64,000 nt of DNA from Longimicrobiaceae bacterium (GTDB lineage: Bacteria > Gemmatimonadota > Gemmatimonadetes > Longimicrobiales > Longimicrobiaceae). Where the stretch lies: assembly GCA_036375715.1 (NCBI GenBank), contig DASVBS010000053.1, positions 148,873 to 212,872 of the forward strand, given 5' to 3'. A model generated the notes under the pieces. That model did no database searches. It saw nothing but the letters and a program-made list of their open reading frames with translations, and was not told where the DNA came from. Position numbers and translations under genes: made by a program. This document shows, one piece after another, positions 1-64,000 of the stretch; the first letter of the stretch is position 1, and every line of letters begins with the position of its first letter.

Positions 1-1
1 A

Positions 2-244
2 GCACAGATCCAGGCAGTGTACGACTCCGGCCTGGCAAGCTGGGCACTCTGGAACCCCGGCTCGAAGTACGACCTCTTCCTGCCCGCGCTGCGCCCCGCC
101 GACGGCTCACCGTCGCCGCTGGAGCGCTCCGGCTGGGTCGCCCCTGAGTGGCAGCCGCCCCGGCACGTGCTGAGCCCCCTGCTCCGCCGCCGGGATGCCG
201 CGGCGGCCGCGCCGACGGCCGCACCGCCCGATACGGTGCCCTGA
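2..244 (+). CDS. 3' end of a gene entering from upstream of the window; hypothetical protein C-terminus
   Basis: Open frame from the window edge to TGA at 242-244. No recognisable motif. Confidence 0.3.
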   Translation, partial: AQIQAVYDSGLASWALWNPGSKYDLFLPALRPADGSPSPLERSGWVAPEWQPPRHVLSPLLRRRDAAAAAPTAAPPDTVP

Positions 245-273
245 CCTTCGGCCTCTAGCGGGGCATCTGGCAC

Positions 274-1356
274 TCAGCGGAAGAACTCGCGCAGAGCCCC
301 GTACACGAATTCAAGCGAGTCGATGGAGCACCACTCCCGTGCCTGGTGGGCCTGCGCGGTTTCGCCGGGGCCAAAGTTCACCGCGGGAATGCCCCGCTCG
401 GTGAAGCGGGCGACGTCGGTCCACGCCTGCTTGCAGGCCACGTCGATGCCGAGGCGCCTTCTCCAGGGCTCCACCAGCGGGTGGTCCAGGTAGACAGCGC
501 CGGACGGCGCGCGGTCGATAAAGGTCACCTCGCCATCCTGCCCGACCGCCGCCAGCAGGTCCGCTTCCGCCTCCGCAATACTCTTCCCCGGCGCGAAACG
601 CACGTTGACGTTGATCATCACCCGGTCCGGAACGACGTTCTTCGAGTTCTCGGTCCAGACCTGGGTGGGGACGATCACTTCGTAGAAGGTGAGCGACCCG
701 ACCTTCACCTCGCGCCGGTCGCGGGCGCGCAGCCGCTCCAGGAGAGGTAGAGCGTTGTAGAGGGCATTTTCGCCCTGCCACGGCCGTGCACTATGCGCCC
801 GACGACCCCGCACGGTGACGATGGCGTGGAGAGTGCCCATGCACCCCATCTGGATCGCCCGGTCCGTGGGCTCCAGCACGAACGCCAGGTCCAGCGGGGG
901 CAGGACGCCGCTCTCGAGCACCGGTCCCAGCCCGTTCTCCTCGTGGGGACCCTCTTCCCGATCGTAGAAGATCCAGATCGGGCGTGCACCGGCGAACTCG
1001 CGATGGCGCTCGAGCAGAGCCAGCATGGTCGCCACACCGGCCTTCATGTCGCTGGCGCCACAACCGTAGACCCGGTCGTCGCGGATCTCCAGCGGCTGAT
1101 CCGCGGCGCACCGCACCGTGTCCGTGTGCCCGACCAGGGCGACCGCAGGCAGATCGGCGCCGAAGCCCTCCGGCATGCAGACCACCGAGTTGCCGATCCG
1201 CTGCGTGGCGCCGGCGCCCGCGACGGCCACGCAGAGTCCCTCGATGTGGTCGGCGATTTCCCGCTCGTTGCCGGTCTCGCTGGGGATCGCGCAGAGCTCC
1301 AGCGTCCGTCGAGCCAGCTCCTCCCGGATGTTCGAGTCGGCCACGGTTACGCTCAC
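274..1356 (-). CDS. dapE: succinyl-diaminopimelate desuccinylase (M20 peptidase, ArgE/DapE family)
   Basis: 360 aa with M20 motifs GHTDTV and GASDMKAG. Overlaps dapD by 4 nt in the same operon. Confidence 0.8.
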   Translation of the reverse strand: MSVTVADSNIREELARRTLELCAIPSETGNEREIADHIEGLCVAVAGAGATQRIGNSVVCMPEGFGADLPAVALVGHTDTVRCAADQPLEIRDDRVYGCGASDMKAGVATMLALLERHREFAGARPIWIFYDREEGPHEENGLGPVLESGVLPPLDLAFVLEPTDRAIQMGCMGTLHAIVTVRGRRAHSARPWQGENALYNALPLLERLRARDRREVKVGSLTFYEVIVPTQVWTENSKNVVPDRVMINVNVRFAPGKSIAEAEADLLAAVGQDGEVTFIDRAPSGAVYLDHPLVEPWRRRLGIDVACKQAWTDVARFTERGIPAVNFGPGETAQAHQAREWCSIDSLEFVYGALREFFR

Positions 1357-2174
1357 ACCTGCACGTTGAACGTACGCAGGACGTCGTTTAGCGACGTCTT
1401 TCGGTCAGTGGATTCCTTCCGCTGGCCGATCACCAGAGCGCAGGGGACGTGGAACTCGCCGGCCGGGAAGCGCTTCGGCTGCGTGCCCGGAATCACCACC
1501 GAGCGCGCCGGGATCCTCCCTCGGGTGACAACGGGCTCGGGGCCGGTCACGTCGATGATCGGCGTCGAGGCGGTGAGCACCACGTTCGCCCCGAGGACCG
1601 CCTCTTCCTCGACCACCACCCCCTCGACCACGATGCAGCGCGAGCCGATGAAGGCACCGTCCTCGATGATGACCGGTGAGGCACTGGGCGGCTCCAGGAC
1701 CCCCCCGATGCCGACGCCGCCGGAAAGGTGCACGCCCCGCCCGATCTGCGCGCATGACCCCACGGTCGCCCAGGTGTCCACCATGGTCCCGGAGCCGACA
1801 TAGGCACCGATGTTCACGTAGCCGGGCATCAGCACGCAGCCGGGCTCCAGGAAGGAGCCGTAGCGAGCCACCCCCGGCGGCACGACACGGATGCCCTGCG
1901 CTTCCAGGTTGGTCTTGGTGGGCACCTTGTCGTAGAAGGCAAGGTCTCCGGCGGCCACGGGGCTGAGCGGCCTCTGCCCGAAGTAGAGCAGGATCGCCTC
2001 CTTCACCCAGGCGTTGACCCTCCACTCCCCGTCGCGCTTCTCGGCGACCCTGAGCTCACCCCGGTCCAGGCGCGCAATCACCTCCTCCACCGCCTGCCGT
2101 ACCGCGGCGTCCGCGGCGCGCTCCCGATCCCGGTAGGCCTCGCTGATGATCCTTTCCAGCTGCTCGCTTTCCAT
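1353..2174 (-). CDS. dapD: 2,3,4,5-tetrahydropyridine-2,6-dicarboxylate N-succinyltransferase
   Basis: 273 aa with hexapeptide-repeat left-handed beta-helix region (GSGTMVDTWATVGSCAQIG...) typical of DapD. Sits directly upstream of dapE. Confidence 0.8.
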   Translation of the reverse strand: MESEQLERIISEAYRDRERAADAAVRQAVEEVIARLDRGELRVAEKRDGEWRVNAWVKEAILLYFGQRPLSPVAAGDLAFYDKVPTKTNLEAQGIRVVPPGVARYGSFLEPGCVLMPGYVNIGAYVGSGTMVDTWATVGSCAQIGRGVHLSGGVGIGGVLEPPSASPVIIEDGAFIGSRCIVVEGVVVEEEAVLGANVVLTASTPIIDVTGPEPVVTRGRIPARSVVIPGTQPKRFPAGEFHVPCALVIGQRKESTDRKTSLNDVLRTFNVQV

Positions 2175-2326
2175 CCGTTCGCTCCCGCTCCATTGAAGCG
2201 CACAACCGGGCGGCGAGGTTCGCCGACGCGCCCTCCACGACCGCTGGACGCCCTCATCCCCACCCGATTAGCTTGATCGGTTGTCTCTGGGCCTGCGCGG
2301 CCCAAACTCGTCGACGGAGTGTATGC

Positions 2327-2962
2327 ATGCAAGCTGTGTCGAAGGCCGCTCCAGAAGTGCGCTCGAAAGCGGTGCCACGGGTACTGGCCGCGGTGGCCGT
2401 TGCCCTGCTGCTGGCCCTGGCAATCGCCGCCGCGACACTGGTCGCGGGGTCGCCCTCTTTCCATGCGACAACGTACGAACCGCCTGCACCGGCGCGGGAC
2501 TTCACGCTGACGGATCATACCGGCGGGACGACGAGCCTTTCCGATCTGCGCGGGAAGCCGGTCCTCCTCTTCTTCGGGTACACCCACTGCCCGGACGTCT
2601 GTCCGATGACCCTGTCCCTGTTGCGCGACGCCCTGCGGCAGGCCGGAGCGGGCCCGGAGGAGGTGAGCGTTCTCCTGGTCACAGTCGATCCCGCACGGGA
2701 TACGCCCGAGATCCTGGCCAGATATGTAGAGCGCTACGCGCCGTATCTGACGGGGTTGACGGGGAGCGAAGCGGAGATCCAACAGCTGCTGAGCGCCTAT
2801 GGCATCCACGCCGAAGGAGGCCATGAGGGCCACTCGGGCCTGCTCACCCATACCTCAGCCGTCTTCGGCATCGACCGCGACGGCATGATCCGCGTCCTTC
2901 TGCGCCCCGAGGCCCCGCGCGACGAATTCCTCGCCGACGTCAAGACCCTCCTCGAGCTCTGA
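2327..2962 (+). CDS. SCO1/SenC family copper chaperone (cytochrome oxidase assembly)
   Basis: CPDVCP thioredoxin-like Cu-binding motif and an N-terminal membrane anchor. Start chosen at the internal Met (MQAVSK) ahead of the TM helix; the ORF track begins at 2273. Confidence 0.75.
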   Translation: MQAVSKAAPEVRSKAVPRVLAAVAVALLLALAIAAATLVAGSPSFHATTYEPPAPARDFTLTDHTGGTTSLSDLRGKPVLLFFGYTHCPDVCPMTLSLLRDALRQAGAGPEEVSVLLVTVDPARDTPEILARYVERYAPYLTGLTGSEAEIQQLLSAYGIHAEGGHEGHSGLLTHTSAVFGIDRDGMIRVLLRPEAPRDEFLADVKTLLEL

Positions 2963-3497
2963 GCCGCAAGGCGTCGGCCTGGCATACGCCCGGATCCGAC
3001 GCTCCCCGGCGTGTTACCATGGGGAACAGTCTGCCCCGGGCAGATCCACTTCGAGTGCCCACCGAACCCCGGCCTTTCAGTCATAAGACGCTGCTTTCTC
3101 TCGGCCTACGCTGATGTCTGCCGCGCCGACGCGGGCGGAATGCCTTGTGCTCGGAAGGCGGGCGCCGCCGGGCGCTCCCGCCCTCGTATTGAACGCCACC
3201 CGCGCCGCCGACCATCCATGGCCGGAGCCCCCTCGCCCCCGAGCACCGCGCACTCCCGACGTCCTCCCGCCGTCCGCCCATCCCGTTCTCCCATCATCGG
3301 CGGATCCCACACGCGCGGTTGATCTCCCCTCGCGCAGTTGCCAGACGGGGCGGCAGGAGGCGCCCCGCCGGCATTCCCTTCCCTCATAGATAGCGACGTC
3401 TCTAGAGCAGATCATGCAAGCCGGGCCGCTCCTTCCGCTCGTGCGCGCACTGAGTGCCACTCACTAAATTTCGAAAAATCATTCGGCCTCAGTTTGC

Positions 3498-3526
3498 TTG
3501 ACCGTTGTTGCGGCGCGGCTTATGCT
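3498..3526 (+). promoter_or_regulatory. candidate sigma-70 promoter (TTGACC-17 nt-TATGCT) upstream of the FadL-like gene
   Basis: Near-consensus -35/-10 hexamers with a 17-nt spacer, about 100 nt upstream of the ATG at 3629. Confidence 0.3.
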
Positions 3527-3628
3527 GTCGAAATTCCCGCCGGGACGCGGCTTTCCGCGACCCCGGCCGCGCACTCCGGTCCGATGGCGGCGCGGCAAAC
3601 GATCGCAAGTTCTCGGAGGAGATCCAGC

Positions 3629-5056
3629 ATGACTCGTCGTCTGACCTGTGCGGGGGTGAGCTTGTTGCTGGCGCTTGGCGGCGCGCAGCCACTCCGGGCG
3701 CAGGGCTCGAACGTGATGCAGCATGGGGCCTGCGCGACCTCGATGGTCAGCGCCGGCGTGGCCTCTCCCTGCCACGACGGCTCGGCGGTGCTCTTCAATC
3801 CCGCCGCCCTCGCGGGCCAGCAGAGCGTGATCAGCGCCGGGGTGACGGCGATCATTACCGCCTCGGATTTCACCTACGACTTCACGGGCGAGCGGGTCGA
3901 GCGGGACGCGACCACCTCGTTCGTTCCGTTCGGCTTCCTCAATCACCGCATCACTGATCGCTTGGCGGCTGGATTCGGCGTCTTCGCGCCGTACGGTCTG
4001 GGGATCGATTGGCCTCTCGAGTTCGAGGGGCGATTCGTCAGCTACGACACATCACTGCGCAACATCTACCTGCAGCCGACCCTCTCGTATGCTCTGGCCG
4101 ACTGGCTGACCGTGGGCGGCGGCGTGGACGTCGTGCTCGGCTCCATCGAGTTGAACCAGCGGCTCGACCTCTCCGAGCAGATCGTACCGGATCCGTCCAC
4201 GGGACAGCCGGTCACGATCCCCGGGACGAACACGCCCGCGCGCTTCGGGAATTTTGGCGTTCCGCGCAGTACCGACTTCGCGGACGCGCGTCTGGCCGGA
4301 GACGGCACGGGGGCGACCTTCAACGTGGGCGCGATCCTGCGCTTCAGCGATTTCCTTTCCGCCGGCGTGCGGTACCTGCACTCCGCGGAGATCGACTACG
4401 ACGGAGACGCCCGCTTCGAGCCGGTTCCCACCGGCCTGACTCTCGGCGCCGGCAACCCCTTCGGCGTTCCCGGCGGGACGCCGCTCGACGCGCTGCTGCA
4501 GGGCCAGTTCTCGGGCGAGGGGGCCCTCGCTCCCCGCGACATCGGCACCACTCTGGAGCTTCCGTACCAGGTGGTGGTGGGCTTGGCCGTCTCCCCCACC
4601 GAGACGCTCAAGCTGCTCGCCGACTACCAGTTCACCGGCTGGGAGAGCTTCGACGTCGCCGAAATCGACTTTGCCGAGGGAGGCCCCGATACCGAGCTGG
4701 TCCTGGATTACCGGAACACCCACACCTTTCTGGTCGGGGCCGAGTACGCAGCGGCCGAGGATTTGGACCTGCGGGCCGGGTGGCGCTTCAACACCGCCGC
4801 CGAGAAGGCGGCGTCCGTCTCTCCGTTCCTCCCCGAGGCCGACCGCAACTACTACACGGCAGGACTTGGCTACGACCTCGGTCGGGGCCTGCGGGTGGAC
4901 CTCGCTTACCAGGCGATCGTTCAGGCCGACCGACGGGGGCGGGTCCGGAGCCGCACACTGGAGCAGAACGCGGGTGACGTGAACGTGGGCGTCTACTCGA
5001 ACGACGCTCACGCCTTCAGCGCATCCGTGTCGTATAGCTTCGGCGGCGACCGCTGA
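3629..5056 (+). CDS. FadL/TodX-family outer-membrane hydrophobic-compound transporter
   Basis: Signal peptide (LLLALGGAQPLRAQG) and beta-barrel-like alternating pattern with a C-terminal aromatic residue (…SYSFGGDR). GGAGGAG RBS precedes the ATG at 3629; the track ORF begins at 3338. Confidence 0.7.
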   Translation: MTRRLTCAGVSLLLALGGAQPLRAQGSNVMQHGACATSMVSAGVASPCHDGSAVLFNPAALAGQQSVISAGVTAIITASDFTYDFTGERVERDATTSFVPFGFLNHRITDRLAAGFGVFAPYGLGIDWPLEFEGRFVSYDTSLRNIYLQPTLSYALADWLTVGGGVDVVLGSIELNQRLDLSEQIVPDPSTGQPVTIPGTNTPARFGNFGVPRSTDFADARLAGDGTGATFNVGAILRFSDFLSAGVRYLHSAEIDYDGDARFEPVPTGLTLGAGNPFGVPGGTPLDALLQGQFSGEGALAPRDIGTTLELPYQVVVGLAVSPTETLKLLADYQFTGWESFDVAEIDFAEGGPDTELVLDYRNTHTFLVGAEYAAAEDLDLRAGWRFNTAAEKAASVSPFLPEADRNYYTAGLGYDLGRGLRVDLAYQAIVQADRRGRVRSRTLEQNAGDVNVGVYSNDAHAFSASVSYSFGGDR

Positions 5057-5116
5057 GGCACAGGCGATCACATCCGACCGCTCGAAGGCTCGAGCCGCAT
5101 CAGAGGAGAGAGGAAG

Positions 5117-6394
5117 ATGAGCGTCAGGAAGTGGAGGGCCTCCGCCGTCGCCCTGGTCGGGGCCACGCTGATCGGGGGGTGCGCGGCGGATGAGGGGATT
5201 ATCCTTCCCGACCGGGAGCCGGTCGGGGGTGAGCTGTTCGCACGCTACGTCGCGCTGGGGAACTCGATCACCGCGGGCTTCCAATCGCTCGGCATCAACG
5301 ACAGCACGCAGAGGGAGGCCTATCCGTTCCTCCTGGCCCAGCAGGCCGGGGCCCGCTTCAACCTGCCGCTGCTCACGAGGCCGGGGTGCCCACCCCCGAT
5401 GAATGGGCCGTTCAGCACCACCACCATCGCGGGGACCCCGCTGGGCCAGGCGGTCTGCTTCTTCCGCGCCTCCCCTACACCCGACCTGGTGAACAACCTG
5501 GCCGTGCCCGGCGCCAACCTCCTGGACGCCGTGGACCACACCGCCAACTCCGACGCCGCCGACACCTTCAATCGGCTGCAGACCTTCATACTCGGTGGCC
5601 GATCGCAGGCACAGGCGATGGTCGATGCCGATCCGACCTTCGTCTCGATCATGCTCGGCAGCGGCGACGCCCTGGGGGCGGCGCTCGACGGAGACGCCTC
5701 GCTACTGACGCCGGTCTCATCCTTCCAGGAGAGCCTGGACGAGCTGGTAGCCGCGGTGAACTCCACCAACGCGCAGGCGGTGCTGGTGATCGGCGCGATC
5801 AACTCGAACGTGATGCCGGCCCTTCAGCCGGGGCTATTCTTCTGGGCGGTGAAGCAGGACCCCGCCACCGCTCCACTGCTGCCGAAGCCGGTGAGCAACG
5901 ACTGCGCACCGGTCACCGCGCTCGGGCAGCCGAACCCCCTGGCGGCCAACCTGATCTCCTATACCATCCTCTTCGATGCGACCGTGCCGGAGATCAGCTG
6001 CCAGGATGACGCGCCCTTCGTTCTGCCACCCGCGGAGCAGGCGCAGATCACGGCGGCCGTGACCGAGTACAACACCCTCCTGGCCCAGGCCGCCGAGGAC
6101 AACGGTTGGATCTACTTCGACGTGAGCTCGCTGCTCACGCCGGCGCTCGCCGACCCCTCGCTGCTGCGAAAGTGTCAGGGGCTGGCGACGGCACGCACTC
6201 CGGACGAGATCCGGACCGCAATCCTGACCACCTGCCCAAATCCGGATCCCCGGGTAGGCTTCGGGCGGTTCATCTCCTTCGATGGGATCCACCCCTCGGC
6301 CGAGGCGCACCGGGTGCTGGCCAACGCGCTGATCGACACCCTCAACCAGGAGCTGGGGCTGGACATCCCCCAGCTGCCGAGCGGCCAGTCGTGA
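5117..6394 (+). CDS. SGNH/GDSL-family hydrolase lipoprotein (lipase/esterase-like)
   Basis: Lipobox LIGGC and a GNSIT block in place of GDSL. RBS AGAGGAGAGAGG. Adjacent to the FadL-like gene. Confidence 0.6.
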   Translation: MSVRKWRASAVALVGATLIGGCAADEGIILPDREPVGGELFARYVALGNSITAGFQSLGINDSTQREAYPFLLAQQAGARFNLPLLTRPGCPPPMNGPFSTTTIAGTPLGQAVCFFRASPTPDLVNNLAVPGANLLDAVDHTANSDAADTFNRLQTFILGGRSQAQAMVDADPTFVSIMLGSGDALGAALDGDASLLTPVSSFQESLDELVAAVNSTNAQAVLVIGAINSNVMPALQPGLFFWAVKQDPATAPLLPKPVSNDCAPVTALGQPNPLAANLISYTILFDATVPEISCQDDAPFVLPPAEQAQITAAVTEYNTLLAQAAEDNGWIYFDVSSLLTPALADPSLLRKCQGLATARTPDEIRTAILTTCPNPDPRVGFGRFISFDGIHPSAEAHRVLANALIDTLNQELGLDIPQLPSGQS

Positions 6395-6677
6395 CGCAGG
6401 GCGGGGCGGTAAAGGCGTGTGCGGTAAGGGCGAGTGGTGTGCGCAAGTGGTAAGGCCCACGAGTCGTAGGGAGGTGGGCAGGGGTGGCGCAGCCGAAGGA
6501 TCTACGGCCGCTGAGCTGCCGCGGCTGGCGCGATTGGCCAGCGGGAGAGCCATGCATGCAGAGGGCTCGGCGGTGCAGTTGCGGCGGATGAACGGGTCAC
6601 CGCATCGGAACCGGGGCGCCTTCGGTGCGTATGGGGACAGAGTCGCACGAAGCAACTCGTAGCCGCGAGGAGATGGA

Positions 6678-7136
6678 ATGGCCACCGAGGCCTCGCAGGT
6701 GCCGCCCGCAATCCGCAAGATCCTGAATCGTTTCGCCACGCTCAGCCCTGACCTGGTGCGGCAGGCGCTGGTACAGTACTCGAACCGGCTGCCGCCGCTG
6801 CCGGACCGGTTCCAAGTGCTCGACCTCGAAAAGTATCGGGTACACGAGTGTCAGACCCCGGTTGCCATCTTCCCGGAGCTGAAGGACGGGAAGATGTACT
6901 TCTACGCGGATGTTCCACAGGGGGCGCCCACCATCCGGGCACTGTTGGCGATGATCTTCGAAGCGGTCAATGGCGAGCCGCCCGAGACCGTTCTGGCGAT
7001 CCCCTCGGACTTCGTGCGATTGGTGATGGACAAGCTCGGTCTTGGGACGCGGGAGGTAGGCCTCAATGCCATGGTCCACCGGCTGAAGATGGCCGCGAGC
7101 CTTGCCCTCGCGGGGGAGGATCCGACCGCCGCCTGA
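6678..7136 (+). CDS. SufE-like sulfur-acceptor protein
   Basis: 152 aa with the conserved Cys context VHECQTPV resembling the SufE CQSQVW motif. RBS GAGGAG. Confidence 0.6.
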   Translation: MATEASQVPPAIRKILNRFATLSPDLVRQALVQYSNRLPPLPDRFQVLDLEKYRVHECQTPVAIFPELKDGKMYFYADVPQGAPTIRALLAMIFEAVNGEPPETVLAIPSDFVRLVMDKLGLGTREVGLNAMVHRLKMAASLALAGEDPTAA

Positions 7137-7271
7137 GGCGGATTCTTGCGGAGCGACCTGAAATGCCTTCTTTTGGAGGGCTTCGATCCCGGTGTTCCGC
7201 GCAGCGGAGCGTGACGCGGGGGCGAAGCGATAACTGGCTAAGGTTGTGACCGCATGGGCAAGGAGCAGAGG

Positions 7272-7775
7272 ATGCGATTCCGCGGCGCTGTGACGCGGCT
7301 TGTAGGGGTCGTGGCGGTGGCGGCAGTCTTGGGTGCCTGCTGGTTGATCCCGGACGGAGGCTACGAAAAGGTCGCCTACCGGGAGAGGGAGGCGTTGCCC
7401 GAGCCCGCGACTCCGGAGCCGCCGCCGCTGGTAGCAGGGGTGGGAGGTGGAGCGTCCCAGGTCCCCCAGCTGGGGGAAGGTGCTCCGGCCGGGGTCACGC
7501 AGGAGATGGTGGAGGCGGGGGCGCAGCAGTTCGGCACCGTCTGCGCCGCGTGCCACGGGGCGGGGGGCGCGGGCACCCCGGCCGCCCCGGCTCTGAACGA
7601 CGGGACCTGGCTGCACATCTCCGGCGGCTATGAGGAGATCGTGCAGATCATCCAGAGCGGAGTGCCCAACCCGATCGAGGCGCCGGCGCCGATGCCGCCG
7701 CGCGGGGGTGGCAACTTCAACGACGAGCAGGTTCGGCAGCTCGCCGCCTACGTCTTCGCGTTGAGTCACCAGTAG
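7272..7775 (+). CDS. class I c-type cytochrome lipoprotein
   Basis: CAACHG heme-binding CxxCH motif plus a signal/lipobox (VLGAC). Paralog of the ORF at 63316..63828. Confidence 0.7.
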   Translation: MRFRGAVTRLVGVVAVAAVLGACWLIPDGGYEKVAYREREALPEPATPEPPPLVAGVGGGASQVPQLGEGAPAGVTQEMVEAGAQQFGTVCAACHGAGGAGTPAAPALNDGTWLHISGGYEEIVQIIQSGVPNPIEAPAPMPPRGGGNFNDEQVRQLAAYVFALSHQ

Positions 7776-7780
7776 CAACC

Positions 7781-8161
7781 ATGAAGCGGGACAATCCGAC
7801 TTACCGGAGCGTGGCGGCTCGCTACGATGAGTACGTGAAGATCCTGGCGAGCAAGCCGGAGATGCAGAAACCGGAGCGGGCGCTGCCCCCGCAGCGGCCG
7901 TACACACCGCAAGAGGAGCAAGACGACATGGGCAGGACGGTATCCGCGGCGATCGGGTTCGGCATCGGGGCCCTGCTGCTCCTGCTGGCCGCGTGGTCAT
8001 TCGTGGTCTCGGCGAAGTGGGCGGGGCTGGATCGGGCGGGGGCGGCGAACGGGTATTTCCTGGTGGGCTTCTTCCTGCTGCTCTCCGGCGGCGGCGGGAT
8101 CCTCGCCACCTGGAACCACAATTATCGGGTATTGACGCGACGGAGCGGCTCCGCGCGCTGA
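7781..8161 (+). CDS. small membrane protein, two predicted TM helices
   Basis: 126 aa with two hydrophobic stretches, followed by an intrinsic terminator. Confidence 0.45.
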   Translation: MKRDNPTYRSVAARYDEYVKILASKPEMQKPERALPPQRPYTPQEEQDDMGRTVSAAIGFGIGALLLLLAAWSFVVSAKWAGLDRAGAANGYFLVGFFLLLSGGGGILATWNHNYRVLTRRSGSAR

Positions 8162-8184
8162 GCGCCGACCCATCTGCAGCGGCG

Positions 8185-8229
8185 GAACGACTGTCGACCT
8201 TCAAAAGGGTTGACAGTCGTTCTTTTTGC
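8185..8229 (+). terminator. Rho-independent terminator (15-bp stem, 8-nt loop, T5 tract)
   Basis: gaacgactgtcgacc-ttcaaaag-ggttgacagtcgttc followed by ttttt. Confidence 0.5.
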
Positions 8230-8434
8230 ATTCAATGTAGGCGAGACACCTTCCGATTTCCCATTTCGCGGGCGACCTCCGCCCCCGATCTCTCCATATT
8301 CGACATACCTGGCCCGGAGTGGCCCGGCGCGCGTGCCGGACCAGGCGGGATGGCAGGTGCTTCGCCGCGGCGGCGTCACGCCGCCAGATCCGCAGGACAT
8401 TCTATTCAGGGGGGCTCACCCCCGGGAGCGAGCC

Positions 8435-8953
8435 ATGAACGTTCGGGCAGGAGTGTTCTCCGTAGGGCGGGGCGTGGTGTTGGCTGGCTGGATGGTGGTC
8501 GCGGCGGGGTGCGGTGACACGAGCCCGGTGGGGGCCGAGCTCCGGGTGGACGGGTTGCGAGTGGGGGAGGTGGCGCGAGCGGTGCGGGTGGGGGTGCCTT
8601 ATGGAGCCGGTGTATACCAGGCCGTGATCGGGCCCGACGGCGGAGTGCTGAGTTTCGGCGTCGGCACACTGACCTTTCCTGCGGGAGCGCTGGAACGCGC
8701 GACGATGATCACCGCCCGTGTGGACGGCTATTCCATCGCCGCCGACTTCGGACCGTCAGGGCTGAGCTTCCCAGCGCACTCCCAGCCAACTCTGTCGTTT
8801 AGTCTACCATCGACGAACGAAGTCGTAACCATAGCGTATGTGGACGACGATCTCCGTATTCGGTCGCTTCTGGAAACCTCTATCGAGAATCGCTCTATGA
8901 GGGCACGAGCAAGGCTGCGCCACTTCTCTCCGTACATTCTCGCTCAGAACTAG
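8435..8953 (+). CDS. hypothetical lipoprotein
   Basis: Start at the internal ATG with a signal peptide and lipobox (VAAGCG). The upstream part of the track ORF is Pro/Arg-rich and non-protein-like. Confidence 0.45.
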   Translation: MNVRAGVFSVGRGVVLAGWMVVAAGCGDTSPVGAELRVDGLRVGEVARAVRVGVPYGAGVYQAVIGPDGGVLSFGVGTLTFPAGALERATMITARVDGYSIAADFGPSGLSFPAHSQPTLSFSLPSTNEVVTIAYVDDDLRIRSLLETSIENRSMRARARLRHFSPYILAQN

Positions 8954-9058
8954 CTTGATAAGTAGGATCGCGATTTAGCTGTTAAGATAGAAGGATTGGG
9001 TGCCGCGACACTGCAGCGTTACACGGCGCGTGCGGCAAACGACTTTCGCAGATTAGTA

Positions 9059-10042
9059 CTACAATGGTAACTCACGGGCGCGCCGCGGGGCGCCCATTGC
9101 GTAAAAAATTTGCGCAGCGGAGCGGGCATACGACAACGATTCCTGCTTCTTCCCCTGCACTTGGCAAAGCTTTGCTAGCTCAATAAGAGCTTCTGCCTGC
9201 AGCAGCTTGACACCAAGAGTTCTGCCGGCAGCAAGCGCTTCGCCAAGCAACTCCTGCGCGCCAGCCAAATCCCCCGAATGTCCAAGTATACATCCCATTG
9301 CACGTAGTCCTTCGGCTCGAAGGCGATTATTCTTTAACTTTTCAGCGCGGGCTAAAGCGATTCTGGCCGCTGAACGTGCGATCTTCGTTTCACCAGCATA
9401 TGAAAGCAACAACGCGCGCTCGAGCGCGGTCGCCGTTGCCTCCTCAGGGCTGCCGTGTTTCGCGAAATGTTCAGCGGCCGCGCTGAACTCACGTTCAGCT
9501 ACCTGTAGGCAATTGATCCGTCGGAAGCACATTCCAAGGTTATGTGCGCACGCTGCAACGGATGCTGCCTCGCCGAGCTGTTGAAAGGCCACCCGAGCGC
9601 GCTGTAGGGCCGTGATCGCTTGGACGGGATAACCGAGTATGTCCAATGCAATACCGTAGTTTTGCATTGAATATGCAACATATCTGTTGTCGCGGGCAAT
9701 CTCCGCATTCAGCTGGAGCTCGGCTAGCAATTCGATAGCCCCTCCAAGGTTGCCGAGTTCAATCTCTACAATTGCTTCAAGGTTCAGAATCCTGCGAAAC
9801 ACGCGATCGTTTATGGAAGGTATTGCGGCTCGGAGTTCGCGGACCATGTTTCTGGCTTCCAGCTCTTTACCGAGCATGTAGTATCCGTATGCCAGCAGGT
9901 ACCGCAGCGTATCGTCCGAATCGCGCACATCGAGAGGCGCTTCCTCGAGCACCTCGACTAGCTCCCGGAAGTTCTTGCGTGCTGCGAGGGACTCGGCCTT
10001 TTCGACCAGATCCATCCGCTCCATCACGCTCAGCATCCTCAC
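9059..10042 (-). CDS. TPR-repeat protein, compositionally atypical (about 55% GC)
   Basis: 327 aa of repeated 34-aa helical units. Start ATG overlaps the stop of the upstream EBP gene (ATGA). GC content is much lower than the flanks. Confidence 0.65.
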   Translation of the reverse strand: MRMLSVMERMDLVEKAESLAARKNFRELVEVLEEAPLDVRDSDDTLRYLLAYGYYMLGKELEARNMVRELRAAIPSINDRVFRRILNLEAIVEIELGNLGGAIELLAELQLNAEIARDNRYVAYSMQNYGIALDILGYPVQAITALQRARVAFQQLGEAASVAACAHNLGMCFRRINCLQVAEREFSAAAEHFAKHGSPEEATATALERALLLSYAGETKIARSAARIALARAEKLKNNRLRAEGLRAMGCILGHSGDLAGAQELLGEALAAGRTLGVKLLQAEALIELAKLCQVQGKKQESLSYARSAAQIFYAMGAPRRARELPL

Positions 10043-11376
10043 CCCTCCCCGTTGCGCAGCAGCACATACAGATGCCGTCTGCTGATTCCCAGCGCCTTCG
10101 CGGCCTCGCTCTTGTTCCCGCCGCAGTACTCGGTCATCGCGCGGGCGGCGGCGCTGGCGATGGTGTGCATGGGCGCCGGGAAAGGAATGAAGGCCGGAGC
10201 CCGGGCGGGCGCGGATCCGGGCCCCGTAGCGGCAAAGAGGTGCTCCCGCCGCAACTCACCCTCGCCCAGCAGCACCGCACGCTCGATGGCGTTGCGGAGC
10301 TCCCGTACATTGCCCGGCCAGGAATGGGCGAGGAGAATGCGCTTGATCTCAGGCGGAAGGTTCGGCCGGGGGAGCTGGTACTGCTCGGACAGACGATCGA
10401 GAAAGCTGGAGGCGAGCAGCAGGACGTCGTCGCCCCGCTCGCGCAGAGGGGGCAGGTGGATCGGCAAGACGCTGAGACGATAGTAGAGGTCCTGGCGGAA
10501 TTTCCCCTCGGTGACTGCGACGTACAGATCCACATGGGTGGCGGCGATGATGCGGATATCCACCTCCTGGTCACGCACACTGCCCAGACGCCGCACCCGC
10601 TTGTCCTCCAGGACCCGCAGCAGCTTCGCTTGCAGGTTGAGCGAGAGCTCGCCGACCTCGTCGAGAAAGAGCGTGCCGCCGTTCGCGGCCTCGAGCAGAC
10701 CCGGCTTGGGCGCCCGCGCGTCCGTGAAGGCACCCGCTTCGTAGCCGAAGAGCTCGGCCTCGAGCAGGTTCTCCGGGAGGGCGCTGCAGTTGATTTCGAT
10801 CAGCGGCTTTGCGGCCCGCGGACCGTTGTAGTGGATCGCTTTGGCCAGCAGTTCCTTGCCCGTCCCGGTCTCACCCGTGAGCAGGACGGTCGCCGAACCC
10901 CGCGGGATGACGCGCGTGGCCAGCTCCAGCGCCTCCAGCAGGGCCTGACTGCGGCCGATCATGCGTGAGAAGTCGTACCGCGCGCGCCCCTCCGCCGCCA
11001 TCAGCGCCGCGCGGGCATTGCCGACCACCGCATCCATGCGCTCGGAAATCCACCCGCGCATGGTTCCGAGGTCGTCGGGTAAGGCGAAGTAGTTGTCCGC
11101 GCCCGAGCGGAGCAGGGAGGCCACCAGCCGATAGTCCTTTTCGACGCCGACCACCGCGAGCGCCGGAGCCTCGCGCCGGGTCAGCGCGTCGATGACGGTG
11201 ATCGCGTCCTGCTCTCTGCCCCCCGCCGCGATCAACACGGCGCAAGCCTCGTCCAGATTTCTGAGTTCCGCCGGCGATCCCGCACACTGCAGGTCCGCAT
11301 CGAGTGATCGGGCGAGCTTGGGCCAGAGCTCGTAGAACGAGTCGTTGAGCGTGAGGACCGCGAGGGAAGGGGGCAT
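10039..11376 (-). CDS. sigma-54-dependent Fis-family transcriptional regulator (receiver + AAA+ + HTH)
   Basis: Carries GETGTGKE (Walker A), the GAFTDA sigma-54 contact motif, ESELFGHE-like ELFGYEAG, and a C-terminal Fis-type HTH. Start placed at MPPSL ahead of the receiver-like domain; the track ORF extends to 11682. Confidence 0.75.
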   Translation of the reverse strand: MPPSLAVLTLNDSFYELWPKLARSLDADLQCAGSPAELRNLDEACAVLIAAGGREQDAITVIDALTRREAPALAVVGVEKDYRLVASLLRSGADNYFALPDDLGTMRGWISERMDAVVGNARAALMAAEGRARYDFSRMIGRSQALLEALELATRVIPRGSATVLLTGETGTGKELLAKAIHYNGPRAAKPLIEINCSALPENLLEAELFGYEAGAFTDARAPKPGLLEAANGGTLFLDEVGELSLNLQAKLLRVLEDKRVRRLGSVRDQEVDIRIIAATHVDLYVAVTEGKFRQDLYYRLSVLPIHLPPLRERGDDVLLLASSFLDRLSEQYQLPRPNLPPEIKRILLAHSWPGNVRELRNAIERAVLLGEGELRREHLFAATGPGSAPARAPAFIPFPAPMHTIASAAARAMTEYCGGNKSEAAKALGISRRHLYVLLRNGEG

Positions 11377-11674
11377 GGCGGGTACCGAGCGGGAGGGGTG
11401 GCAATTCCCGGCGCAATATACGCGAGAGCTTGACCCGACGCCATGTTTTTGTTGTCCCGGTCTCAGGCGCGAATGGGGTGTGCTCCGGGACATCAGCCCT
11501 GTACCCGATAGCCACACCTCGTAGCAGCCCTTCCTCCAACCAGAGTGCAGCAAGTTCTTCTGCGGTAAGGAGTTTACACCTTCCCTCCGGCCGCTACGTG
11601 CAGGAACAGGCGTTGCCTCGGTTGATCTCGGCGCCCACCCCGGGCGCGCCGAGCTCCAACTCGAGGGTGACCCC

Positions 11675-12520
11675 ATGAGCACTTCCTCCCTCCGCTTCCC
11701 CTTTCCGGTCGTCGGCCCGGCACGCCCTCAACTCGGTCACCCGCCAGCCAGCGGCGAAGAAGGGGCACACTTTCTGATCCGTCCACCGTATCGAAAGCTG
11801 GAACTGCATCCCTCGTTGCAGGCGCTCGAGCGACACGCGCACGCCCCCGGTGTGATCGCGGGGGTTCGCATCCGCTCGGGCACCGATTGGTCCAGGGTAC
11901 AACCCCTGGTCGCCCGCCTGCGTGCAAGCCTGCTCGACGCGGCCATCGTGCTCCTGCTCCCGGGCGGCTCGGGGGTGGATCTGATGCTCTCCGCGCGGGC
12001 GGCGCGCGGCGGCGTTCGCGCCGTGCTGGTGGACGAGGAAGGGATGCAGGAGCGCCTGCGTACGGCGCTCACTTGCCGCGATTCGCTGGCGGAGGACGTG
12101 GTCGAGTGGCTCATGCTTCGTCGCTTGCGGCTCTCGCCGACCGTCGCGAGCCTGCTCCGGGAGATCTTCAGCCACGCGCCGAACCATCCCGACCTGACCA
12201 CCCTCTTATCAGGCGTGGGGATGGCCGAGAGCAGCGCGCGCTTCCGACTGCACAAGCGCCTGCTCCCCACCCCGAGCCGCTGGTTCCAGGTGGCCAGGGC
12301 CCTCCACTGCGCGCTGCGTGTACAGGCTGAACCTCAAACCTCGCTGCTGCACATCGCGCACGAGTTCGGCTTCGCCGACCATTCCGCCCTGAGTCAGCTG
12401 ATCTTCCGTGCCTTCCAGGTGCGCCCGGGCGCCGTCCGGGGCACCCTCGGTTGGGAGTGGCTGATGCACCGCTGGATCCGAACGATTCCCGAGGGCGCGC
12501 ACACCACCCGCGCTCCGTGA
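11675..12520 (+). CDS. AraC-family HTH transcriptional regulator
   Basis: C-terminal tandem AraC-type HTH (…IAHEFGFADHSALSQLIFRAFQVRPG…). Confidence 0.55.
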   Translation: MSTSSLRFPFPVVGPARPQLGHPPASGEEGAHFLIRPPYRKLELHPSLQALERHAHAPGVIAGVRIRSGTDWSRVQPLVARLRASLLDAAIVLLLPGGSGVDLMLSARAARGGVRAVLVDEEGMQERLRTALTCRDSLAEDVVEWLMLRRLRLSPTVASLLREIFSHAPNHPDLTTLLSGVGMAESSARFRLHKRLLPTPSRWFQVARALHCALRVQAEPQTSLLHIAHEFGFADHSALSQLIFRAFQVRPGAVRGTLGWEWLMHRWIRTIPEGAHTTRAP

Positions 12521-12633
12521 CCTGTACGCTTCTTTCTGACGCTGACGGAATCGCCCTGTCTCTGCCCTCCGGTAGATTAGGGAGCGCACGGCCGTGCACC
12601 GCTTCGTTCCTCATCTTCTACCGTGGAGGTGCC

Positions 12634-12828
12634 ATGCACAGCCTCGCAGCGTCGCGGGCGGTCACCATCGAGCTCGCCCCGTGGGGGCACGATCTGACTG
12701 CGGAGGAGCTGGACACGATCCGTGGAGGCGTGATCGATCCGGTGGGTATTGCGGTGCTGGTCTTTGCCGGGGGCGTCGTGGTCGGGATCCTCGACCGGAT
12801 CCTCTTCGGCGGGTGCAAGTGCCGCTGA
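12634..12828 (+). CDS. double-glycine-leader peptide A (bacteriocin/RiPP-like precursor)
   Basis: GGAGGT RBS. Leader …LTAEELDTIRGG, then a 32-aa hydrophobic Gly-rich core ending GGCKCR. Confidence 0.6.
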   Translation: MHSLAASRAVTIELAPWGHDLTAEELDTIRGGVIDPVGIAVLVFAGGVVVGILDRILFGGCKCR

Positions 12829-12862
12829 GCGCTACCTCAACCTGCGTGAAAGGAGGCCCGTG

Positions 12863-13030
12863 ATGTTGGACGTCCTGCCCGCCGGAACGATTCCGCTCGA
12901 GGCGGAGGAGCTTGACCAGGTAGTCGGCGGAGTTTCCATCTGGCGCATCATTGCCGGAGCGGCGGTCGTCGGGTACACGGTCGGCCGGTGGGTTGCCTGC
13001 GCGGTCGAATGTCTCGTCTTCGACGCCTGA
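12863..13030 (+). CDS. double-glycine-leader peptide B (bacteriocin/RiPP-like precursor)
   Basis: AAGGAGG RBS. Leader MLDVLPAGTIPLEAEELDQVVGG, then a 32-aa core with GxxxG-type motifs, one Tyr, and C-x3-C near the C-terminus. Confidence 0.6.
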   Translation: MLDVLPAGTIPLEAEELDQVVGGVSIWRIIAGAAVVGYTVGRWVACAVECLVFDA

Positions 13031-13094
13031 TACGCATCGAGCCGGAGACGGGTTCGCCCGTCTCCGGCGATCGCCGGTAAACAGGGAGTCTGTC

Positions 13095-13793
13095 ATGATC
13101 GAGCAACCCGATGCCACGGGGCGCCAACGACTGAGCCGGAGCTGGCGACGCGGTTCGATCCTCGTCGGGCTCGGTTCGGCGGCGGGCGTGGCGCTGCCCT
13201 ATGTCGTCGCCGCGCCCTCCGACACCCTGAGGATCCTTGCTCTCGTCGGTGGCCTGGTCGGCGTGGTGTGTCTGTGGCTGCTGGCGGATGCCTTCCGGCC
13301 ATGGATCACCGACGACGCGGGGCAAGAAGAGCGGGATCACGCGGAGCGTTCGGTGCTCCGGGCCTACCGTTTCCTGGCGGCCCTGGCCGTGGCTTTCGGC
13401 GCGTACCTGGTGCTCTGGGACCCTCCGCTGGATGCGCTGGGAGCGAGGCAGGTCCGGACGCTGATTTGGGTATGCATCGGGCTCGTCCTGCTTCTCCCTC
13501 CCCTGATGTCGGCGTGGGCGGATCGGCCGGAGGAGGAGGGGTGGGAAGAAGTGACCCTGGCCGAGCTGCTGCACGGGCGTTTCCGCGGAGTGTCCGGGCG
13601 CCTGCACCGGGCGGCCCTGGTGGTGCTGTTAGCCGCTGTCCCTCTGCTGGTGATCGGCCCACGACCGCCGTCGGGGACGCGGGAGCTCTGGTGGCTGGGT
13701 GCTCTGGCGGTATGTGTCACCGGCCTGGTCCTTGGCCTCTGGGTACTCGCGCGGACGCTGCTCCGCGATCGTGGCGCGGACGGGAACGGCTGA
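13095..13793 (+). CDS. polytopic membrane protein (candidate immunity/accessory protein)
   Basis: AGGGAG RBS; about six hydrophobic helices. Sits between the precursor peptides and the export genes. Confidence 0.5.
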   Translation: MIEQPDATGRQRLSRSWRRGSILVGLGSAAGVALPYVVAAPSDTLRILALVGGLVGVVCLWLLADAFRPWITDDAGQEERDHAERSVLRAYRFLAALAVAFGAYLVLWDPPLDALGARQVRTLIWVCIGLVLLLPPLMSAWADRPEEEGWEEVTLAELLHGRFRGVSGRLHRAALVVLLAAVPLLVIGPRPPSGTRELWWLGALAVCVTGLVLGLWVLARTLLRDRGADGNG

Positions 13794-13806
13794 TCGAGAG
13801 GTTGCT

Positions 13807-15000
13807 GTGCTGCAGGACCCATCGAGTATGCAAGACCTGGAGCCGTTCGACCCGGACCGGCTGGACCTCTACCTCCGGCGCTGGGGAGACGGGGGCGGCG
13901 CCATCTACGGCGCCATCCTCGGGCTGATCGTCCTGGTGATCGCCGCGATTCCGCTGATCGAGGTGCCAGTGTCCCTGCGGGCGGCGGGCATACTGCGGAG
14001 TCGGGCGGAGACGCAGACACTCGTGGCGCCGGTCGGAGGATGGATTCGCTGGGTCCGCCGGGCGGAGGACCGCAAGGTCGGGGCGGGTGACACGCTGCTC
14101 GTGCTGGATCGGCCGGAGCTCGCCCAGCGCGCCGCGGTCCTGGCGGCCCGCCGGGAGGAGCTCCATCGCGAGCTGCGGGACTTGGAGGCCTTGGTCGCGG
14201 GGGCCCGCGGGTCGACGCGCACGCCTGCGCTCACGAGTCCGCGCTATGCTGCGGAGCGCCGTCACTTCGATGACGAGTCAGCGCTCCTGCGGGGCCGGCT
14301 CGAAGCGGCGATACGGGAGCGAGATCGGGTCGAAGCGCTGGCCTCACTCGGGTTGGCACCGGCCGCGGAGGCAGAAGCAGTCGCGGCCCGAGTTCGTGCC
14401 CTGCGAGACGAGTCGGAGCTATTGCGGTCGGAGGCGCTCTCCCGTTGGCAGGAAGCGCTGGCTGCCGCCCGCGAGGCGCTGCGCTCGCTGGAGCTGGAGG
14501 AGTTGGAGCTGAGGCAGGAGCGGGGCCGTCTGGTGATCGTTGCTCCGTCCTCGGGTGACCTCGATACGCTGCACGCGTTCGCGACCGGGAGCTACGTCGC
14601 GCCCGGAGAGCCGGTCGCCCGGCTCACCCCCGTCTCGGCGCTGATCGCCGAGCTGTACCTCGATCCGGGCCAGCTAGGATCCGTCCGGCCAGGGTCCCCC
14701 GCCCGCCTCCAGGTAACCAGCCTTGCCTCCGGCCGGGGGGGCAGCCTGCGGGGCCGGGTTTACGACATCGCACCTCAGGCGGTGCAGATCGGTGGCCAGG
14801 TGATGGGGCGGTTGCGGGTACGGCCGGAAGCGGAAGCGTGGGAGATCTCCGACCTGCTGGGCCCGCTCCGCCGCGGCATGCTGGTCACTGCTCGACTGCC
14901 GGTGGGACGCCGATCGCTCTGGAGCCTCCTGCGCGGGCGGGTGGAGGCGCTACCCGGGGTACCCACCGCCGCCTCCGTTCCACTGCGAAGCGCCGGTTGA
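13807..15000 (+). CDS. HlyD-family membrane fusion protein (bacteriocin secretion accessory)
   Basis: N-terminal TM, long coiled-coil, then a beta-barrel C-terminal region. GTG at 13807 has a GAGAGG RBS; an alternative ATG lies at 13828. Confidence 0.7.
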   Translation: MLQDPSSMQDLEPFDPDRLDLYLRRWGDGGGAIYGAILGLIVLVIAAIPLIEVPVSLRAAGILRSRAETQTLVAPVGGWIRWVRRAEDRKVGAGDTLLVLDRPELAQRAAVLAARREELHRELRDLEALVAGARGSTRTPALTSPRYAAERRHFDDESALLRGRLEAAIRERDRVEALASLGLAPAAEAEAVAARVRALRDESELLRSEALSRWQEALAAAREALRSLELEELELRQERGRLVIVAPSSGDLDTLHAFATGSYVAPGEPVARLTPVSALIAELYLDPGQLGSVRPGSPARLQVTSLASGRGGSLRGRVYDIAPQAVQIGGQVMGRLRVRPEAEAWEISDLLGPLRRGMLVTARLPVGRRSLWSLLRGRVEALPGVPTAASVPLRSAG

Positions 15001-15003
15001 AGG

Positions 15004-17187
15004 ATGCTCACCCGGCGGATTCCGCGAGTCCGTCAGCATGACGTGACGGACTGTGGGGCGGCGTGCATCTGCTCCGTTGCCCGGTACTTCGGAGTCGACG
15101 CACCGATTGCACGCATCCGCCAGTTGGCCGGTACCGACCAGGAAGGAACCAGCCTCCGGGGGATGATCCGGGCAGCCGAAGCGCTCGGCGTGGCCGCCCG
15201 TGGAGTGCGGGCCGCGGCGCACGCCCTTCCCTCGGTCCCTCTCCCGTGCATCGCCCACCTGCGCGACAAGCGCGGCGCGATGCATTTCGTGGTGGTCTAC
15301 CGGGTGACCGACCGCGTGATTGTGGTGATGGACCCCGCGGATGGCGCGGTGCATCGGCTCCGACGAGCGGCCTTCGCCGAACGATGGACCGGGATCCTGC
15401 TTCTTCTCGCCAGAGAACGGACGGCCCCTCCGGTAGCGACCGACAAGTCCGGTACCCTGAGCAGGTTCTGGAGACTGGCCTCTCCCCACCAGCGAGCGAT
15501 GGTGGAGGCCATGCTCGGCGCCATCGCCTATACCATCCTCGGCCTCGCCACCGCCGTGTTCGTGCAGACGGTCGTCGACCTGGTGATCCCGGAGGGTAAC
15601 CGCAGGCTGCTCGATCTCCTGACCCTGGCGATGATCATCCTGGTGGCCGCGCAGGTCTACATCCGCACCGTCAAGGATTCGCTCGTTCTGCAAACCGGAC
15701 AGAAGCTCGACGCGGCTCTGCTCCAGGGCTACTTCGAGCACCTGCTCACCCTGCCGCAGCGCTTCTACGACACCATGCGGGTCGGCGAGATCGTTTCACG
15801 TCTCAATGACGCGGTGAAGGTCCGGCATTTCCTGAACGAGGTCGCCGTCGATCTGCTGGTGAACACGCTGGTGATCGTCTCCTCCTTCGCTCTGATGCTG
15901 GTCTACTCGTGGCGCCTCGCGCTGCTGGTGGGTCTTTCCGTGCCGCTTTACATCGTAATCTACGCCGCATCCAACCGGCTGAACCGGCGCAACCAGCGTC
16001 GCACGATGGAGGCGGCGGCCGACTTCGAGGCGCACGTGGTCGAAACCGTTGGCGCCGTGCGGACCATTCGAGCGCTCGGTCTCGAGCGGCACTCCGCACT
16101 CCAGGCGGAACGGCGCCTGGTACGCTTGCTCCGCCCGATTTACGCGGTAGGAAGGACCGCGGTGCTTTCCGGCAGTGTGGGAGAGTTCGTCACCCGCATC
16201 AGCACGATTGCTCTGCTCTGGTTCGGTACCCGACTGGCCCTGCAGGATTCGCTGACGGCCGGCGAGCTCATGTCCTTCTACACGCTCAACGGACACCTCA
16301 CCATGCCGGTTCTTGCCGTGATCGCCGCCAACCGGCAGGTGCAGGATGCTCTCATCGCCGCCGAGCGACTCTTCGACATTCTGGACCTCGAGCGGGAGGT
16401 GGACACGGGTGTCGTGACCCTCGGGAGGGGCAGTCTGGGGGACATCCGTTTCAAGGACGTGCACTTCCGCTATGGCAGCCGACCCCCCCTGTTTCGCGGT
16501 CTGGACCTTTCCATTCCGCAGGGGTGCATTACGGCGGTCGTGGGGGAGAGTGGCTCGGGCAAGAGCACGCTCGCCGCCCTCCTCCAGCGGATTCATCTGC
16601 CGGAGTCGGGCAGGATCCTCTTCGGGGAAGTGGACATACGCTACATCCGGCGTGAGTCGCTCCAGCAGCGGGTCGCCGTGGTCCCGCAGGAGGTGGTGCT
16701 CTTCAGCGGGACCCTTCTGGACAACCTGCTTCCCGGCGAGACGCATCCGGACCTGCGGAGGCTGCAGGAAGTGCTCGGCAGGGTGGGGCTGCGAGACTTA
16801 GAGGAGAACCTGCCGGGCGGCCTCTTCACGCCGGTGGGAGAGCGCGGATACGCACTTTCCGGCGGTCAGCGTCAGCGAGTGGCGATCGCGCGTGCCCTCT
16901 ACCGCAATCCCGAGATACTCGTCCTGGACGAAGCCACTTCGGGTCTCGACGCGGAATCCGAGGCGCTGGTCCACGAAACGATGCGCCGTCTGGCCGCCGA
17001 GGGAGGGACGGTGGTTCTGATCACTCACCGGCTCACGAGCGCGAGGACGGCGGAGCACATCCTCGTGATTGCCAGGGGCAGCCTCGTGGAGGAGGGCTCG
17101 CACCAGACTCTCCTCGCCCACGACGGGCTCTATCGGCGGCTGTGGCTGGTACAGACCGGCGGAACAACCCGGTATGCGATGCCCTGA
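15004..17187 (+). CDS. peptidase C39-domain ABC transporter (PCAT, double-glycine peptide exporter)
   Basis: N-terminal C39 domain with catalytic Cys (VTDCGAAC), six TM helices, and an NBD with Walker A GESGSGKST and signature LSGGQRQR. Confidence 0.85.
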   Translation: MLTRRIPRVRQHDVTDCGAACICSVARYFGVDAPIARIRQLAGTDQEGTSLRGMIRAAEALGVAARGVRAAAHALPSVPLPCIAHLRDKRGAMHFVVVYRVTDRVIVVMDPADGAVHRLRRAAFAERWTGILLLLARERTAPPVATDKSGTLSRFWRLASPHQRAMVEAMLGAIAYTILGLATAVFVQTVVDLVIPEGNRRLLDLLTLAMIILVAAQVYIRTVKDSLVLQTGQKLDAALLQGYFEHLLTLPQRFYDTMRVGEIVSRLNDAVKVRHFLNEVAVDLLVNTLVIVSSFALMLVYSWRLALLVGLSVPLYIVIYAASNRLNRRNQRRTMEAAADFEAHVVETVGAVRTIRALGLERHSALQAERRLVRLLRPIYAVGRTAVLSGSVGEFVTRISTIALLWFGTRLALQDSLTAGELMSFYTLNGHLTMPVLAVIAANRQVQDALIAAERLFDILDLEREVDTGVVTLGRGSLGDIRFKDVHFRYGSRPPLFRGLDLSIPQGCITAVVGESGSGKSTLAALLQRIHLPESGRILFGEVDIRYIRRESLQQRVAVVPQEVVLFSGTLLDNLLPGETHPDLRRLQEVLGRVGLRDLEENLPGGLFTPVGERGYALSGGQRQRVAIARALYRNPEILVLDEATSGLDAESEALVHETMRRLAAEGGTVVLITHRLTSARTAEHILVIARGSLVEEGSHQTLLAHDGLYRRLWLVQTGGTTRYAMP

Positions 17188-17289
17188 AACCGACCGGCCA
17201 TGGTTGGTCCGGGCGGTCAACCCCGACAATCAGTACCGCGACCCACCATTGGACGGCTACCTCGCACCGCTACTCGTTGACGAGCAGCC

Positions 17290-18030
17290 CTAAACTTCCT
17301 CTCGTGGAAACGGATCCACCTCCACGCCCATCTTGTGCAGCAGGCAGACGGAGAACTCCGACAGGCCTCGCCCCACCTCCTCCTGGATGTCGAAGATCTC
17401 GTCGGGCTGGAGGTGATCCCAGAAGTTCCCTTCCTGGCCCGTCTTGATGTCGCGGCCACTGCGCAGCCGGTCCGCGCTCTCCACGGCCGCGGCGACCAGA
17501 ACGGGATCAGGATCGTGATTCAGGAAGCGAACAACGCGCGCAAGCGTCTCGGCGGAATCGGCGGAGAGGTCTCGATAAGAAAGGAGCAGCGCATCGCGAT
17601 GGGTGAGCAGCTTCGGAGCCCAGCGGTTGAAGTACTCGATCCAGGCTGGCAATCCTAGCCGGGGGTGACGGATGAACTCCCGCATCGACCCGATGTACTC
17701 CCCCTTCTGGTGCGCGAGGTGATGGTAGGCGCTCACCATCACGTCGTAGGCATTGCGCGCCAGAAAGACCACCGGATATCCCCGGTGCAACTCCCAACTG
17801 TACGGCTGGTGACACACCGCCACGAGCGGGACCTCCACGCGACCTCGGAAGCCATAGGCGGGGTAGCCGCGCACGGGATCCTCGTGGTGGTCCGGGACGA
17901 CCGTAAAGACCTCTCGCGGCGTCACCTCCAGCCCCAGCTGGTGGTGCGCCGCGAGATAATGGGCGATCAGGTATCGCAGCCACCGTCCGCCGCTACGCGG
18001 GTGCGAACAGATCAGCGCGTCCGCGGACAT
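17290..18030 (-). CDS. Sulfotransfer_1-family sulfotransferase
   Basis: 5'-PSB-like SHPRSGGRWL and an RNAYDVMVSAYHH block matching the SULT RNPKDVAVSYYHF motif. Confidence 0.65.
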   Translation of the reverse strand: MSADALICSHPRSGGRWLRYLIAHYLAAHHQLGLEVTPREVFTVVPDHHEDPVRGYPAYGFRGRVEVPLVAVCHQPYSWELHRGYPVVFLARNAYDVMVSAYHHLAHQKGEYIGSMREFIRHPRLGLPAWIEYFNRWAPKLLTHRDALLLSYRDLSADSAETLARVVRFLNHDPDPVLVAAAVESADRLRSGRDIKTGQEGNFWDHLQPDEIFDIQEEVGRGLSEFSVCLLHKMGVEVDPFPREEV

Positions 18031-18060
18031 ATCGGCGACTGCATGGAACTGTAGGGAAGC

Positions 18061-18525
18061 TCAGACGGTCGCGGGCCCGGCGGAGCTCGCGGACAGGTCT
18101 GACGTGCAGTGTCCGCAGCGGGTCGCGTTCAAGGGAATCCGCATGAGGCAGTGCGGGCAGTCCTTCTCCGTGGGCGCCGGAGGTGCCGCTTCCTCGGTCG
18201 TGCGGATCCTGTTGTATGCCTGAACGATCAGGAATATTGCCCAGCCGACGATCAGGAAGCTGATGACACTGTTCAGGAAAAGCCCGTAGTTGATCGTCGC
18301 TGCACCTGCCTCCTGCGCCTCCGCCAGGGAGGCGTACTCTCCCCCTGAGAGGTTGATGTAGAGGTTGCTGAAATCCACCCCTCCGGTGAGCACTCCGATC
18401 GGGGGCATCAGCACGTCGTTCACGAAGCTGTTCACCACCGAAGTGAACGCGGCTCCGATCACGATACCTACAGCCAGATCGATGACATTCCCGCGGGCAA
18501 TAAACTTCCTGAACTCCTGGAGCAT
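18061..18525 (-). CDS. mscL: large-conductance mechanosensitive channel
   Basis: MLQEFRKFIARGNVIDLAVGIVIGAAF… is the canonical MscL N-terminus. Confidence 0.85.
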   Translation of the reverse strand: MLQEFRKFIARGNVIDLAVGIVIGAAFTSVVNSFVNDVLMPPIGVLTGGVDFSNLYINLSGGEYASLAEAQEAGAATINYGLFLNSVISFLIVGWAIFLIVQAYNRIRTTEEAAPPAPTEKDCPHCLMRIPLNATRCGHCTSDLSASSAGPATV

Positions 18526-18606
18526 CAGGACCTCCGGGTGAGAGGGGAGGTGCGCGCCTCACGCGACGCGCCCGCACAGCCAGCGGCAACCCCCAGGCGC
18601 ACGCCT

Positions 18607-19869
18607 CTAGGCGGCCTGAGGAATCTCGATCCCGCGCGTGCCCAGCAACCTTTCAATCGCCTCTCCGATCTTGTTGTTCGGCGTGGAAGCCCCCGCCGTA
18701 AGACCGACCACGATCGGACCCGGAGTCAGCCAGTCCTCGGCCTCGACCTCGGGCGTGTCCAGCGGCGTGCCGGCCGGCTTGAAGCGGATCGTGCCCCGCT
18801 CCGGATCGATGCGATCGGCATCGGCGATGTGGTAGGTCGTCGTATGGCGGGCGCAGATGACTGCCAGGTGGTTGGTGTTGGAGGAATTGTACCCGCCGAT
18901 CACCACCATCACGTCCGGTGGACCGGCCGGATCCTCCATCATCTCGACCACCGCGTCCTGTCGCTCCTGCGTGGCGGAACAGATCGTGTCGAAGGACCTG
19001 AAATGGTCCTCGAGCCGAAAACCTGGATCGCCACCGTAGCGGCGCTCGAGCGCCTTTCCCATCTCGGCGGCGATGGCCAGCGACTCTCCTGCCAGCATGG
19101 TCGTCTGATTCGCGCACCCGATCCGCGTCAGGTGCACGTCCGGATCGAAACCAGGCGAAGTCTTCGCCGCGAAATGCTCGAGGAAGGCTTCCCGGCTGAG
19201 CGCACCCGGCTTGCGCTCGATGTAGTCCATCACCAGGCGAGCCTCCGCCATGTCGAAGACGATCAGATACTGACCTCCCGGATGCTTGAAGACCTGGCTC
19301 GCCGTGGCCTTCGTCTCTTCGTGCAGATACTTCCCGTGGATCAGGGCCGTGAAGCCATCGCGGGCGTACTGCTCGACGCGCTTCCAGACGTTCAGCACAC
19401 TCCCGCAGGTGGTGTCCACCACAGAACACCCGATCTCCTTCAGTCGCTCGAAGTCCTGCAGGGTCACCCCGAAGGCTGGCAGAATTACCACGTCCTCGGG
19501 TTGGATCATGCTGAAGTCGAACTTCCCCGCGGCGTCTCCCTCAGGGGCAGGATACAGAAAGGTGATTCCCATATCCTGCAATCGTCGGTTGACGTGAGGG
19601 TTGTGGATGATCTCGCCCACCAGGAAGATGCGCCGGTCAGGAAAGTGCGTACGGGTCTGGTAGGCATAATCCACCGCCCGGTCCACCCCGTAGCAGAACC
19701 CGAAAGAATTCGCCAGCCGGATGGTCACGCGATGCGGGCCGCTGCCGAACGTTTCCACGTTCCCCGCCGCCCGAATCCGTGCCACCAGAGCGCTGTGATA
19801 TTCCGCCCGTACCAGCGGTTCGACCTCTTTACTGAGTCCGAACCCCCGGCGGAAGTAGCTCGTTTGCAT
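18607..19869 (-). CDS. ispH: 4-hydroxy-3-methylbut-2-enyl diphosphate reductase
   Basis: Fe-S ligand contexts GFCYGV, …NPHV…, SSNTNHL, GASTPN. Long-form IspH; the ATG at 19869 is preferred over the GTG at 19902. Confidence 0.85.
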   Translation of the reverse strand: MQTSYFRRGFGLSKEVEPLVRAEYHSALVARIRAAGNVETFGSGPHRVTIRLANSFGFCYGVDRAVDYAYQTRTHFPDRRIFLVGEIIHNPHVNRRLQDMGITFLYPAPEGDAAGKFDFSMIQPEDVVILPAFGVTLQDFERLKEIGCSVVDTTCGSVLNVWKRVEQYARDGFTALIHGKYLHEETKATASQVFKHPGGQYLIVFDMAEARLVMDYIERKPGALSREAFLEHFAAKTSPGFDPDVHLTRIGCANQTTMLAGESLAIAAEMGKALERRYGGDPGFRLEDHFRSFDTICSATQERQDAVVEMMEDPAGPPDVMVVIGGYNSSNTNHLAVICARHTTTYHIADADRIDPERGTIRFKPAGTPLDTPEVEAEDWLTPGPIVVGLTAGASTPNNKIGEAIERLLGTRGIEIPQAA

Positions 19870-20106
19870 GGAAATTCGAAAGTTTCGTGCCGCCCCCGGC
19901 ACTCCGAAGGCACCACAACGCTAATGGCGAAGCCCTTGCACCGCAAGGCGAAACGCCCGTATCAAGCGTGCTTGCAGGAGGTTCTCCCGAAGCGGGAGTC
20001 GCGGAGCCATATTTGCCCCGACCGTCGGGTGCGTGTACGGTCGCCGGCGGAGCAGCGGGGGCAATAGATCACTAGAGAGGCGGCCGAAGGCCGCGGGAGG
20101 CGTGGC

Positions 20107-20976
20107 GTGGCGAGGTTTCGTAAGCAGCGGGGAAAGCGATTGGGGGGCGAGCCACCTCGCGGGCGCATGCGCTGGGCCTCCGGGCGCCGCGCCGCACCGA
20201 GCCCGCCACCGACCGCTGCGCTGGGCGTCCTTGCCCTCGGGTTGTTCGTGCTGGGGATCGTGGGCGGGTACACGTTCGCCGTCGACCGCCAGCTCCAGGG
20301 AGGGATTCTCCGACAGCGTCGGGAGGCCGCCTCTCGACCCGACTGGGTGGAGCTACGGCAGCTCCCTGCCTACGTGCCAGAAGCTTTTCTCGCGGTGGTA
20401 GAGCCCGAGCTACTCGCCCGGAGCGGCATGCGCCCGACCCCGAACGGCCCGTCTCTCGCCGGCGAGCTGATCCGACAGATACACCTCCTCCCCGATAACA
20501 TCATCGGCGAGTCACGCGAGCGACTTATGGCCCCGGTGCTGGAGAGGCGTCTGAGCGAGACGCAGCTGCTCGAGCTCTATCTGAACCGCGTATACCTGGG
20601 AGAACAGCACGGCTATCCGATCTTCGGAATCTATCACGCAGCGCGAGAATACTTCGGCAAATCGCCTGGCGACCTCACGCTCGGGGAGGCAGCCACGCTC
20701 GCGGGGCTCCTGCTCGAGCCGCGCATCGAGGATCCGCAGAGCCGTGTCGGCGCCGTGGGGGCGCGACGTAACGAAGTGCTGGAGGTGCTCCGCTTGGCAG
20801 AGTTGATCAGTGAGGAAGAGTTCCGCGAGGCGCTAGCTGAGCCCCTGGGGTTTCAGCCAGGGCTGGAGCAGATGCCAATGACCCGCCCGTCGGACTGGGG
20901 CCGCGGACCCGACACTATTCGCCTTCCTCCGGCGTGGCGGCCGAGTCCGGCAGACTCGACAGAGAGTCAGTCGTGA
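20107..20976 (+). CDS. membrane-anchored GT51 transglycosylase-like protein with degenerate catalytic motifs
   Basis: Retains LELYLNRVYLG and GEAATLAGLL (GT51 motifs 4/5) but lacks the EDxxFxxHxG and GGSTITQQ motifs. Start is uncertain (20107 or 20167). Confidence 0.45.
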   Translation: MARFRKQRGKRLGGEPPRGRMRWASGRRAAPSPPPTAALGVLALGLFVLGIVGGYTFAVDRQLQGGILRQRREAASRPDWVELRQLPAYVPEAFLAVVEPELLARSGMRPTPNGPSLAGELIRQIHLLPDNIIGESRERLMAPVLERRLSETQLLELYLNRVYLGEQHGYPIFGIYHAAREYFGKSPGDLTLGEAATLAGLLLEPRIEDPQSRVGAVGARRNEVLEVLRLAELISEEEFREALAEPLGFQPGLEQMPMTRPSDWGRGPDTIRLPPAWRPSPADSTESQS

Positions 20977-21469
20977 CGGGGCCGGAGATGTGGGCCTGAA
21001 CCAGCTCCCATAGCCCGGCATCTCTTACATAGGTTCCCGTCGCGTGGTAGAGGGTCGGCTCAGGGGAGGCGCCGGGCGCCTCCACCACCATCCGAAACCA
21101 GGCGGCCTGGCCGTCGGGTGCCACGTCCACCTCCACCTCCTGGACGTGTACCGAAACCGGCGTGGTGACCCACCCCTCGACCACCTCGCGAACCGAGGCC
21201 CCGCCATTGAGCTCCAGCTCGCGCGGCGCGACCAACTGCACTGTGCTGGCCGGGTTTAAGGCGATCATCGCCTCCGTCGCCGACCCGCGGGAGACCGCCC
21301 CGACAAAGGCCAGGAGACGAGCCCGCACCTCGTCGACCGCCGCCGCGCGCTCCGCCTCGATCGAGCTGGTGTTGTCGAAGTACTCCTCCGGGGTGCGCTC
21401 CACCCGACAACCAGTCGATGTCACCAACAGGGTAAACAAAATCGGAACGAGGGGAGAATGCCAGCGCAC
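20915..21469 (-). CDS. hypothetical lipoprotein
   Basis: GTG start preceded by AAGGAG. Lipobox LVTSTGC. Confidence 0.4.
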   Translation of the reverse strand: MRWHSPLVPILFTLLVTSTGCRVERTPEEYFDNTSSIEAERAAAVDEVRARLLAFVGAVSRGSATEAMIALNPASTVQLVAPRELELNGGASVREVVEGWVTTPVSVHVQEVEVDVAPDGQAAWFRMVVEAPGASPEPTLYHATGTYVRDAGLWELVQAHISGPVTTDSLSSLPDSAATPEEGE

Positions 21470-21519
21470 TCCGTCTCCTTGCGTGGGACGCGTCAGGAAG
21501 TGGTGAAAAATGAATCGGG

Positions 21520-22374
21520 GTGTCGGAGTGTCAAGCAGTCGAGAGTGGGGTGGACCGGGTCCCGGTTCCCTTGACCGGTCGGGAGCACATCGCCATTGTC
21601 CAACAGACCCGAAACACACCGACGTACATGATCTGGTTCGGCAATCTCAATCGGATTCTCGCCACGAGCGATCCTGGCGCCTTCGGTCCCCTGCCCGAGG
21701 ACCGGCGCATGCTGCGCGCGCTACAGGCCGTGGCCGAGCGCGCTCCCCAGCTCAGCGGTCGAGCGCTGGTCGAGGCGCTGGCCGCGACGGGCTGGGTAGA
21801 CGAGACCACCGCCGCCCGGCTGCTCCCGACCTTCGTACATTTCGACCCGGATCAGCATTTCTCGGAGTACCTGCGCCGCCTCTCGTTCCGAGGCCCCTCT
21901 GCCGCGACCGCCTTCCGGGAGGGAGTGCGCTGCGTCTTCGAGGAGCTGATCGGAGGAGCGACGCTGGACGAGCGAGGTCCTGAGCCGTTGATCCGCTTCC
22001 GCTCCGGCGGGCGCGAGGGGGTGGTCATCGCCCACCCCGAGGTCTCGTTCACCATCGGGGGCGCTACCCGCGACGCGATCCTGGCGGCCGCGGAGGAGGT
22101 GCCCGATACGCTGGTGGTCGTCGCCCGTAACTTCGAGCGAGGCACCGCGGCGCAGCTCTCCGGACTGCTGGCGGGTACGGAGGTCCCCGGCACGCTGCTG
22201 ACCGTGAACCTCCTGCTTGGCATCCGCGCCATGAGCCTGCGCTATCGGCCGGACGAGGAGCGCGTCATCCGCCTGCTCTCGAGGGGCAGACCGCTCCGTT
22301 CGAGGGACATCGCCGTCCTGGGTGAGCGCCCTGCCACAGGCGCAGTCAACACAACCGCGGCGCTGCCCGCCTGA
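21520..22374 (+). CDS. hypothetical protein
   Basis: Protein-like composition across about 280 codons. Start is uncertain. Confidence 0.35.
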   Translation: MSECQAVESGVDRVPVPLTGREHIAIVQQTRNTPTYMIWFGNLNRILATSDPGAFGPLPEDRRMLRALQAVAERAPQLSGRALVEALAATGWVDETTAARLLPTFVHFDPDQHFSEYLRRLSFRGPSAATAFREGVRCVFEELIGGATLDERGPEPLIRFRSGGREGVVIAHPEVSFTIGGATRDAILAAAEEVPDTLVVVARNFERGTAAQLSGLLAGTEVPGTLLTVNLLLGIRAMSLRYRPDEERVIRLLSRGRPLRSRDIAVLGERPATGAVNTTAALPA

Positions 22375-22458
22375 ACGCGAATCCCGCTACACTTCCTGGC
22401 CGAGTCGCGCTCCGGCAACCTTCTCGCAATTTGTGACCTTCTGGCGGCCTGACCGCCG

Positions 22459-25155
<2,697 letters not shown>

Positions 25156-25268
25156 GACTTCTCCAGATTGGCTTCAGGATCTCTTCGGAATCCGTTCGGT
25201 GCGCATCATGCACTGCCCGCCGCGATCGACGCAAGGCGGACGCGTGCCCCCTCACTCAGGATCGACCA

Positions 25269-25838
25269 GTGACGCCCGGACGACGAGCCCCCGATACGCG
25301 GCTGCCTCCGATCGAGAGGATCGTGCTGCTGGGGTTCATGTGCTCCGGCAAGAGCACCGTCGCCGCGGCGCTGGCTCGCAGGCTCGAGTGGCGGCTGGCC
25401 GATTTCGACGTCGAGATCGAGCGACGCGACGGACGGCCGATCGCGCGCATCGTCGACGAAGAAGGCGAGGAGTACCTCCGCTCGCGGGAGGCCGAGTTAA
25501 CCGATGAGCTGGCGACCGCCGAGGGGGTGGTGCTGGCTCCGGGGGGCGGCTGGATCACACAGCCCGAGCTGCTCCAGCGCATCCGCCCCGGCACCCTCTC
25601 CATCTGGCTTCGCGTCACACCGGAAGAGACCGTGCGGCGGCTGCTGAGCGACGACATCGACCGCCCACTGCTCGACCACCCCGATCCCGAAGCAGCAGTT
25701 GCCGAGATCCTCGCCGAACGCGAACCGCTCTACCGGCTGGCAGACGTAGCGGTACCTGCGGAAGGACGCTCAGCGGAGGAAGTGGCGTTCGAGATCGAGC
25801 AGCTGGCGAGGACCAGGGGCGTCGTGCGCGGCCGCTGA
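25269..25838 (+). CDS. aroK: shikimate kinase
   Basis: P-loop LLGFMCSGKST; size is about 190 aa. Confidence 0.75.
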   Translation: MTPGRRAPDTRLPPIERIVLLGFMCSGKSTVAAALARRLEWRLADFDVEIERRDGRPIARIVDEEGEEYLRSREAELTDELATAEGVVLAPGGGWITQPELLQRIRPGTLSIWLRVTPEETVRRLLSDDIDRPLLDHPDPEAAVAEILAEREPLYRLADVAVPAEGRSAEEVAFEIEQLARTRGVVRGR

Positions 25839-25913
25839 CGCACGCCTCCTGCGCACACTGCCGCGTGAATCGCGTTTAGGCAATGGGGAGATCGGCAGGA
25901 TTCGCTGCGGGGG

Positions 25914-26222
25914 TCACAGCGCGTCGAGCTCGTCCTCGAACTCACCGGCCATGGTGGGATGTCCGTGACGGTATGCCGCCTCGATCCCCTGTCGGTAGGC
26001 CTCTCGGGCTTCGTCTTCTCGCCCGAGCCGAACGAGAGCCCGGGCGAGGCGTCCGTATGCGTTCCCCTCGTCGTCCGTAGCTTCCAGGTAGAGCCGAAGC
26101 TGCTCTACTGCCTCCTCCCAACGCTCCAGCCGCTCGTACTCCAGCGCCAGTCCGAATCGCGCGCGCGGGTCATGGGGGCGCGCCTGCACCATCCGTTGTA
26201 GCGCCTCGATCCGGTCGGTCAC
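25914..26222 (-). CDS. small TPR-like protein
   Basis: GTG start with a GAGGAG RBS. Helical repeats (…EEAVEQLRLYLEA…AYGRLARALVRLGREDEA…). Confidence 0.45.
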   Translation of the reverse strand: MTDRIEALQRMVQARPHDPRARFGLALEYERLERWEEAVEQLRLYLEATDDEGNAYGRLARALVRLGREDEAREAYRQGIEAAYRHGHPTMAGEFEDELDAL

Positions 26223-26250
26223 CTGCTTCTCCTCGCTGCTTGCCCCACGG

Positions 26251-26724
26251 TCAGACCTGGTCGCGGAGCACCGCGGTAGCCAACGCTCCTGCCAGGATGC
26301 CGAGCGCGGCACCGCCGCAGACCAGCGCCAGCCGCTGGGGCGGTACCGCACGAACCGCTTCCGCCCAACCGCGGAAACCACCCATCAGATCATCCACACG
26401 GTCCTGAACCACGCGATCCTCCTCCGGGGTCTCATTGTCAGGCTCCTCCCGCGCGTCGGCATCCGGCGCGCCGACGGGTGACAGCCGTCCGCAGTCGGGG
26501 CACACCGCCATGCCGCGGTCACGCATCGTGCGGTTGGAGTAGACCATCCGCTCGTTGCAGTCGATGCAGACAATCCCCGCCGGCATCGGGTCGATGGAGG
26601 AGTACAGGGCGGAGCGACTGATGCCGAGCTCCTCGACGACGTCATCCACCGTCATCGACGCCGACCAGTACAGCTCATTGGCGCGCTCGGCCAGCGATTC
26701 GGATTCGTTCATCGTCTGTACCAT
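26251..26724 (-). CDS. HTH plus CxxC-x17-CxxC zinc-ribbon protein with C-terminal TM helix (anti-sigma-factor-like architecture)
   Basis: AGGGGGA RBS. Motifs MTVDDVVEELGISRSALY (HTH), CIDC…CPDC, and a terminal hydrophobic helix. The rest of the 544-aa track ORF is Arg-rich noise. Confidence 0.45.
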   Translation of the reverse strand: MVQTMNESESLAERANELYWSASMTVDDVVEELGISRSALYSSIDPMPAGIVCIDCNERMVYSNRTMRDRGMAVCPDCGRLSPVGAPDADAREEPDNETPEEDRVVQDRVDDLMGGFRGWAEAVRAVPPQRLALVCGGAALGILAGALATAVLRDQV

Positions 26725-27057
26725 TTCGATCCCCCTGAAAAGGTGGCGCACGGCCGTGCAGCGGCGAGCAGAAGACGTGCCATTCCACCGACTTAGCACG
26801 CTTCCGAAGAAGTGGCTCTGGGGATCCGTGAGCGCATATCGGCTTAGCCCCGCCGCGTTGTGCATCCGTGTGCCCGGCTGTATTTTGCGCCCGTCGACGC
26901 TCGTGCGCCACTCCGCGCACCGCTGCCCGCACTTCATCGGAGTCCGCTTGCCCGCCGTCGTACCCGGTTCACACCAACCGCCATTCCGCGCTGCGGTCGC
27001 CTGCCCGCCACGGGGCGAGCCCATCCACGGCACCGCCTTGTCGCGTTTCGCGCCGCA

Positions 27058-27999
27058 GTGATCCGGCCGCTCGCTCTCCCGCCCGCACCTCGCATCGCGT
27101 TGGTGGCCCCCGCGGGGCCGCTCGCGGAGGAGGCGGTGGACCGCGCCCTCGACCGCCTCGAGCGCTGGGGATGGCGGCCACTTCTGGGGCGCAACTCCCG
27201 CGGCCGGTGGGGGTATCTCTCGGGAACGGACGATGAAAGACTGGCCGACCTGCAGGCCGCGATCGACTCGGAGGAGAACGACGCGATCTGGTTCCTGAGG
27301 GGAGGCTACGGCACGATGCGCATCGTCGATCGCGTCGATTGGCGGCCGCTCGTGCGACGTCCGCGCCCGGTGATCGGCTTCAGCGACAACACCGTGCTGC
27401 ACCTGGCGCTGCAGCGCGCCGGGGTCGTCTCTTTCCACGGTCCTCATCCCGCGGTCGAGACGCTGCCTCCCTTTTCGATCGAGCTCCTGCATCGGGCGGT
27501 TACCCTGGCGGAGCCGCTGGGACAGCTGCCGCTGCCGGAGGAGGGCGAGGGCGTGGAGACGGTGGTGGAAGGAGTGGCCGAAGGTCCGTTGGTGGGTGGG
27601 AACCTGGTGCTGCTCGCCGCGACCGTCGGAACTTTCTGGGCACTGCGGACGCGGGGCGCGCTGCTGTTCTTCGAGGAGGTGGGGGAGGCCACCTACCGCC
27701 TGGACCGATTGCTCACCCAGTTGCGCCTTTCCGGCGCGCTGGATGGTGTGAAGGGGATCCTGGTTGGCGCGCTGAGTGAGTGCCCTGACGAGGGTGCGCC
27801 GAACACCCCGGCGCTCTCCGACCTGCTCAGGGATCGCCTCGGTGACCTCGGCGTTCCCGTGGCGCGGGGCTTTCCGTTCGGGCATCAGCCCTACAACTGG
27901 ACGCTGCCACTCGGGGTGAGAGCGCGCCTCGACGCCACTGCCGGAACCGTGGAGATTCTCGAGCCGGCGGTGGCGCCGCGCGCACTCGGAGAGAGCTGA
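27058..27999 (+). CDS. LD-carboxypeptidase (S66 family, muramoyltetrapeptide carboxypeptidase-like)
   Basis: IALVAPAGP N-terminal motif, FSDNTVLH with the catalytic Ser, and a C-terminal E/H region. Start set to the GTG at 27058; the track ORF begins at 26860 and the true start is uncertain. Confidence 0.6.
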   Translation: MIRPLALPPAPRIALVAPAGPLAEEAVDRALDRLERWGWRPLLGRNSRGRWGYLSGTDDERLADLQAAIDSEENDAIWFLRGGYGTMRIVDRVDWRPLVRRPRPVIGFSDNTVLHLALQRAGVVSFHGPHPAVETLPPFSIELLHRAVTLAEPLGQLPLPEEGEGVETVVEGVAEGPLVGGNLVLLAATVGTFWALRTRGALLFFEEVGEATYRLDRLLTQLRLSGALDGVKGILVGALSECPDEGAPNTPALSDLLRDRLGDLGVPVARGFPFGHQPYNWTLPLGVRARLDATAGTVEILEPAVAPRALGES

Positions 28000-28040
28000 A
28001 ACACAGTGTCGAGAGGCCGGGGGTCTGCACCATCAGCGGG

Positions 28041-28766
28041 ATGATGAATTCGATCGGATCGCCCTTTTCGAGCGCGGCAAGCGGCCTTCTCTCGGTCGGC
28101 ATCGAGGAGGGCCCTGATGGGTCCGCGGTCGTTCACAGCCTCGGGTTTCCGGGGTGCGTCGCCGCGGGGGCTTCGCCGCAGGAGGCGCTCGATGCCTATG
28201 CGGTCGAACTCTCCGAGTGGCTCGCCTTTCGCGAGACGCTCGGACTGCCGGTTCCCTCGCGCGACGAGGAGCTGGAGATCACCGTGGACGAGTGGGTCGC
28301 CTCGCCGGAACCGGTGAGCGAGGGCTCGAGCAAGGTCTGCTTCGAGGCCGACCTGCGCCCGCTGGAGGATGCGGAGATCAACGAGGCACTGCACCTGCTG
28401 GGCGACCTTCGGGGGCGTCTGTTACGGGCGGTGCGCGCGATCCCCCGGACGGAGTTAGACCTGGACGCGGGTGCGCCCTGGTCGCTCCGGCGCATTTTCG
28501 ACGAGCTGGCGCGTGCCCAGTGGTGGACGCTGACCAGACTGGGGGCATCTCCGCTCGCAGAAGTGCCGGAATCGCCGATCGCGCGCCTGGATACCGCGAT
28601 GGCGATCACCGTCCAACAGTTCACCGGCTTTGCGCGGCAGGCGCGAGACCGGGTGCTCGAGCTGGATGAGGAGGTGTGGACGCCGCGCAAGGTGCTCCGC
28701 CGCCTCCTCTGGCTCGAGTGGTCTCTCGGCAAGGCGGCCCTGGCCGTACTGGAGGGGACGGGGTGA
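28041..28766 (+). CDS. hypothetical protein: HicB-like N-terminal fold (…FPGCVAAGASPQEAL…) plus DinB-like helical C-terminal region
   Basis: Motif resemblance only. Its stop overlaps the start of the next gene. Confidence 0.4.
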   Translation: MMNSIGSPFSSAASGLLSVGIEEGPDGSAVVHSLGFPGCVAAGASPQEALDAYAVELSEWLAFRETLGLPVPSRDEELEITVDEWVASPEPVSEGSSKVCFEADLRPLEDAEINEALHLLGDLRGRLLRAVRAIPRTELDLDAGAPWSLRRIFDELARAQWWTLTRLGASPLAEVPESPIARLDTAMAITVQQFTGFARQARDRVLELDEEVWTPRKVLRRLLWLEWSLGKAALAVLEGTG

Positions 28767-29362
28767 CGACGAGGATCTATACTCGCACGGGCGACCGGGG
28801 CGAGACGGGCCTCTTCGGCGGCCAGCGCGTTCCTAAAGACCACGCTCGGGTCGAGGCGTACGGCGAGGTCGATGAGCTGAACGCCGTGCTCGGCCTCGCC
28901 ATGGGCCAGGTGTCCGCCGAGGATATGCCCGAGGTGGCACGCAGGCTGCGCGTCCTGCAGGGCGACCTGTTCGTGCTCGGCGCGAACCTGGCGACTCCGC
29001 CTCCCGAAGATGGCGGGAGACCCAGCTCGTACATCCCTCCGCTCCCTCGCGAGCGAATCGAGGAGATGGAGCGCTGGATTGACGCCGCCGAGGATGAGCT
29101 GCCGCCGCTCCGTTCCTTCATTTTGCCCGCCGGCACCACTGGTGCGGCCACGCTGCACCTGGCACGGACGGTGTGCAGGCGCGCCGAGCGCCGTTTGATC
29201 TCGCTCGCCAGGGGAGCGACCGTCGATCCGGATTGTATCCGGTTCCTGAACCGCCTTTCGGACCTGCTCTTCGTCTGGGCACGGCTGGCAAACCACCGAG
29301 CCGGTATCCCCGACATCCCCTGGGAGCGGGGGACCGACGGGAAGGCGGACACAACCGACTGA
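28763..29362 (+). CDS. PduO-type ATP:cob(I)alamin adenosyltransferase
   Basis: TRTGDRGETGL and EAYGEVDELN motifs. GTG start overlaps the upstream stop (GTGA); GGAGGGG RBS. Confidence 0.7.
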   Translation: MTTRIYTRTGDRGETGLFGGQRVPKDHARVEAYGEVDELNAVLGLAMGQVSAEDMPEVARRLRVLQGDLFVLGANLATPPPEDGGRPSSYIPPLPRERIEEMERWIDAAEDELPPLRSFILPAGTTGAATLHLARTVCRRAERRLISLARGATVDPDCIRFLNRLSDLLFVWARLANHRAGIPDIPWERGTDGKADTTD

Positions 29363-29414
29363 CGTCACGCTTCGCGCGGGCGGGGCGCTTCACTTCACCG
29401 GAGGAAGACCGATC

Positions 29415-29840
29415 ATGCCATATCCAGAGCTGTTGCTGAAGCCGATGCGGGAGGAGCTTACCCGAGTGGGCGTCCAGGAGCTGAAGACGGCCGACGAGGT
29501 CGACGCGGCACTCACCCAGAGCGGGACCACCCTGGTGGTGGTGAATTCCGTTTGCGGATGCGCCGCGCGGAATGCTCGACCCGCGGTGGTGCTCGCGCTT
29601 CGGCACGACGTCGTCCCGGATCGCACCGTTACCGTGTTCGCCGGGCAGGACCTCGAGGCGACCGCCCGGGCGCGTGAATACTTCCACGGCTACCCCCCCT
29701 CCTCCCCTTCGCTCGCGCTCCTCAAGGACGGCGAGCTCGTGTACATGATCGAGCGCCACGGCATCGAGGGCCGGGACGCCGACGAGATCGCCGACGAGCT
29801 GACGCAGGCCTTCGAGCGCTACTGCGGCGCCGGAGTGTAA
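29415..29840 (+). CDS. BrxA/BrxB (YphP/YqiW, DUF1094) bacilliredoxin-family protein
   Basis: VVNSVCGCAA CGC redox motif; 141 aa. Confidence 0.65.
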   Translation: MPYPELLLKPMREELTRVGVQELKTADEVDAALTQSGTTLVVVNSVCGCAARNARPAVVLALRHDVVPDRTVTVFAGQDLEATARAREYFHGYPPSSPSLALLKDGELVYMIERHGIEGRDADEIADELTQAFERYCGAGV

Positions 29841-29961
29841 TTCCCTCCAGCGGGTGTGCGGCCGTGGGTCTCCCTTCCCCGCGGCCGACCCGGAGCACAA
29901 CGCCACCGTCGCACGGGTTTCGGCCGCGCCGGTTACGACGTCCACCAGCTCGGAGCTCGTC

Positions 29962-31824
29962 ATGGCAACGCAAGTCGCTTCCCACGACCACTACGCGGGC
30001 CCGCCGCTGCCCGCGTTCGAGATCGACACGCTCCCCAAGCTGTTCTTCGACTCGGTCGATCATCGCGCGCGGCCCGATGCGGTCCTGTTCAAGCGCGAGA
30101 ACCAGTGGATCCCGCTCTCCCACCGGGAGATCGAGCGACGCGTGGCCGGATTTGCGGCGGCGCTGCTCGAGCTCGGGGTGGAGCCGGGAGATCGCGTGGC
30201 GGTCCTCTCCGAGAACCGCCCGGAATGGATGATCGCCGACTACGCGGTCCTCGGGCTGGGAGCGGTGTACGTTCCCATCTACGCGACTCTACCTGCCAAT
30301 CAGATCGCCTTCATCCTCGCCGATTGCGAGACGAAGGCAATCCTCGTGTCCAACCAGGAGCAATACGACAAGATCGCTTCCATCCGCGACCAGGTACCAA
30401 GCCTTCGACATATCATTGCCTTCGATCATTTCTCCGCTGCGTCCGACGTACTCACCTTCGAGGAGATGGTCGAGCGCGGGAGCCGCACCGAGGATGCGAT
30501 CCAGACCTTCCGCAAGCGGGCGCTCGAAGTCACGCCGGATCAGCTCGCCACGCTGATCTATACCTCGGGAACGATGGGCGATCCCAAGGGGGTCATGCTG
30601 ACCCATCACAACCTCACCTCCAACGTCGCGGCGGTGCGCGCCCATCACGTCATCGATCCCCGACCCGGCGACGTCGGCCTGTCCTTCCTGCCGCTCTCGC
30701 ACGTATTCGAGCGGATGGTCGACTACTACTACTGGGCCGAGGGGATCTGCATTGCCTATGCGGAGTCGATCGAAAAGGTCGCGGAGAACCTGATGGAGGT
30801 CAGACCGCACTACATGGTCTCGGTGCCGCGGCTCTTCGAGAAGATCTACACGCGGGTGATGGGGGCGACGGGGATCCGGCGCGCTCTGGTGATGTGGGCT
30901 AAGCGGGTGGGAGAGGAGTTCGCCGAGCAGACGCTCGCCGGGGCAACGCCAACGGGGGGCCTCGCATTCCAGTACCGGCTCGCCGATCGCCTGGTCTTCT
31001 CCAAGCTGCGCGCGCGCACCGGCGGCCGCCTTCGCGCCGCGATTTCCGGTGGGGCACCGCTGTCCCATGACATCGCCCGCTTCTTCTTCGCGGCGGGGAT
31101 CCCCGTTTACGAGGGATACGGACTCACCGAGACCTCGCCGGTGCTCACGGCCAACCGCCCCGGGAAGGTCAAGCTGGGAACTGTGGGTCAGGCGGTGCCT
31201 GGTACGGAGATCCGGATCGATCCCAATGGTGAGATCGTGGTGCGCGGTCCGCAGATCATGAAGGGGTACTGGAACCGTCCCGACGCCACCACCGCATGCG
31301 TCGAGTCCGACGGCTGGTTCCACACCGGTGACGTGGGGGCGCTGGATGAGGACGGCTTCCTTCGCATCACCGACCGCATCAAGAACCTGATCGTGACTGC
31401 GGGCGGCAAGAACATCGCCCCCCAGCCGATCGAAAACCAGGTGGCACTCTCCCCCTACGTCGCACAGGTGGTGATGCTGGGCGACAAGCGGGCGTATCCG
31501 ACGCTGCTCATCGTTCCCGACTTCGACAACGTCGGCGCGTGGGCGCGCGAGCAGGGGATCACCGTGAGCGACAACCGCGCGCTGGTGAGCGACCCGCGCG
31601 TCAAGGAGTTCCTGGAGAAGGAGGTTTTCGACCGCCTGCAGGGACTCGCCAGGCACGAGATGCCGAAGAAGATCGCCATCGTTCCGGACGAGTTCGGGGT
31701 GGACACCGGTGAGCTCACGCCCAGCCTGAAGGTGAAGCGCCGGGTCGTGGAGGAGCGCTATGCCGACCTGATCGAGAGGATGTACGCGGCTGATGGAGAT
31801 CGAGGGGACACTCGCGACCGCTGA
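29962..31824 (+). CDS. long-chain fatty acid--CoA ligase (AMP-dependent synthetase)
   Basis: AMP-binding motif TSGTMGDPKG, YGLTE, GWFHTGD, and the final Lys region. Start at the internal ATG (29962). Confidence 0.8.
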   Translation: MATQVASHDHYAGPPLPAFEIDTLPKLFFDSVDHRARPDAVLFKRENQWIPLSHREIERRVAGFAAALLELGVEPGDRVAVLSENRPEWMIADYAVLGLGAVYVPIYATLPANQIAFILADCETKAILVSNQEQYDKIASIRDQVPSLRHIIAFDHFSAASDVLTFEEMVERGSRTEDAIQTFRKRALEVTPDQLATLIYTSGTMGDPKGVMLTHHNLTSNVAAVRAHHVIDPRPGDVGLSFLPLSHVFERMVDYYYWAEGICIAYAESIEKVAENLMEVRPHYMVSVPRLFEKIYTRVMGATGIRRALVMWAKRVGEEFAEQTLAGATPTGGLAFQYRLADRLVFSKLRARTGGRLRAAISGGAPLSHDIARFFFAAGIPVYEGYGLTETSPVLTANRPGKVKLGTVGQAVPGTEIRIDPNGEIVVRGPQIMKGYWNRPDATTACVESDGWFHTGDVGALDEDGFLRITDRIKNLIVTAGGKNIAPQPIENQVALSPYVAQVVMLGDKRAYPTLLIVPDFDNVGAWAREQGITVSDNRALVSDPRVKEFLEKEVFDRLQGLARHEMPKKIAIVPDEFGVDTGELTPSLKVKRRVVEERYADLIERMYAADGDRGDTRDR

Positions 31825-32211
31825 TCACTCCTTCACCTCGCTCATCAGCGCAAGCACGTTCCCGGAAGGATCCTCGAGGAATGCCATCCACAGCTCGTGG
31901 TCCGGCAGGCGAGCGATGAGATGCGGCTCGGTCCGGAACCGCACGCCGCGATCGCGCAGCGAGCGGTAGCTCCCCTGCAGGTCGGCGACCCGGTAGTACA
32001 CAATCGATGCGGGGTGTTCGAACTCGGCCGACTCCGGCACCGAGAGCATGATGCGCACGCCGCCGCAGTCGAAGAAGACGGCATTCGGGATCTCCATTAC
32101 CGCCGGTAGGCCCAACATGTCGCGATAGAACGCCGCCGTGAGCGGTAGATCGGTCGCGCGTAGCGCGATCTGGCCGATCCCCGTAATCCCTCCCGCCTCA
32201 GCTGTCGCCAT
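31825..32211 (-). CDS. VOC-family (glyoxalase/bleomycin-resistance fold) protein
   Basis: 128 aa showing the babbb-module pattern. Confidence 0.65.
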   Translation of the reverse strand: MATAEAGGITGIGQIALRATDLPLTAAFYRDMLGLPAVMEIPNAVFFDCGGVRIMLSVPESAEFEHPASIVYYRVADLQGSYRSLRDRGVRFRTEPHLIARLPDHELWMAFLEDPSGNVLALMSEVKE

Positions 32212-32237
32212 GCATCCCCCCTATCGAGGAAAGATTG

Positions 32238-32296
32238 GGATTGCGAATTACGAATCACGAATTGCGTTAAACCGTAATTCGTAATTCGTAATTCCC
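32238..32296. repeat. heptamer-array hairpin (AATTACG-type arms, 6-nt loop)
   Basis: gggattgcgaattacgaatcacgaattgcg-ttaaac-cgtaattcgtaattcgtaattccc. Same heptamer family as the element at 37861..38060. Confidence 0.5.
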
Positions 32297-32413
32297 TAGC
32301 AGCGCCCTCCGCGCGGTCCGCTTTCCCGCTATTTCTGTTCCCGCCTCCGGGAGAACCACCGCGGCGCCAGCGGGTACATCAGCAATCGCGAGCTCTGGCC
32401 TCGCGATTGCTGA

Positions 32414-34762
32414 ATGCCGGGAGGAGATGGTCCTCCCCTTTGCGTGGTGATCGACTTGGAAGGACTCCTCGACAAGATCCGGCAGCGCGCCGAGCAGATC
32501 TGGCGCAGCGTGCGTGCGGAGCTCGCCGCCGCCAGCCGGGATCGCAAGCGTGCGCTGGGACTTCTCGCCTTCGCGGCGGTGGGCCTGGCCTCGAGCAGCG
32601 CCGGGGTCGCGCTCGGTGCCTGGTCGCAGGCCTGTGCGGGCGGATGTCCGACGGCGGAGCAGGTGGCCGAATTGGCTCCGCAGGAGGCGTCGGTCGTCCT
32701 CGACGCCGGCGGCGCGACGCTGGGCCTCCTGTACCGTGAACGCCGCCAGCTCGTGGAGCTGGAGACCCTTCCGCGCCACGTGCCGCTGGCCTTCGTGGCG
32801 GTGGAGGATCGCCGCTTCTTCGAGCACGGCGGGGTGGACGTCGTGCGCTTCCTCGCCGCCGTGCGTGACAACCTCTTCGGCGGGTGGGGCGGACCCGGCG
32901 GCAGCACGATCACCATGCAGCTCGCGCGCAACCTGTTTCCGCAGCAGCTCCCCATTCGCGAGAAGTCGCTGCGCCGCAAGCTCGCTGAGATCCGGCTCGC
33001 GCGGGAGATGGAGAAGCGCTTCTCCAAGGAGCGCATCCTGGAGCTGTACCTGAACCACATCTACCTTGGCAGCGGCGCCTACGGCGTGGAAGCCGCGGCC
33101 CGTACCTACTTCGGCAAGCCTGCCGCGCAGCTCACCGTCGCCGAAGCCGCCACCCTTGCGGCCCTTCCCAAGGCGCCGAGCTTCTACGACCCGCGACGCA
33201 ATCCCGAGGCGGCGCGCAACCGCCGCAACCTCGTGCTGCGCGAGATGGCGGAGACCGGGGTGATCACCGAGGAGGAGGCGGAGACACTTCGCCGGTTGCC
33301 GCTTGTGCTGGCTCCCCCGCGCGGCCTGGAGCGAGCACCGTACGTGGTGGAGCTCGTCCGACGAGAGCTGGAGGACCGCTTCGGGGAGCTGCTATACACC
33401 GGGGGGCTCCGCATCTACACGACCATCGACTCGGCGCTGCAGGCGGAGGCGGAGGCCGCCCTCGAGGATCACCTGCGCGAGATCGAATCGGGCGCCTACG
33501 GTCCATACCGCCACCAGACATACGAGGATTTCGTCGAGGAGGCGGCGGACCAGGAGCGAGTGGCACAGACCCCTTACCTACAGGGCGTCGTGGTGGTCCT
33601 CGACCCGACGACCGGTGCCGTTCGCGCCCTGGTCGGTGGTCGAGACTTCGAGCACTCGCAGTTCAACCGTGCCACGCAGGCACTCCGGCAACCCGGGTCC
33701 GCCTTCAAGCCCTTCGTCTACGCCGCCGCCATCGAGAAGGGGCGCTCGCCGTTGTCGCTCGTGCACGACGTACCCATCTCGGTGAGACAACCCGATGGCA
33801 CCTACTGGTCGCCGAAGAACTACGACGGCACGATCGGCGGCACGATGACGATGCGCGAAGCGCTGCGTCAGTCCAGGAACCTGGCCACGATCCGGCTGGG
33901 CCAGGAGGTGGGGATGACCGCGGTGCGAAACGTCGCTCGTCGTGCGGGTTTGGAGACGCCGATCCCGGATTACCCATCGGTCTACATCGGCGCCGCGGCG
34001 GTGCATCCGATCGACCTGGTGGCCGCCTACGGAACCTTTGCGAACGCGGGATTGCGGGTGTCGCCGCGCTTCATCCGCCGCATCGAGGACCGCAATGGCG
34101 AGGTGCTGTGGGAGCCTACCTCCGCTCCGACCCCCGCTCTTCCCCCCGGCCTGGCCTGGATCGTCACGGACATGCTCCGCGAAGTGGTCGATCGGGGGAC
34201 CGGCTACAACGTTCGCAACCCGGCGGTCGGGAACATTCCGTATGACATTCCGGTCGCCGGGAAGACGGGCACGACCAACTCCAACACCGATGTCTGGTTC
34301 ATCGGCTACACCCCCGATCTGCTCGCCGGAGTCTGGCTCGGATTCGACGAGCCGAAGACCATCACCTCGGGGGCGACCGGAGGTGGATTCGCCGTTCCGG
34401 TGTGGGCACGCGTTGTGCGCAAGTACTATGAGAATCACGAGGTTCCGCGTCCCTGGGAACGGCCGTCCGGGGTGATCGTTCGGGACATCAGCACGCTCAC
34501 CGGTCGGCCGGTTACCGAGGATTGTCCGTTCGCGGTGAGCACCCGGCCAGACTTCTTCCTGGCTTCGAGCGCTCCCGAACCAGGGTGTGGGTCGCCGGAG
34601 GAGTTCGTGGATCCCACTCCCTGGCTGCCAGGGCGGCCGGTGGTGCCAGGACAGCCTCGGGTCCCGCGTCCGGAGGATTTCATCGATGAGTCAGAACCGG
34701 GCGACGGGGCAGAAGCGGACGACGATGCGGAAACCGACCCGAGCGGGGAGGTGGTCCCCTAG
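32414..34762 (+). CDS. class A penicillin-binding protein (PBP1A-type; GT51 + transpeptidase)
   Basis: EDRRFFEHGG, GGSTITMQL, RKLAE, ELYLNHIYLG, plus transpeptidase motifs SAFKP, SRN and KTGTT. Confidence 0.85.
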   Translation: MPGGDGPPLCVVIDLEGLLDKIRQRAEQIWRSVRAELAAASRDRKRALGLLAFAAVGLASSSAGVALGAWSQACAGGCPTAEQVAELAPQEASVVLDAGGATLGLLYRERRQLVELETLPRHVPLAFVAVEDRRFFEHGGVDVVRFLAAVRDNLFGGWGGPGGSTITMQLARNLFPQQLPIREKSLRRKLAEIRLAREMEKRFSKERILELYLNHIYLGSGAYGVEAAARTYFGKPAAQLTVAEAATLAALPKAPSFYDPRRNPEAARNRRNLVLREMAETGVITEEEAETLRRLPLVLAPPRGLERAPYVVELVRRELEDRFGELLYTGGLRIYTTIDSALQAEAEAALEDHLREIESGAYGPYRHQTYEDFVEEAADQERVAQTPYLQGVVVVLDPTTGAVRALVGGRDFEHSQFNRATQALRQPGSAFKPFVYAAAIEKGRSPLSLVHDVPISVRQPDGTYWSPKNYDGTIGGTMTMREALRQSRNLATIRLGQEVGMTAVRNVARRAGLETPIPDYPSVYIGAAAVHPIDLVAAYGTFANAGLRVSPRFIRRIEDRNGEVLWEPTSAPTPALPPGLAWIVTDMLREVVDRGTGYNVRNPAVGNIPYDIPVAGKTGTTNSNTDVWFIGYTPDLLAGVWLGFDEPKTITSGATGGGFAVPVWARVVRKYYENHEVPRPWERPSGVIVRDISTLTGRPVTEDCPFAVSTRPDFFLASSAPEPGCGSPEEFVDPTPWLPGRPVVPGQPRVPRPEDFIDESEPGDGAEADDDAETDPSGEVVP

Positions 34763-34774
34763 CCAACACTGAGC

Positions 34775-37165
34775 ATGGCCGACAAGCCGACGGTTGGACG
34801 AGTGACCCTGTGGACGATGGCCGCCCTGAGCACGATCGGGGCGGCCATCTTTGCCTGGATCTGGTTCGCGCCGTGCTGGCTTGGCGGGTGTGCGCCGCTG
34901 GAGGATCTGGCGGAGTTCCAGGCTGAGGGGTCCGAGCTACTCGACATCAACGGCCAGCCGTTTGCCACCCTTGCCACCGTGAACCGCCGCATCGTCTCGA
35001 TAGACTCCCTTCCGCCTTACCTCCCCCAAGCCTTCATCGCCATCGAGGATCAGCGCTTCTACGACCACGGCGGCATCGATTTCCGCCGGCTCGTGGGGGC
35101 ACTCCTCAGCAACCTGCGGGCGGGCGGGGTGCAGGAGGGGGGTAGCACCATCACGCAGCAGCTCGCGCGGAATCTCTTCCCGGAGTGGCTGCCGTACACC
35201 GAGCGCAACCTGCGACGCAAGATCCTGGAGGCGCGCGTCGCCCGCCAGATCGAGCGCCAGTTCACCAAGGACAAGATCCTCGAGCTGTACCTGAACCATA
35301 TCTACCTCGGGAACGGTGCATACGGCGTGGAGGCGGCCGCCCGGGCCTACTTCGACAAGTCGGCCGCGGACCTCTCGCTGGAGGAGGCGGCGACCCTCGC
35401 CGCGCTTCCCGCCTCCCCCTCCCGCCTGGATCCAACCCGCAACCCGGAAGGCGCGCGCACCCGGCGAGACCTGGTGCTGTCGCGCATGGTCGAAGCCGGA
35501 TTCATCACAGACGAGGAGGCACTCGAGGCCAGCGACAACGAGATCGTCCTGGATCCGGGGGACGGGGATGGGACGGACGGCCCGTCGAGCTCGTACTTCG
35601 TGGAGGCGGTGCGGCAGGAGATGGAGCAGATCGTCGGGTCGCGCCTCTACTCCTCGGGCCTGACGATCCACACCACCCTGGATCTGCAGGCCCAGCGCGC
35701 CGCGGAGGAAGAGCTCAGGCGGCAGCTCGAGGCGATCGAATCCGGACGCTACGGTACCTACCGGCACCCGACCTACGCGGCCGCACGGGACACGATGCCG
35801 TCCGGGGAAACGCCGTATCTGCAGGGCGCTGTGGTGATCATGGACGTCGGGACCGGCGAGGTCCGGGCAATGGTCGGCGGCCGCGACTTCGGGGACTCCA
35901 AGTTCAACCGTGCCACGCAGGCGCTGCGCCAGGCAGGCTCGGCCTTCAAGCCGTTCGTCTTCCTGGCGGCGCTTCGACGCTTCGGAACGCCGGCGCACGT
36001 CGTCCAGGATGTCCCGGTGCGCATTCAGCTCACCGCGAATCGCGTATGGGAGCCGCGGAATTACACCGGGGGCTACGAGGGGCCGATGCTGCTGCGCGAC
36101 GCTCTGGCCCGCTCGAAGAACTCGGTCGCCGCGCAGCTCGGCCAGCAAGTGGGGATCGAGACGGTGGCCAGCCTCGCGCACGACCTGGGCATATCCACGG
36201 AAATTCCGGTGTTCCCCGCGACCGCGCTCGGCGCGGCCGAAGTGCGGCCGATCGAGCTGGTGAATGCCTACGCCGCCTTCGCCAACGGAGGACGCCGGGT
36301 CGAGCCCCACTACATCCGCCGCATCGTCGACCGACACGGGCGCACGGTCTGGGAAGCCTCGCCGCGGAGCCAGCAGGTTCTGGATCCCGCCCAGGCCTTC
36401 GTCCTCACGTCGATGCTGCAGGACGTGGTGGATCGCGGCACGGGCACGGCAGTACGAGCGGTCGGATTCCGAGGCGCCGCCGCCGGAAAGACGGGCACTA
36501 CCAACGATGCCGCGGACGTCTGGTTCGTCGGCTACACGCCCGAGCTGGTCGCCGGCGTCTGGATCGGGCTGGACCGGCGGCAGACCATCGTGCGGGGTGC
36601 GTCCGGAGGAACCCTCGCGGCTCCGGTCTGGGGTCGGTTGATGCGACGCGTGTACGCGGACAGGCCGCTCCCTCAAGGCTGGAGTCCTCCTCCGGGCGTA
36701 CGGACCGCCGAAGTGCTCCGAGCAACAGGCGAGGTGGAGAACCCTCAGTGCCCGACCGGCGGAGAGACGTACACGGAGTACTTCCTCTCCACGCCACCGG
36801 CCCCGCGCTACTGCGACAACGGCTATCCCAGCTACTCGCTCGACCGGGACACCCTCTGGGGAGACGAGGAGTGGGGCTCCGAGCTCCCTCCGCTGGACAC
36901 GATCTACGCGGACAGCGGGATCGACTGGCCGGAGCTGGAGGCCCTGCGCCGCCGCGCCGCAGATTCGCTGTCCTATCCGTTGCCGCCCGGAGCGGACACG
37001 CTGGGAGTGGAGGTCACCCGGGAGCTACCGCCGGCGGTCGACCCCGTAACGGGCGAAAAGGAGGGGGACGAAGCCGGCGAGCTCGAGCCGGATACGGGGG
37101 AGGAACGCGAGGTGCTCCCCCGTGAGCCTCCGCGGGTGCTGGGCGTACCGGTCCCGCGCGAGTAA
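34775..37165 (+). CDS. class A penicillin-binding protein, tandem paralog
   Basis: EDQRFYDHGG, GGSTITQQL, ELYLNHIYLG, SAFKP, SKN, KTGTT. Acidic C-terminal tail. Confidence 0.85.
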   Translation: MADKPTVGRVTLWTMAALSTIGAAIFAWIWFAPCWLGGCAPLEDLAEFQAEGSELLDINGQPFATLATVNRRIVSIDSLPPYLPQAFIAIEDQRFYDHGGIDFRRLVGALLSNLRAGGVQEGGSTITQQLARNLFPEWLPYTERNLRRKILEARVARQIERQFTKDKILELYLNHIYLGNGAYGVEAAARAYFDKSAADLSLEEAATLAALPASPSRLDPTRNPEGARTRRDLVLSRMVEAGFITDEEALEASDNEIVLDPGDGDGTDGPSSSYFVEAVRQEMEQIVGSRLYSSGLTIHTTLDLQAQRAAEEELRRQLEAIESGRYGTYRHPTYAAARDTMPSGETPYLQGAVVIMDVGTGEVRAMVGGRDFGDSKFNRATQALRQAGSAFKPFVFLAALRRFGTPAHVVQDVPVRIQLTANRVWEPRNYTGGYEGPMLLRDALARSKNSVAAQLGQQVGIETVASLAHDLGISTEIPVFPATALGAAEVRPIELVNAYAAFANGGRRVEPHYIRRIVDRHGRTVWEASPRSQQVLDPAQAFVLTSMLQDVVDRGTGTAVRAVGFRGAAAGKTGTTNDAADVWFVGYTPELVAGVWIGLDRRQTIVRGASGGTLAAPVWGRLMRRVYADRPLPQGWSPPPGVRTAEVLRATGEVENPQCPTGGETYTEYFLSTPPAPRYCDNGYPSYSLDRDTLWGDEEWGSELPPLDTIYADSGIDWPELEALRRRAADSLSYPLPPGADTLGVEVTRELPPAVDPVTGEKEGDEAGELEPDTGEEREVLPREPPRVLGVPVPRE

Positions 37166-37301
37166 GCGCCGATCCGCTTGTGGCGAGCCTGGATGTAGCG
37201 GTGGCTACGGAACTTGCGTAGAACAGCGCGGTACAGAGGGGTTCGACCGTGGGCCAGCGGGAACGGCCCACGATTCATTTCTCGCTTCAGCGCTCCGAAC
37301 T

Positions 37302-37853
37302 ATGATGCGAAAGGCCCGTCGTTCTCTGGTCCGACTCGTTACGATCGCGGCCGTTGCGATCCCCGGGGCGCTGGGCGCCCAGGATGCTCCCGCGGCTCCA
37401 CAGGAGCTCACGCCGGAGGTACAGGGCTGGCTGGCGGAGCTTCAGCAGCTCCACGTGCAGCTCACCCAGCTGCAGGAGAAGGCGCTGCAGGATCCGCAAC
37501 TCGCCGCGCAACGCGACTCGCTCGGCGCTCACATCCGGGCCGAAATGGAAACGATCGACCCGGAGCTCCCGACGAAGATGAGCCGGATCCCCCAGATGGA
37601 AGCGGAGGCCGCCGCTGCGGAAGCGCAGAAGGACGAGGCCAAGCTCGCGGCGCTCCGCACCGAAGCGCAGCAGATCGAGCAGCAGTTCCTGCGCGCTCAG
37701 CAACAGGCGCTCCAGAAGCCCGAGCTTGCCGCCGAGCTGAACGCCTTCCAGACCGCCCTGGAAGCCCGCATTCTCGAGACAGACCCGGAGGCCCCACGCC
37801 TCATGGCGCGTTTCCAGGAGCTGGAGGAGAAGCTGGCGAAGGCGGCGCAGTGA
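37302..37853 (+). CDS. secreted coiled-coil protein with LTxxQ motifs (Spy/CpxP-like periplasmic protein)
   Basis: Signal peptide, LTPEVQ / LTQLQE motifs, Gln/Ala/Glu-rich helices. Confidence 0.45.
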   Translation: MMRKARRSLVRLVTIAAVAIPGALGAQDAPAAPQELTPEVQGWLAELQQLHVQLTQLQEKALQDPQLAAQRDSLGAHIRAEMETIDPELPTKMSRIPQMEAEAAAAEAQKDEAKLAALRTEAQQIEQQFLRAQQQALQKPELAAELNAFQTALEARILETDPEAPRLMARFQELEEKLAKAAQ

Positions 37854-37860
37854 CCGGGCC

Positions 37861-38060
37861 GGAATTACGAATTACGGATTACGGATTTTGTCTTCCTGAG
37901 CGGAACCGGGTAGGGGCGGAGCGAAGGATCGCATGCCCGTAACAATGCAGGAGATACTTCGCTTCGCTCGGACGATAGGGCTGGGTGGTCGAGACGAGAG
38001 GGGTCGGCAACCAGATGGCGGGGGCGGCAAGTAATTCGTAATCCGTAATTCGTAATTTCC
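37861..38060. repeat. heptamer-array inverted-repeat element (AATTACG/GATTACG arms of about 28 bp flanking a 142-bp core)
   Basis: Left arm ggaattacgaattacggattacggatt; right arm agtaattcgtaatccgtaattcgtaatttcc. Fills the gap between convergent genes. Confidence 0.55.
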
Positions 38061-38095
38061 CCCGCTCGACCCCACCTCTTTGTCCGCAACCTGTT

Positions 38096-40033
38096 TTACC
38101 GGTATCCTGCCGCTTGCAGGGTAAACAGCTCCGCGTAACGGCCGCCGAGCGCGAGTAGCTCGGCGTGGCTGCCTTCTTCCAGCACGCGCCCGTCCTCGAG
38201 CACCAGGATCCGGTCGGCCATGCGCACGGTCGAGAACCGGTGCGAGATGAGGATGGCGATCTTCCCGGCTGTCAGGTCGGCGAAGCGTTGGAAGACTTCG
38301 TACTCCGCCCGCGCGTCGAGGGCGGCCGTCGGCTCGTCCAGGATGAGCACCTGCGCGTCGCGCATGTAGGCGCGCGCCAGCGCCACCTTCTGCCACTGTC
38401 CTCCGGAGAGGTCCACACCCCCCTCGAAGCGCCGCCCGAGCATCGTCTCGTATCGCTCCGGCAGCGATTCCACCACCCCCGCCGCCAGCGACCGGTCTGC
38501 AGCGTCGCGTATCCGTGATCTGGCGGTCTCGGGCGCCTCGGTGAGCGCGGAGATCCTGCCTGCCGCGATGTTTTCCGCCGCCCTCATGTCGTAGCGAACG
38601 AAGTCCTGGAAGATCACCCCGACCTCGTGGTGGTATTCCTCCGGATCGTACTCCGAGAGCGGATAGCCGTCCAGCAGAATCTCTCCCCGAGTCGGTTCGT
38701 ACAGCCGCAGCAGCAGCTTGATCAGCGTGGTCTTGCCCGCGCCGTTCTCCCCCACCAACGCCAGCTTTCCCGAGGGTGGAATTCGCAGATTGATCCCTCG
38801 CAACACCCAGGACGGGTCGTCGTCGGGTGGCAGCGGTTCGCTCGCCGCAACGCTCTCCCCCTCCCTGCCGTTCTCGGACGGGCCCGCGCCAGGCGGGTAG
38901 CGGAACCAGACGTCACGGAACTCGAAGCCGATCCGGATCGGCCGCGGCACCGGTCGCGGGTTCGGAGGCCGACGAATGGTCGGTTGCATGGAGAAGAAGA
39001 CGAAGAGATCGTCCAGATAGAGCGCCTGCTCGTAGAGCTCGCTGGTGGTGAGAAGGGTGCGCTGCACCAAATCGCGGGACCGCGAGAACGTACCGCTCAG
39101 CAGGGTGAGATCTCCGACGCTGAGCGCGCCCCGTACGGTGCGGTAGACGATGATCCCGAAGGCGGCGTAGTAACCGAGGGTGGAGAGCATCGACAAGCCG
39201 GTTCCGACGGCGTTGCGACGGATCGCGAGCGCGCGGTTGGCAACATAGTATTCGTCCGCGAGCCGGGCGTACTCGTCTATGAGATACCGGGAGAGCCCGA
39301 AGAGCTTGATCTCCTTCGCCGTGGCGTCGGACGCGGCGATGAATCGGTAGTAGTCCAGCTTGCGCCGCTCAGGGGTCCACTGGTAGAGGAGCGAGTACCC
39401 CAGAGCGGCGTAGTGCGTCTCCCCGAGGAAGGCGGGAATCAAGGCGGCCAGCAACAGCAGGAAGAGCAGCGGGCTGAAGGCCAGGAGGGTACCGACGAGC
39501 GTCGCCAGGGTCACCAGGTCCTGGGCCAGCCCGAACAGCCTCGTCAGCAGAGCGAGGCGACCGACCGTCTGCCGACGGGCCCGTTCGAGCCGGTCGTAGA
39601 AGACCGGGTCCTCGAAGTGCTTCAGATCGAGCGTGGCGGCGTGCTCCATCAGGCGCACGCTCATTCGATTGGAGAAGAGGTCGCCCAGCAGCGACTCCAG
39701 CAGCGTCGAGCTGCGGGCCGCTACCTCTCCCACCACTACGATCCCCAGCTCGATCAGGACCAGGGCCGTCAGGTAGCTCCAGCGCGGCTCCCCCGTCTGC
39801 ACGTCCAGCACGATGGCATCCACCAGCAGCTTCCCCACCCACAGACTGGCCACCGGCACGAAGGCGCGGATCAACCGCAGGACGGCGATGCCGATCAGGT
39901 AGCCGCGATGAGTCTCCCAGATCAGCCGGATGAACGGGGGAACGTTGCGCATGGCGCGCAGCCGCTCCTTCAGGTTCGGGGGCGGCGTGTTCGTCCGGCG
40001 TGCTCGGGGAGGACGGGATCCATGCGTAGCCAT
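38096..40033 (-). CDS. ABC exporter, fused permease/ATPase (MsbA/MdlB-like)
   Basis: Six TM helices; Walker A GENGAGKTT, signature LSGGQWQK, Walker B ILILDE. An insertion of about 30 aa precedes the Walker A. Confidence 0.8.
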   Translation of the reverse strand: MATHGSRPPRARRTNTPPPNLKERLRAMRNVPPFIRLIWETHRGYLIGIAVLRLIRAFVPVASLWVGKLLVDAIVLDVQTGEPRWSYLTALVLIELGIVVVGEVAARSSTLLESLLGDLFSNRMSVRLMEHAATLDLKHFEDPVFYDRLERARRQTVGRLALLTRLFGLAQDLVTLATLVGTLLAFSPLLFLLLLAALIPAFLGETHYAALGYSLLYQWTPERRKLDYYRFIAASDATAKEIKLFGLSRYLIDEYARLADEYYVANRALAIRRNAVGTGLSMLSTLGYYAAFGIIVYRTVRGALSVGDLTLLSGTFSRSRDLVQRTLLTTSELYEQALYLDDLFVFFSMQPTIRRPPNPRPVPRPIRIGFEFRDVWFRYPPGAGPSENGREGESVAASEPLPPDDDPSWVLRGINLRIPPSGKLALVGENGAGKTTLIKLLLRLYEPTRGEILLDGYPLSEYDPEEYHHEVGVIFQDFVRYDMRAAENIAAGRISALTEAPETARSRIRDAADRSLAAGVVESLPERYETMLGRRFEGGVDLSGGQWQKVALARAYMRDAQVLILDEPTAALDARAEYEVFQRFADLTAGKIAILISHRFSTVRMADRILVLEDGRVLEEGSHAELLALGGRYAELFTLQAAGYR

Positions 40034-40337
40034 GGAGACATCGTAGCCGTCGATCCCGCGCGCCGCGAGGGAGCGGAAGGCGGGGACGAGCGTTCCGTCC
40101 GCCTTGTAGGGGAATCCACCACAACAGGTGGGGAGAAATACGACTGTCGGCCCGGAAAGCCCCGTCTATATTTGTGGTATTCCCCCTCTTGCGGCGGCGC
40201 CGGAGCGTGCTTGCCGCGGTCTGGCGCGGGTATCCGCCGCGGGATATAATGCGCGTGCTCCGCGCCCGGCTTCTGAATGTCGCAATGACCGCGCGCGGTC
40301 GCAGCCTTTTCTTTCCGGACACCGAGCCTTGAACGTC

Positions 40338-41450
40338 ATGACGTCACGTGTGGACCTATCGCGGGCGCTGACCGACGCGCAGCTCCGCTCCGGCGCTGGC
40401 CGGGGAGCGTGGCGGAGGATCCGTGGAACCTTCGTCCCGCACTGTACCCGCTGGGCGCCGACTCTGGCCCTGGCGCTGTCGCTCTCCGCCTGCGGTGGAG
40501 CCGAACGCTTTCCGCAGACGTCACTCGATCCGGCGTCAGACATGGCCGTCGCTATCGACCGGCTGCAGGATCTGACGATCTATCTCGCGTTCGGTGTCGG
40601 TCTCTCGGTCTTCCTCATCCTGACCTACATCCTCATCCACTTCCGCTACAAGCCGGGAGACCCGCAGCCCAAGCAGGTTCACGGGAACACTCGCCTGGAG
40701 CTGGCGTGGACGCTGATACCCGCGGTGCTCATCGCCATCATCGCGGTGCCGACGGTGAGGACGATCTTCGCTACCCAGGCCGAGGCTCCCGAGGGGGCGC
40801 TGGAGGTGGAGGTATACGGCTACCAGTGGTGGTGGGAGTTCCGCTATCCGCTCCCCAACGGCGACACCGTGGTTACCGCGAACGAGGTCCATGTGCCGGT
40901 CGGCACCCCGGTCGAGTTGAAGATGACCTCGCGCGACGTCATCCACTCCTTCTGGATCCCCCAGATGGGGGGCAAGCGGGACGTTATCCCGGGGCGCGTG
41001 AACCGCATCATCTTCACCCCGCTCGAGCCGGGCGTCTACCTGGGCCAGTGCGCGGAGTTCTGCGGTGAGTCGCACGCGCTGATGAAGATGCGCTTGATCG
41101 CCCACGAGCCGGAGGAGTTCGCCGCCTGGCTCGAGAACGAGGCTCGTCCGGCGGTCGTCCCGACGGACTCGGCAGTGCTGGTCGGCCAGCAACTCGTCAC
41201 CGGCGGCGTCTGCGCCGGCTGCCACACCATCCGCGGCACCTCGGCCCAGTTCGGGCGTTTGGCTCCCGATCTCACGCACGTCGCGCGGCGGATGACGATT
41301 GCGGGGGGAGTACTGGAAAACAATGCGGCCAACCTGCACCGCTGGATCAACAATCCGCCCGCGGTCAAGCCGGGAGCGAAGATGCCGCCCCCCGGGCTGA
41401 GTGAGCAGGAACTCCGCTACGTCGTCGCCTATCTGCAGACGCTTTACTGA
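40338..41450 (+). CDS. ctaC: cytochrome c oxidase subunit II with fused C-terminal cytochrome c domain (caa3-type)
   Basis: CuA site HSF…CAEFCGESH…M and a C-terminal CAGCH heme motif. Lipobox LSACGG. Confidence 0.85.
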   Translation: MTSRVDLSRALTDAQLRSGAGRGAWRRIRGTFVPHCTRWAPTLALALSLSACGGAERFPQTSLDPASDMAVAIDRLQDLTIYLAFGVGLSVFLILTYILIHFRYKPGDPQPKQVHGNTRLELAWTLIPAVLIAIIAVPTVRTIFATQAEAPEGALEVEVYGYQWWWEFRYPLPNGDTVVTANEVHVPVGTPVELKMTSRDVIHSFWIPQMGGKRDVIPGRVNRIIFTPLEPGVYLGQCAEFCGESHALMKMRLIAHEPEEFAAWLENEARPAVVPTDSAVLVGQQLVTGGVCAGCHTIRGTSAQFGRLAPDLTHVARRMTIAGGVLENNAANLHRWINNPPAVKPGAKMPPPGLSEQELRYVVAYLQTLY

Positions 41451-41459
41451 GGAGTCGTA

Positions 41460-43373
41460 ATGGGAGCGACCACCGTCACGGCAATTCCGGTCCCGACGAA
41501 GGCGTCGGCAAAGTCCGGGATCTGGAGCTGGATCACGACCGTCGATCACAAGCGGATCGGCATCCTGTACTTCTGGACCTCCTTCTGCTTCTTCCTGGTG
41601 GGAGGCCTGGAAGCACTGCTCGTCCGCACGCAGCTGATTGTGCCGGAGAACGACTTCCTGACGGCGGACTTCTACAACCAGATGTTCACCATGCACGCCG
41701 TCACCATGGTGTTCCTGGCACTGATGCCGCTGACGGCCGCGTTCTTCAACTACGTCGTACCGCTGCAGATCGGCGCGCGCGACGTCGCCTTCCCGCGGCT
41801 CAACGCGCTGTCCTACTGGATCTACCTGCTGGGCGGCCTGTTTTCCACGGTGCCCATCTTCTTCGGGCAATTTCCCAATGCGGGCTGGTTCGCTTACGCC
41901 AACCTGACCACACCGCAGTTCTCCACCGGGCTGAACATCGACTTCTACGTGCTCGGCCTGCAGGTGCTCGGCATCTCGTCGATCATCTCGTCGATCAACT
42001 TCATCGTGACGATCCTGAACCTGCGCGCGCCGGGGATGCGGCTGATGCGCATGCCGATCTTCACGTGGATGACGTTGATCACCGCGGTCCTCATCGCCAC
42101 CGCCATGGCGGTGCTGACGATTGCGGTCACCGAGCTGATGTTCGACCGCTTCTTCGGCACGAACTTCTACAACGTGGCGAAGGGCGGCGACCCGGTCCTG
42201 TGGCAGCACCTCTTCTGGATGTTCGGGCACCCCGAGGTGTACATCCTGATTCTGCCGATCTTCGGCATGATCTCCGAGGTGCTCCCCACCTTCGCGCGCA
42301 AGCCGCTCTTCGGCTACAACGTGATGGTCTTCTCGGGGATCCTGATCGGCTGGCTTGGCTGGGGCGTGTGGAGCCACCACATGTTCGCCACCGGCCTCGG
42401 CCCCATCGCCGATGCCTTCTTCGCGATGGGCACGATGCTGATCGCGATCCCCACGGGGATCAAGATCTTCAACTGGCTGGCAACGCTGTGGGGAGGGTCC
42501 ATTCGCTTCACCACCGCCATGCTGTTCGGAACCGCCTTCATCGTGACGTTCACGATCGGCGGCCTCTCCGGGGTGATGCATGCGGTGGCTCCGGCCGACC
42601 TGCAGCAGACCGACACGTACTTCGTGGTGGCCCACATCCACTACGTCTTCTTCGGCGGAACGGTGATGGGACTGTGGGCGGGGATCTACTACTGGTTCCC
42701 GAAGATGTTCGGTCGCCTGCTCGACGAGAAGCTCGGCGTCGTGCACTTCTGGCTCACCTTCATCGGGATGAACCTGACCTTCTTCCCGATGCACTTCCTG
42801 GGGCTGCACGGGATGCCGCGGAGAACCTTCACGTACGCCGACGGCCTCGGCTTCAACGGGATGAACATGCTGGCAACGATCGGATCCTATCTGATCGGCG
42901 CGGCGACGCTCCTCTTCGCCTACAACCTGATCCGTTCCGTGCGGCGTGGGCGGCTGGCCGGCAACAACCCCTGGGGTGCGGCGACGCTCGAGTGGCAGAC
43001 GTCTTCTCCGCCGCCCGAGTACAACTTCGCCGAGATCCCGGTGGTCCGCAGCCGCATGCCGCTCTGGGAGGATGATCCGGTGCTCAAGGCAGGTATCCCG
43101 CACGGGCGCCACCAGGAGGACACCGGGGCGGTCACCCTCGCCGGCCAGGACGTCAGCGAGCTGGAGTATCCGGACGACGAGAGCAAGATGTCGGCGCACG
43201 ACCTGGGGATTCACCTCCCCCCGCCGTCGATCTATCCGATCGTGCTCGCGCTCTGCATCACCATCTTCTTCAGTGGATTCATGATCCACTGGGGCGTCGC
43301 GGTGGCCGCTGCCTTCGCCACCGCGCTGACAATCTTTGCGATGGCGTTCGAGCCCGGGCATAGCGGGCACTGA
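41460..43373 (+). CDS. ctaD: cytochrome c oxidase subunit I
   Basis: 637 aa, 12+ TM helices, canonical His ligands (WFFGHPEVY-type, HHMF…). Confidence 0.9.
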   Translation: MGATTVTAIPVPTKASAKSGIWSWITTVDHKRIGILYFWTSFCFFLVGGLEALLVRTQLIVPENDFLTADFYNQMFTMHAVTMVFLALMPLTAAFFNYVVPLQIGARDVAFPRLNALSYWIYLLGGLFSTVPIFFGQFPNAGWFAYANLTTPQFSTGLNIDFYVLGLQVLGISSIISSINFIVTILNLRAPGMRLMRMPIFTWMTLITAVLIATAMAVLTIAVTELMFDRFFGTNFYNVAKGGDPVLWQHLFWMFGHPEVYILILPIFGMISEVLPTFARKPLFGYNVMVFSGILIGWLGWGVWSHHMFATGLGPIADAFFAMGTMLIAIPTGIKIFNWLATLWGGSIRFTTAMLFGTAFIVTFTIGGLSGVMHAVAPADLQQTDTYFVVAHIHYVFFGGTVMGLWAGIYYWFPKMFGRLLDEKLGVVHFWLTFIGMNLTFFPMHFLGLHGMPRRTFTYADGLGFNGMNMLATIGSYLIGAATLLFAYNLIRSVRRGRLAGNNPWGAATLEWQTSSPPPEYNFAEIPVVRSRMPLWEDDPVLKAGIPHGRHQEDTGAVTLAGQDVSELEYPDDESKMSAHDLGIHLPPPSIYPIVLALCITIFFSGFMIHWGVAVAAAFATALTIFAMAFEPGHSGH

Positions 43374-43380
43374 GGAGGAG

Positions 43381-43502
43381 GGGGTTATCAGTTATCCGTT
43401 GTCCGTTATCCGTTTGGACCGGTCGTCGGATCTTGAGCCTCGAGGAAGCGGCAAAGGATCGTCCTGGGCCGACGGATAACGCATAGCGGATAGCGGATAA
43501 CC
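43381..43502. repeat. heptamer-array inverted-repeat element (TTATCCG-type arms around a 58-bp core)
   Basis: gggttatcagttatccgttgtccgttatccgtt … cggataacgcatagcggatagcggataaccc. Begins 8 nt after the ctaD stop. Confidence 0.55.
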
Positions 43503-43559
43503 CGTTGCCGTAGTCAGACACCGAGTATTCATTCTCTGTACGACCAGCAAGCCAACATC

Positions 43560-44195
43560 GTGAACCATTCCGCCGCACACGCCGCCGATCCGGCACATGT
43601 CGACACCTCGACCGGTGTCGACAGCCGCAAGATGGCGTTCTGGACCTTCATCGGTTCGGAATGCCTCCTGTTCGGCTCGCTGATTGCCACTTACATGGCG
43701 TACAAGGGGGACAGCCTTACGGGGCCGTACCCACACGACACGGTGCTCCCGAGCGGAGAGGTGGTCCAGGGGGTGCTCGACATCCCACTCACCTCCATCA
43801 GCACCGCCGTCCTGCTGTTCAGCAGCCTCTTCATGGTGTTGGGGCTCGCGGCGGTACAGCGCGGCGACCGCAAGCTGTCTACCGTGTGGCTGGGCATGGT
43901 GGCCCTGTTCGGAGCGATCTTCCTGGGCTTCCAGACGTACGAGTTCACCCACTTCTATCACGCGGGACTCACGCTGACGTCGAACCTCTTCGGGTCGACC
44001 TTCTACACGCTGACAGGGTTCCACGGAGCGCACGTCTTCGCCGGCGTCATCTACATGACGACCATGACGGTGATGGCGGCAGCCGGTAAGCTCGGGCCGG
44101 AAAAGTCGCTGAACGTCGAGATCGCAGGCCTCTACTGGCACTTCGTAGACGTGGTCTGGATCGTGATCTTCCCCCTCGTATACCTGATTCCGTAG
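43560..44195 (+). CDS. ctaE: cytochrome c oxidase subunit III
   Basis: 211 aa, multi-TM, conserved subunit III helices. Confidence 0.85.
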   Translation: MNHSAAHAADPAHVDTSTGVDSRKMAFWTFIGSECLLFGSLIATYMAYKGDSLTGPYPHDTVLPSGEVVQGVLDIPLTSISTAVLLFSSLFMVLGLAAVQRGDRKLSTVWLGMVALFGAIFLGFQTYEFTHFYHAGLTLTSNLFGSTFYTLTGFHGAHVFAGVIYMTTMTVMAAAGKLGPEKSLNVEIAGLYWHFVDVVWIVIFPLVYLIP

Positions 44196-44202
44196 AGGCC
44201 GG

Positions 44203-44532
44203 ATGAGCAGCGAAACGCGCGAAATCATGCATGACCAGCACTCGCATCCGGTGCACGGCACGAGGACGTACTGGACCATCGGCGCGATCCTGTTCGTCGT
44301 CACCGCGGCCGAGATCTTCGCCTACTACATCGAGAATCAGCTCGGTCCCATGGCGGTTCCGACGATTCTGATTCTCTCCGCGGCGAAGTTCGCGCTGGTC
44401 GTGATGTTCTACATGCACCTGAAGTACGACAGCAAGGTCTTCACGGGCATCTTCCTGTTCCCGTTCGCGCTGGCGACGCTCGTGATCGTCTCGCTGACCC
44501 TGCTGTACCACCTGCTGCATCCGTTGCGGTAA
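44203..44532 (+). CDS. ctaF: cytochrome c oxidase subunit IV (caa3-type small subunit)
   Basis: 109 aa with three TM helices, directly after ctaE. Confidence 0.6.
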   Translation: MSSETREIMHDQHSHPVHGTRTYWTIGAILFVVTAAEIFAYYIENQLGPMAVPTILILSAAKFALVVMFYMHLKYDSKVFTGIFLFPFALATLVIVSLTLLYHLLHPLR

Positions 44533-44544
44533 CCACGAAGCTCA

Positions 44545-45435
44545 ATGCTGTCGCTTGCCCTTCTGCACGCCGGCACTTTTTCCTGGAGCGATTGGAGGCT
44601 GTATCCGTCGTTTCTGGTGGGGTGGCTGCTGTTCGGAGGGGCCTACTATCTCTTCGCGGGGCCGCTGCGACGCTACTTCCCGGGCTCCGAGCCGGTGCCG
44701 CTGGCGAAGATCGTCAGCTTCACCCTCGGCCTGCTGATCATGCTCGTGTCGCTGCAGGGCCCGCTGCACGAGCTCTCCGACTATTTCCTCTTCAGCGCAC
44801 ACATGGTCCAGCATCTCGGCGTGATGCTGGTCATGCCGCCGTTCCTGCTCTACGGCACTCCGGACTGGATGCTGCGTCCGGTCGTCCGCTGGCGCCCGAT
44901 CCTCCGCCTTGCTCGATGGGTATCGCTGCCGCTGGTGGCCTTCGCGCTGAACAACGTCATCTTCGGTGCCTGGCACTTCCCCGGCCCGTACGATCTGATG
45001 ATGCGGAACCACGACGTACACGTGGTGATGCACCTGATGATCATGGTCACGGGCACGATCATGTGGTGGCCCGTGTTGAGCCCTTTGCCGGAGGTGCCAC
45101 GCATCGCCCCGCCGCTACAGATGATCTATCTGTTCGTGCTGGGGATTCCGATGATGGTGGTGGCGGCGCTGATCACCTTCTCGGACAACGCCCTCTACAC
45201 CTGGTACGCTGCCGCGCCGCGAATCTTCTCACTCGACGTGTTGGAGGATCAGCGACTCGGTGGGGTGATCATGTGGGTACCCGGGGGGCTCGTGATCTGG
45301 CTAGCGATCACTTTCGTCTACTTCCGCTGGACGAACCGCGAGAAGGCGATCGAGGAAGCGGAGAAAGAGCAGCAGCGCACCAGGGTGGATCGCAGCCGCC
45401 TCGTCATCTCGCCACCACCGTTTCCTGATCGTTGA
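44545..45435 (+). CDS. ctaG: cytochrome c oxidase caa3 assembly factor (CtaG/Caa3_CtaG family membrane protein)
   Basis: Multi-TM protein positioned after ctaCDEF, as in Bacillus-type operons. Confidence 0.6.
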   Translation: MLSLALLHAGTFSWSDWRLYPSFLVGWLLFGGAYYLFAGPLRRYFPGSEPVPLAKIVSFTLGLLIMLVSLQGPLHELSDYFLFSAHMVQHLGVMLVMPPFLLYGTPDWMLRPVVRWRPILRLARWVSLPLVAFALNNVIFGAWHFPGPYDLMMRNHDVHVVMHLMIMVTGTIMWWPVLSPLPEVPRIAPPLQMIYLFVLGIPMMVVAALITFSDNALYTWYAAAPRIFSLDVLEDQRLGGVIMWVPGGLVIWLAITFVYFRWTNREKAIEEAEKEQQRTRVDRSRLVISPPPFPDR

Positions 45436-45556
45436 GAGGGCGGGGGTCCGTTGGCTGTTGACGGACCCTGTTGCTCACACCCCATCGCCGGACGACGCTG
45501 CAAGGTCGGGCACCCCCCGACCTTCGTAGCAACTATACTGAAAGCTTCCAGTATCG

Positions 45557-48058
45557 ATGCCGATTCCGCGTCCGACTCGGATATTGCCGATTCTGCTGCT
45601 CCTCGCCCCCGCCGCGTGCGGCTCGCCTCAGCCCCGTCCTTCGCCCGAGCCCCCCGAGGTCACCACAGTAGCGCACGTGCACTCCATCGAGGACGCCCTC
45701 GCCAGCTTTCGTCTTCCTGAGGGTTACCGGGTCGAGGTAGTCGCGTACGAGCCCATGGTCCAGGACCCCGTGGCGATTGACTTCGACGCCGACGGCCGCA
45801 TGTACGTGGTGGAGATGCGCGGCTACATGCCCGACATCTCGGGTGAGAACGAGGATCGCCGCAACGGTCGTATCGTGGTCCTCGAGGATACCAACTGGGA
45901 CGGGCTGATGGATCGCCGCACGGTGTTCATGGACAGCCTCGTCCTGCCGCGAGCGGTCAAGGTCCTGGAGCACGGGGTGCTCGTCGCGGCCACACCGTAC
46001 CTGTGGCTCGCTCGCGATCTGGATGGCGACCTCCGCGCGGATTCGATCGAGCTCATTCGAGGCGACTACGGCTCAACCCGCTCCAACCCGGAGCACAACG
46101 CCAACGGCCTGCTCTGGGGGATCGACAACTGGATCAAGAACGCGAATTACGCCGGCGAATTCCGTTTGCGACCGGACGGAACGTTCGAGTTCCGCAAGAC
46201 CCCCGCGCAGGGTCAGTGGGGGGTCTCTATGGACGACTACGGCCGCCTCTACCGCAACAGTAACGAGGATCCGCTCCGGGCAGACCTCATCCCTGCGCAC
46301 TACGCCACTCGCAATCCCGACCAGGGGAGCATCGCGGGTGTCTATCATCGGCTGACCCCGAACGTCCCGGTGTGGCCCGCACGTCCGACCCCCGCGGTGA
46401 ACCGCGGGTACCGGGACCGCACCCTGCGTCCGGATAGCACCCTGGCCCATTACACTTCGGCCGGGAGCCCCACCGCCTACGTGGGAGATCGGCTGCCGGA
46501 AGAGCTCCGCAACACCGTGTTCGTCACCGAATCCGCGGGCAATCTGGTGGGTCGCTTCGTGGTGGAGGAGGGAGAGGACGGCTTCCCGGTCGCCCGTCGC
46601 GACCGCCCGGAGGCAGACTTCATGACCTCCACCGATCAGCGCTTCCGCCCGGTCAACCTCGCTACCGCCCCCGACGGCACACTCTACGTAGTCGACATGT
46701 ATCGGGGGATCATCCAGCACCGCGTCTACATCACAGGGTATCTGGAGGACCAGATCCGGGCCCGCCAGATGGAGCAGCCCACTGGGCTGGGGCGGATCTA
46801 CCGCATCGTCCACGAGTCGACCAAACGCGACAAGCGACCTCGACTCTCACGGCGCACACCCCCGCAGCTCGTGGACTACCTCGGCCACCCCAACGGCTGG
46901 TGGCGGATCACGGCACAGCGCCTGATCGTCGAGCGCAACGACTCTTCGGTGGCGCCGGCGCTGCGCGCGCGAGTGCGCTCCGCAGTGGATGACCGCGAGC
47001 GCCTCCACGCGCTCTGGACGCTCGACGGCCTTGGGGCTGCGGATCGCGCAACCGTAGTGACCGCACTCGGTGACGAATCTCCGCACGTGCGCGCCGCCGC
47101 AGTGCGCATTGCCGAGCCCTGGCTGCGGCAAGGGGACGCCGCGGCCACGGCGGCAGTGATGCGGCTCATGGAGGACTCGACCTTTCTCGTGCGACGACAG
47201 GTAGCAGCTTCACTCGGTGAACTGCCCACCGATCGGCGCGAGAATGTCCTCTTCCAGGTGGCCACCCGGGCGGGTAATGACCCGGTCGTCGCAGACCTGG
47301 TGGTAAGCGCGCTTGCCGGTCGCGAGGTGGAGTTCCTGGAGCGGCTCGCAAGCGCCGCTCATTCGGAGACGGCTGCAAGGACGATGCGTTCGCTGGCCGC
47401 CACCATTGCACGAAAGCGAGATCCCGAGGAGCTGCAGCGGGTGCTCTCGCTGGCGACGGAGGCCGACGAGCCGCGCTGGCAGCAAGTCGCCTTGTTGGAG
47501 GGGATCCGGCCGGAGGGAGGACGCGGACGCGGCGGTGCCGCTACGAAGCTCCCTGCGCCGCCGCGCGCGCTGCAGGCGCTCACGGAGAGCTCGGACCAGG
47601 AGCTTCGCGAGCTCGCAACGGCCGTCGCGGCCAGCCTCACCTGGCCTGGCAAGCCTCAGCCGGAAGCTCCTCCCGTACGGGAGCTGACTCCGGACGAGCA
47701 GCGACTGTTCGTCCTGGGTGGGCAGATCTACTCCGCTCAGTGTGCCGCCTGCCACCAGCCGGATGGCGAGGGGATGGAAGGCGTCGCCAAGCGCCTCGTC
47801 GGCTCGCGCTGGGCACTTTCCTCACCGAACCAGGTGATCCGGATTCTCCTGCACGGCAAGGAGGGCGAGATGCTGATGCCCCCTCTCGGCGCCTCGATGA
47901 GCGACGAGGAGGTCGCAGCCGTCCTCACCTACGTGAGGCGCTCGTGGGGGAACACTGGCAGCCCGATCAGCCCCGACCAGGTGAGCGAGGCCCGGGGAGA
48001 ATCGGGGAACCGCTCGCGAGCGTGGACGGAAGAGGAGCTGGAGGAGATGGGGCGCTAG
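45557..48058 (+). CDS. PVC-type heme-binding protein: beta-propeller (membrane-bound dehydrogenase-like) + HEAT repeats + C-terminal CxxCH cytochrome c domain
   Basis: Lipobox LAPAACG, HEAT-like helical repeats (…HVRAAAVRIAEP…), and a C-terminal CAACHQPDGEG heme motif. Confidence 0.6.
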   Translation: MPIPRPTRILPILLLLAPAACGSPQPRPSPEPPEVTTVAHVHSIEDALASFRLPEGYRVEVVAYEPMVQDPVAIDFDADGRMYVVEMRGYMPDISGENEDRRNGRIVVLEDTNWDGLMDRRTVFMDSLVLPRAVKVLEHGVLVAATPYLWLARDLDGDLRADSIELIRGDYGSTRSNPEHNANGLLWGIDNWIKNANYAGEFRLRPDGTFEFRKTPAQGQWGVSMDDYGRLYRNSNEDPLRADLIPAHYATRNPDQGSIAGVYHRLTPNVPVWPARPTPAVNRGYRDRTLRPDSTLAHYTSAGSPTAYVGDRLPEELRNTVFVTESAGNLVGRFVVEEGEDGFPVARRDRPEADFMTSTDQRFRPVNLATAPDGTLYVVDMYRGIIQHRVYITGYLEDQIRARQMEQPTGLGRIYRIVHESTKRDKRPRLSRRTPPQLVDYLGHPNGWWRITAQRLIVERNDSSVAPALRARVRSAVDDRERLHALWTLDGLGAADRATVVTALGDESPHVRAAAVRIAEPWLRQGDAAATAAVMRLMEDSTFLVRRQVAASLGELPTDRRENVLFQVATRAGNDPVVADLVVSALAGREVEFLERLASAAHSETAARTMRSLAATIARKRDPEELQRVLSLATEADEPRWQQVALLEGIRPEGGRGRGGAATKLPAPPRALQALTESSDQELRELATAVAASLTWPGKPQPEAPPVRELTPDEQRLFVLGGQIYSAQCAACHQPDGEGMEGVAKRLVGSRWALSSPNQVIRILLHGKEGEMLMPPLGASMSDEEVAAVLTYVRRSWGNTGSPISPDQVSEARGESGNRSRAWTEEELEEMGR

Positions 48059-48780
48059 CTGCCGGCGAAGATCGCGCGAGCCTCCGCGAGCTGCTCCGGC
48101 TTCCCGATGTCGATCCACTGATAGCCGTCAATGCGGAAGGGGAGGATGCGCTCCCCCTCCTCGACCAGACGCAGGTAGGGCTCGAGGATCGAGAACGCAC
48201 CACGCTCGTGCAGCAGCCGCGGGAAGCGCGGGTCGATCACGTGAACTCCTGCGAACGCCAATCGCGTTTCCTGCCCTACCGGCTCGCGAGTGATGAGCCG
48301 GATTTCTTTTCGTTCATCGACCCGGCCGAACAACCCGTCCTCGTCGAACAACAGGTACCGCGTCGACGGGCGCGCCATCACCGCCAGCGTGGCCAGCGCA
48401 CCTGACCGCAGGTGCTGGCGGTACATCTCTGAAAGTGGCAGGTCGCTGAGGATGTCAGCGTTGTGCAGGAAGAACGGCGCGTCTGCGCGGAGAAGCCCGC
48501 GCGCCTTCAGAATGGCTCCACCCGTCTCCAGGGCCCCCTTGGCCTCTTCCGAGAACACCACCTCGACCCCGAAGGACTCCATCTCGGTGACATACTCCCG
48601 GATGCGATCGCCCAGGTGGTGAAGGTTGATGATCAGCCGATCGGCTCCCGCCTCGATCAGCCGGTGCGCCACCCGGCCCAGGATGGGCATGCCACCCACC
48701 TCGATGAGCGCTTTGGGGATTCGGTCCGTCAGCGGGCGAAGTCGGGTACCCAAACCCGCCGCCAGGATCATCGCGTCCAT
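48055..48780 (-). CDS. murU: nucleotidyltransferase, MurNAc-alpha-1-P uridylyltransferase-like
   Basis: ILAAGLGTRLRPLT NTP-transferase motif. Immediately downstream of the amgK-like gene. Confidence 0.65.
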   Translation of the reverse strand: MDAMILAAGLGTRLRPLTDRIPKALIEVGGMPILGRVAHRLIEAGADRLIINLHHLGDRIREYVTEMESFGVEVVFSEEAKGALETGGAILKARGLLRADAPFFLHNADILSDLPLSEMYRQHLRSGALATLAVMARPSTRYLLFDEDGLFGRVDERKEIRLITREPVGQETRLAFAGVHVIDPRFPRLLHERGAFSILEPYLRLVEEGERILPFRIDGYQWIDIGKPEQLAEARAIFAGS

Positions 48781-50277
48781 TCAGCGTGCCGCGACCGCGG
48801 CGGGGCGTGGTGGCCAGCTAGCCCGCTCCCGGTGGGTGAGATCGACGTTGACCTCGGGAAAGCGCTCGCGGAGATGCCTGCGCAACCGTTCGGCGAAATA
48901 CACCGACCGGTGCTGCCCGCCCGTGCATCCAAAGTAGACGCTCAGGCTGGAGAATCCGCGCGTCAGGTAGGTCTCCACCTGGTTGTCGATCAACCCGACG
49001 ACGTGCTGCCAGTAGCTCTCCACCTCCGGGATCGATTCCAGAAACTCCACCACGTCGGGGTCCAGACCGCACAGCTCGGAATACTCCGCGTAACGGCCAG
49101 GGTTGTGGAGTGCACGCAGATCGAACACGAACCCCCCGCCGTGACCACCGGTATCCTCGGGATATCCGTGCTTGTAGCTGAAGCTGCCGATATGCACCGT
49201 CAGCCCGGGCGACGTCCGGCCCGTCCGCTGGCGCAGCGTCGGCGAGGCGCAGATCCGCTCGAAGACCGCGCCCAGCTCCGGCAGGTCGAGCGGCAAGCCG
49301 TAGTTGGAGAGGATCTCCTCGATGTTCTCGATGGCCGGCGGGACGCTCTGCAGGAAGCGGATCTTCCGCTCGTAGAAGCCGCGGTAACCGTATGCGCCCA
49401 TCGCCTGCATGATCCTGACGAGCACGTACCCGCGGAAATGCTCCAGGAACCGCTCCCTTTCAACGGGGAGGTATCGGGCGAGCGCTTCCAGGTAGTGCTC
49501 CATCAATTGATCCCGGACCGCCTTCGGAATGGCCGCCTTGGAATCGAAGAGCAGCGAGGCCAGGTCGTACTGGAGTGCACCTTTGCGACCGCCCTGGTAA
49601 TCGATGAACCAGACCTCCCCGTCGCGCAGCATGATGTTGCGCGACTGGAAGTCCCGGTAGAGGAAGTGGCGGCGGTCGGCCTGTAACAGGAAGTTCGCGA
49701 AGCGCTTGAAGTCCCGCTCGAGCCTCGCCTCGTTGAAGGGGATGTGGGCGAGCTTGAGGAAATGGTACTTGAAGTAGTTCAGGTCCCAGAGGATCGACTG
49801 CCGATCGAAGGCAGCCCGGGGGTAAGCAACGGAGTAATCGACAACCTGTCCGCCGAGCACCTGGAAGCGCGGGAGCTCCTCGACGACCCGCCGATACACG
49901 GGCAGCATACTCGCCGGGAATTCACCTCCCTCGCGCTTGCGCGCCGCCGTCAGTGCATCGAAGAGCGTGGTGTCACCGAGGTCCTCCTCCAGGTAGACTC
50001 CGGCCTCCTCGTCAACCTCGTAGATCTTCGGGACCGGCAGACCGGCGTCGCGAAACGCCCGCGAGTAGGAGAGGAAGGCACGGTTCTCCTCCGCATCCGG
50101 GCCGTACACACCGATGGCGGTCTCGTAATTCCTGCTCACCAGGCGGTAGAGCTTGCGCGCGGAACCATCCCCGTCGAGGGGGAGGATCGTTGCGGGCGCT
50201 TCACCGAAGTGGCGGAGGAACAAACGCGTCAGAGTCTCCTTGTGCACGAACGGACCTCTCCTGCGTGTGACAATCAA
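48781..50277 (-). CDS. APH-like anomeric sugar kinase (AmgK-like) fused to a RapZ C-terminal domain
   Basis: APH Brenner motif HRDFQSRNIM and IDYQ in the N-terminal portion. C-terminal portion has FDLRALHNPGRY … GCTGGQHRSVY matching the RapZ C-domain signature. Confidence 0.6.
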   Translation of the reverse strand: MIVTRRRGPFVHKETLTRLFLRHFGEAPATILPLDGDGSARKLYRLVSRNYETAIGVYGPDAEENRAFLSYSRAFRDAGLPVPKIYEVDEEAGVYLEEDLGDTTLFDALTAARKREGGEFPASMLPVYRRVVEELPRFQVLGGQVVDYSVAYPRAAFDRQSILWDLNYFKYHFLKLAHIPFNEARLERDFKRFANFLLQADRRHFLYRDFQSRNIMLRDGEVWFIDYQGGRKGALQYDLASLLFDSKAAIPKAVRDQLMEHYLEALARYLPVERERFLEHFRGYVLVRIMQAMGAYGYRGFYERKIRFLQSVPPAIENIEEILSNYGLPLDLPELGAVFERICASPTLRQRTGRTSPGLTVHIGSFSYKHGYPEDTGGHGGGFVFDLRALHNPGRYAEYSELCGLDPDVVEFLESIPEVESYWQHVVGLIDNQVETYLTRGFSSLSVYFGCTGGQHRSVYFAERLRRHLRERFPEVNVDLTHRERASWPPRPAAVAAR

Positions 50278-50444
50278 AGCGACGTGCGTTTCGCCGGGTA
50301 GATCTGAAAGCTACCGCTACTGCGAGGACCAGTCCACCGGGAGCGCCGCGCCAGACCTGGATGTCTGGACTGGATGTCGGTTGAAGAGGGTACGCCCTTT
50401 GCCGCCCCCGAACGATCTACTCCTTCAACCGATCCGACGCCGAT

Positions 50445-52517
50445 TTGATAATGAATCGTCCAACCAACCGCCTGGCGGGGGAAACCAGCCCCTACCTGCT
50501 CCAGCACCAGCACAACCCCGTCGACTGGTACCCGTGGGGTGACGAGGCGTTTGAACGCGCCCGCGCGGAGGATCGCCCCGTCCTCCTGTCGATCGGCTAC
50601 TCCTCCTGTCACTGGTGCCACGTGATGGAGAGAGAATCGTTCGAGGACGAGAATACGGCGGCGATCATGAACGATCGCTTCATCAACATCAAGGTAGACC
50701 GAGAGGAGCGGCCGGACGTCGACTCTCTCTACATGGCGGCCGTGCAGCGGATGACGGGGCATGGCGGCTGGCCCATGACCGTGTTCCTCACCCCTGAAGG
50801 GGAGCCGTTTTACGGCGGCACCTACTTTCCCCCGGAGCCCCGACACGGCCTGCCCTCCTTCAAGCAGGTCCTGCTCGCGGTAAGCGAGGCCTGGAACGAG
50901 CGACGAGACGAGGTGCATCGCAGCGCCGGCGACCTCACGCAGATGCTGCGCGACGCGGCCGCCGTGCAGCCGCCCCCCGGAACGCTCGATGCCGGCCTGC
51001 TCGATCGAGCGGCCAGCGAGGTCATCCAGCGTCACGATGCGCGCCACGGAGGTTTCGGCGCAGCGCCCAAGTTTCCGCAGCCCCTGATCCTGGAGTTCCT
51101 CCTCCGTCATGCGCATCGCACCGGACGCGACGACGTGCTTCCGCCCGTGGTGCACACCCTCCGCTGGATGGCCCGAGGTGGGATCTACGATCACGTCGGC
51201 GGCGGCTTTCACCGCTACAGTGTGGACGCGCGGTGGCTCGTCCCCCACTTCGAGAAGATGCTGTACGACAACGCGCTGCTGGCTCGGACCTTCCTGAGCG
51301 CTCACCTCGCCACGGGCGAGGAGGAATTCCGCTTCGTCGCGCAGGATACGCTCGATTACGTGCTGCGTGACATGACGTCACCTGAGGGTGGCTTCTATTC
51401 CGCCAGCGACGCCGATAGCGAAGGGGAGGAAGGCAAGTTCTACTTGTGGACGCCGGAGGAGATCGACGCGGTGCTGGGCGCCACCGACGGAGAGCGGTTA
51501 CGCCGGGCCTTCGGCGTGACGTCCCATGGCAATTTCGAAGGGAAGAACATCCTCAACCTCCTTCCCCGGGGCGACGTTCCCTTGGCGGAGTGGCACGCCG
51601 CTGCTGCCGAGGGAAGGGCCACAATGATGCCGGTTCGGCAGAAGATGCTCGAGGCCCGAGCCCGTCGCGTTTCTCCTGGCCTCGACGACAAGGTGGTCAC
51701 CGCCTGGAACGCGATGATGCTGCGCTCCCTGGCCGAGGCCGGTCGCTTCTTGCAGCGCAAGGAATATTTGGACGCGGCCGTACGCTGTGCCGAGTTCCTG
51801 CAGGACCGGCTCTGGCAGGATGGGCGCCTGCTGCGCACCTACCGCGCAGGGGTAGCGAAGATCCCTGCTTTCCTCGACGACCATGCCCTCCTCGTCGATG
51901 CCCTGGTCGCCCTCTACCAGGCGACCTTCGATCCCCGCTGGATTGCCTTCGCGCGGACGCTCGCCGACGCGATGCTGGAGCTCTTCTGGAGCAAGGAGGA
52001 ACGCACCTTCTACGACACCGCGGCGGATACCAGCACACTCCTCGTACGGCCCCGGGAGCTGAACGACTCGGCGACTCCCTCAGGCACCTCGGCGGCCATT
52101 ACGGCGCTTCTCCGGCTGGGGGCGCTGACGGGAGACGGGCGCTTCGCGCAGGTCGTGGAAGCGGTCTTGCCGCCGCTGGGCGGCGTGGCCGAGCGATTCC
52201 CGCAGGCCTTCGGGGAGCTACTCACGGCGATCGACATGCACGTGAACGGAATCGACGAGGTAGCTATCGTGGGGCGCCCCGGAGCGAACGATACGGCAGC
52301 ATTGCTCGAGGTTGTCCGGAACGGCTACCGACCCGCCACCGTGGTCGCCTTCCGCCCGGTGGACGAACAGGGCCCGGCGCATGTCCCGGAGATCCCCCTG
52401 CTCGAAGGGCGCGAGCTGGTCGATGGAGCGGCGGCCGCCTACGTGTGCCGAAGGTTCGCCTGCGAGCGTCCGGTCACGCAGCCAGCGGAGCTGCTCGAGG
52501 CGCTCGATAGAACCTGA
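50445..52517 (+). CDS. thioredoxin-domain protein YyaL/DUF255 family (thioredoxin-like + six-hairpin glycosidase-like)
   Basis: …[40 protein letters not shown]… is the canonical DUF255 N-terminus. Confidence 0.8.
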
Positions 52518-52670
52518 ATCTGAGCAGGTGGCGTAGCCTGCATACAGTGCGAAAGCTCGAAAGCACGTAATCGATCGCAAACCCAGACTTCACGCCGCTC
52601 ACCAGCGGCTATACCTTGTCGGTCGCTCCCGCGGGTTCAGACTCGCATTCATCGCTCGAATAATCGCTCG

Positions 52671-52934
52671 ATGGACCTGCGAAATCGACGCGGCGCTATC
52701 TCATTCGTCGAAGGCTGCATGTTCGCGGCGGTCGGGTTGTTCGTGCTCCTGCTCATCGCCATCCTGGTGATCGCATTTTTCCGATTCCGGAACCCGCCTC
52801 CCTCCCCCGCCCCGGGACGGACCCCGCCGGCGGCGGCACTGATGCCACCTGGCTTTTTCGCATCGCAAAGATTCACCGGTCATCCGCAACCGCGCTTCGG
52901 CGCCGCGACGCTGCCTGCCCGCCTCGATGCCTGA
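52671..52934 (+). CDS. possible small single-TM protein
   Basis: Hydrophobic helix AAVGLFVLLLIAILVIAFF. Stop overlaps the start of the next gene. Weak call. Confidence 0.25.
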   Translation: MDLRNRRGAISFVEGCMFAAVGLFVLLLIAILVIAFFRFRNPPPSPAPGRTPPAAALMPPGFFASQRFTGHPQPRFGAATLPARLDA

Positions 52935-53748
52935 CACGTTCGAATACTTCGGTGGAGTGGACTTCTCCGGCGCGCGTGAGCCGCTGGCGAACCTCTGGAC
53001 CGCCCTGGGCCACGGAGTCGATGGCCGGCTGAGGATCGTCTCCCTCCGCCCGCACGCCTTCCGCCTCGACCTCGCGACCTTCGTGGCCAACGGTTGGCGC
53101 CCGGCAGCTCGCGCCGGGGCGGACGATGGCATTCTCTGGGGGGTGGACTTCGCCTGTGGGGTGCCCGCTTCCGCGGCGCCGCACCTGAGTTCCGGGCCGG
53201 CGAGCTGGGAAGCGTCGCTTGCCTGGATCGCCGACCGCCCGGCGGACGAGGTGCGCGACGCCATTCCGGAGGACCAGCGGGGCGCGCGGCTCACCGACTC
53301 GGCGGCAGGCTCGATCCCCTTCGATACGCGCAGTTATCGGCAGACCGTGGAGGGTATCCGCTGGCTCCACCAACTGCGGGAGGAACACGGCATCGCGGTA
53401 GTGCCACAGGAGGAAGTGGGGCGGGCCTCGACCGTGATCGTCGAGGTCAGTCCCACGTTGACGACACTCGATCTGGGCCTTCCGCGGCGGCGAGCGCCCT
53501 CGCGTCCCGGCGAGCACCGCGCCCGCGCCGCAGCCCTTCGTACCTTCCTCGATTTCGAGAACGCCGAGCTCGAATCGATCGCGGTCACCCTGGAAGACGC
53601 GTGGGACGCCGCCCTGTCCTGCCTCACCGCCTGGCTGGTGCGGGACGACCTGGATCAGCCGTTCCGCACCGCCCCCTCAGGACGTGACGTCCTCGAGCTG
53701 GAGGGCTGGGTCTACAGGGCGCCCGCGGCGCTGGAATCCGGAGGGTGA
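52927..53748 (+). CDS. DUF429-like (RNase H-fold) hypothetical protein
   Basis: N-terminal FGGVDFSG motif. Confidence 0.4.
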   Translation: MPDTFEYFGGVDFSGAREPLANLWTALGHGVDGRLRIVSLRPHAFRLDLATFVANGWRPAARAGADDGILWGVDFACGVPASAAPHLSSGPASWEASLAWIADRPADEVRDAIPEDQRGARLTDSAAGSIPFDTRSYRQTVEGIRWLHQLREEHGIAVVPQEEVGRASTVIVEVSPTLTTLDLGLPRRRAPSRPGEHRARAAALRTFLDFENAELESIAVTLEDAWDAALSCLTAWLVRDDLDQPFRTAPSGRDVLELEGWVYRAPAALESGG

Positions 53749-53782
53749 CCGCCTCGGGTGGCTGATCGACGTACCGGCGGCG

Positions 53783-55138
53783 TCACTCCTGCGGCGGCAC
53801 CACCGCTTCCAGCTGGCGCCCAGAATCCGCGGCGCGACGCTGCGCGGTGGTCGGGGCCTGCGCCGGAGCAGGCTCCGAAGGCGCGACCTCCGCGTCCCGG
53901 GTGGGCTCCGCGGCCACACCGGTCCGCTGCAGCAGCGCCTCCATGTCGACCCCCAGACTGCCTGCTACCTGCTCGATCATCTTCACGATAGCGGCCGGCT
54001 TCTGGTTGGCCACGCGGCTCACGCCGTCGCCGCCGCCGTCGACCACCACCATCCGATCGATCCGGACCTCGTCGAGCGCATCCGCGGCCCGCTGGAACAG
54101 GTCCGGCAGCTTCTCCGCCAGGTAGACCTGCAGCGCCTTGTCGCCGCCCCCCACCATCTGGCGCAGCAGTGCCTCGAAGACGCCGACCTGCGCCAGCCCG
54201 CGTTCGCGGATCAGCGCAGCGTCTGCCTCGGCCCTGAGCTGTGCGGCTTTCAGCTCCGCCTCTGCGGGTTCCACCACGTCCGCCTGCAGGCGGCGGCGCT
54301 GCAGCTCGATCCGCGCTTCCTCCAGCCGCTGTTCTGCGAGGACCCGAGCCCGCTCGGCCTCCGCGACCGCGACCTTCTCCTTGGAGACCGCCTCCTGGTC
54401 CAGCTCTGCCTTGCGCACGCGCAGCGCGTTCTGCGCCTCGGCGATCTCGATCGCTGCCTGCGCGCGAGCGACCTCGGCACGCTGCTCCGCCTCCGCCTGC
54501 TTCTCCTTCGTCTGCGCCATGCTCTCCGCCTCGGCGACAGCGGCGATGCGCAGAATCTCGGCATTCTTCGCCCGGCCGATCGACTCCAGATATCCAGTCT
54601 TGTCCGTGACGTTCTGGATCTTGAGCATGTCGAGCTGCAGCCCCAATCGCTTCAGATCGACGTCTGCCTCCTCGATCAGTTCGTTCGCGAACTTCAACCG
54701 ATCCTCGTTGACCTCCTCCGGCGAGAGGGTGGCGAGCACGCCGCGCAGGTTACCCTCCAAGGTGTCCTTGGCAATCCGGTGGATCTCTGCCAGATCGAGA
54801 TCCAGCAGCCGCTCGACGGCGTTGTTGAAGACCTGCGGAGGATCGGAGGCGATCTTCACGTTGGCGATGCCCTGGACCTCGAGCGGGATCCCGCCCTTGG
54901 AGAAGGCATTGTCGATCTTGACTTCGATGGGGATGGTGCGCAGCGGGATCCGGCTCGCGCGCTCGATCAGCGGCACCCGAAACGTCCGGCCACCCCTGAC
55001 GATCCGGTAGCCGGAGCGCCGTCCCGTGAGGACCACCGCCTCGTTGGGCTCGGCGATGACGATCAGACGACTGACCGCCACCAGGCTGGTCGCGACCAGA
55101 ACGAGGACGACGAGCGCGGCAATGACGAGATAGGGCAT
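53783..55138 (-). CDS. flotillin-family SPFH/band-7 protein
   Basis: N-terminal TM, SPFH domain, and a long EA-rich coiled-coil. Confidence 0.8.
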   Translation of the reverse strand: MPYLVIAALVVLVLVATSLVAVSRLIVIAEPNEAVVLTGRRSGYRIVRGGRTFRVPLIERASRIPLRTIPIEVKIDNAFSKGGIPLEVQGIANVKIASDPPQVFNNAVERLLDLDLAEIHRIAKDTLEGNLRGVLATLSPEEVNEDRLKFANELIEEADVDLKRLGLQLDMLKIQNVTDKTGYLESIGRAKNAEILRIAAVAEAESMAQTKEKQAEAEQRAEVARAQAAIEIAEAQNALRVRKAELDQEAVSKEKVAVAEAERARVLAEQRLEEARIELQRRRLQADVVEPAEAELKAAQLRAEADAALIRERGLAQVGVFEALLRQMVGGGDKALQVYLAEKLPDLFQRAADALDEVRIDRMVVVDGGGDGVSRVANQKPAAIVKMIEQVAGSLGVDMEALLQRTGVAAEPTRDAEVAPSEPAPAQAPTTAQRRAADSGRQLEAVVPPQE

Positions 55139-55141
55139 GAG

Positions 55142-55741
55142 TCACTCCAGTGTGGACTCGGACGAAAGGCGGGGCAGAGGGGTGACCAGCGCCGTGTCAC
55201 CCTCCACCTCCACGATCACCACCTCGCTGCCGCGCGGGCAGCTCTCCTCTTCCCTGCCGTAAAGACGCGCGAGAAGCTCGATCTCCCTTCCACCCTGCAC
55301 CGCTACGATCTTCCCGCGCCGACCCTCGTCGAGGGGCAGGAGCACCCTGGCCGTGACACCGATCAGGTAGCTGGGATCAGATGGCACCTCCCCGGAGCCG
55401 GAAGCCCGGACCCAGGCGTAGATCGAGCCCGCGGCCGTAGCCGCCACGGCTCCCGTCACTACCGCCCAGAGCAGCGACACCAGCGGACCTGCATCGGTGA
55501 GGAGCTCGATCAGGGCTCCGGTCGCTCCGAACCCCGCCAGCAGATAGAGCAGGGTGCGCACCGAGAGGAAGCCTTGCAGGAGACTCCAGTCCCCATGGTC
55601 GGAGTGGGCTGCGTGTGCCGTCAGCTCGCCATCCGCATCGGCATCGGCGTCGACAGAGCTGTCATGGTCGCCGCCGCTGAGCAACGAGAAGAGGAGCAGA
55701 CCGCCCCCGACGATGAGGGCAAAAAGGTAGACCGGAAGCAT
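55142..55741 (-). CDS. NfeD-family membrane protein (flotillin partner, YqiJ-like)
   Basis: Multi-TM N-terminus, His/Asp-rich loop, and a C-terminal OB-fold-like soluble domain. Sits 3 nt upstream of the flotillin gene. Confidence 0.6.
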   Translation of the reverse strand: MLPVYLFALIVGGGLLLFSLLSGGDHDSSVDADADADGELTAHAAHSDHGDWSLLQGFLSVRTLLYLLAGFGATGALIELLTDAGPLVSLLWAVVTGAVAATAAGSIYAWVRASGSGEVPSDPSYLIGVTARVLLPLDEGRRGKIVAVQGGREIELLARLYGREEESCPRGSEVVIVEVEGDTALVTPLPRLSSESTLE

Positions 55742-55841
55742 CGGGATACTCCCGAGGAAGGCCGGCGCCGGCGCATGCGGCGCGGGGGAAACATAAGGAG
55801 GCGCGCCTCAATATACTTGCGATACTCTGCGCCGAAAAGTT

Positions 55842-56525
55842 TCAGCGGTCGAGCTCTCGCCGCGCTGCTCCGAACACCTCGTCGATCATCGGTTCGGTCA
55901 GCTTTCCAGTGAAGGTGTTCTGCTGACTGGGGTGAAAGCATCCGATCAGTAACATCCCGCCGGGAAGCCGCACCTGCCGCGCATGGCCGAAAGGCGGCAC
56001 CGGCGCGGGCAGCTCGATGTCCAGGGCTTTCAGGGTCCGGATCACCTGGTCCCAGCCGAAGCGGCCCAGGCTGACAATCACCCGAAGCCGCGGCAGTAGC
56101 GCCTCGAATTCCCGGATGAGGAAGGGATGGCAGGCGTCGCGCTCTTCAGGCGTCGGCTTGTTCGCCGGAGGAGCACATTTGACCGCTGCGGTGACGTACG
56201 CGTCCGAAAGCTGGAGACCGTCGTCGATGTGTGTCGACGTCGGCTGGTTGGCGAAGCCGGCTCGGTAGAGCGCCGCGTACAGCCAGTCCCCCGAACGATC
56301 TCCGGTGAACATCCGACCGGTGCGATTGGCGCCGTGCGCGGCGGGCGCCAGCCCTACGATGAGCAGCCGCGCCGACGGATCTCCGAAGCCGGGAACGGGG
56401 CGGCCCCAGTAGTCCCAGTCGCGAAAGGCACGGCGCTTCTCGACCGCCACCCGCTCGCGCCACTCCACCAGGCGGGGACACCGTCGGCAGGTCACCACTT
56501 CCCGTTTGATGATCTCGAGGTCCAT
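55842..56525 (-). CDS. uracil-DNA glycosylase superfamily protein (family 4/5-type, GLAPA motif)
   Basis: CRRCPRL cysteine cluster, GLAPAAHGANRTGRMFTGDRSGDWL, and an HPS motif near the C-terminus. Start at the internal ATG (56525). Confidence 0.7.
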   Translation of the reverse strand: MDLEIIKREVVTCRRCPRLVEWRERVAVEKRRAFRDWDYWGRPVPGFGDPSARLLIVGLAPAAHGANRTGRMFTGDRSGDWLYAALYRAGFANQPTSTHIDDGLQLSDAYVTAAVKCAPPANKPTPEERDACHPFLIREFEALLPRLRVIVSLGRFGWDQVIRTLKALDIELPAPVPPFGHARQVRLPGGMLLIGCFHPSQQNTFTGKLTEPMIDEVFGAARRELDR

Positions 56526-56598
56526 CTGACAATACCGTGAAAAGACCCCCCGAGTGGATGGGCTCGGGGGGTCCTGTTGAACTACCCGACCGGCGGCT

Positions 56599-57726
56599 TC
56601 AATCCGCTCTCGGCGTGGGACGGGCGCCGCGGCTGGAGGAGCCGCCGTCCCCTCCTCCGGAGCGGGTCGCCGGCGCGGCCACCGGGCCGCGGCTTCCCGC
56701 AGAGGAAGCGGGTGAGGCAGACGGAACCTCACGCACCGGAGCCCGGGAGGCAGGCGCCGCCGGTCGGCTGACCGATGCAGCACCTGCGCCGCGCGAGCTC
56801 GGCGCCGACGACCATCCACCCGCCGATCCCGGCCTGGGGCTTTCCTCGGCGGGCAACCTCCCAAAGGCAGTGGGCCGTGCCCCGATCTGCGGACGCTCCC
56901 TCGACGCAGCGAGCTGGGCACTGGAGATCCGCTCTCGGATCGCCTCGCGCTGCTCGGCAGTGATCGCGCGCGTACCGGGAACCTCGCGCTCCGGTTGAGA
57001 AGGCAGCGGATCCCGGGCGCCTGGCTTCCGCGGCGGCTTCTTGCCTTCGTCCGGCTTCTCCGGCTGCTGCTTCTGATCGTCGTTGAGCTGCGAGCAGATC
57101 ACCGACCGGACCACCTGCACATAGCCGCGCGGGACGTACATCGCGTAGTTGCCACAGCTCACCAGGATGCGTCCAGCCGCAGGCTCGCTGTAGATGACGG
57201 ACGGCCAGACCACGTAGAAGTCCGTCGTCCAGCTACCATCGTCCGGAACCGAAGGCAGAGCGAGCCGCACCAGCTCCTCCATGGTCCTATGGGCGCTGAA
57301 CGAATGGAAATACGTGCCGAGCCGCGACGCCAGTCGGTGACCGAAGGGGCCGAACTGCTCGAGGTTCAGGGGGCGGTCCGACGCGATCAGGAACAGGTAC
57401 CGCGGCATCGCCGAGGTGCCGGCGGTGAAGAAGTACTGATGCCGGTTGCTCAGCCGCGTGCTGGCGAAATGCGTCCCGGCGAAGACGCGGCCGCTGAGTG
57501 ACCCCCGCCCGAACCCCGGGTAGATCATGCTCACGCCGCTGCCGGGGGCGATGTAGAACATCGCCACGTACGCCGGGCGATTCACATGGAAGAGCGGACC
57601 GCTGTAATCCGCATTGGTGATGTAAGCTTCCAGCGGCTGGTAGGGCGCGAAGGTTCGGGATCGCCCCTGTGGTAGCGCACAGGCGCTCAGCGCGAGGATC
57701 AATCCCAGGACGGACGCGATTCTCAT
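56599..57726 (-). CDS. hypothetical lipoprotein with low-complexity Pro/Ser/Ala-rich C-terminus
   Basis: Lipobox ALSACA; structured N-terminal 230 aa. Confidence 0.4.
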   Translation of the reverse strand: MRIASVLGLILALSACALPQGRSRTFAPYQPLEAYITNADYSGPLFHVNRPAYVAMFYIAPGSGVSMIYPGFGRGSLSGRVFAGTHFASTRLSNRHQYFFTAGTSAMPRYLFLIASDRPLNLEQFGPFGHRLASRLGTYFHSFSAHRTMEELVRLALPSVPDDGSWTTDFYVVWPSVIYSEPAAGRILVSCGNYAMYVPRGYVQVVRSVICSQLNDDQKQQPEKPDEGKKPPRKPGARDPLPSQPEREVPGTRAITAEQREAIRERISSAQLAASRERPQIGARPTAFGRLPAEESPRPGSAGGWSSAPSSRGAGAASVSRPAAPASRAPVREVPSASPASSAGSRGPVAAPATRSGGGDGGSSSRGARPTPRAD

Positions 57727-57942
57727 GGGAAGTACCTTCGGCGGGGGGAGAGGCCGACTCCGCTATGTTACGAAATTATCGGCAGGAACGCCAGCTTCGC
57801 GGCGGGCTGACGTCTATTCCCTGCAAGGTAAGTACCTGGATCCGCCATTCGAAGGGCTAGAAGGGGTGGCGGCGCGGAAAGCGCCCGGCGACCCAGTGCC
57901 TCGGGACCTCCCCGAAGCACCAGGGCGCGGCACGGCGTACGA

Positions 57943-58311
57943 TCAGCGGCGCAACGCCGCGAATGCCAACGATGCCCATCCCGCGAGGAAGGCTACGCCG
58001 CCTAGCGGGGTGATTGCCCCGAGCCAGGTTATCCCCGTCATTGAGAGAACGTACAGGCTGCCCGAAAACAACACGATTCCGGTCGTGAAGAGCCAGCCTG
58101 CACCGCGGGTGAGGCGTCCCGGCCACACCGCGTGAATCTGCGCCGTGAACAGCAGGGCCAGGGCATGATACATCTGGTATCGCGCCGCGGTCTCGTAGAT
58201 GGAGAGGAGGCTCTGCGGCAGCCGATCCCTCAGGGCGTGAGCGCCGAAAGCACCCGCCGCCACCGCCAGCAAAGCGAACACACAACCCAGGATCCAGAAT
58301 CTGCGGTCCAT
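57943..58311 (-). CDS. DUF423-family membrane protein
   Basis: 122 aa with four TM helices and a GAFGAH motif. Confidence 0.6.
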   Translation of the reverse strand: MDRRFWILGCVFALLAVAAGAFGAHALRDRLPQSLLSIYETAARYQMYHALALLFTAQIHAVWPGRLTRGAGWLFTTGIVLFSGSLYVLSMTGITWLGAITPLGGVAFLAGWASLAFAALRR

Positions 58312-58487
58312 TCGAATGTTTCCGTAAACTTGCTTCCTTCGTCTGACCTCGCAGTCGTGGGAGACGTCAGCGAGCGGACCTTCGCCAGACGCGCTAAAGA
58401 GTTGTAAATCAGTCAGATGTGGGCAAGAAGGGTGCGGAACACCTCTTGCACGACACGCTCGCGGAATTCACCCGACCAGGAGCGCTC

Positions 58488-59192
58488 ATGGCGGTTTGGA
58501 GTGCGATCCGGCGCCTGCGCGCCGAGCACCCCATCTTTTTCTGGGGAATGTCGTCGCTGGCGGGGCTGCTGCTCCTGCTTACCCTCGCCGTGGCGATACG
58601 GATCCCGCAGTACGCCCGTCAGATGGCGCTGATGGAAAGCCAGCTGGACGCGGAGGAGCGCGAGACTCGAGATCGAATTCTCTCCTCGCAGACGCGCCGA
58701 ACGGCACTCGCGCTCGCGCTGCTGCGACGGGAGCTGCGCCTCAAGTCGCTCGAGGAGGACGGCGTCCACCTCGCCATCAACACGGAGGATTCCACCCTGG
58801 CGCTGCGCCACGGCCCCGCAACGCTCCGTGAGATCCCCATTGCCATCGGGGGCGATTCCATCATCGAGGCACCCGACGGTCGAACCTGGCGTTTCGTGCG
58901 CGCTCTGGGAGAGCGGTACGTGGTCGCCAAAGAGCGGACCCCCACCGTTACCGTTCCGGAGTGGGTATATGTGAGTCGGGGAGAGCCCGTGCCCCCCGAG
59001 GAGGAGCGCACCCTGGAGGGAGTGGCGGGCGAGTATGTGCTCCGGTTGGATGATGGGACAGAGATCTACAGCCGACCCGAGACGGGACCATTCGCGTCCG
59101 GCGTGAAGCCCGGGGCCTTCATGGCCGACGCCGACGGGCTGGAGGCCATCTTCGAGGCATTGGCCCTCGAGACCCCCGTCTACATCTACTGA
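58488..59192 (+). CDS. membrane-anchored L,D-transpeptidase-like paralog lacking the catalytic Cys (pseudoenzyme candidate)
   Basis: C-terminal region is alignable to the downstream YkuD domain (PEWVYV~PNWHYI; …GAFMADADG… in place of …HGCIRMLKDD…; both end VY[IV]Y). Confidence 0.4.
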   Translation: MAVWSAIRRLRAEHPIFFWGMSSLAGLLLLLTLAVAIRIPQYARQMALMESQLDAEERETRDRILSSQTRRTALALALLRRELRLKSLEEDGVHLAINTEDSTLALRHGPATLREIPIAIGGDSIIEAPDGRTWRFVRALGERYVVAKERTPTVTVPEWVYVSRGEPVPPEEERTLEGVAGEYVLRLDDGTEIYSRPETGPFASGVKPGAFMADADGLEAIFEALALETPVYIY

Positions 59193-59204
59193 CGCAGCTT
59201 CCCC

Positions 59205-60053
59205 ATGGAACGGACGACGAGATCGGGTACCCCCGAGCGCCGCGACCATTCACCACCGGGACGTCTGCGCCGCATCTTCCACGATCATCCCACGGGCGTC
59301 TGGTCGCTCATCGGCATCGTGGTGCTCTTCTTCGGCCTCTTCGTCGCCACTACAGTGTGGGCCGTGAACGAGCGCTTCAAGCGCGACATCACGCGGATCG
59401 CCTTTACCCACGACACCCGGTCTCTGCGATTCCTCGCCGCGCGGGAGTCCGAGGGGCTGGCCGAGATGAGCGAGACCTTGGCCAACCTCGAGCAGCGAGC
59501 GGCGACGCTAGCCCCGGCGAATCGGCCCTACCTGGTGGTCTCGATCGAGGACCGCAGGGTCTGGTACCTACAGGGCAACGACACCCTCTTCACCGCCCCC
59601 GTCGCCGTGGGCTCGGGCGCCACCCTGGTGGTGGGCGGCGAGACGAAGCGCTTCCAGACGCCCCGCGGAATGATGAAAATCACCCGCAAGGAGCTGGATC
59701 CCGTGTGGGTGCCGCCGAACTGGCATTACATCGAGATCGCCCGGAAGGAGGGCCTCGAGGTGGTGGACATGAGCCACGCCGCCCCTGATGCGCTGGCTGG
59801 ATTTCCGCCTGGTGAGGAGCCGATCCGTGACGGGAAGATCTTCATTCCGCCCTACGGCAGCCCGCAACGGCGGCACAAGGGCGTGCTGGGTGTGGCCAAG
59901 CTCGAGATGTACGATGGCTACTACTTCCACGGCACGCAGAACGAAGCGTCCGTGGGCACCGCCGCCAGCCACGGCTGCATCCGCATGCTGAAGGACGACA
60001 TCCTCTGGATGTACGAGAACGTTCCGGTGGGGACGGAGGTGTATGTCTATTGA
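59205..60053 (+). CDS. L,D-transpeptidase (YkuD domain)
   Basis: N-terminal TM and the catalytic SHGCIRM motif. Confidence 0.75.
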   Translation: MERTTRSGTPERRDHSPPGRLRRIFHDHPTGVWSLIGIVVLFFGLFVATTVWAVNERFKRDITRIAFTHDTRSLRFLAARESEGLAEMSETLANLEQRAATLAPANRPYLVVSIEDRRVWYLQGNDTLFTAPVAVGSGATLVVGGETKRFQTPRGMMKITRKELDPVWVPPNWHYIEIARKEGLEVVDMSHAAPDALAGFPPGEEPIRDGKIFIPPYGSPQRRHKGVLGVAKLEMYDGYYFHGTQNEASVGTAASHGCIRMLKDDILWMYENVPVGTEVYVY

Positions 60054-60229
60054 GAAGTTAGAAGCTAGAAGCTAGCAGCTAGAATGCTTTGGTTGGGATT
60101 CCAGGGGGGAAGAGAGGTCTAGCGGACGCGTATCACGCGCTCGAGCCGTCCAGGAGTAATGCCCAATCTTGCAGATCCACTCACAAGGAATCCAGAAGGC
60201 GAGAAAATTCTAGCTTCTAACTTCTCAAC
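60054..60229. repeat. heptamer-array inverted-repeat element (GAAGCTA-type arms around a 122-bp core)
   Basis: gaagttagaagctagaagctagcagctagaat … attctagcttctaacttctcaac. Abuts or overlaps the stop codons of two convergent genes. Confidence 0.55.
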
Positions 60230-60516
60230 TCAATCTCCGGCTTCTCCGGGTGCCTCCTGTACAAAACCACCGTCCGCCCGATCGTCTGCACGTGCTCAAC
60301 TTCCGGGAGGCGGGCGGCGATCTCGGCGCCAGCCTCGGCGGCGGAAAGGGGGGCCGCGGACTGGACCTTGATCTTCAGCAGCTCGCGCGAGTTGAACGCC
60401 TCCAGGATCGACTGAAGGACCGCCTCGGTGAGGCCGTCCTTCCCCAGGTGCAGGATCGGCTTCAGCGGGTGCGCCAGCGATCGAAGCTGCGCCCGTTGCT
60501 TCGGGGTCAAGGTCAT
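60217..60516 (-). CDS. yhbY: ribosome assembly RNA-binding protein YhbY (CRM domain)
   Basis: 99 aa; LTPKQRAQLRSLAHPLKPILHLGKDGLTEAV is typical of YhbY. Confidence 0.75.
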   Translation of the reverse strand: MTLTPKQRAQLRSLAHPLKPILHLGKDGLTEAVLQSILEAFNSRELLKIKVQSAAPLSAAEAGAEIAARLPEVEHVQTIGRTVVLYRRHPEKPEIELRS

Positions 60517-61544
60517 GGTCCGGTGCTCCCGCGCGATCCCTCCGCCACGACCACCCGGTCCCGGCCGCCGGTTTTCGCCGCATACAGGGCGCGGTCGGCC
60601 ATGGCGACCAGCTCGCTGGCAGAGGCGGCCGCGTCGGGGGCGGCGGCCACGCCGAAGCTGGCGGTCACGCGCCGAGGCACGACATTGTCCGGGAAGAGCT
60701 CCCGCTGCAGGGTGCGCACGCGCTCTGCCAGGCGGCGCGCCACAGCAGTGCTGGTTTCCGGGAAGAGAATGGCGAACTCGTCGCCGCCGAACCGGCTGAT
60801 CACGTCGGTATTTCGGAAGGTCCCGCTCAGCAGCTGCGCGAACCGTCGCAGGACGTGGTCGCCGGCCGGGTGGCCCAGATCGTCGTTGATCAGCTTGAAG
60901 TCATCCAGATCCACCAGGATCAGAGCGGTCGGTCGGCCGTAGCGGTCACCCCGATTCAGCTCGGCCAGCAGACGCTCGTCGAAGCCGCGGCGGTTGTAGC
61001 AGCCCGTCAGGGGATCGACGTAGGCATGCGAGCGTAGCAGATCCAGCTCGTCTGCGCGTTGTAGCGCCACGCCGATGTCCGTGGAGGCACGCTCGAGAAG
61101 CTGGCGAGAGCCGTCGCCGTGGAAGGTACCGTCCACGCGGCGACCAACCAGCAGCGCAGTCCGGGCCCTCCCCTCCGGCCGCGGGATCTCGACCGTGAGC
61201 GCCGGTTCCGACTCCGATCCACCGTGCACCCGCGAGCCCGCGGCGTCTGCGGGCGGGAGCGTGAGGGGGATTCGCTCAACGGCAGCGGCGACTGCACGCG
61301 GATCCGCGCCGCTGGCGCTGAGGCAGCGCCAGCCGCCCCCCTCCTCCTCAACGATGGCTGTCCACTCCGCCCGCAGGAGGTGGCGCACCACTTCGACCGC
61401 GCGCCCCTCCGTCTCGGCACGGCCGGCGGCAGCGAGAAGCGCGCGCAGCACCTCCTCGATTGAGTCCTCGGCCGGCCGACCGTGTGCGTACGCGCGCCCC
61501 TCACCACGGTCCCGGAGCTGCGATGGGGCTGGACGGCTTGGCAC
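60513..61544 (-). CDS. GGDEF-domain diguanylate cyclase with N-terminal sensory region
   Basis: DPLTGCYNRRGF and RFGGDEF motifs. Confidence 0.75.
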   Translation of the reverse strand: MPSRPAPSQLRDRGEGRAYAHGRPAEDSIEEVLRALLAAAGRAETEGRAVEVVRHLLRAEWTAIVEEEGGGWRCLSASGADPRAVAAAVERIPLTLPPADAAGSRVHGGSESEPALTVEIPRPEGRARTALLVGRRVDGTFHGDGSRQLLERASTDIGVALQRADELDLLRSHAYVDPLTGCYNRRGFDERLLAELNRGDRYGRPTALILVDLDDFKLINDDLGHPAGDHVLRRFAQLLSGTFRNTDVISRFGGDEFAILFPETSTAVARRLAERVRTLQRELFPDNVVPRRVTASFGVAAAPDAAASASELVAMADRALYAAKTGGRDRVVVAEGSRGSTGP

Positions 61545-61585
61545 GAGAAGAGGGCGCTGGGGTGCTGCGAGGGGGTCGCGGGGAC

Positions 61586-62689
61586 TCAGCCGCCGAGCTC
61601 CACCCCGAGCTGCCGTGCGGTCAGCACGGTGTCGCTGTCCAGAGGCACCCGCTTGAGCCCCTGAACCGCTTCCTCGAGGGGAACCGGTCGAATCGTCTGA
61701 CCCTGAAGGGCCACCATCGTGCCGAGCTCACCCGCCGCGATGCACCGCACGGCGGCGGCGCCGAAGCGCAGAGCGAGGTTTCGGTCGTAGGCGATGGGAG
61801 AACCGCCACGTTGGATGTGACCCAGCACGAGCGTGCGGGTCTCCTTGCCTGTCCGCTCCTCGATCTCGCGGGCGAGGCGTTCGGCGATGCCTCCGTAGCG
61901 ACCCGTCTTGTCGGCGTAGCTGGGCGATTCGCCTTCGGGAAACGCGCCTTCCGCAACGACGATGATGCTGAAGCGCCGTCCGATGCGGTCGCGCTCCCGG
62001 ATCTTCTCCATCACCCGCTCGAGCTGGAACGGGACTTCAGGGATCAGAATGACGTCCGCGCCTCCCGCCATTCCGGACTCGAGCGCGATCCATCCCGTGT
62101 GACGGCCCATCACCTCCACTACCATCGCTCGCTGGTGCGCTTCGGCGGTGGAGTGCAGGCGCCCGATTGCGTCTGTCGCCACCTCGACCGCGGTCTGGAA
62201 GCCGAAGGTGACGTCCGTCGCACGCAGGTCGTTGTCGATGGTCTTGGGCACCCCGACCACCGGCAGCCCCTTCTTGCTCAACGCGTTGGCAATATTCAGA
62301 GAGCCGTCGCCGCCGATGGCGACGAGGGCATCGATCTCCAGCTCGCGAAAGCGTTGGACGATCTCGTCCGAGAGGTCCATCTTCCCCCAGGTCCCGTCCG
62401 GTTTGCGAACCTCCATGCCGAACGGGTTTCCGCGGGTTGTGGTTCCGAGCATGGTGCCACCGAGGTGGGTGATCCCCCGGACTGCGTGGGCCGTCAAGGG
62501 CACCAGGCCGGGCTCACCGTCCACCTCTCCCTGCAGGAGACCGGTGTAACCGCGGCGGATGCCAAGGACTTCCCAGCCGTTGTTCAGCGCAGAGAGCGTT
62601 GCTGCGCGGATCACGGCGTTCAGGCCGGGGGCGTCTCCTCCTCCGGTGTTGATTGCGATGCGCTTTACAGCTCTGGAACCCGAGGTCAT
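61586..62689 (-). CDS. pfkA: 6-phosphofructokinase
   Basis: NTGGGDAPGLNAVIRA, GGDGS and MGR motifs. Confidence 0.85.
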   Translation of the reverse strand: MTSGSRAVKRIAINTGGGDAPGLNAVIRAATLSALNNGWEVLGIRRGYTGLLQGEVDGEPGLVPLTAHAVRGITHLGGTMLGTTTRGNPFGMEVRKPDGTWGKMDLSDEIVQRFRELEIDALVAIGGDGSLNIANALSKKGLPVVGVPKTIDNDLRATDVTFGFQTAVEVATDAIGRLHSTAEAHQRAMVVEVMGRHTGWIALESGMAGGADVILIPEVPFQLERVMEKIRERDRIGRRFSIIVVAEGAFPEGESPSYADKTGRYGGIAERLAREIEERTGKETRTLVLGHIQRGGSPIAYDRNLALRFGAAAVRCIAAGELGTMVALQGQTIRPVPLEEAVQGLKRVPLDSDTVLTARQLGVELGG

Positions 62690-62821
62690 GTGCGGGCGAT
62701 AAGGTCTAGAGGGCGTAATTTTCGAACGTTGGAGGGGCGACTGATAGCCGATTCACCGAAGCGCCTGCGACCGGGGTCGCGAAGGCTGTCTCCGGCGCTA
62801 GATCTATGACCTGAGCGGTCG

Positions 62822-62851
62822 CTTGACAAGCGGCCGCGGCCATGGATATGC
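62822..62851 (+). promoter_or_regulatory. candidate sigma-70 promoter (TTGACA-18 nt-TATGCT)
   Basis: Consensus -35 and near-consensus -10, about 35 nt upstream of the DUF59 gene. Confidence 0.3.
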
Positions 62852-62884
62852 TGGCGGTTCACGTGGTTTTCTCGAGAGAGGGAG

Positions 62885-63184
62885 ATGATGGTTACCGAAG
62901 CGGCGGTCAAGAAGGCCCTCCGCGCGGTCAAGGATCCGGAGCTCAACCTGGATCTGGTCGTGCTGGGCCTCATTTACGATATACAGATCGATGGCGGCAA
63001 GGTGGCGGTGACCATGTCGCTGACTTCCCCCGCCTGCCCGGTCGCGGGGGAGATCGTGAACCAGGCTCGCGAAGCGGTCGAGTCGGTCGAGGGAGTGGAG
63101 GAGGCGGAGGTAGAGCTGACCTTCTCTCCGCTCTGGAGCCCGGAGAGGATTCCGCCGATGATCCGCTCGGCGTTGGGATTGTAG
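62885..63184 (+). CDS. DUF59/MIP18-family Fe-S cluster assembly protein (SufT-like)
   Basis: Conserved Cys context LTSPACP. GAGGGAG RBS. Confidence 0.7.
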   Translation: MMVTEAAVKKALRAVKDPELNLDLVVLGLIYDIQIDGGKVAVTMSLTSPACPVAGEIVNQAREAVESVEGVEEAEVELTFSPLWSPERIPPMIRSALGL

Positions 63185-63315
63185 AGGCGCCTGACCGTGG
63201 AACGACGTGGTCAGGGGCAGGCGGCATAGGGATTGCCGCCGAGCGTGAACTCTGACTTCACGCGCAATTGACGCGGAGAGCCGTCTCCGCTTGACATTCA
63301 CCGGAGGAGGACACG

Positions 63316-63828
63316 ATGCGGAAGGGGAGCGCCCTCGCGCGATGGACGGCAGGGATGATGATGGTTGCGTTGACCGCCGCCTGTGGCGGGGGGGATGCGC
63401 CGGAAACTGGCGGCGATGCCAGCGCTCCTGCCGGGGCACCGTCCGAAGCGCCTGGTGCTGCCGCAACTGGAGGTGACGCGACCGCCGCGCCCTCGGCGGA
63501 CACGGGTGCCGCCGCGGCGCCGGCAGGGGGTGATGCCCAACTGGTTTCGCAGGGGCAGCAGATCTACGCGAGCTCGGTCTGCGTGAGTTGCCATGGTGCG
63601 AACGCCGCCGGCACGCCACTGGCCCCCAATCTCACGGACGACGAGTGGCTGTGGGTCGATACGGCGGGCGACATGCAGGCGCAGGTGGCCGAGATCATCC
63701 GCACCGGGGTCTCGCAGCCGAAGGATCCGGCGCACGTCGCCCCGATGCCTCCGTACGGGGGCGGGGCGCCCCTGGACGACTCGCAGGTCCAGGCGCTCGC
63801 GGCGTACGTGGTTTCGCTGAGTGAGTAG
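63316..63828 (+). CDS. class I c-type cytochrome lipoprotein (paralog of 7272..7775)
   Basis: CVSCHG heme motif, lipobox LTAACGG. The conserved C-terminal half (…MPPYGGG…AAYV…) is alignable to the protein at 7272..7775. Confidence 0.7.
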   Translation: MRKGSALARWTAGMMMVALTAACGGGDAPETGGDASAPAGAPSEAPGAAATGGDATAAPSADTGAAAAPAGGDAQLVSQGQQIYASSVCVSCHGANAAGTPLAPNLTDDEWLWVDTAGDMQAQVAEIIRTGVSQPKDPAHVAPMPPYGGGAPLDDSQVQALAAYVVSLSE

Positions 63829-63848
63829 GGGAAGGCGGAAACAGAGGG

Positions 63849-63990
63849 AGTTAGGAGCTAGAAGCTAGAAGCTGGAATGCTTCCCTGCGGGCTTCCCTGC
63901 CGGGGGAGGGTCTCTGCAGCGGGCAGGCGGTGCCACCCTTCCGCGGGGAAGCTCGAAAACGTGACTTCTAGCTTCTAGCTTCTAGCTTCT
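63849..63990. repeat. heptamer-array inverted-repeat element (GAAGCTA-type arms around an 86-bp hairpin-forming core)
   Basis: agttaggagctagaagctagaagctggaat … acttctagcttctagcttctagcttctcc. Lies 20 nt after the cytochrome c stop. Confidence 0.55.
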
Positions 63991-64000
63991 CCTCCTGGCT

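What the first reader, a model, noticed from the sequence alone, without database searches (positions are those of the whole stretch)
12586..17187. Two tandem double-glycine-leader peptides with 32-aa hydrophobic Cys-pair cores, plus membrane protein, HlyD and C39-ABC exporter: a two-peptide bacteriocin-like system in a high-GC genome
The sequence shows two small ORFs with good RBSs. Peptide A's leader ends LTAEELDTIRGG and peptide B's ends LEAEELDQVVGG, both matching the LSxxELxxIxGG double-glycine consensus. Each leader is followed by exactly 32 residues. Peptide A's core is VIDPVGIAVLVFAGGVVVGILDRILFGGCKCR and peptide B's is VSIWRIIAGAAVVGYTVGRWVACAVECLVFDA. Both cores are Gly/Ala/Val-rich with GxxxG-like spacing and a Cys pair close to the C-terminus. 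By established knowledge, GG leaders are removed by the C39 domain of PCAT exporters working with HlyD-family partners. Exactly those two genes follow the peptides. A polytopic membrane protein lies between the peptides and the exporters, where immunity genes usually sit. The inference is that the peptides act as a class IIb-like two-peptide membrane-active toxin, a quorum signal, or a disulfide-containing microcin. The high GC content and caa3/PVC-type gene complement show this is not a Firmicute, and peptides like this would be missed by standard annotation. No recognisable class I, II or III RiPP maturase is present, so the Cys pair would form a disulfide rather than a lanthionine.
Basis: partly seen in the sequence, partly recalled or inferred. 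Interest (0 to 1): 0.75.

Follow-up and report, generated by a model that had tools for sequence, protein, structure and literature searches.

The report
Two-peptide double-glycine export cluster, Longimicrobiaceae
A soil-type Gemmatimonadota bacterium carries a real operon for two small hydrophobic peptides that a protease-transporter cuts and exports; it has the layout of a two-peptide bacteriocin, but the peptides belong to a small, previously unnamed family with conserved cysteine motifs.

Summary
pepA (12634-12828, 64 aa) and pepB (12863-13030, 55 aa) are real genes under purifying selection (dN/dS 0.10 and 0.05). Both have canonical double-glycine leaders, each followed by exactly 32 residues. 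Downstream lie a 6-TM membrane protein, an HlyD-type adaptor and a PCAT with an intact C39 catalytic set (Q11/C17/H94/D110).

The organism is a Longimicrobiaceae MAG (Gemmatimonadota). NCBI already calls both peptides "hypothetical protein".

An exhaustive search found a small family of about nine variants at 33-95% identity. The order is always AraC-type regulator, A, B, membrane protein, variable adaptor, PCAT. Family A ends in DRILFGGCxC[RN]. Family B carries G[FY]xxG[RQ]W[LVI]xCxxxC. Both keep a [GS]xxxG motif.

Also conserved are an invariant palindrome (GCACGGCCGTGC) upstream of pepA and a covarying hairpin after pepB. The cluster evolves much faster than its housekeeping flanks, and the membrane protein evolves fastest.

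Best reading: a class IIb / class II-microcin-like two-peptide exported system. This is a new peptide family of a known kind. Toxicity, the immunity role and the cysteine chemistry are untested. An intrachain disulfide is doubtful for the CxC of peptide A. The adjacent sulfotransferase is probably unrelated.

The parts
11675..12520 (+). AraC/XylS-type regulator gene (281 aa, C-terminal HTH_18). It sits immediately upstream of the A peptide gene in every lineage where the upstream sequence was recovered.
   Evidence: Pfam HTH_18 E 7.2e-8. Same position in L001, L074, L080, L090/91, L086, L093 and L094. It diverges at the cluster's rate (52-57% identity against 82-86% for flanking IspH/MscL).
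12586..12597 (.). Perfect 12-bp palindrome GCACGGCCGTGC, 37 nt upstream of the pepA ATG. Candidate operator.
   Evidence: Invariant in an otherwise diverged intergenic region. Present exactly once, upstream of the A gene, in all 27 cluster-bearing loci and in none of 67 unrelated PCAT loci.
12634..12828 (+). pepA: 64-aa precursor. Leader 12634-12729 (32 aa, ends GG); core 12730-12825 (32 aa, ends DRILFGGCKCR).
   Evidence: dN/dS 0.096. Family of nine variants with L21, E25, L26, G31, G32, G51, D54, L57, F58, G59, C61 and C63 invariant. Pfam Bacteriocin_IIc 20.0 bits, below the gathering score of 27.1.
12863..13030 (+). pepB: 55-aa precursor. Leader 12863-12931 (23 aa, ends GG); core 12932-13027 (32 aa, G37xxxG41, C46xxxC50).
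   Evidence: dN/dS 0.053. B-like ORF follows every A-like gene. Invariant P6, G8, L12, E16, G22, G23, W27, G37, G41, W43, C46 and C50.
13041..13068 (+). GC-rich stem-loop (12-bp stem, UUCG loop), 10 nt after the pepB stop codon, with no U-tract. Candidate partial terminator or mRNA-stabilising element between the peptide genes and the machinery genes.
   Evidence: Fold of 13025-13100 gives -35.9 kcal/mol, z -3.7. A 12-14 bp hairpin occurs at the same place in seven lineages with different sequence. Four of 13 pairs show compensatory double changes.
13095..13793 (+). 232-aa membrane protein with six predicted TM segments and no known family. Candidate immunity or export-accessory protein.
   Evidence: Hydropathy. 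No Pfam, NCBIfam or PADLOC family. The only homologues are in the same cluster of related lineages. It is the fastest-evolving full-length gene of the cluster (77% / 31% / 32% identity). Conserved LxxxWRR and W-x-x-x-D-x-x-R-x-W motifs (alignment).
13828..15000 (+). HlyD-type membrane-fusion (periplasmic adaptor) protein, 390 aa, with an N-terminal TM anchor. An upstream GTG start is possible.
   Evidence: HlyD_3 E 1.3e-12, HlyD_D23, TIGR01843 97 bits. TM segment at residues 26-44. The gene is variable: 251-aa truncated form in L091 (HlyD_3 29.5 bits) and absent in L080-L083.
15004..17187 (+). Peptidase-containing ABC transporter (PCAT), 727 aa: C39 peptidase, six-helix TMD and NBD.
   Evidence: Pfam Peptidase_C39 1.3e-34, ABC_membrane 1.5e-46, ABC_tran 6e-31. 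TIGR01193 452.6 bits against a cutoff of 523.85. Full-length alignment to PCAT1 4RY2, E 9e-128, with Q11, C17, H94 and D110 aligned to the catalytic motifs.
17290..18030 (-). Sulfotransferase (246 aa), convergent neighbour. Listed because a RaxST-like role was considered; probably not part of the system.
   Evidence: Sulfotransfer_1 E 3.7e-11. Best PDB matches are cytosolic small-molecule SULTs. Its divergence (72-75%) lies closer to the flanking MscL/IspH than to the cluster genes. No conserved Tyr in either peptide family.

Best explanation
This is a chromosomal operon for a pair of ribosomal peptides with double-glycine leaders, processed and exported by a dedicated PCAT.

**Steps shown or inferred from family knowledge**
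1. pepA and pepB are translated from strong Shine-Dalgarno sites. The operon lies downstream of an AraC-type regulator gene and an invariant palindrome that is probably an operator.
2. A conserved hairpin after pepB probably attenuates read-through or stabilises the short peptide transcript. That would put the peptides in excess over the machinery.
3. The C39 domain of the PCAT (C17/H94/D110, oxyanion Q11) cuts after G32 of A and G23 of B. The ABC core then translocates the two 32-residue cores.
4. In this lineage the HlyD-type adaptor would couple the PCAT to an outer-membrane channel encoded elsewhere.

**Steps that are inference**
5. Each mature peptide is essentially one TM-length hydrophobic helix with a conserved [GS]xxxG face. 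I infer that A and B pair through these faces in a membrane, as class IIb two-peptide bacteriocins do, and act as a membrane-active antagonistic agent.
6. The conserved C-terminal CxC (A) and CxxxC (B) would be oxidised once outside the cytoplasm, within a chain or between chains.
7. The fast-evolving 6-TM protein would serve as the producer's immunity factor or as an export/assembly accessory.

Gene reality, leader features, protease competence and the conserved two-peptide architecture are shown. Cleavage and export follow from family knowledge. Heterodimer formation, toxicity, immunity and Cys chemistry are inference.
For: - **Leaders and ORFs:**
- **Purifying selection on both peptides:**
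- **PCAT:** domains and catalytic residues are intact, with full-length similarity to PCAT1.
- **Adaptor:**
- **Sub-threshold bacteriocin matches:** both peptides hit Pfam Bacteriocin_IIc and TIGR03949 (class IIb lactobin A/cerein 7B) below threshold.
- **Conserved pairing:** the A/B pair and gene order hold across about nine variants at 33-95% identity.
- **Shared motif:** [GS]xxxG is conserved in both families, and the A and B profiles align from the leader through that motif (hhalign 95%, E 3.8e-8).
- **Evolutionary rate:** cluster genes diverge two to three times faster than the flanks, and the membrane protein fastest. This fits antagonism/immunity loci.
- **Hairpin:** conserved with compensatory changes.
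- **No maturase nearby:**
- **Literature:** class IIb systems have two adjacent GG-leader peptide genes, GxxxG motifs, an immunity gene and an ABC transporter plus accessory protein (PMC2850506). Class II microcin immunity proteins are adjacent small inner-membrane proteins (PMC12219008).
Against: - There is no functional data of any kind.
- No family member reaches the curated thresholds of Bacteriocin_IIc or TIGR03949.
- The cores are nearly uncharged (+1 and 0) and extremely hydrophobic (GRAVY 1.5 and 1.4). From my own knowledge, class IIb peptides are usually cationic.
- Such hydrophobic peptides would have to cross a target outer membrane if the targets are diderms.
- Every recovered locus has the same downstream neighbours and none shows a recognisable mobile-element gene. 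The upstream genes differ in L080-83. Classical bacteriocin islands are more patchy.
- The adaptor is truncated or absent in two lineages. There, export may stop in the periplasm.
- No TolC-like gene lies in the cluster.
- In bacteroidetocin clusters the adjacent polytopic protein is not an immunity protein (PMC6671954).
Confidence: 0.6

Rival explanations
1. The peptides act in the producer's own envelope, not as a weapon. After leader removal and translocation, the two TM-length peptides would stay in or re-enter the producer's inner membrane. There they would form a conserved heteromer, perhaps with the 6-TM protein. The four periplasm-facing cysteines (CxC plus CxxxC) would give a redox-active or metal-binding site.
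For: - The cores are neutral and TM-like.
- The Cys motifs and adjacent residues are invariant while the rest of the core drifts.
- The locus keeps the same downstream neighbours across lineages whose IspH is about 83% identical.
- The outer-membrane adaptor is truncated or lost in two lineages while A, B, the 6-TM protein and the PCAT are all kept.
Against: - From my own knowledge, I know of no PCAT used to install resident membrane subunits.
- The cluster and the 6-TM protein evolve much faster than housekeeping neighbours. That is unusual for a core envelope function.
- A frameshifted PCAT allele exists in two samples, which suggests the system is dispensable.
Confidence: 0.17
2. The peptides are secreted signals. 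They would act as a pheromone or quorum pair sensed by the producer population, with the AraC-type regulator and/or the nearby TPR protein plus sigma-54 activator in the response pathway.
For: - GG-leader/PCAT export is also used for pheromones. ComC gives weak Pfam hits in 3 of 7 B peptides.
- A dedicated regulator and an invariant operator-like palindrome accompany the cluster.
- A second copy of the palindrome lies in front of another regulator-like gene.
Against: - No histidine kinase is adjacent.
- The sigma-54 activator and TPR genes are not conserved with the cluster (absent upstream in L080-83).
- From my own knowledge, 32-residue, highly hydrophobic, TM-length peptides are unlike known diffusible signals.
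- Two co-conserved peptides with GxxxG motifs fit a helix-helix pair better than a ligand.
Confidence: 0.12
3. This is a RaxX-like sulfated RiPP. The convergent sulfotransferase would modify one of the peptides before PCAT/adaptor export, as RaxST-RaxA-RaxB do for RaxX.
For: - The gene content superficially matches raxX-raxSTAB: a GG-leader peptide, a sulfotransferase, an adaptor and a PCAT (PMC6637879).
- The sulfotransferase is adjacent in all lineages that have enough sequence.
Against: - Neither family has a conserved Tyr. The only core Tyr (pepB Y38) is Phe in all other lineages, and no Ser or Thr is conserved either.
- The enzyme resembles cytosolic small-molecule SULTs; no tyrosylprotein sulfotransferase appears among its PDB matches.
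- It lies on the opposite strand.
- It diverges far less than the cluster genes (72-75% against 31-57%), closer to the flanking MscL/IspH (82-86%).
Confidence: 0.03

Closest known systems
Class IIb (two-peptide) bacteriocins of Gram-positive bacteria (lactococcin G, plantaricin EF/JK; lactobin A/cerein 7B family TIGR03949; Pfam Bacteriocin_IIc)
   Same: - Two different peptide genes lie side by side in one operon.
- Both have double-glycine leaders, and the mature peptides are about 30 residues.
- GxxxG-type motifs occur in both peptides.
- A membrane-protein gene, a dedicated C39-ABC transporter and an accessory protein lie next to them (PMC2850506).
   Different: - The producer is a diderm Gemmatimonadota with an HlyD-type adaptor.
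- Scores are below the curated thresholds of both models.
- The cores are near-neutral and more hydrophobic.
- The C-terminal CxC and CxxxC motifs are invariant.
- The candidate immunity protein is a 6-TM, 232-aa orphan.
- Activity is untested.
Class II microcins of Gram-negative bacteria (MccV/CvaC with CvaA-CvaB-TolC and Cvi)
   Same: - The producer is Gram-negative.
- A GG-leader precursor is cleaved and exported by a PCAT plus a membrane-fusion protein.
- An adjacent inner-membrane protein is the usual immunity factor.
- Cysteines that form a disulfide occur in MccV and the related EN43 (PMC12219008).
   Different: - Class II microcins are described as too long for chemical synthesis (PMC12219008); from my own knowledge they are single peptides of about 60-90 residues that use outer-membrane receptors.
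- Here there are two co-conserved 32-residue TM-like peptides.
- No sequence similarity was detected.
- The adaptor is degenerate or lost in sister lineages.
- No TolC gene lies in the cluster.
Bacteroidetocins (proposed class IIf) of Bacteroidota
   Same: - The phylum is related, and the nearest PCAT homologues are from Bacteroidota (41-46% identity).
- The cluster has a polytopic TM protein, a GG-leader Cys-containing peptide and a PCAT, without an adaptor. This matches lineage L080-83 (PMC6671954).
   Different: - A bacteroidetocin is a single 42-residue peptide with four Cys and a 15-residue leader.
- Its cluster has a dedicated thiol oxidoreductase, which is absent here.
- The membrane-protein family here has no detectable homologue in the 67 unrelated PCAT loci searched, most of them from Bacteroidota.
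- The bacteroidetocin TM protein is needed for toxin activity and gives no immunity.
RaxX-raxSTAB sulfated-peptide system of Xanthomonas
   Same: A GG-leader peptide, a PCAT, a periplasmic adaptor and a sulfotransferase lie in one neighbourhood (PMC6637879).
   Different: - There is no conserved Tyr to sulfate.
- The sulfotransferase is of a different type, lies on the opposite strand and evolves far more slowly than the cluster, closer to the flanking genes.

Membership tests
Double-glycine-leader peptide / PCAT substrate | Leader ending in GG, with a conserved Glu at -8 and hydrophobic residues at -4, -7 and -12 | tested here: met
   - A has I-4, L-7, E-8 and L-12.
- B has V-4, L-7, E-8 and L-12.
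- L-12, E-8, L-7, G-2 and G-1 are invariant in the A family. L-12, E-8, G-2 and G-1 are invariant in B, where -7 is Leu or Met.
- In most other A members the -4 residue is Thr.
Double-glycine-leader peptide / PCAT substrate | Cognate ABC transporter with a catalytically competent C39 peptidase domain encoded nearby | tested here: met
   Peptidase_C39 E 1.3e-34. Q11, C17, H94 and D110 align with the PCAT1 catalytic motifs. The gene lies in the same operon in all lineages.
Double-glycine-leader peptide / PCAT substrate | Cleavage after GG and export demonstrated | not testable with these tools
   Needs expression and mass spectrometry.
Class IIb two-peptide bacteriocin | Two different peptide genes adjacent in one operon, each with a 15-30-residue GG leader | tested here: met
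   A and B are 34 nt apart. The leaders are 32 residues (slightly long) and 23 residues. The pairing is conserved in every lineage where downstream sequence exists.
Class IIb two-peptide bacteriocin | GxxxG (or AxxxA/SxxxS) motif in both peptides | tested here: met
   A has [GS]47xxxG51, with G51 invariant. B has G37xxxG41, both invariant.
Class IIb two-peptide bacteriocin | Match to curated family models (Pfam PF10439 Bacteriocin_IIc; NCBIfam TIGR03949) | tested here: not met
   Scores are 20.0 and 19.4 bits against the gathering score of 27.1, and 17.6 and 17.7 against the cutoff of 21.5. No family member passes.
Class IIb two-peptide bacteriocin | Immunity gene in the same operon | tested here: inconclusive
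   A 6-TM orphan protein follows pepB and evolves fastest. It has no homology to any known immunity family.
Class IIb two-peptide bacteriocin | [quoted passage not shown] | not testable with these tools
Class II microcin | Gram-negative producer; GG-leader precursor; PCAT plus membrane-fusion protein plus TolC export | tested here: inconclusive
   The producer is Longimicrobiaceae, and the PCAT and adaptor are present. No TolC-like gene lies among the cluster's neighbours. The adaptor is truncated or absent in sister lineages.
Class II microcin | Adjacent small (216 aa or less) inner-membrane immunity protein | tested here: inconclusive
   The adjacent membrane protein is 232 aa with 6 TM segments. 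The criterion comes from PMC12219008. The function is untested.
Bacteroidetocin (class IIf) | Four-gene cluster with a thiol oxidoreductase, and a single four-Cys peptide | tested here: not met
   No thiol oxidoreductase lies in the operon. There are two peptides with two Cys each.
RaxX-type sulfated RiPP | Conserved Tyr substrate site and a TPST-like sulfotransferase co-inherited with the cluster | tested here: not met
   There is no conserved Tyr; Y38 of B is Phe elsewhere. The best structural relatives of the enzyme are cytosolic SULTs. It diverges far less than the cluster genes, closer to the flanks.
Lanthipeptide / sactipeptide / other Cys-modified RiPP | LanB/C/M/KC, radical-SAM or YcaO maturase in the cluster | tested here: not met
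   None is present among genes within about 10 kb on either side in the window's lineage or relatives (precomputed Pfam).

The most novel reading that the evidence does not exclude
The A and B peptides are not independent disulfide-stapled toxins. They would be an obligate heterodimer whose invariant CxC (A) and CxxxC (B) motifs join the two TM helices, either by two interchain disulfides or through a shared four-Cys metal site. The pair would act in the producer's own envelope together with the 6-TM protein. That would be a PCAT-installed small-membrane-peptide complex rather than a bacteriocin.
Probability: 0.12. Interest if true: 0.65.

Novelty: new member of a known kind. Interest (0 to 1): 0.4.

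Why it matters
- It would extend two-peptide, GG-leader, PCAT-exported systems to Gemmatimonadota. My literature searches returned no paper describing a bacteriocin or GG-leader peptide from this phylum.
- It defines two unnamed peptide families with sharply conserved C-terminal Cys motifs, plus an orphan 6-TM partner. These could seed new HMMs for genome mining.
- The 32-residue peptides are short enough for chemical synthesis, so activity and A+B synergy can be tested directly.
- The invariant palindrome and the covarying hairpin give ready handles on regulation in a lineage where promoters and regulators are essentially unstudied.

Tried and rejected
- **Word-index protein searches** with pepA, pepB and the membrane protein found only the window's own cluster and a sister lineage (95% identical peptides, 77% identical membrane protein). 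Only the exhaustive phmmer search revealed the family.
- **GTDB genome scan** with the PCAT found no close relative. The best hits were 41-46% identical Bacteroidota PCATs with unrelated GG peptides.
- **JGI metagenome scan** with the A-family alignment added only 3 loci.
- **AlphaFold2 model** of the membrane protein from a two-sequence alignment gave pLDDT 49. It was unusable, so no fold search was run.
- **Promoter scans** found no sigma-70 consensus promoter in the region and no sigma-54 promoter match in the AraC-pepA intergenic region.
- **Rfam** gave no hit in 11000-18600.
- **PADLOC** gave nothing meaningful.
- **Membrane-family HMM** found no homologue in 67 unrelated PCAT loci.
- **A lipobox reading of LFGGC** was rejected. 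Charged D and R lie within the preceding six residues, and the leader is acidic and not Sec-type.
- **A second C39 site at LFGG|C** was rejected. It lacks the -7 and -8 determinants.
- **CPBP/Abi-type immunity protease** was rejected. There is no Pfam hit, and the EE..R stretch does not fit the motif.
- **DsbB/VKOR-like oxidase role** for the 6-TM protein was rejected. It has no CxxC motif and only one Cys is conserved in most lineages.

Full report
**1. The observation**

- pepA is ATG 12634 to 12828 (64 aa): MHSLAASRAVTIELAPWGHDLTAEELDTIRGG | VIDPVGIAVLVFAGGVVVGILDRILFGGCKCR.
- pepB is ATG 12863 to 13030 (55 aa): MLDVLPAGTIPLEAEELDQVVGG | VSIWRIIAGAAVVGYTVGRWVACAVECLVFDA.
- GGAGG and AGGAGG lie 4-6 nt before the start codons.

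A strict GG-leader regular expression, run over the six-frame translation of the whole 64-kb window, hits only these two places. Each hit is followed by exactly 32 residues before the stop codon. A looser version gives 4 hits, against a mean of 0.44 in codon-block shuffles.

The downstream genes are as follows.
- A 232-aa protein with six predicted TM segments (13095-13793). It matches no Pfam, NCBIfam or PADLOC family.
- An HlyD-type adaptor (13828-15000; HlyD_3 E 1.3e-12).
- A PCAT (15004-17187) with Peptidase_C39, ABC_membrane and ABC_tran domains. It aligns over its full length to PCAT1 (4RY2, E 9e-128). Q11, C17, H94 and D110 sit in the conserved catalytic motifs.

**2. Are the peptide ORFs real genes?**

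Exact-sequence look-ups place the locus in a Longimicrobiaceae MAG (Gemmatimonadota). NCBI already lists both peptides as hypothetical proteins HEX6925827.1 and HEX6925828.1. Gene callers for Logan, JGI and ENA contigs also call them.

Against a sister lineage (L001, synonymous divergence 0.27-0.60), pepA has 11.5 synonymous and 3.5 non-synonymous differences (dN/dS 0.096). pepB has 15 and 3 (dN/dS 0.053). For comparison, dN/dS is 0.24 for the membrane protein, 0.22 for the adaptor and 0.13 for the PCAT. Both are therefore translated genes under purifying selection.

**3. A family, not a singleton**

Word-index searches found only the 95%-identical sister lineage. The exhaustive phmmer search of 1.84 billion representatives with pepA gave nine hits at E < 1e-3. 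Seven of them are true relatives of 62-81 residues at 33-69% identity.

Their contigs show the same order: AraC-type HTH_18 regulator, A peptide, B peptide, membrane protein of about 233 aa, adaptor (variable), then PCAT. These are followed on the other strand by the sulfotransferase, MscL and IspH. A JGI metagenome scan added only three loci, so the family is rare and, as far as seen, confined to this clade.

- In the A family the invariant residues are L21, E25, L26, G31 and G32 in the leader, and G51, D54, L57, F58, G59, C61 and C63 in the core. The consensus ending is DRILFGGCxC[RN].
- In the B family the invariant residues are P6, G8, L12, E16, G22, G23, W27, G37, G41, W43, C46 and C50. 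The consensus is xIWxxIxxAAxxG[FY]xxG[RQ]W[LVI]xCxxxC.
- Both families keep a [GS]xxxG motif.
- A profile-profile comparison aligns A and B from the leader through that motif (95% probability, E 3.8e-8). They are probably old paralogues that differ in their C-terminal Cys modules.
- No member reaches the gathering score of Pfam Bacteriocin_IIc or the cutoff of TIGR03949.

**4. Conserved non-coding elements**

*Palindrome.* A perfect 12-bp palindrome, GCACGGCCGTGC (12586-12597), lies 37 nt before the pepA ATG. It is invariant in an otherwise diverged intergenic region. It occurs exactly once, at that place, in all 27 cluster-bearing loci and in none of the 67 unrelated PCAT loci. The only regulator always adjacent is the AraC-type protein. 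It is therefore the leading candidate binder, by inference.

*Hairpin.* Ten nucleotides after the pepB stop codon there is a 12-bp GC stem with a UUCG loop (13041-13068). The fold of 13025-13100 gives -35.9 kcal/mol with z -3.7. Every lineage has a 12-14-bp hairpin at this position with a different sequence. Four of the 13 pairs show compensatory double changes. There is no U-tract. I read it as a partial terminator or a stabiliser that raises peptide mRNA over machinery mRNA. This is inference.

No sigma-70 consensus promoter was found in the region, and no sigma-54 promoter match lies between the AraC-type gene and pepA. Rfam has no hit.

**5. Evolutionary behaviour**

Percentage identity of each window gene to its counterpart in the two more distant lineages:

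| Gene | vs L091 | vs L080 |
|---|---|---|
| IspH | 82 | 83 |
| MscL | 84 | 86 |
| Sulfotransferase | 75 | 72 |
| PCAT | 55 | 54 |
| AraC-type regulator | 57 | 52 |
| pepA | 50 | 55 |
| pepB | 49 | 54 |
| Membrane protein | 31 | 32 |
| Adaptor | 20 (truncated to 251 aa, still HlyD_3) | absent |

The cluster is thus a fast-evolving module embedded in a conserved chromosomal context. Its membrane protein is the fastest full-length component. That pattern fits antagonism/immunity systems.

Erosion of the adaptor argues that outer-membrane passage is not always required, or that a partner is encoded elsewhere.

Two samples of the sister lineage carry a 1-nt deletion that frameshifts the PCAT in an otherwise identical sequence. 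This suggests the system is dispensable in some populations.

**6. Mechanism**

*Shown.* The genes are real, the leaders are canonical, the protease is competent, and the A+B pairing with helix-packing motifs is conserved.

*From established knowledge of PCATs.* The C39 domain cuts after GG and the ABC core exports the cargo. In diderms this uses a membrane-fusion protein and a TolC-type channel.

*Inferred.* Each 32-residue core is essentially one TM helix (GRAVY 1.5 and 1.4, net charge +1 and 0). The two would associate through their [GS]xxxG faces as class IIb bacteriocins do (PMC2850506) and perturb a membrane.

*The 6-TM protein.* It may be an immunity factor, since class II microcin immunity proteins are adjacent small inner-membrane proteins (PMC12219008). 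Alternatively it may be an accessory needed for production, like the 5-TM protein of bacteroidetocin clusters, which is required for toxin activity but does not protect (PMC6671954). Its family HMM finds nothing in the 67 unrelated PCAT loci, most of them from Bacteroidota.

**7. Rivals**

- *An envelope-resident peptide complex.* This is favoured by the neutral TM-like cores, the invariant Cys modules, the conserved downstream context and the loss of the adaptor. The fast evolution and the frameshift allele argue against it.
- *A signalling pair.* It is supported only by the dedicated regulator and palindrome and by weak ComC hits. No kinase is adjacent, and the sigma-54 activator and TPR genes are not conserved with the cluster.
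- *A RaxX-like sulfated peptide* (PMC6637879). I rejected this. There is no conserved Tyr, since Y38 of pepB is Phe elsewhere. The enzyme resembles cytosolic SULTs. It diverges far less than the cluster genes, closer to the flanks.

**8. Comparison and novelty**

GG-leader peptides with PCAT and HlyD partners are well known in diderm bacteria. Examples are class II microcins (PMC12219008), cyanobacterial clusters (PMC3140520) and bacteroidetocins (PMC6671954).

What is new here:
- two unnamed, co-inherited peptide families with CxC and CxxxC modules, in Gemmatimonadota;
- an orphan 6-TM partner;
- a variable adaptor;
- two conserved cis elements.

I class it as a new member of a known kind, of moderate interest. 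Its function is unproven.

Noticed in passing
window 26748-26759 (with 26768-26782 and the minus-strand gene starting near 26727): A second exact copy of the palindrome GCACGGCCGTGC. On the minus strand it lies between a sigma-54-like -24/-12 match (TGGCACGTCTTCTGC, 1 mismatch) and the start of a roughly 157-aa protein with an HTH-like N-terminus, two CxxC pairs and a C-terminal TM segment. This gene may be co-regulated with the peptide operon.
   Followed up: partly
L003 6664-8864 and L004 (same position); corresponds to window about 16310: In two metagenome samples of the sister lineage the PCAT gene carries a single-base deletion (GGGCACC to GGGCAC) that splits it in two. The sequence is otherwise identical to L001. 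This is either a real loss-of-function allele or a recurrent assembly error.
   Followed up: partly
L080-L083 (no adaptor gene between the membrane protein and PCAT genes) and L091/L092 3775-4530 (251-aa adaptor): The HlyD-type adaptor is truncated in one related lineage and absent in another. The peptides, the membrane protein and the PCAT are all retained in both.
   Followed up: yes
window 10039-11376 (-) and 9059-10042 (-): A sigma-54 enhancer-binding protein lies next to a 326-aa TPR protein, divergent from the AraC-type gene. By eye its N-terminal receiver-like region seems to lack the usual phospho-acceptor Asp (AVLIAAGG). The pair is present in the window, L001 and L090 lineages but not upstream of the cluster in L080.
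   Followed up: no
window 11602-11616 (+): A weak sigma-54-like match (AGGAACAGGCGTTGC, 2 mismatches) about 60 nt upstream of the AraC-type gene start. The number of such matches in the window is within chance expectation.
   Followed up: no
window 17290-18030 (-): A cytosolic-SULT-like sulfotransferase is conserved next to MscL and IspH in all related lineages. Its substrate is unknown and it is probably unrelated to the peptides.
   Followed up: partly
L020 2688, L022 12591, L059 10066 and other Bacteroidota PCAT loci: Unrelated short GG-leader peptides with hydrophobic cores lie next to the closest PCAT homologues. An example is MENLVELKKEELKEIEGG|FLWGIFISSALVALIATLMTPE. Small TM-like GG peptides therefore appear common cargo in the FCB group.
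   Followed up: no

Follow-up and report, generated by a model that had tools for sequence, protein, structure and literature searches.

Why should a bacterial genome build the stems of its intergenic hairpins from 7-base repeats, and would such hairpins act as DNA, as RNA or not at all? The question is raised by five loci in the 64,000-nucleotide stretch of Longimicrobiaceae DNA analysed here (henceforth the window), each a long intergenic hairpin whose stem consists of three to four tandem heptamers.

Anatomy of the five hairpins

The original prediction described the five loci as sharing one design of heptamer arms, and all five bear this out: each element (E1-E5) is an inverted pair of period-7 arrays, the 3' array being the reverse complement of the 5' one. 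Three heptamer families are used, AATTACG (E1 and E2), TTATCCG (E3) and GAAGCTA (E4 and E5), and the parts are laid out as follows.

32238..32266, no strand assigned: E1 left arm, ~4 units (G/A)ATT(A/G/C)CG, AATTACG family
32267..32272, no strand assigned: E1 loop TTAAAC, 6 nt
32273..32296, no strand assigned: E1 right arm, (CGTAATT)x3
37861..37887, + strand: E2 left arm, AATTACG AATTACG GATTACG GATT
37888..38030, + strand: E2 core, 143 nt, 63% GC, internal hairpins
38031..38059, + strand: E2 right arm, variant GATTACG mirrored as CGTAATC
43382..43414, + strand: E3 left arm, units GTTATC(A/C)
43415..43471, + strand: E3 core, 57 nt, 65% GC, inner GGACCGG-type stem
43472..43503, + strand: E3 right arm, units GGATA(A/G)C
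60050..60085, + strand: E4 left arm, units GAAG(T/C)TA
60086..60206, + strand: E4 core, 121 nt, 56% GC, opening with the variant unit GAATGCTT
60207..60228, + strand: E4 right arm, carrying the stop of a convergent YhbY/CRS1-like gene
63847..63877, + strand: E5 left arm, GGAGTTA GGAGCTA GAAGCTA GAAGCT
63878..63964, + strand: E5 core, 87 nt, 70% GC, largely self-complementary
63965..63990, + strand: E5 right arm, (CTTCTAG)x3.7

The arm helices span 21-32 bp: 22 bp in E1 (with one G·T and one A·C), 27 bp in E2 (25 Watson-Crick pairs and two G·T), 32 bp in E3 (three G·T, no A·C) and a perfect 21-bp outer stem in E4. Variant units are mirrored between both arms in E2 and E4. Because the cores of E3-E5 are partly self-complementary beside the arms, the stem runs on inward there, and the largely self-complementary core of E5 carries its stem to 54 bp if the continuation is counted. 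The inner stem of the E3 core is partly common to relatives, and the E2 core has no match in Rfam. The original description of the cores as GC-rich does not apply to the 6-nt core of E1, which is a loop and not GC-rich, and the arms, put at about 40-45% GC in a 70% GC genome, measure 31-53% in a window of 67%. None of the heptamer units of E1-E5 contains a G-tract. The similarity noted at the arm-core junction of the two GAAGCTA elements (agaatgctt/ggaatgctt) is confirmed as (A/G)GAATGCTT in E4 and E5, beyond which their cores do not align.

The heptamer arrays are real and far beyond chance. Tandem Repeats Finder reports period 7 on either side of every element, in arrays of 2.7-4.6 copies, and in our own scan of the whole window for periods 5-9 only period 7 qualifies, and only at the five elements. 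Two-unit 14-mers of the three families (up to 2 mismatches allowed) give 10, 9 and 5 matches, all within the five elements, against 0.03-0.17 expected by chance, and E1-E5 are the top-scoring inverted repeats of the whole window. The excess of sevens extends beyond it: 460 kb of Gemmatimonadota DNA hold 24 period-7 arrays, 8 period-4 arrays and none at other periods, while in unrelated phyla 80 period-7 arrays compare with at most 16 for any other period.

Gene ends and the sense strand

All ten arms are intergenic or overlap a stop codon only, and four of the five elements (E2-E5) lie within 0-18 nt after a stop codon, three of them (E2, E4 and E5) at convergent junctions and E3 within the cox operon. 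E2 starts 7 nt past the stop of an ORF (37122-37853, +), and its right arm ends 37 nt before the stop of an ABC transporter gene (38096-40033, -). E3 starts 8 nt past the stop of COX1 (41460-43373, +), its right arm ending 56 nt upstream of the COX3 start (43560). E4 holds the stop codons of both convergent genes: the TGA of a YkuD gene (60051-60053) inside the left arm, and in the right arm the TAG (reverse complement at 60217-60219) of the YhbY/CRS1-like gene (60217-60516, -), which was called in L300 and then mapped onto window coordinates. E5 starts 18 nt past the stop of a cytochrome c gene (63316-63828, +), and a 23S-5S rRNA operon (-) converges on it from beyond the window, its 3' end about 90 nt away. 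E1 is flanked by two genes that start divergently, a glyoxalase gene (31825-32211, -) and PBP1A (32414-34762, +). Other 3' ends in the window carry plain hairpins.

E2-E5 thus have the stem-loop directly 3' of a gene that is expected of an intrinsic terminator, and a U-tract on the 3' side of the stem is present in none of the five, no T-run following any of their stems. A consensus scan of positions 31000-50999, which cover E1-E3, picked up none of these three; it found 6 U-tract terminators against 8.3 expected, which is not above chance.

All five elements fold into long hairpins (z = -5.3 to -7.0 vs dinucleotide shuffles). The minimum free energy is -99.6 on the + strand vs -73.5 kcal/mol on the - strand for E2, -68.6 vs -51.6 for E3 and -88.7 vs -71.3 for E5; E1, with -28.2 vs -29.8 kcal/mol on its two strands, has no strand preference. 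Among 17 post-stop elements from the window and its Gemmatimonadota relatives, the sense strand of the upstream gene folds better in 14 (Wilcoxon p = 0.0017), an asymmetry that is partly compositional because shuffled + strands fold better too. On the sense strand, transition mismatches in the arm helices comprise 30 G·T vs 8 A·C (binomial p = 0.0005), or 10 vs 2 when counted by element, repeated units within an arm being non-independent observations. A transcription-associated C>T bias could be an alternative source of the G·T excess. The sense-strand preference is absent from 18 co-directional pairs of other phyla, taken from crude ORF calls (10 vs 8, p = 0.34), so that the RNA-level signal is shown for this lineage only.

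Relatives, strains and competing explanations

Where relatives lack arrays (L211, L125, L209 and L121), plain GC hairpins stand right after the same stop codons, one of them, at the site equivalent to E2, being a canonical terminator with a U-run. Judged from this comparison of sequences, the elements fill the niche that ordinary GC-rich post-stop hairpins hold in related genomes. The spacer between COX1 and COX3 has arm units GTTATCC/GGATAAC in the window and L125, GTTATCA/TGATAAC in L126, and GTTTTCA/TGAAAAC in L207 and L208; when the heptamer is swapped, the opposite arm changes to match. In a hand-built alignment of five sequences, 93% of the cells of these arms pair, both sides have changed in 7 of 24 pairs, and the covariation score is 0.417 vs 0.195 in shuffles, a value matched by none of 500 shuffles.

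We favor, at a probability of roughly 55%, the reading that the elements are sense-strand RNA stem-loops, serving as terminators or in 3'-end protection or processing, and lengthened by 7-nt slippage on both arms. Among the three roles originally suggested, the best fit is a long stem-loop that terminates or attenuates transcription where the genome has few U-tracts, because four of five elements follow a stop codon, relatives have plain hairpins or terminators, U-tract terminators are not above chance, and the mismatches are biased toward G·U. We propose that the elements function within the sense-strand transcript, as RNA structures at 3' ends or between cistrons: E2, E4 and E5 could cause U-tract-independent termination or pausing at convergent junctions, and E3 might be a barrier to 3' exonucleases or a processing site for a double-strand RNase within the cox operon. 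RNase III-type processing calls for a transcript with a near-perfect dsRNA helix at least some 20 bp long, and the arm helices have this form. The arms would arise and turn over via 7-nt replication slippage, a general bacterial heptanucleotide bias, and selection on the RNA helix would keep them complementary, possibly assisted by palindrome-templated repair. The dominance of period 7, the differences in copy number and unit between orthologous sites, and relic units remaining outside the arms fit such slippage. That transcripts end or are processed at the elements, and that slippage generates the arms, is what we infer from these patterns. Two points run counter to this reading: E3 is embedded in an operon, which complete termination would disrupt, and E1, with its divergent starts and lack of strand bias, does not fit a 3'-end role and may be a copy of this structure placed in a 5' UTR or close to a promoter.

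An unlikely alternative, though one to be taken seriously, is that 7-nt slippage and template switching strike preferentially at hairpins or palindromes already present between genes, which would leave the arms as non-functional microsatellite growth that spacers tolerate. Such a neutral origin would suit relatives that manage without arrays (L121 and L209) or without any spacer (in L210, COX1 directly abuts COX3). It would also suit the lability of heptamer sequence and copy number, as well as left and right arm lengths that are uncorrelated in 62 pairs and the lack of strand bias in other phyla. It does not sit well with arms that stay complementary through unit replacement or with the strong wobble-type mismatch bias on the sense strand. 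Nor do the strains behave as free-running microsatellites should: although they differ elsewhere, the arrays vary in none of those compared (98.6-100% identical), and the only SNP within an arm, C>T at 63982, leaves G·U in place of a G-C pair on the + strand. Invariance across strains, which the original prediction had listed as a finding that would weigh against it, argues here, among close strains, against recent mobility or hypermutability and leaves a structural role untouched.

Slippage alone accounts neither for the reuse of few heptamers across sites nor for AT-rich arms in a 67% GC genome. We also considered, with little confidence, a sequence-specific system in which a trans-acting factor (an RNA/DNA-binding protein or antisense pairing) reads the array, or arrays spread by copying between sites; elements that have a heptamer in common would in that case be regulated together. 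Neighbors do share heptamers (E1/E2, E4/E5 and two AATGATC sites in L129), the variant unit is common to E4 and E5, and AATTACG is found again at a non-orthologous site in L207. One 9.9-kb viral contig carries 12 AATTACG arrays and another at least nine, with GGGGAGG after each, and one dominant heptamer per genome has been published for Xanthomonas (GGGAATC; PMC4692102) and Beggiatoaceae (TAACTGA; PMC4679880). In a bolder version, likewise a long shot, the arms would be a family-specific 'address', seeded and maintained at many gene ends by dedicated copying or by a trans-acting reader, for which an RNA-binding protein, an RNase or arm-to-arm antisense pairing between transcripts would be candidates. 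Transcripts with the same arms would then be a co-processed set, and both the one or few dominant heptamers per genome or phage (AATTACG, TAACTGA, GGGAATC) and the recurrence of the same units across phyla would be accounted for. Any such reader would have to cope, however, with unrelated heptamers at orthologous sites (AATTACG in the window vs GGAGTCA in L126 at the E2 site; AATGATC, CGAATGT or GGAACGC at another) and with hairpin arms that sequester each other, and no candidate factor was found.

It is very improbable that the elements work at the DNA level, as cruciforms or protein-binding (iteron- or operator-like) sites for replication, nucleoid structure or promoters. E1 is placed in a divergent promoter region, and in Nostoc LexA/NtcA regulation was influenced by single heptamer arrays close to promoters (bioRxiv 10.1101/2022.06.06.494920), but four of the five elements mark gene ends, not promoters, one window holds three unrelated units, and wobble pairs that favor one strand would have no meaning in duplex DNA. 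Iterons and operator arrays are direct repeats for a cognate protein, located beside its gene or an origin and constant in sequence at orthologous sites. The originally suggested iteron or protein-binding array also fails, as does an operator array, because the unit differs at orthologous sites with arm complementarity kept, and no replication (rep-like) gene was found near the elements.

Hardly credible, finally, is a mobile element, non-autonomous and ending in microsatellites, which had also been suggested and would resemble MITEs or REPs: the termini are inverted, E4 and E5 share a junction, and relatives differ in presence (the spacer between COX4 and CtaG measures 12 nt in the window and is element-bearing in L126 and L207), but target-site duplications are absent around the arms of E1-E5, as first noted, same-arm copies have unrelated cores, the 'empty' orthologous sites hold other hairpins without clean excision or insertion boundaries, 18 neighboring ORFs scanned against Pfam gave no transposase match, and nothing changes among strains. 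A MITE, which would have a target-site duplication and an internal sequence conserved from copy to copy, was rejected because the arms lack flanking direct repeats and the cores of E4 and E5 fail to align.

Comparison with known repeat systems

The original prediction held that the elements match nothing known. This is wrong: they belong to a known class, the bacterial heptanucleotide repeats, and are not a new kind of element. They share with long SSRs (LSSR, STRR-like) tandem 7-nt units beyond chance, a period-7 excess, intergenic placement and locus variation between relatives. What is new is the heptamer-armed hairpin in a Gemmatimonadota lineage, its post-stop placement, its covarying arms and its sense-strand wobble bias. 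Heptanucleotide repeats are the commonest long bacterial microsatellites, and questions about their function and about the number seven date back to 1990. In this lineage the case is clean: repeats build the stems of gene-end hairpins, relatives have plain hairpins in the same spacers, and the arms co-evolve. The testable hypothesis gained is that of RNA 3'-end or intercistronic structures extendable in 7-bp steps, for which the spacers of the cox operon and the junction of cytochrome c gene and rRNA operon are concrete loci. Annotation is affected as well: metagenome assemblies break at such elements, and terminator predictors that depend on a U-tract do not see them.

CRISPR arrays consist of 23-50 nt direct repeats with unique spacers of similar length, and were rejected for contiguous 7-nt units in two inverted arrays. 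REP/BIME elements are imperfect palindromes of 20-40 nt with a shared GTAG-type consensus, many copies and an associated RAYT transposase; in E. coli they and intrinsic terminators pause or terminate transcription and shield the upstream mRNA from 3' exonucleases. Like these enterobacterial structures, the elements are palindromes outside genes, placed at 3' ends or separating cistrons; unlike them, they have no REP consensus, GTAG motif or U-tract, and their stems are made of microsatellite units. With three unrelated arm sequences and no common consensus, REP/BIME was rejected as well. Cyanobacterial STRRs are reportedly tandem heptamer families scattered in intergenic DNA, and in RNase P RNA genes of heterocystous cyanobacteria units on both sides are said to lengthen a helix. 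Strict STRRs are the CCCCAGT, TTGGTCA and CAACAGT repeats of Nostocales, in arrays often much longer and mostly unpaired; with units AATTACG, TTATCCG and GAAGCTA in a Gemmatimonadota host, the elements fall outside that strict class.

As relayed in later papers, Mrazek et al. 2007 found heptanucleotides to be the most abundant long SSR class in prokaryotes, intergenic and phylogenetically scattered, and ascribed them to polymerase slippage with a 7-nt preference (via PMC4679880, PMC4692102). The same dominance of period seven is seen here, but that work, in the account so relayed, handles arrays singly, with no inverted pairs, hairpins or Gemmatimonadota. Marine Beggiatoaceae, Cyanobacteria and Bacteroidetes have TAACTGA direct repeats (MacGregor 2015, PMC4679880). 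The L126 COX1-COX3 site uses exactly the Beggiatoaceae unit ((TAACTGA)n = ACTGATA...), and the E3 unit TAACGGA is one substitution away. The Beggiatoaceae repeats are direct, with one inverted set among 170, and lie just upstream of start codons (PMC4679880), whereas those described here are inverted pairs just downstream of stop codons.

The closest parallel to the paired arms comes from Xanthomonas campestris and X. axonopodis, whose GGGAATC arrays are intergenic and typically of about 4 units (Rehm et al. 2015, PMC4692102). Each genome has 70-75 inverted close array pairs, potential stem-loops; position and single or paired type are usually kept between species while length varies, and most arrays are transcribed (PMC4692102). 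All five of our elements likewise consist of two same-unit arrays close by on opposite strands, in a high-GC host. One G-rich unit is dominant in Xanthomonas and has been studied for G-quadruplex formation (PMC4692102), whereas here the units are AT-rich, without G-tracts, and come in at least three families within 32 kb. Post-stop placement, covariation between arms and a sense-strand wobble bias do not figure in that study of Xanthomonas (PMC4692102), and are the features that the Gemmatimonadota elements add to this class.

Anatomy and genomic placement of the elements

Five intergenic elements, E1-E5, carry tandem arrays of 7-nt units (arms) in inverted orientation around a loop or core, the right arm being an imperfect reverse complement of the left. 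Direct reading of the loci revealed the shared design described in the original prediction at all five. Neighbouring genes were identified by Pfam searches of the adjoining ORFs and from same-species contigs.

Heptamer-armed elements of the window and their gene neighbours
E1, 32238-32296: AATTACG family, 6-nt loop; a glyoxalase gene (-) and PBP1A (+) start on either side and run away from it
E2, 37861-38059: AATTACG family, 143-nt core; starts 7 nt past the stop codon that ends ORF 37122-37853 (+), with a convergent ABC transporter gene (-) opposite
E3, 43382-43503: TTATCCG family, 57-nt core; within the cox operon, starting 8 nt past the COX1 stop and ending 56 nt short of the COX3 start
E4, 60050-60228: GAAGCTA family, 121-nt core; the entire spacer of convergent YkuD (+) and YhbY-like (-) genes, both stop codons being contained in the arms
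E5, 63847-63990: GAAGCTA family, 87-nt core; preceded by a cytochrome c gene (+) whose stop is 18 nt away; ~90 nt past the element, a 23S-5S rRNA operon (-) has its 3' end

With Tandem Repeats Finder, every element had a period-7 array to either side, with copy numbers of 2.7-4.6. In our own periodicity scan (periods 5-9), qualifying arrays in the window were found with period 7 alone and at the E1-E5 sites alone; periods 5, 6, 8 and 9 gave none. For 14-mers made of two units, the three families give 10, 9 and 5 occurrences, all within E1-E5, versus 0.03-0.17 expected, and the top-ranking inverted repeats in the window are E1-E5 as well. The arms have 31-53% GC compared with 67% for the window. 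Folding, one of the checks listed in the original prediction, predicts long hairpins for all five elements (z = -5.3 to -7.0 versus dinucleotide shuffles). These results establish the anatomy of the elements and their statistical reality. Rfam, at the gathering score and also at E <= 1, returned no match in the window. E1-E5 are confined to its second half, positions 1-32000 being devoid of heptamer arrays. The neighbours E1 and E2 (5.6 kb apart) have one heptamer in common, as do E4 and E5 (3.7 kb apart), which additionally share a variant unit. At least one arm of every element has + strand stop codons in all three frames. We set these stops aside as evidence: a stop triplet within a unit repeated every 7 nt produces them automatically, and for AT-rich heptamers they are often expected by chance and probably not significant.

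Judging by the gene neighbours, post-stop placement applies to four of the five elements and a convergent junction to three. The region has no excess of U-tract terminators (6 found versus 8.3 expected). Directly downstream of E5, the - strand carries a gene for 5S rRNA and the 3' end of one for 23S rRNA (window-equivalent 64081-64197 onward; 799-1345 of the fetched locus L301), and a separate GC hairpin (GAAAGCCGG...CCGGCTTTC) is found between E5 and the 5S gene. The glyoxalase gene adjoining E1 (31825-32211), which converges on an AMP-binding gene with 0 nt between the two stops, is missing at this place in the relatives L121 and L125, where an AMP-binding gene is followed by PBP1A.

Plain hairpins occupy equivalent spacers. 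In L211, a relative without arrays, plain GC-rich stem-loops stand right after the COX2, COX1 and COX4 stops, and the E2-equivalent site has a canonical hairpin with a U-run. GC hairpins are likewise present at that site in L125 and L209. Within the window, plain GC hairpins follow CtaG and occur at another convergent junction too. Post-stop placement and positional equivalence with plain hairpins are thus established, and the heptamer-armed elements are a variant form of post-stop hairpins, not a locus kind apart.

Covariation of the arms at orthologous sites

The nearest COX1 homologues (84-87% identity) and the named matches indicate Gemmatimonadota, family Longimicrobiaceae, and the gene order PBP-PBP-hypothetical-[ABC]-COX2-COX1-COX3-COX4-CtaG is kept on the contigs of the relatives. 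The COX1-COX3 spacer houses E3 in the window.

Arm units in the COX1-COX3 spacer of the window and its relatives
Window and L125: left GTTATCC, right GGATAAC
L126: left GTTATCA, right TGATAAC; a relic GGATAAC lies next to the right arm, on its outer side
L207: left GTTTTCA, right TGAAAAC
L208: left GTTTTGA and GTTTTCA, right TGAAAAC
L121 and L209: GC hairpin without arrays
L210: spacer absent

In this series the unit shifts stepwise, accompanied by complementary change in the opposite arm. In a hand-built arm alignment of the five array-bearing orthologues, where repeated units multiply single events, 93% of the cells pair, 7 of 24 pairs have changed on both sides, and the covariation score is 0.417 versus 0.195 in shuffles (reached by 0 of 500); pairing is lost when the partner is shifted by 1-3 columns. 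Arm covariation is thereby established. The cores are not conserved between these orthologues except for a short GC stem beside the arms.

Units also differ at other orthologous sites. The E2-equivalent site of L126 has an unrelated heptamer pair, AGGAGTC / TTCTGAC, with a G·U in every unit, and another site in three more distant relatives has AATGATC, CGAATGT or GGAACGC. The COX4-CtaG spacer, 12 nt long in the window, harbours heptamer hairpins in L126 and L207, the latter with the unit AATTACG. Identical units thus recur at non-orthologous sites among related genomes.

Sense-strand folding and the proposed action in RNA

For E2-E5, the + strand is in all four cases the sense strand of the upstream gene.

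Minimum free energy (kcal/mol) and G·U pairs, + strand versus - strand
E2: -99.6 versus -73.5; G·U 8 versus 1
E3: -68.6 versus -51.6; G·U 7 versus 1
E4: -70.8 versus -65.3; G·U 7 versus 4
E5: -88.7 versus -71.3; G·U 5 versus 1

E1, the divergent case, is strand-symmetric. Among post-stop elements of the window and Gemmatimonadota relatives, the sense strand is favoured in 14 of 17 (Wilcoxon p = 0.0017), an energy asymmetry that is partly compositional because shuffled + strands fold better too. In ungapped arm helices, transition mismatches on the sense strand comprise 30 G·T versus 8 A·C (binomial p = 0.0005), counts in which repeated units are not independent observations; per element, the figures are 10 versus 2. 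A sense-strand wobble bias is thus established in the lineage of the window; a transcription-linked C>T bias would act in the same direction as the G·T excess. No such folding preference was seen in 18 cross-phylum pairs (10 versus 8, p = 0.34), for which ORF calls were crude. Directly 3' of a tRNA-Leu gene (-, 141-226), the fetched locus L129 has inverted heptamer-like arrays, TCGTGCG / ACGCACG (57-134), that form the more stable fold on the - strand, as would be expected of a post-gene RNA hairpin.

We propose that the elements act in RNA, where they could terminate or pause transcription, protect 3' ends or be processed as dsRNA. At 21-32 bp, the helices of the arms reach the length required by RNase III-type enzymes. 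The arms would grow via 7-nt slippage, with selection preserving their complementarity, to which palindrome-templated correction, on the ground of quasipalindrome mutagenesis, may contribute. Neutral microsatellite growth on hairpins is an unlikely alternative; left and right arm lengths, measured between rough arm boundaries, are uncorrelated (rho = 0.09). A sequence-specific reader or copying system appears doubtful, and protein binding or cruciform formation at the DNA level very improbable.

Mobility of the MITE or REP type is more improbable still. The CRISPR, MITE, REP and iteron readings were rejected after their defining features had been looked for and not found, in agreement with the original view that the elements are neither CRISPR nor REP nor MITE. 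Presence/absence polymorphism between strains was proposed there as a sign of mobility. Same-species contigs, retrieved from several samples by exact matches of three small window proteins and 98.6-100% identical to the window, showed no copy-number change. E1 is unchanged in eight of these contigs, E3 in five and E4 in one, and E5 differs among strains by a single SNP (63982 C>T), by which a G-C pair becomes G·U on the + strand. The arrays are thus stable, rather than hypermutable contingency loci, on that timescale. The multi-sample relative P0016, examined for copy-number polymorphism, proved to be a species without arrays. Three independent same-species metagenome contigs (L300, L302 and L304) end within E5, at 63889 and 63983, which suggests that its hairpin or repeat breaks short-read assemblies. 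Relative to the window, the strain contigs L307 and L309 have a dense substitution cluster in the PBP1A gene (33844-34204) that makes up 21 of 25 and 40 of 44 of their differences, respectively, suggesting a recombination tract.

Wider distribution and relation to known heptamer repeats

When 185,579 species genomes were scanned for three tandem copies of RATTACG, at least 120 stretches emerged, the matches listed including Cyanobacteria, Bacteroidota, Acidobacteriota, Chloroflexota, Planctomycetota and others. Since this cross-phylum set is biased towards one heptamer, we do not claim AATTACG as special; period 7 remains dominant in the fetched DNA with the selected heptamer removed. Of the 384 period-7 arrays in the whole of the fetched DNA, 107 are paired with an inverted array no more than 400 nt away. 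In loci L001-L120, AATTACG forms the 5' arm in 23 pairs versus 10 for CGTAATT, a weak polarity (p = 0.035).

Elaborate forms were also seen. In L139 (1790-2040), an inner (GAACCAG)n array is nested inside outer inverted arrays of the 13-nt unit CTGGGGCTGGTTT, whose reverse complement follows ~230 nt downstream. In L109 (2890-3055 and 3945-4095) and L070 (Chitinophaga solisilvae, 1580-1745), AATTACG arms surround near-perfect palindromic cores that themselves consist of 11-12-nt tandem units, the whole forming very long hairpins (~-92 to -99 kcal/mol). The viral contig IMGVR_UViG_3300020045_012626 (L257:3650-9114; 9.9 kb, 55% GC) has 12 AATTACG arrays in <6 kb, some as hairpin pairs right after stops and some as single arrays abutting ATG; a 48-nt direct duplication at 4179-4263 contains one array. 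A second viral contig, IMGVR_UViG_3300009868_000138 (L244, L252), has nine or more (AATTACG)3-5 arrays, all of them single and oriented alike, and directly after each comes a GGGGAGG-like, Shine-Dalgarno-type sequence.

Tandem heptamer repeats of cyanobacteria (STRR) were reportedly described by Mazel in 1990 and Vioque in 1997. Heptanucleotides are the most abundant long class of simple-sequence repeats (SSR) in bacteria, an abundance ascribed to polymerase slippage (Mrazek 2007, as related in PMC4679880 and PMC4692102). Heptamer repeats near Nostoc promoters may influence regulation (bioRxiv 10.1101/2022.06.06.494920). TAACTGA repeats are abundant and direct in marine Beggiatoaceae, Cyanobacteria and Bacteroidetes (PMC4679880); the L244/L252 viral arrays resemble their pattern of repeats just upstream of start codons, and the E3 unit TAACGGA is one substitution away from TAACTGA. 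The right-arm unit in the COX1-COX3 spacer of L126 (8310-8346) is exactly TAACTGA. Xanthomonas has ~185 GGGAATC arrays per genome, 70-75 as convergent pairs and mostly transcribed (PMC4692102). The elements are a real feature of a known kind, namely heptanucleotide SSR arrays in the paired form already known from Xanthomonas. The E1-E5 loci make the RNA-structure hypothesis for heptamer arrays directly testable, and what is new relative to the known heptanucleotide SSR arrays is the phylum and the AT-rich, multi-family version.
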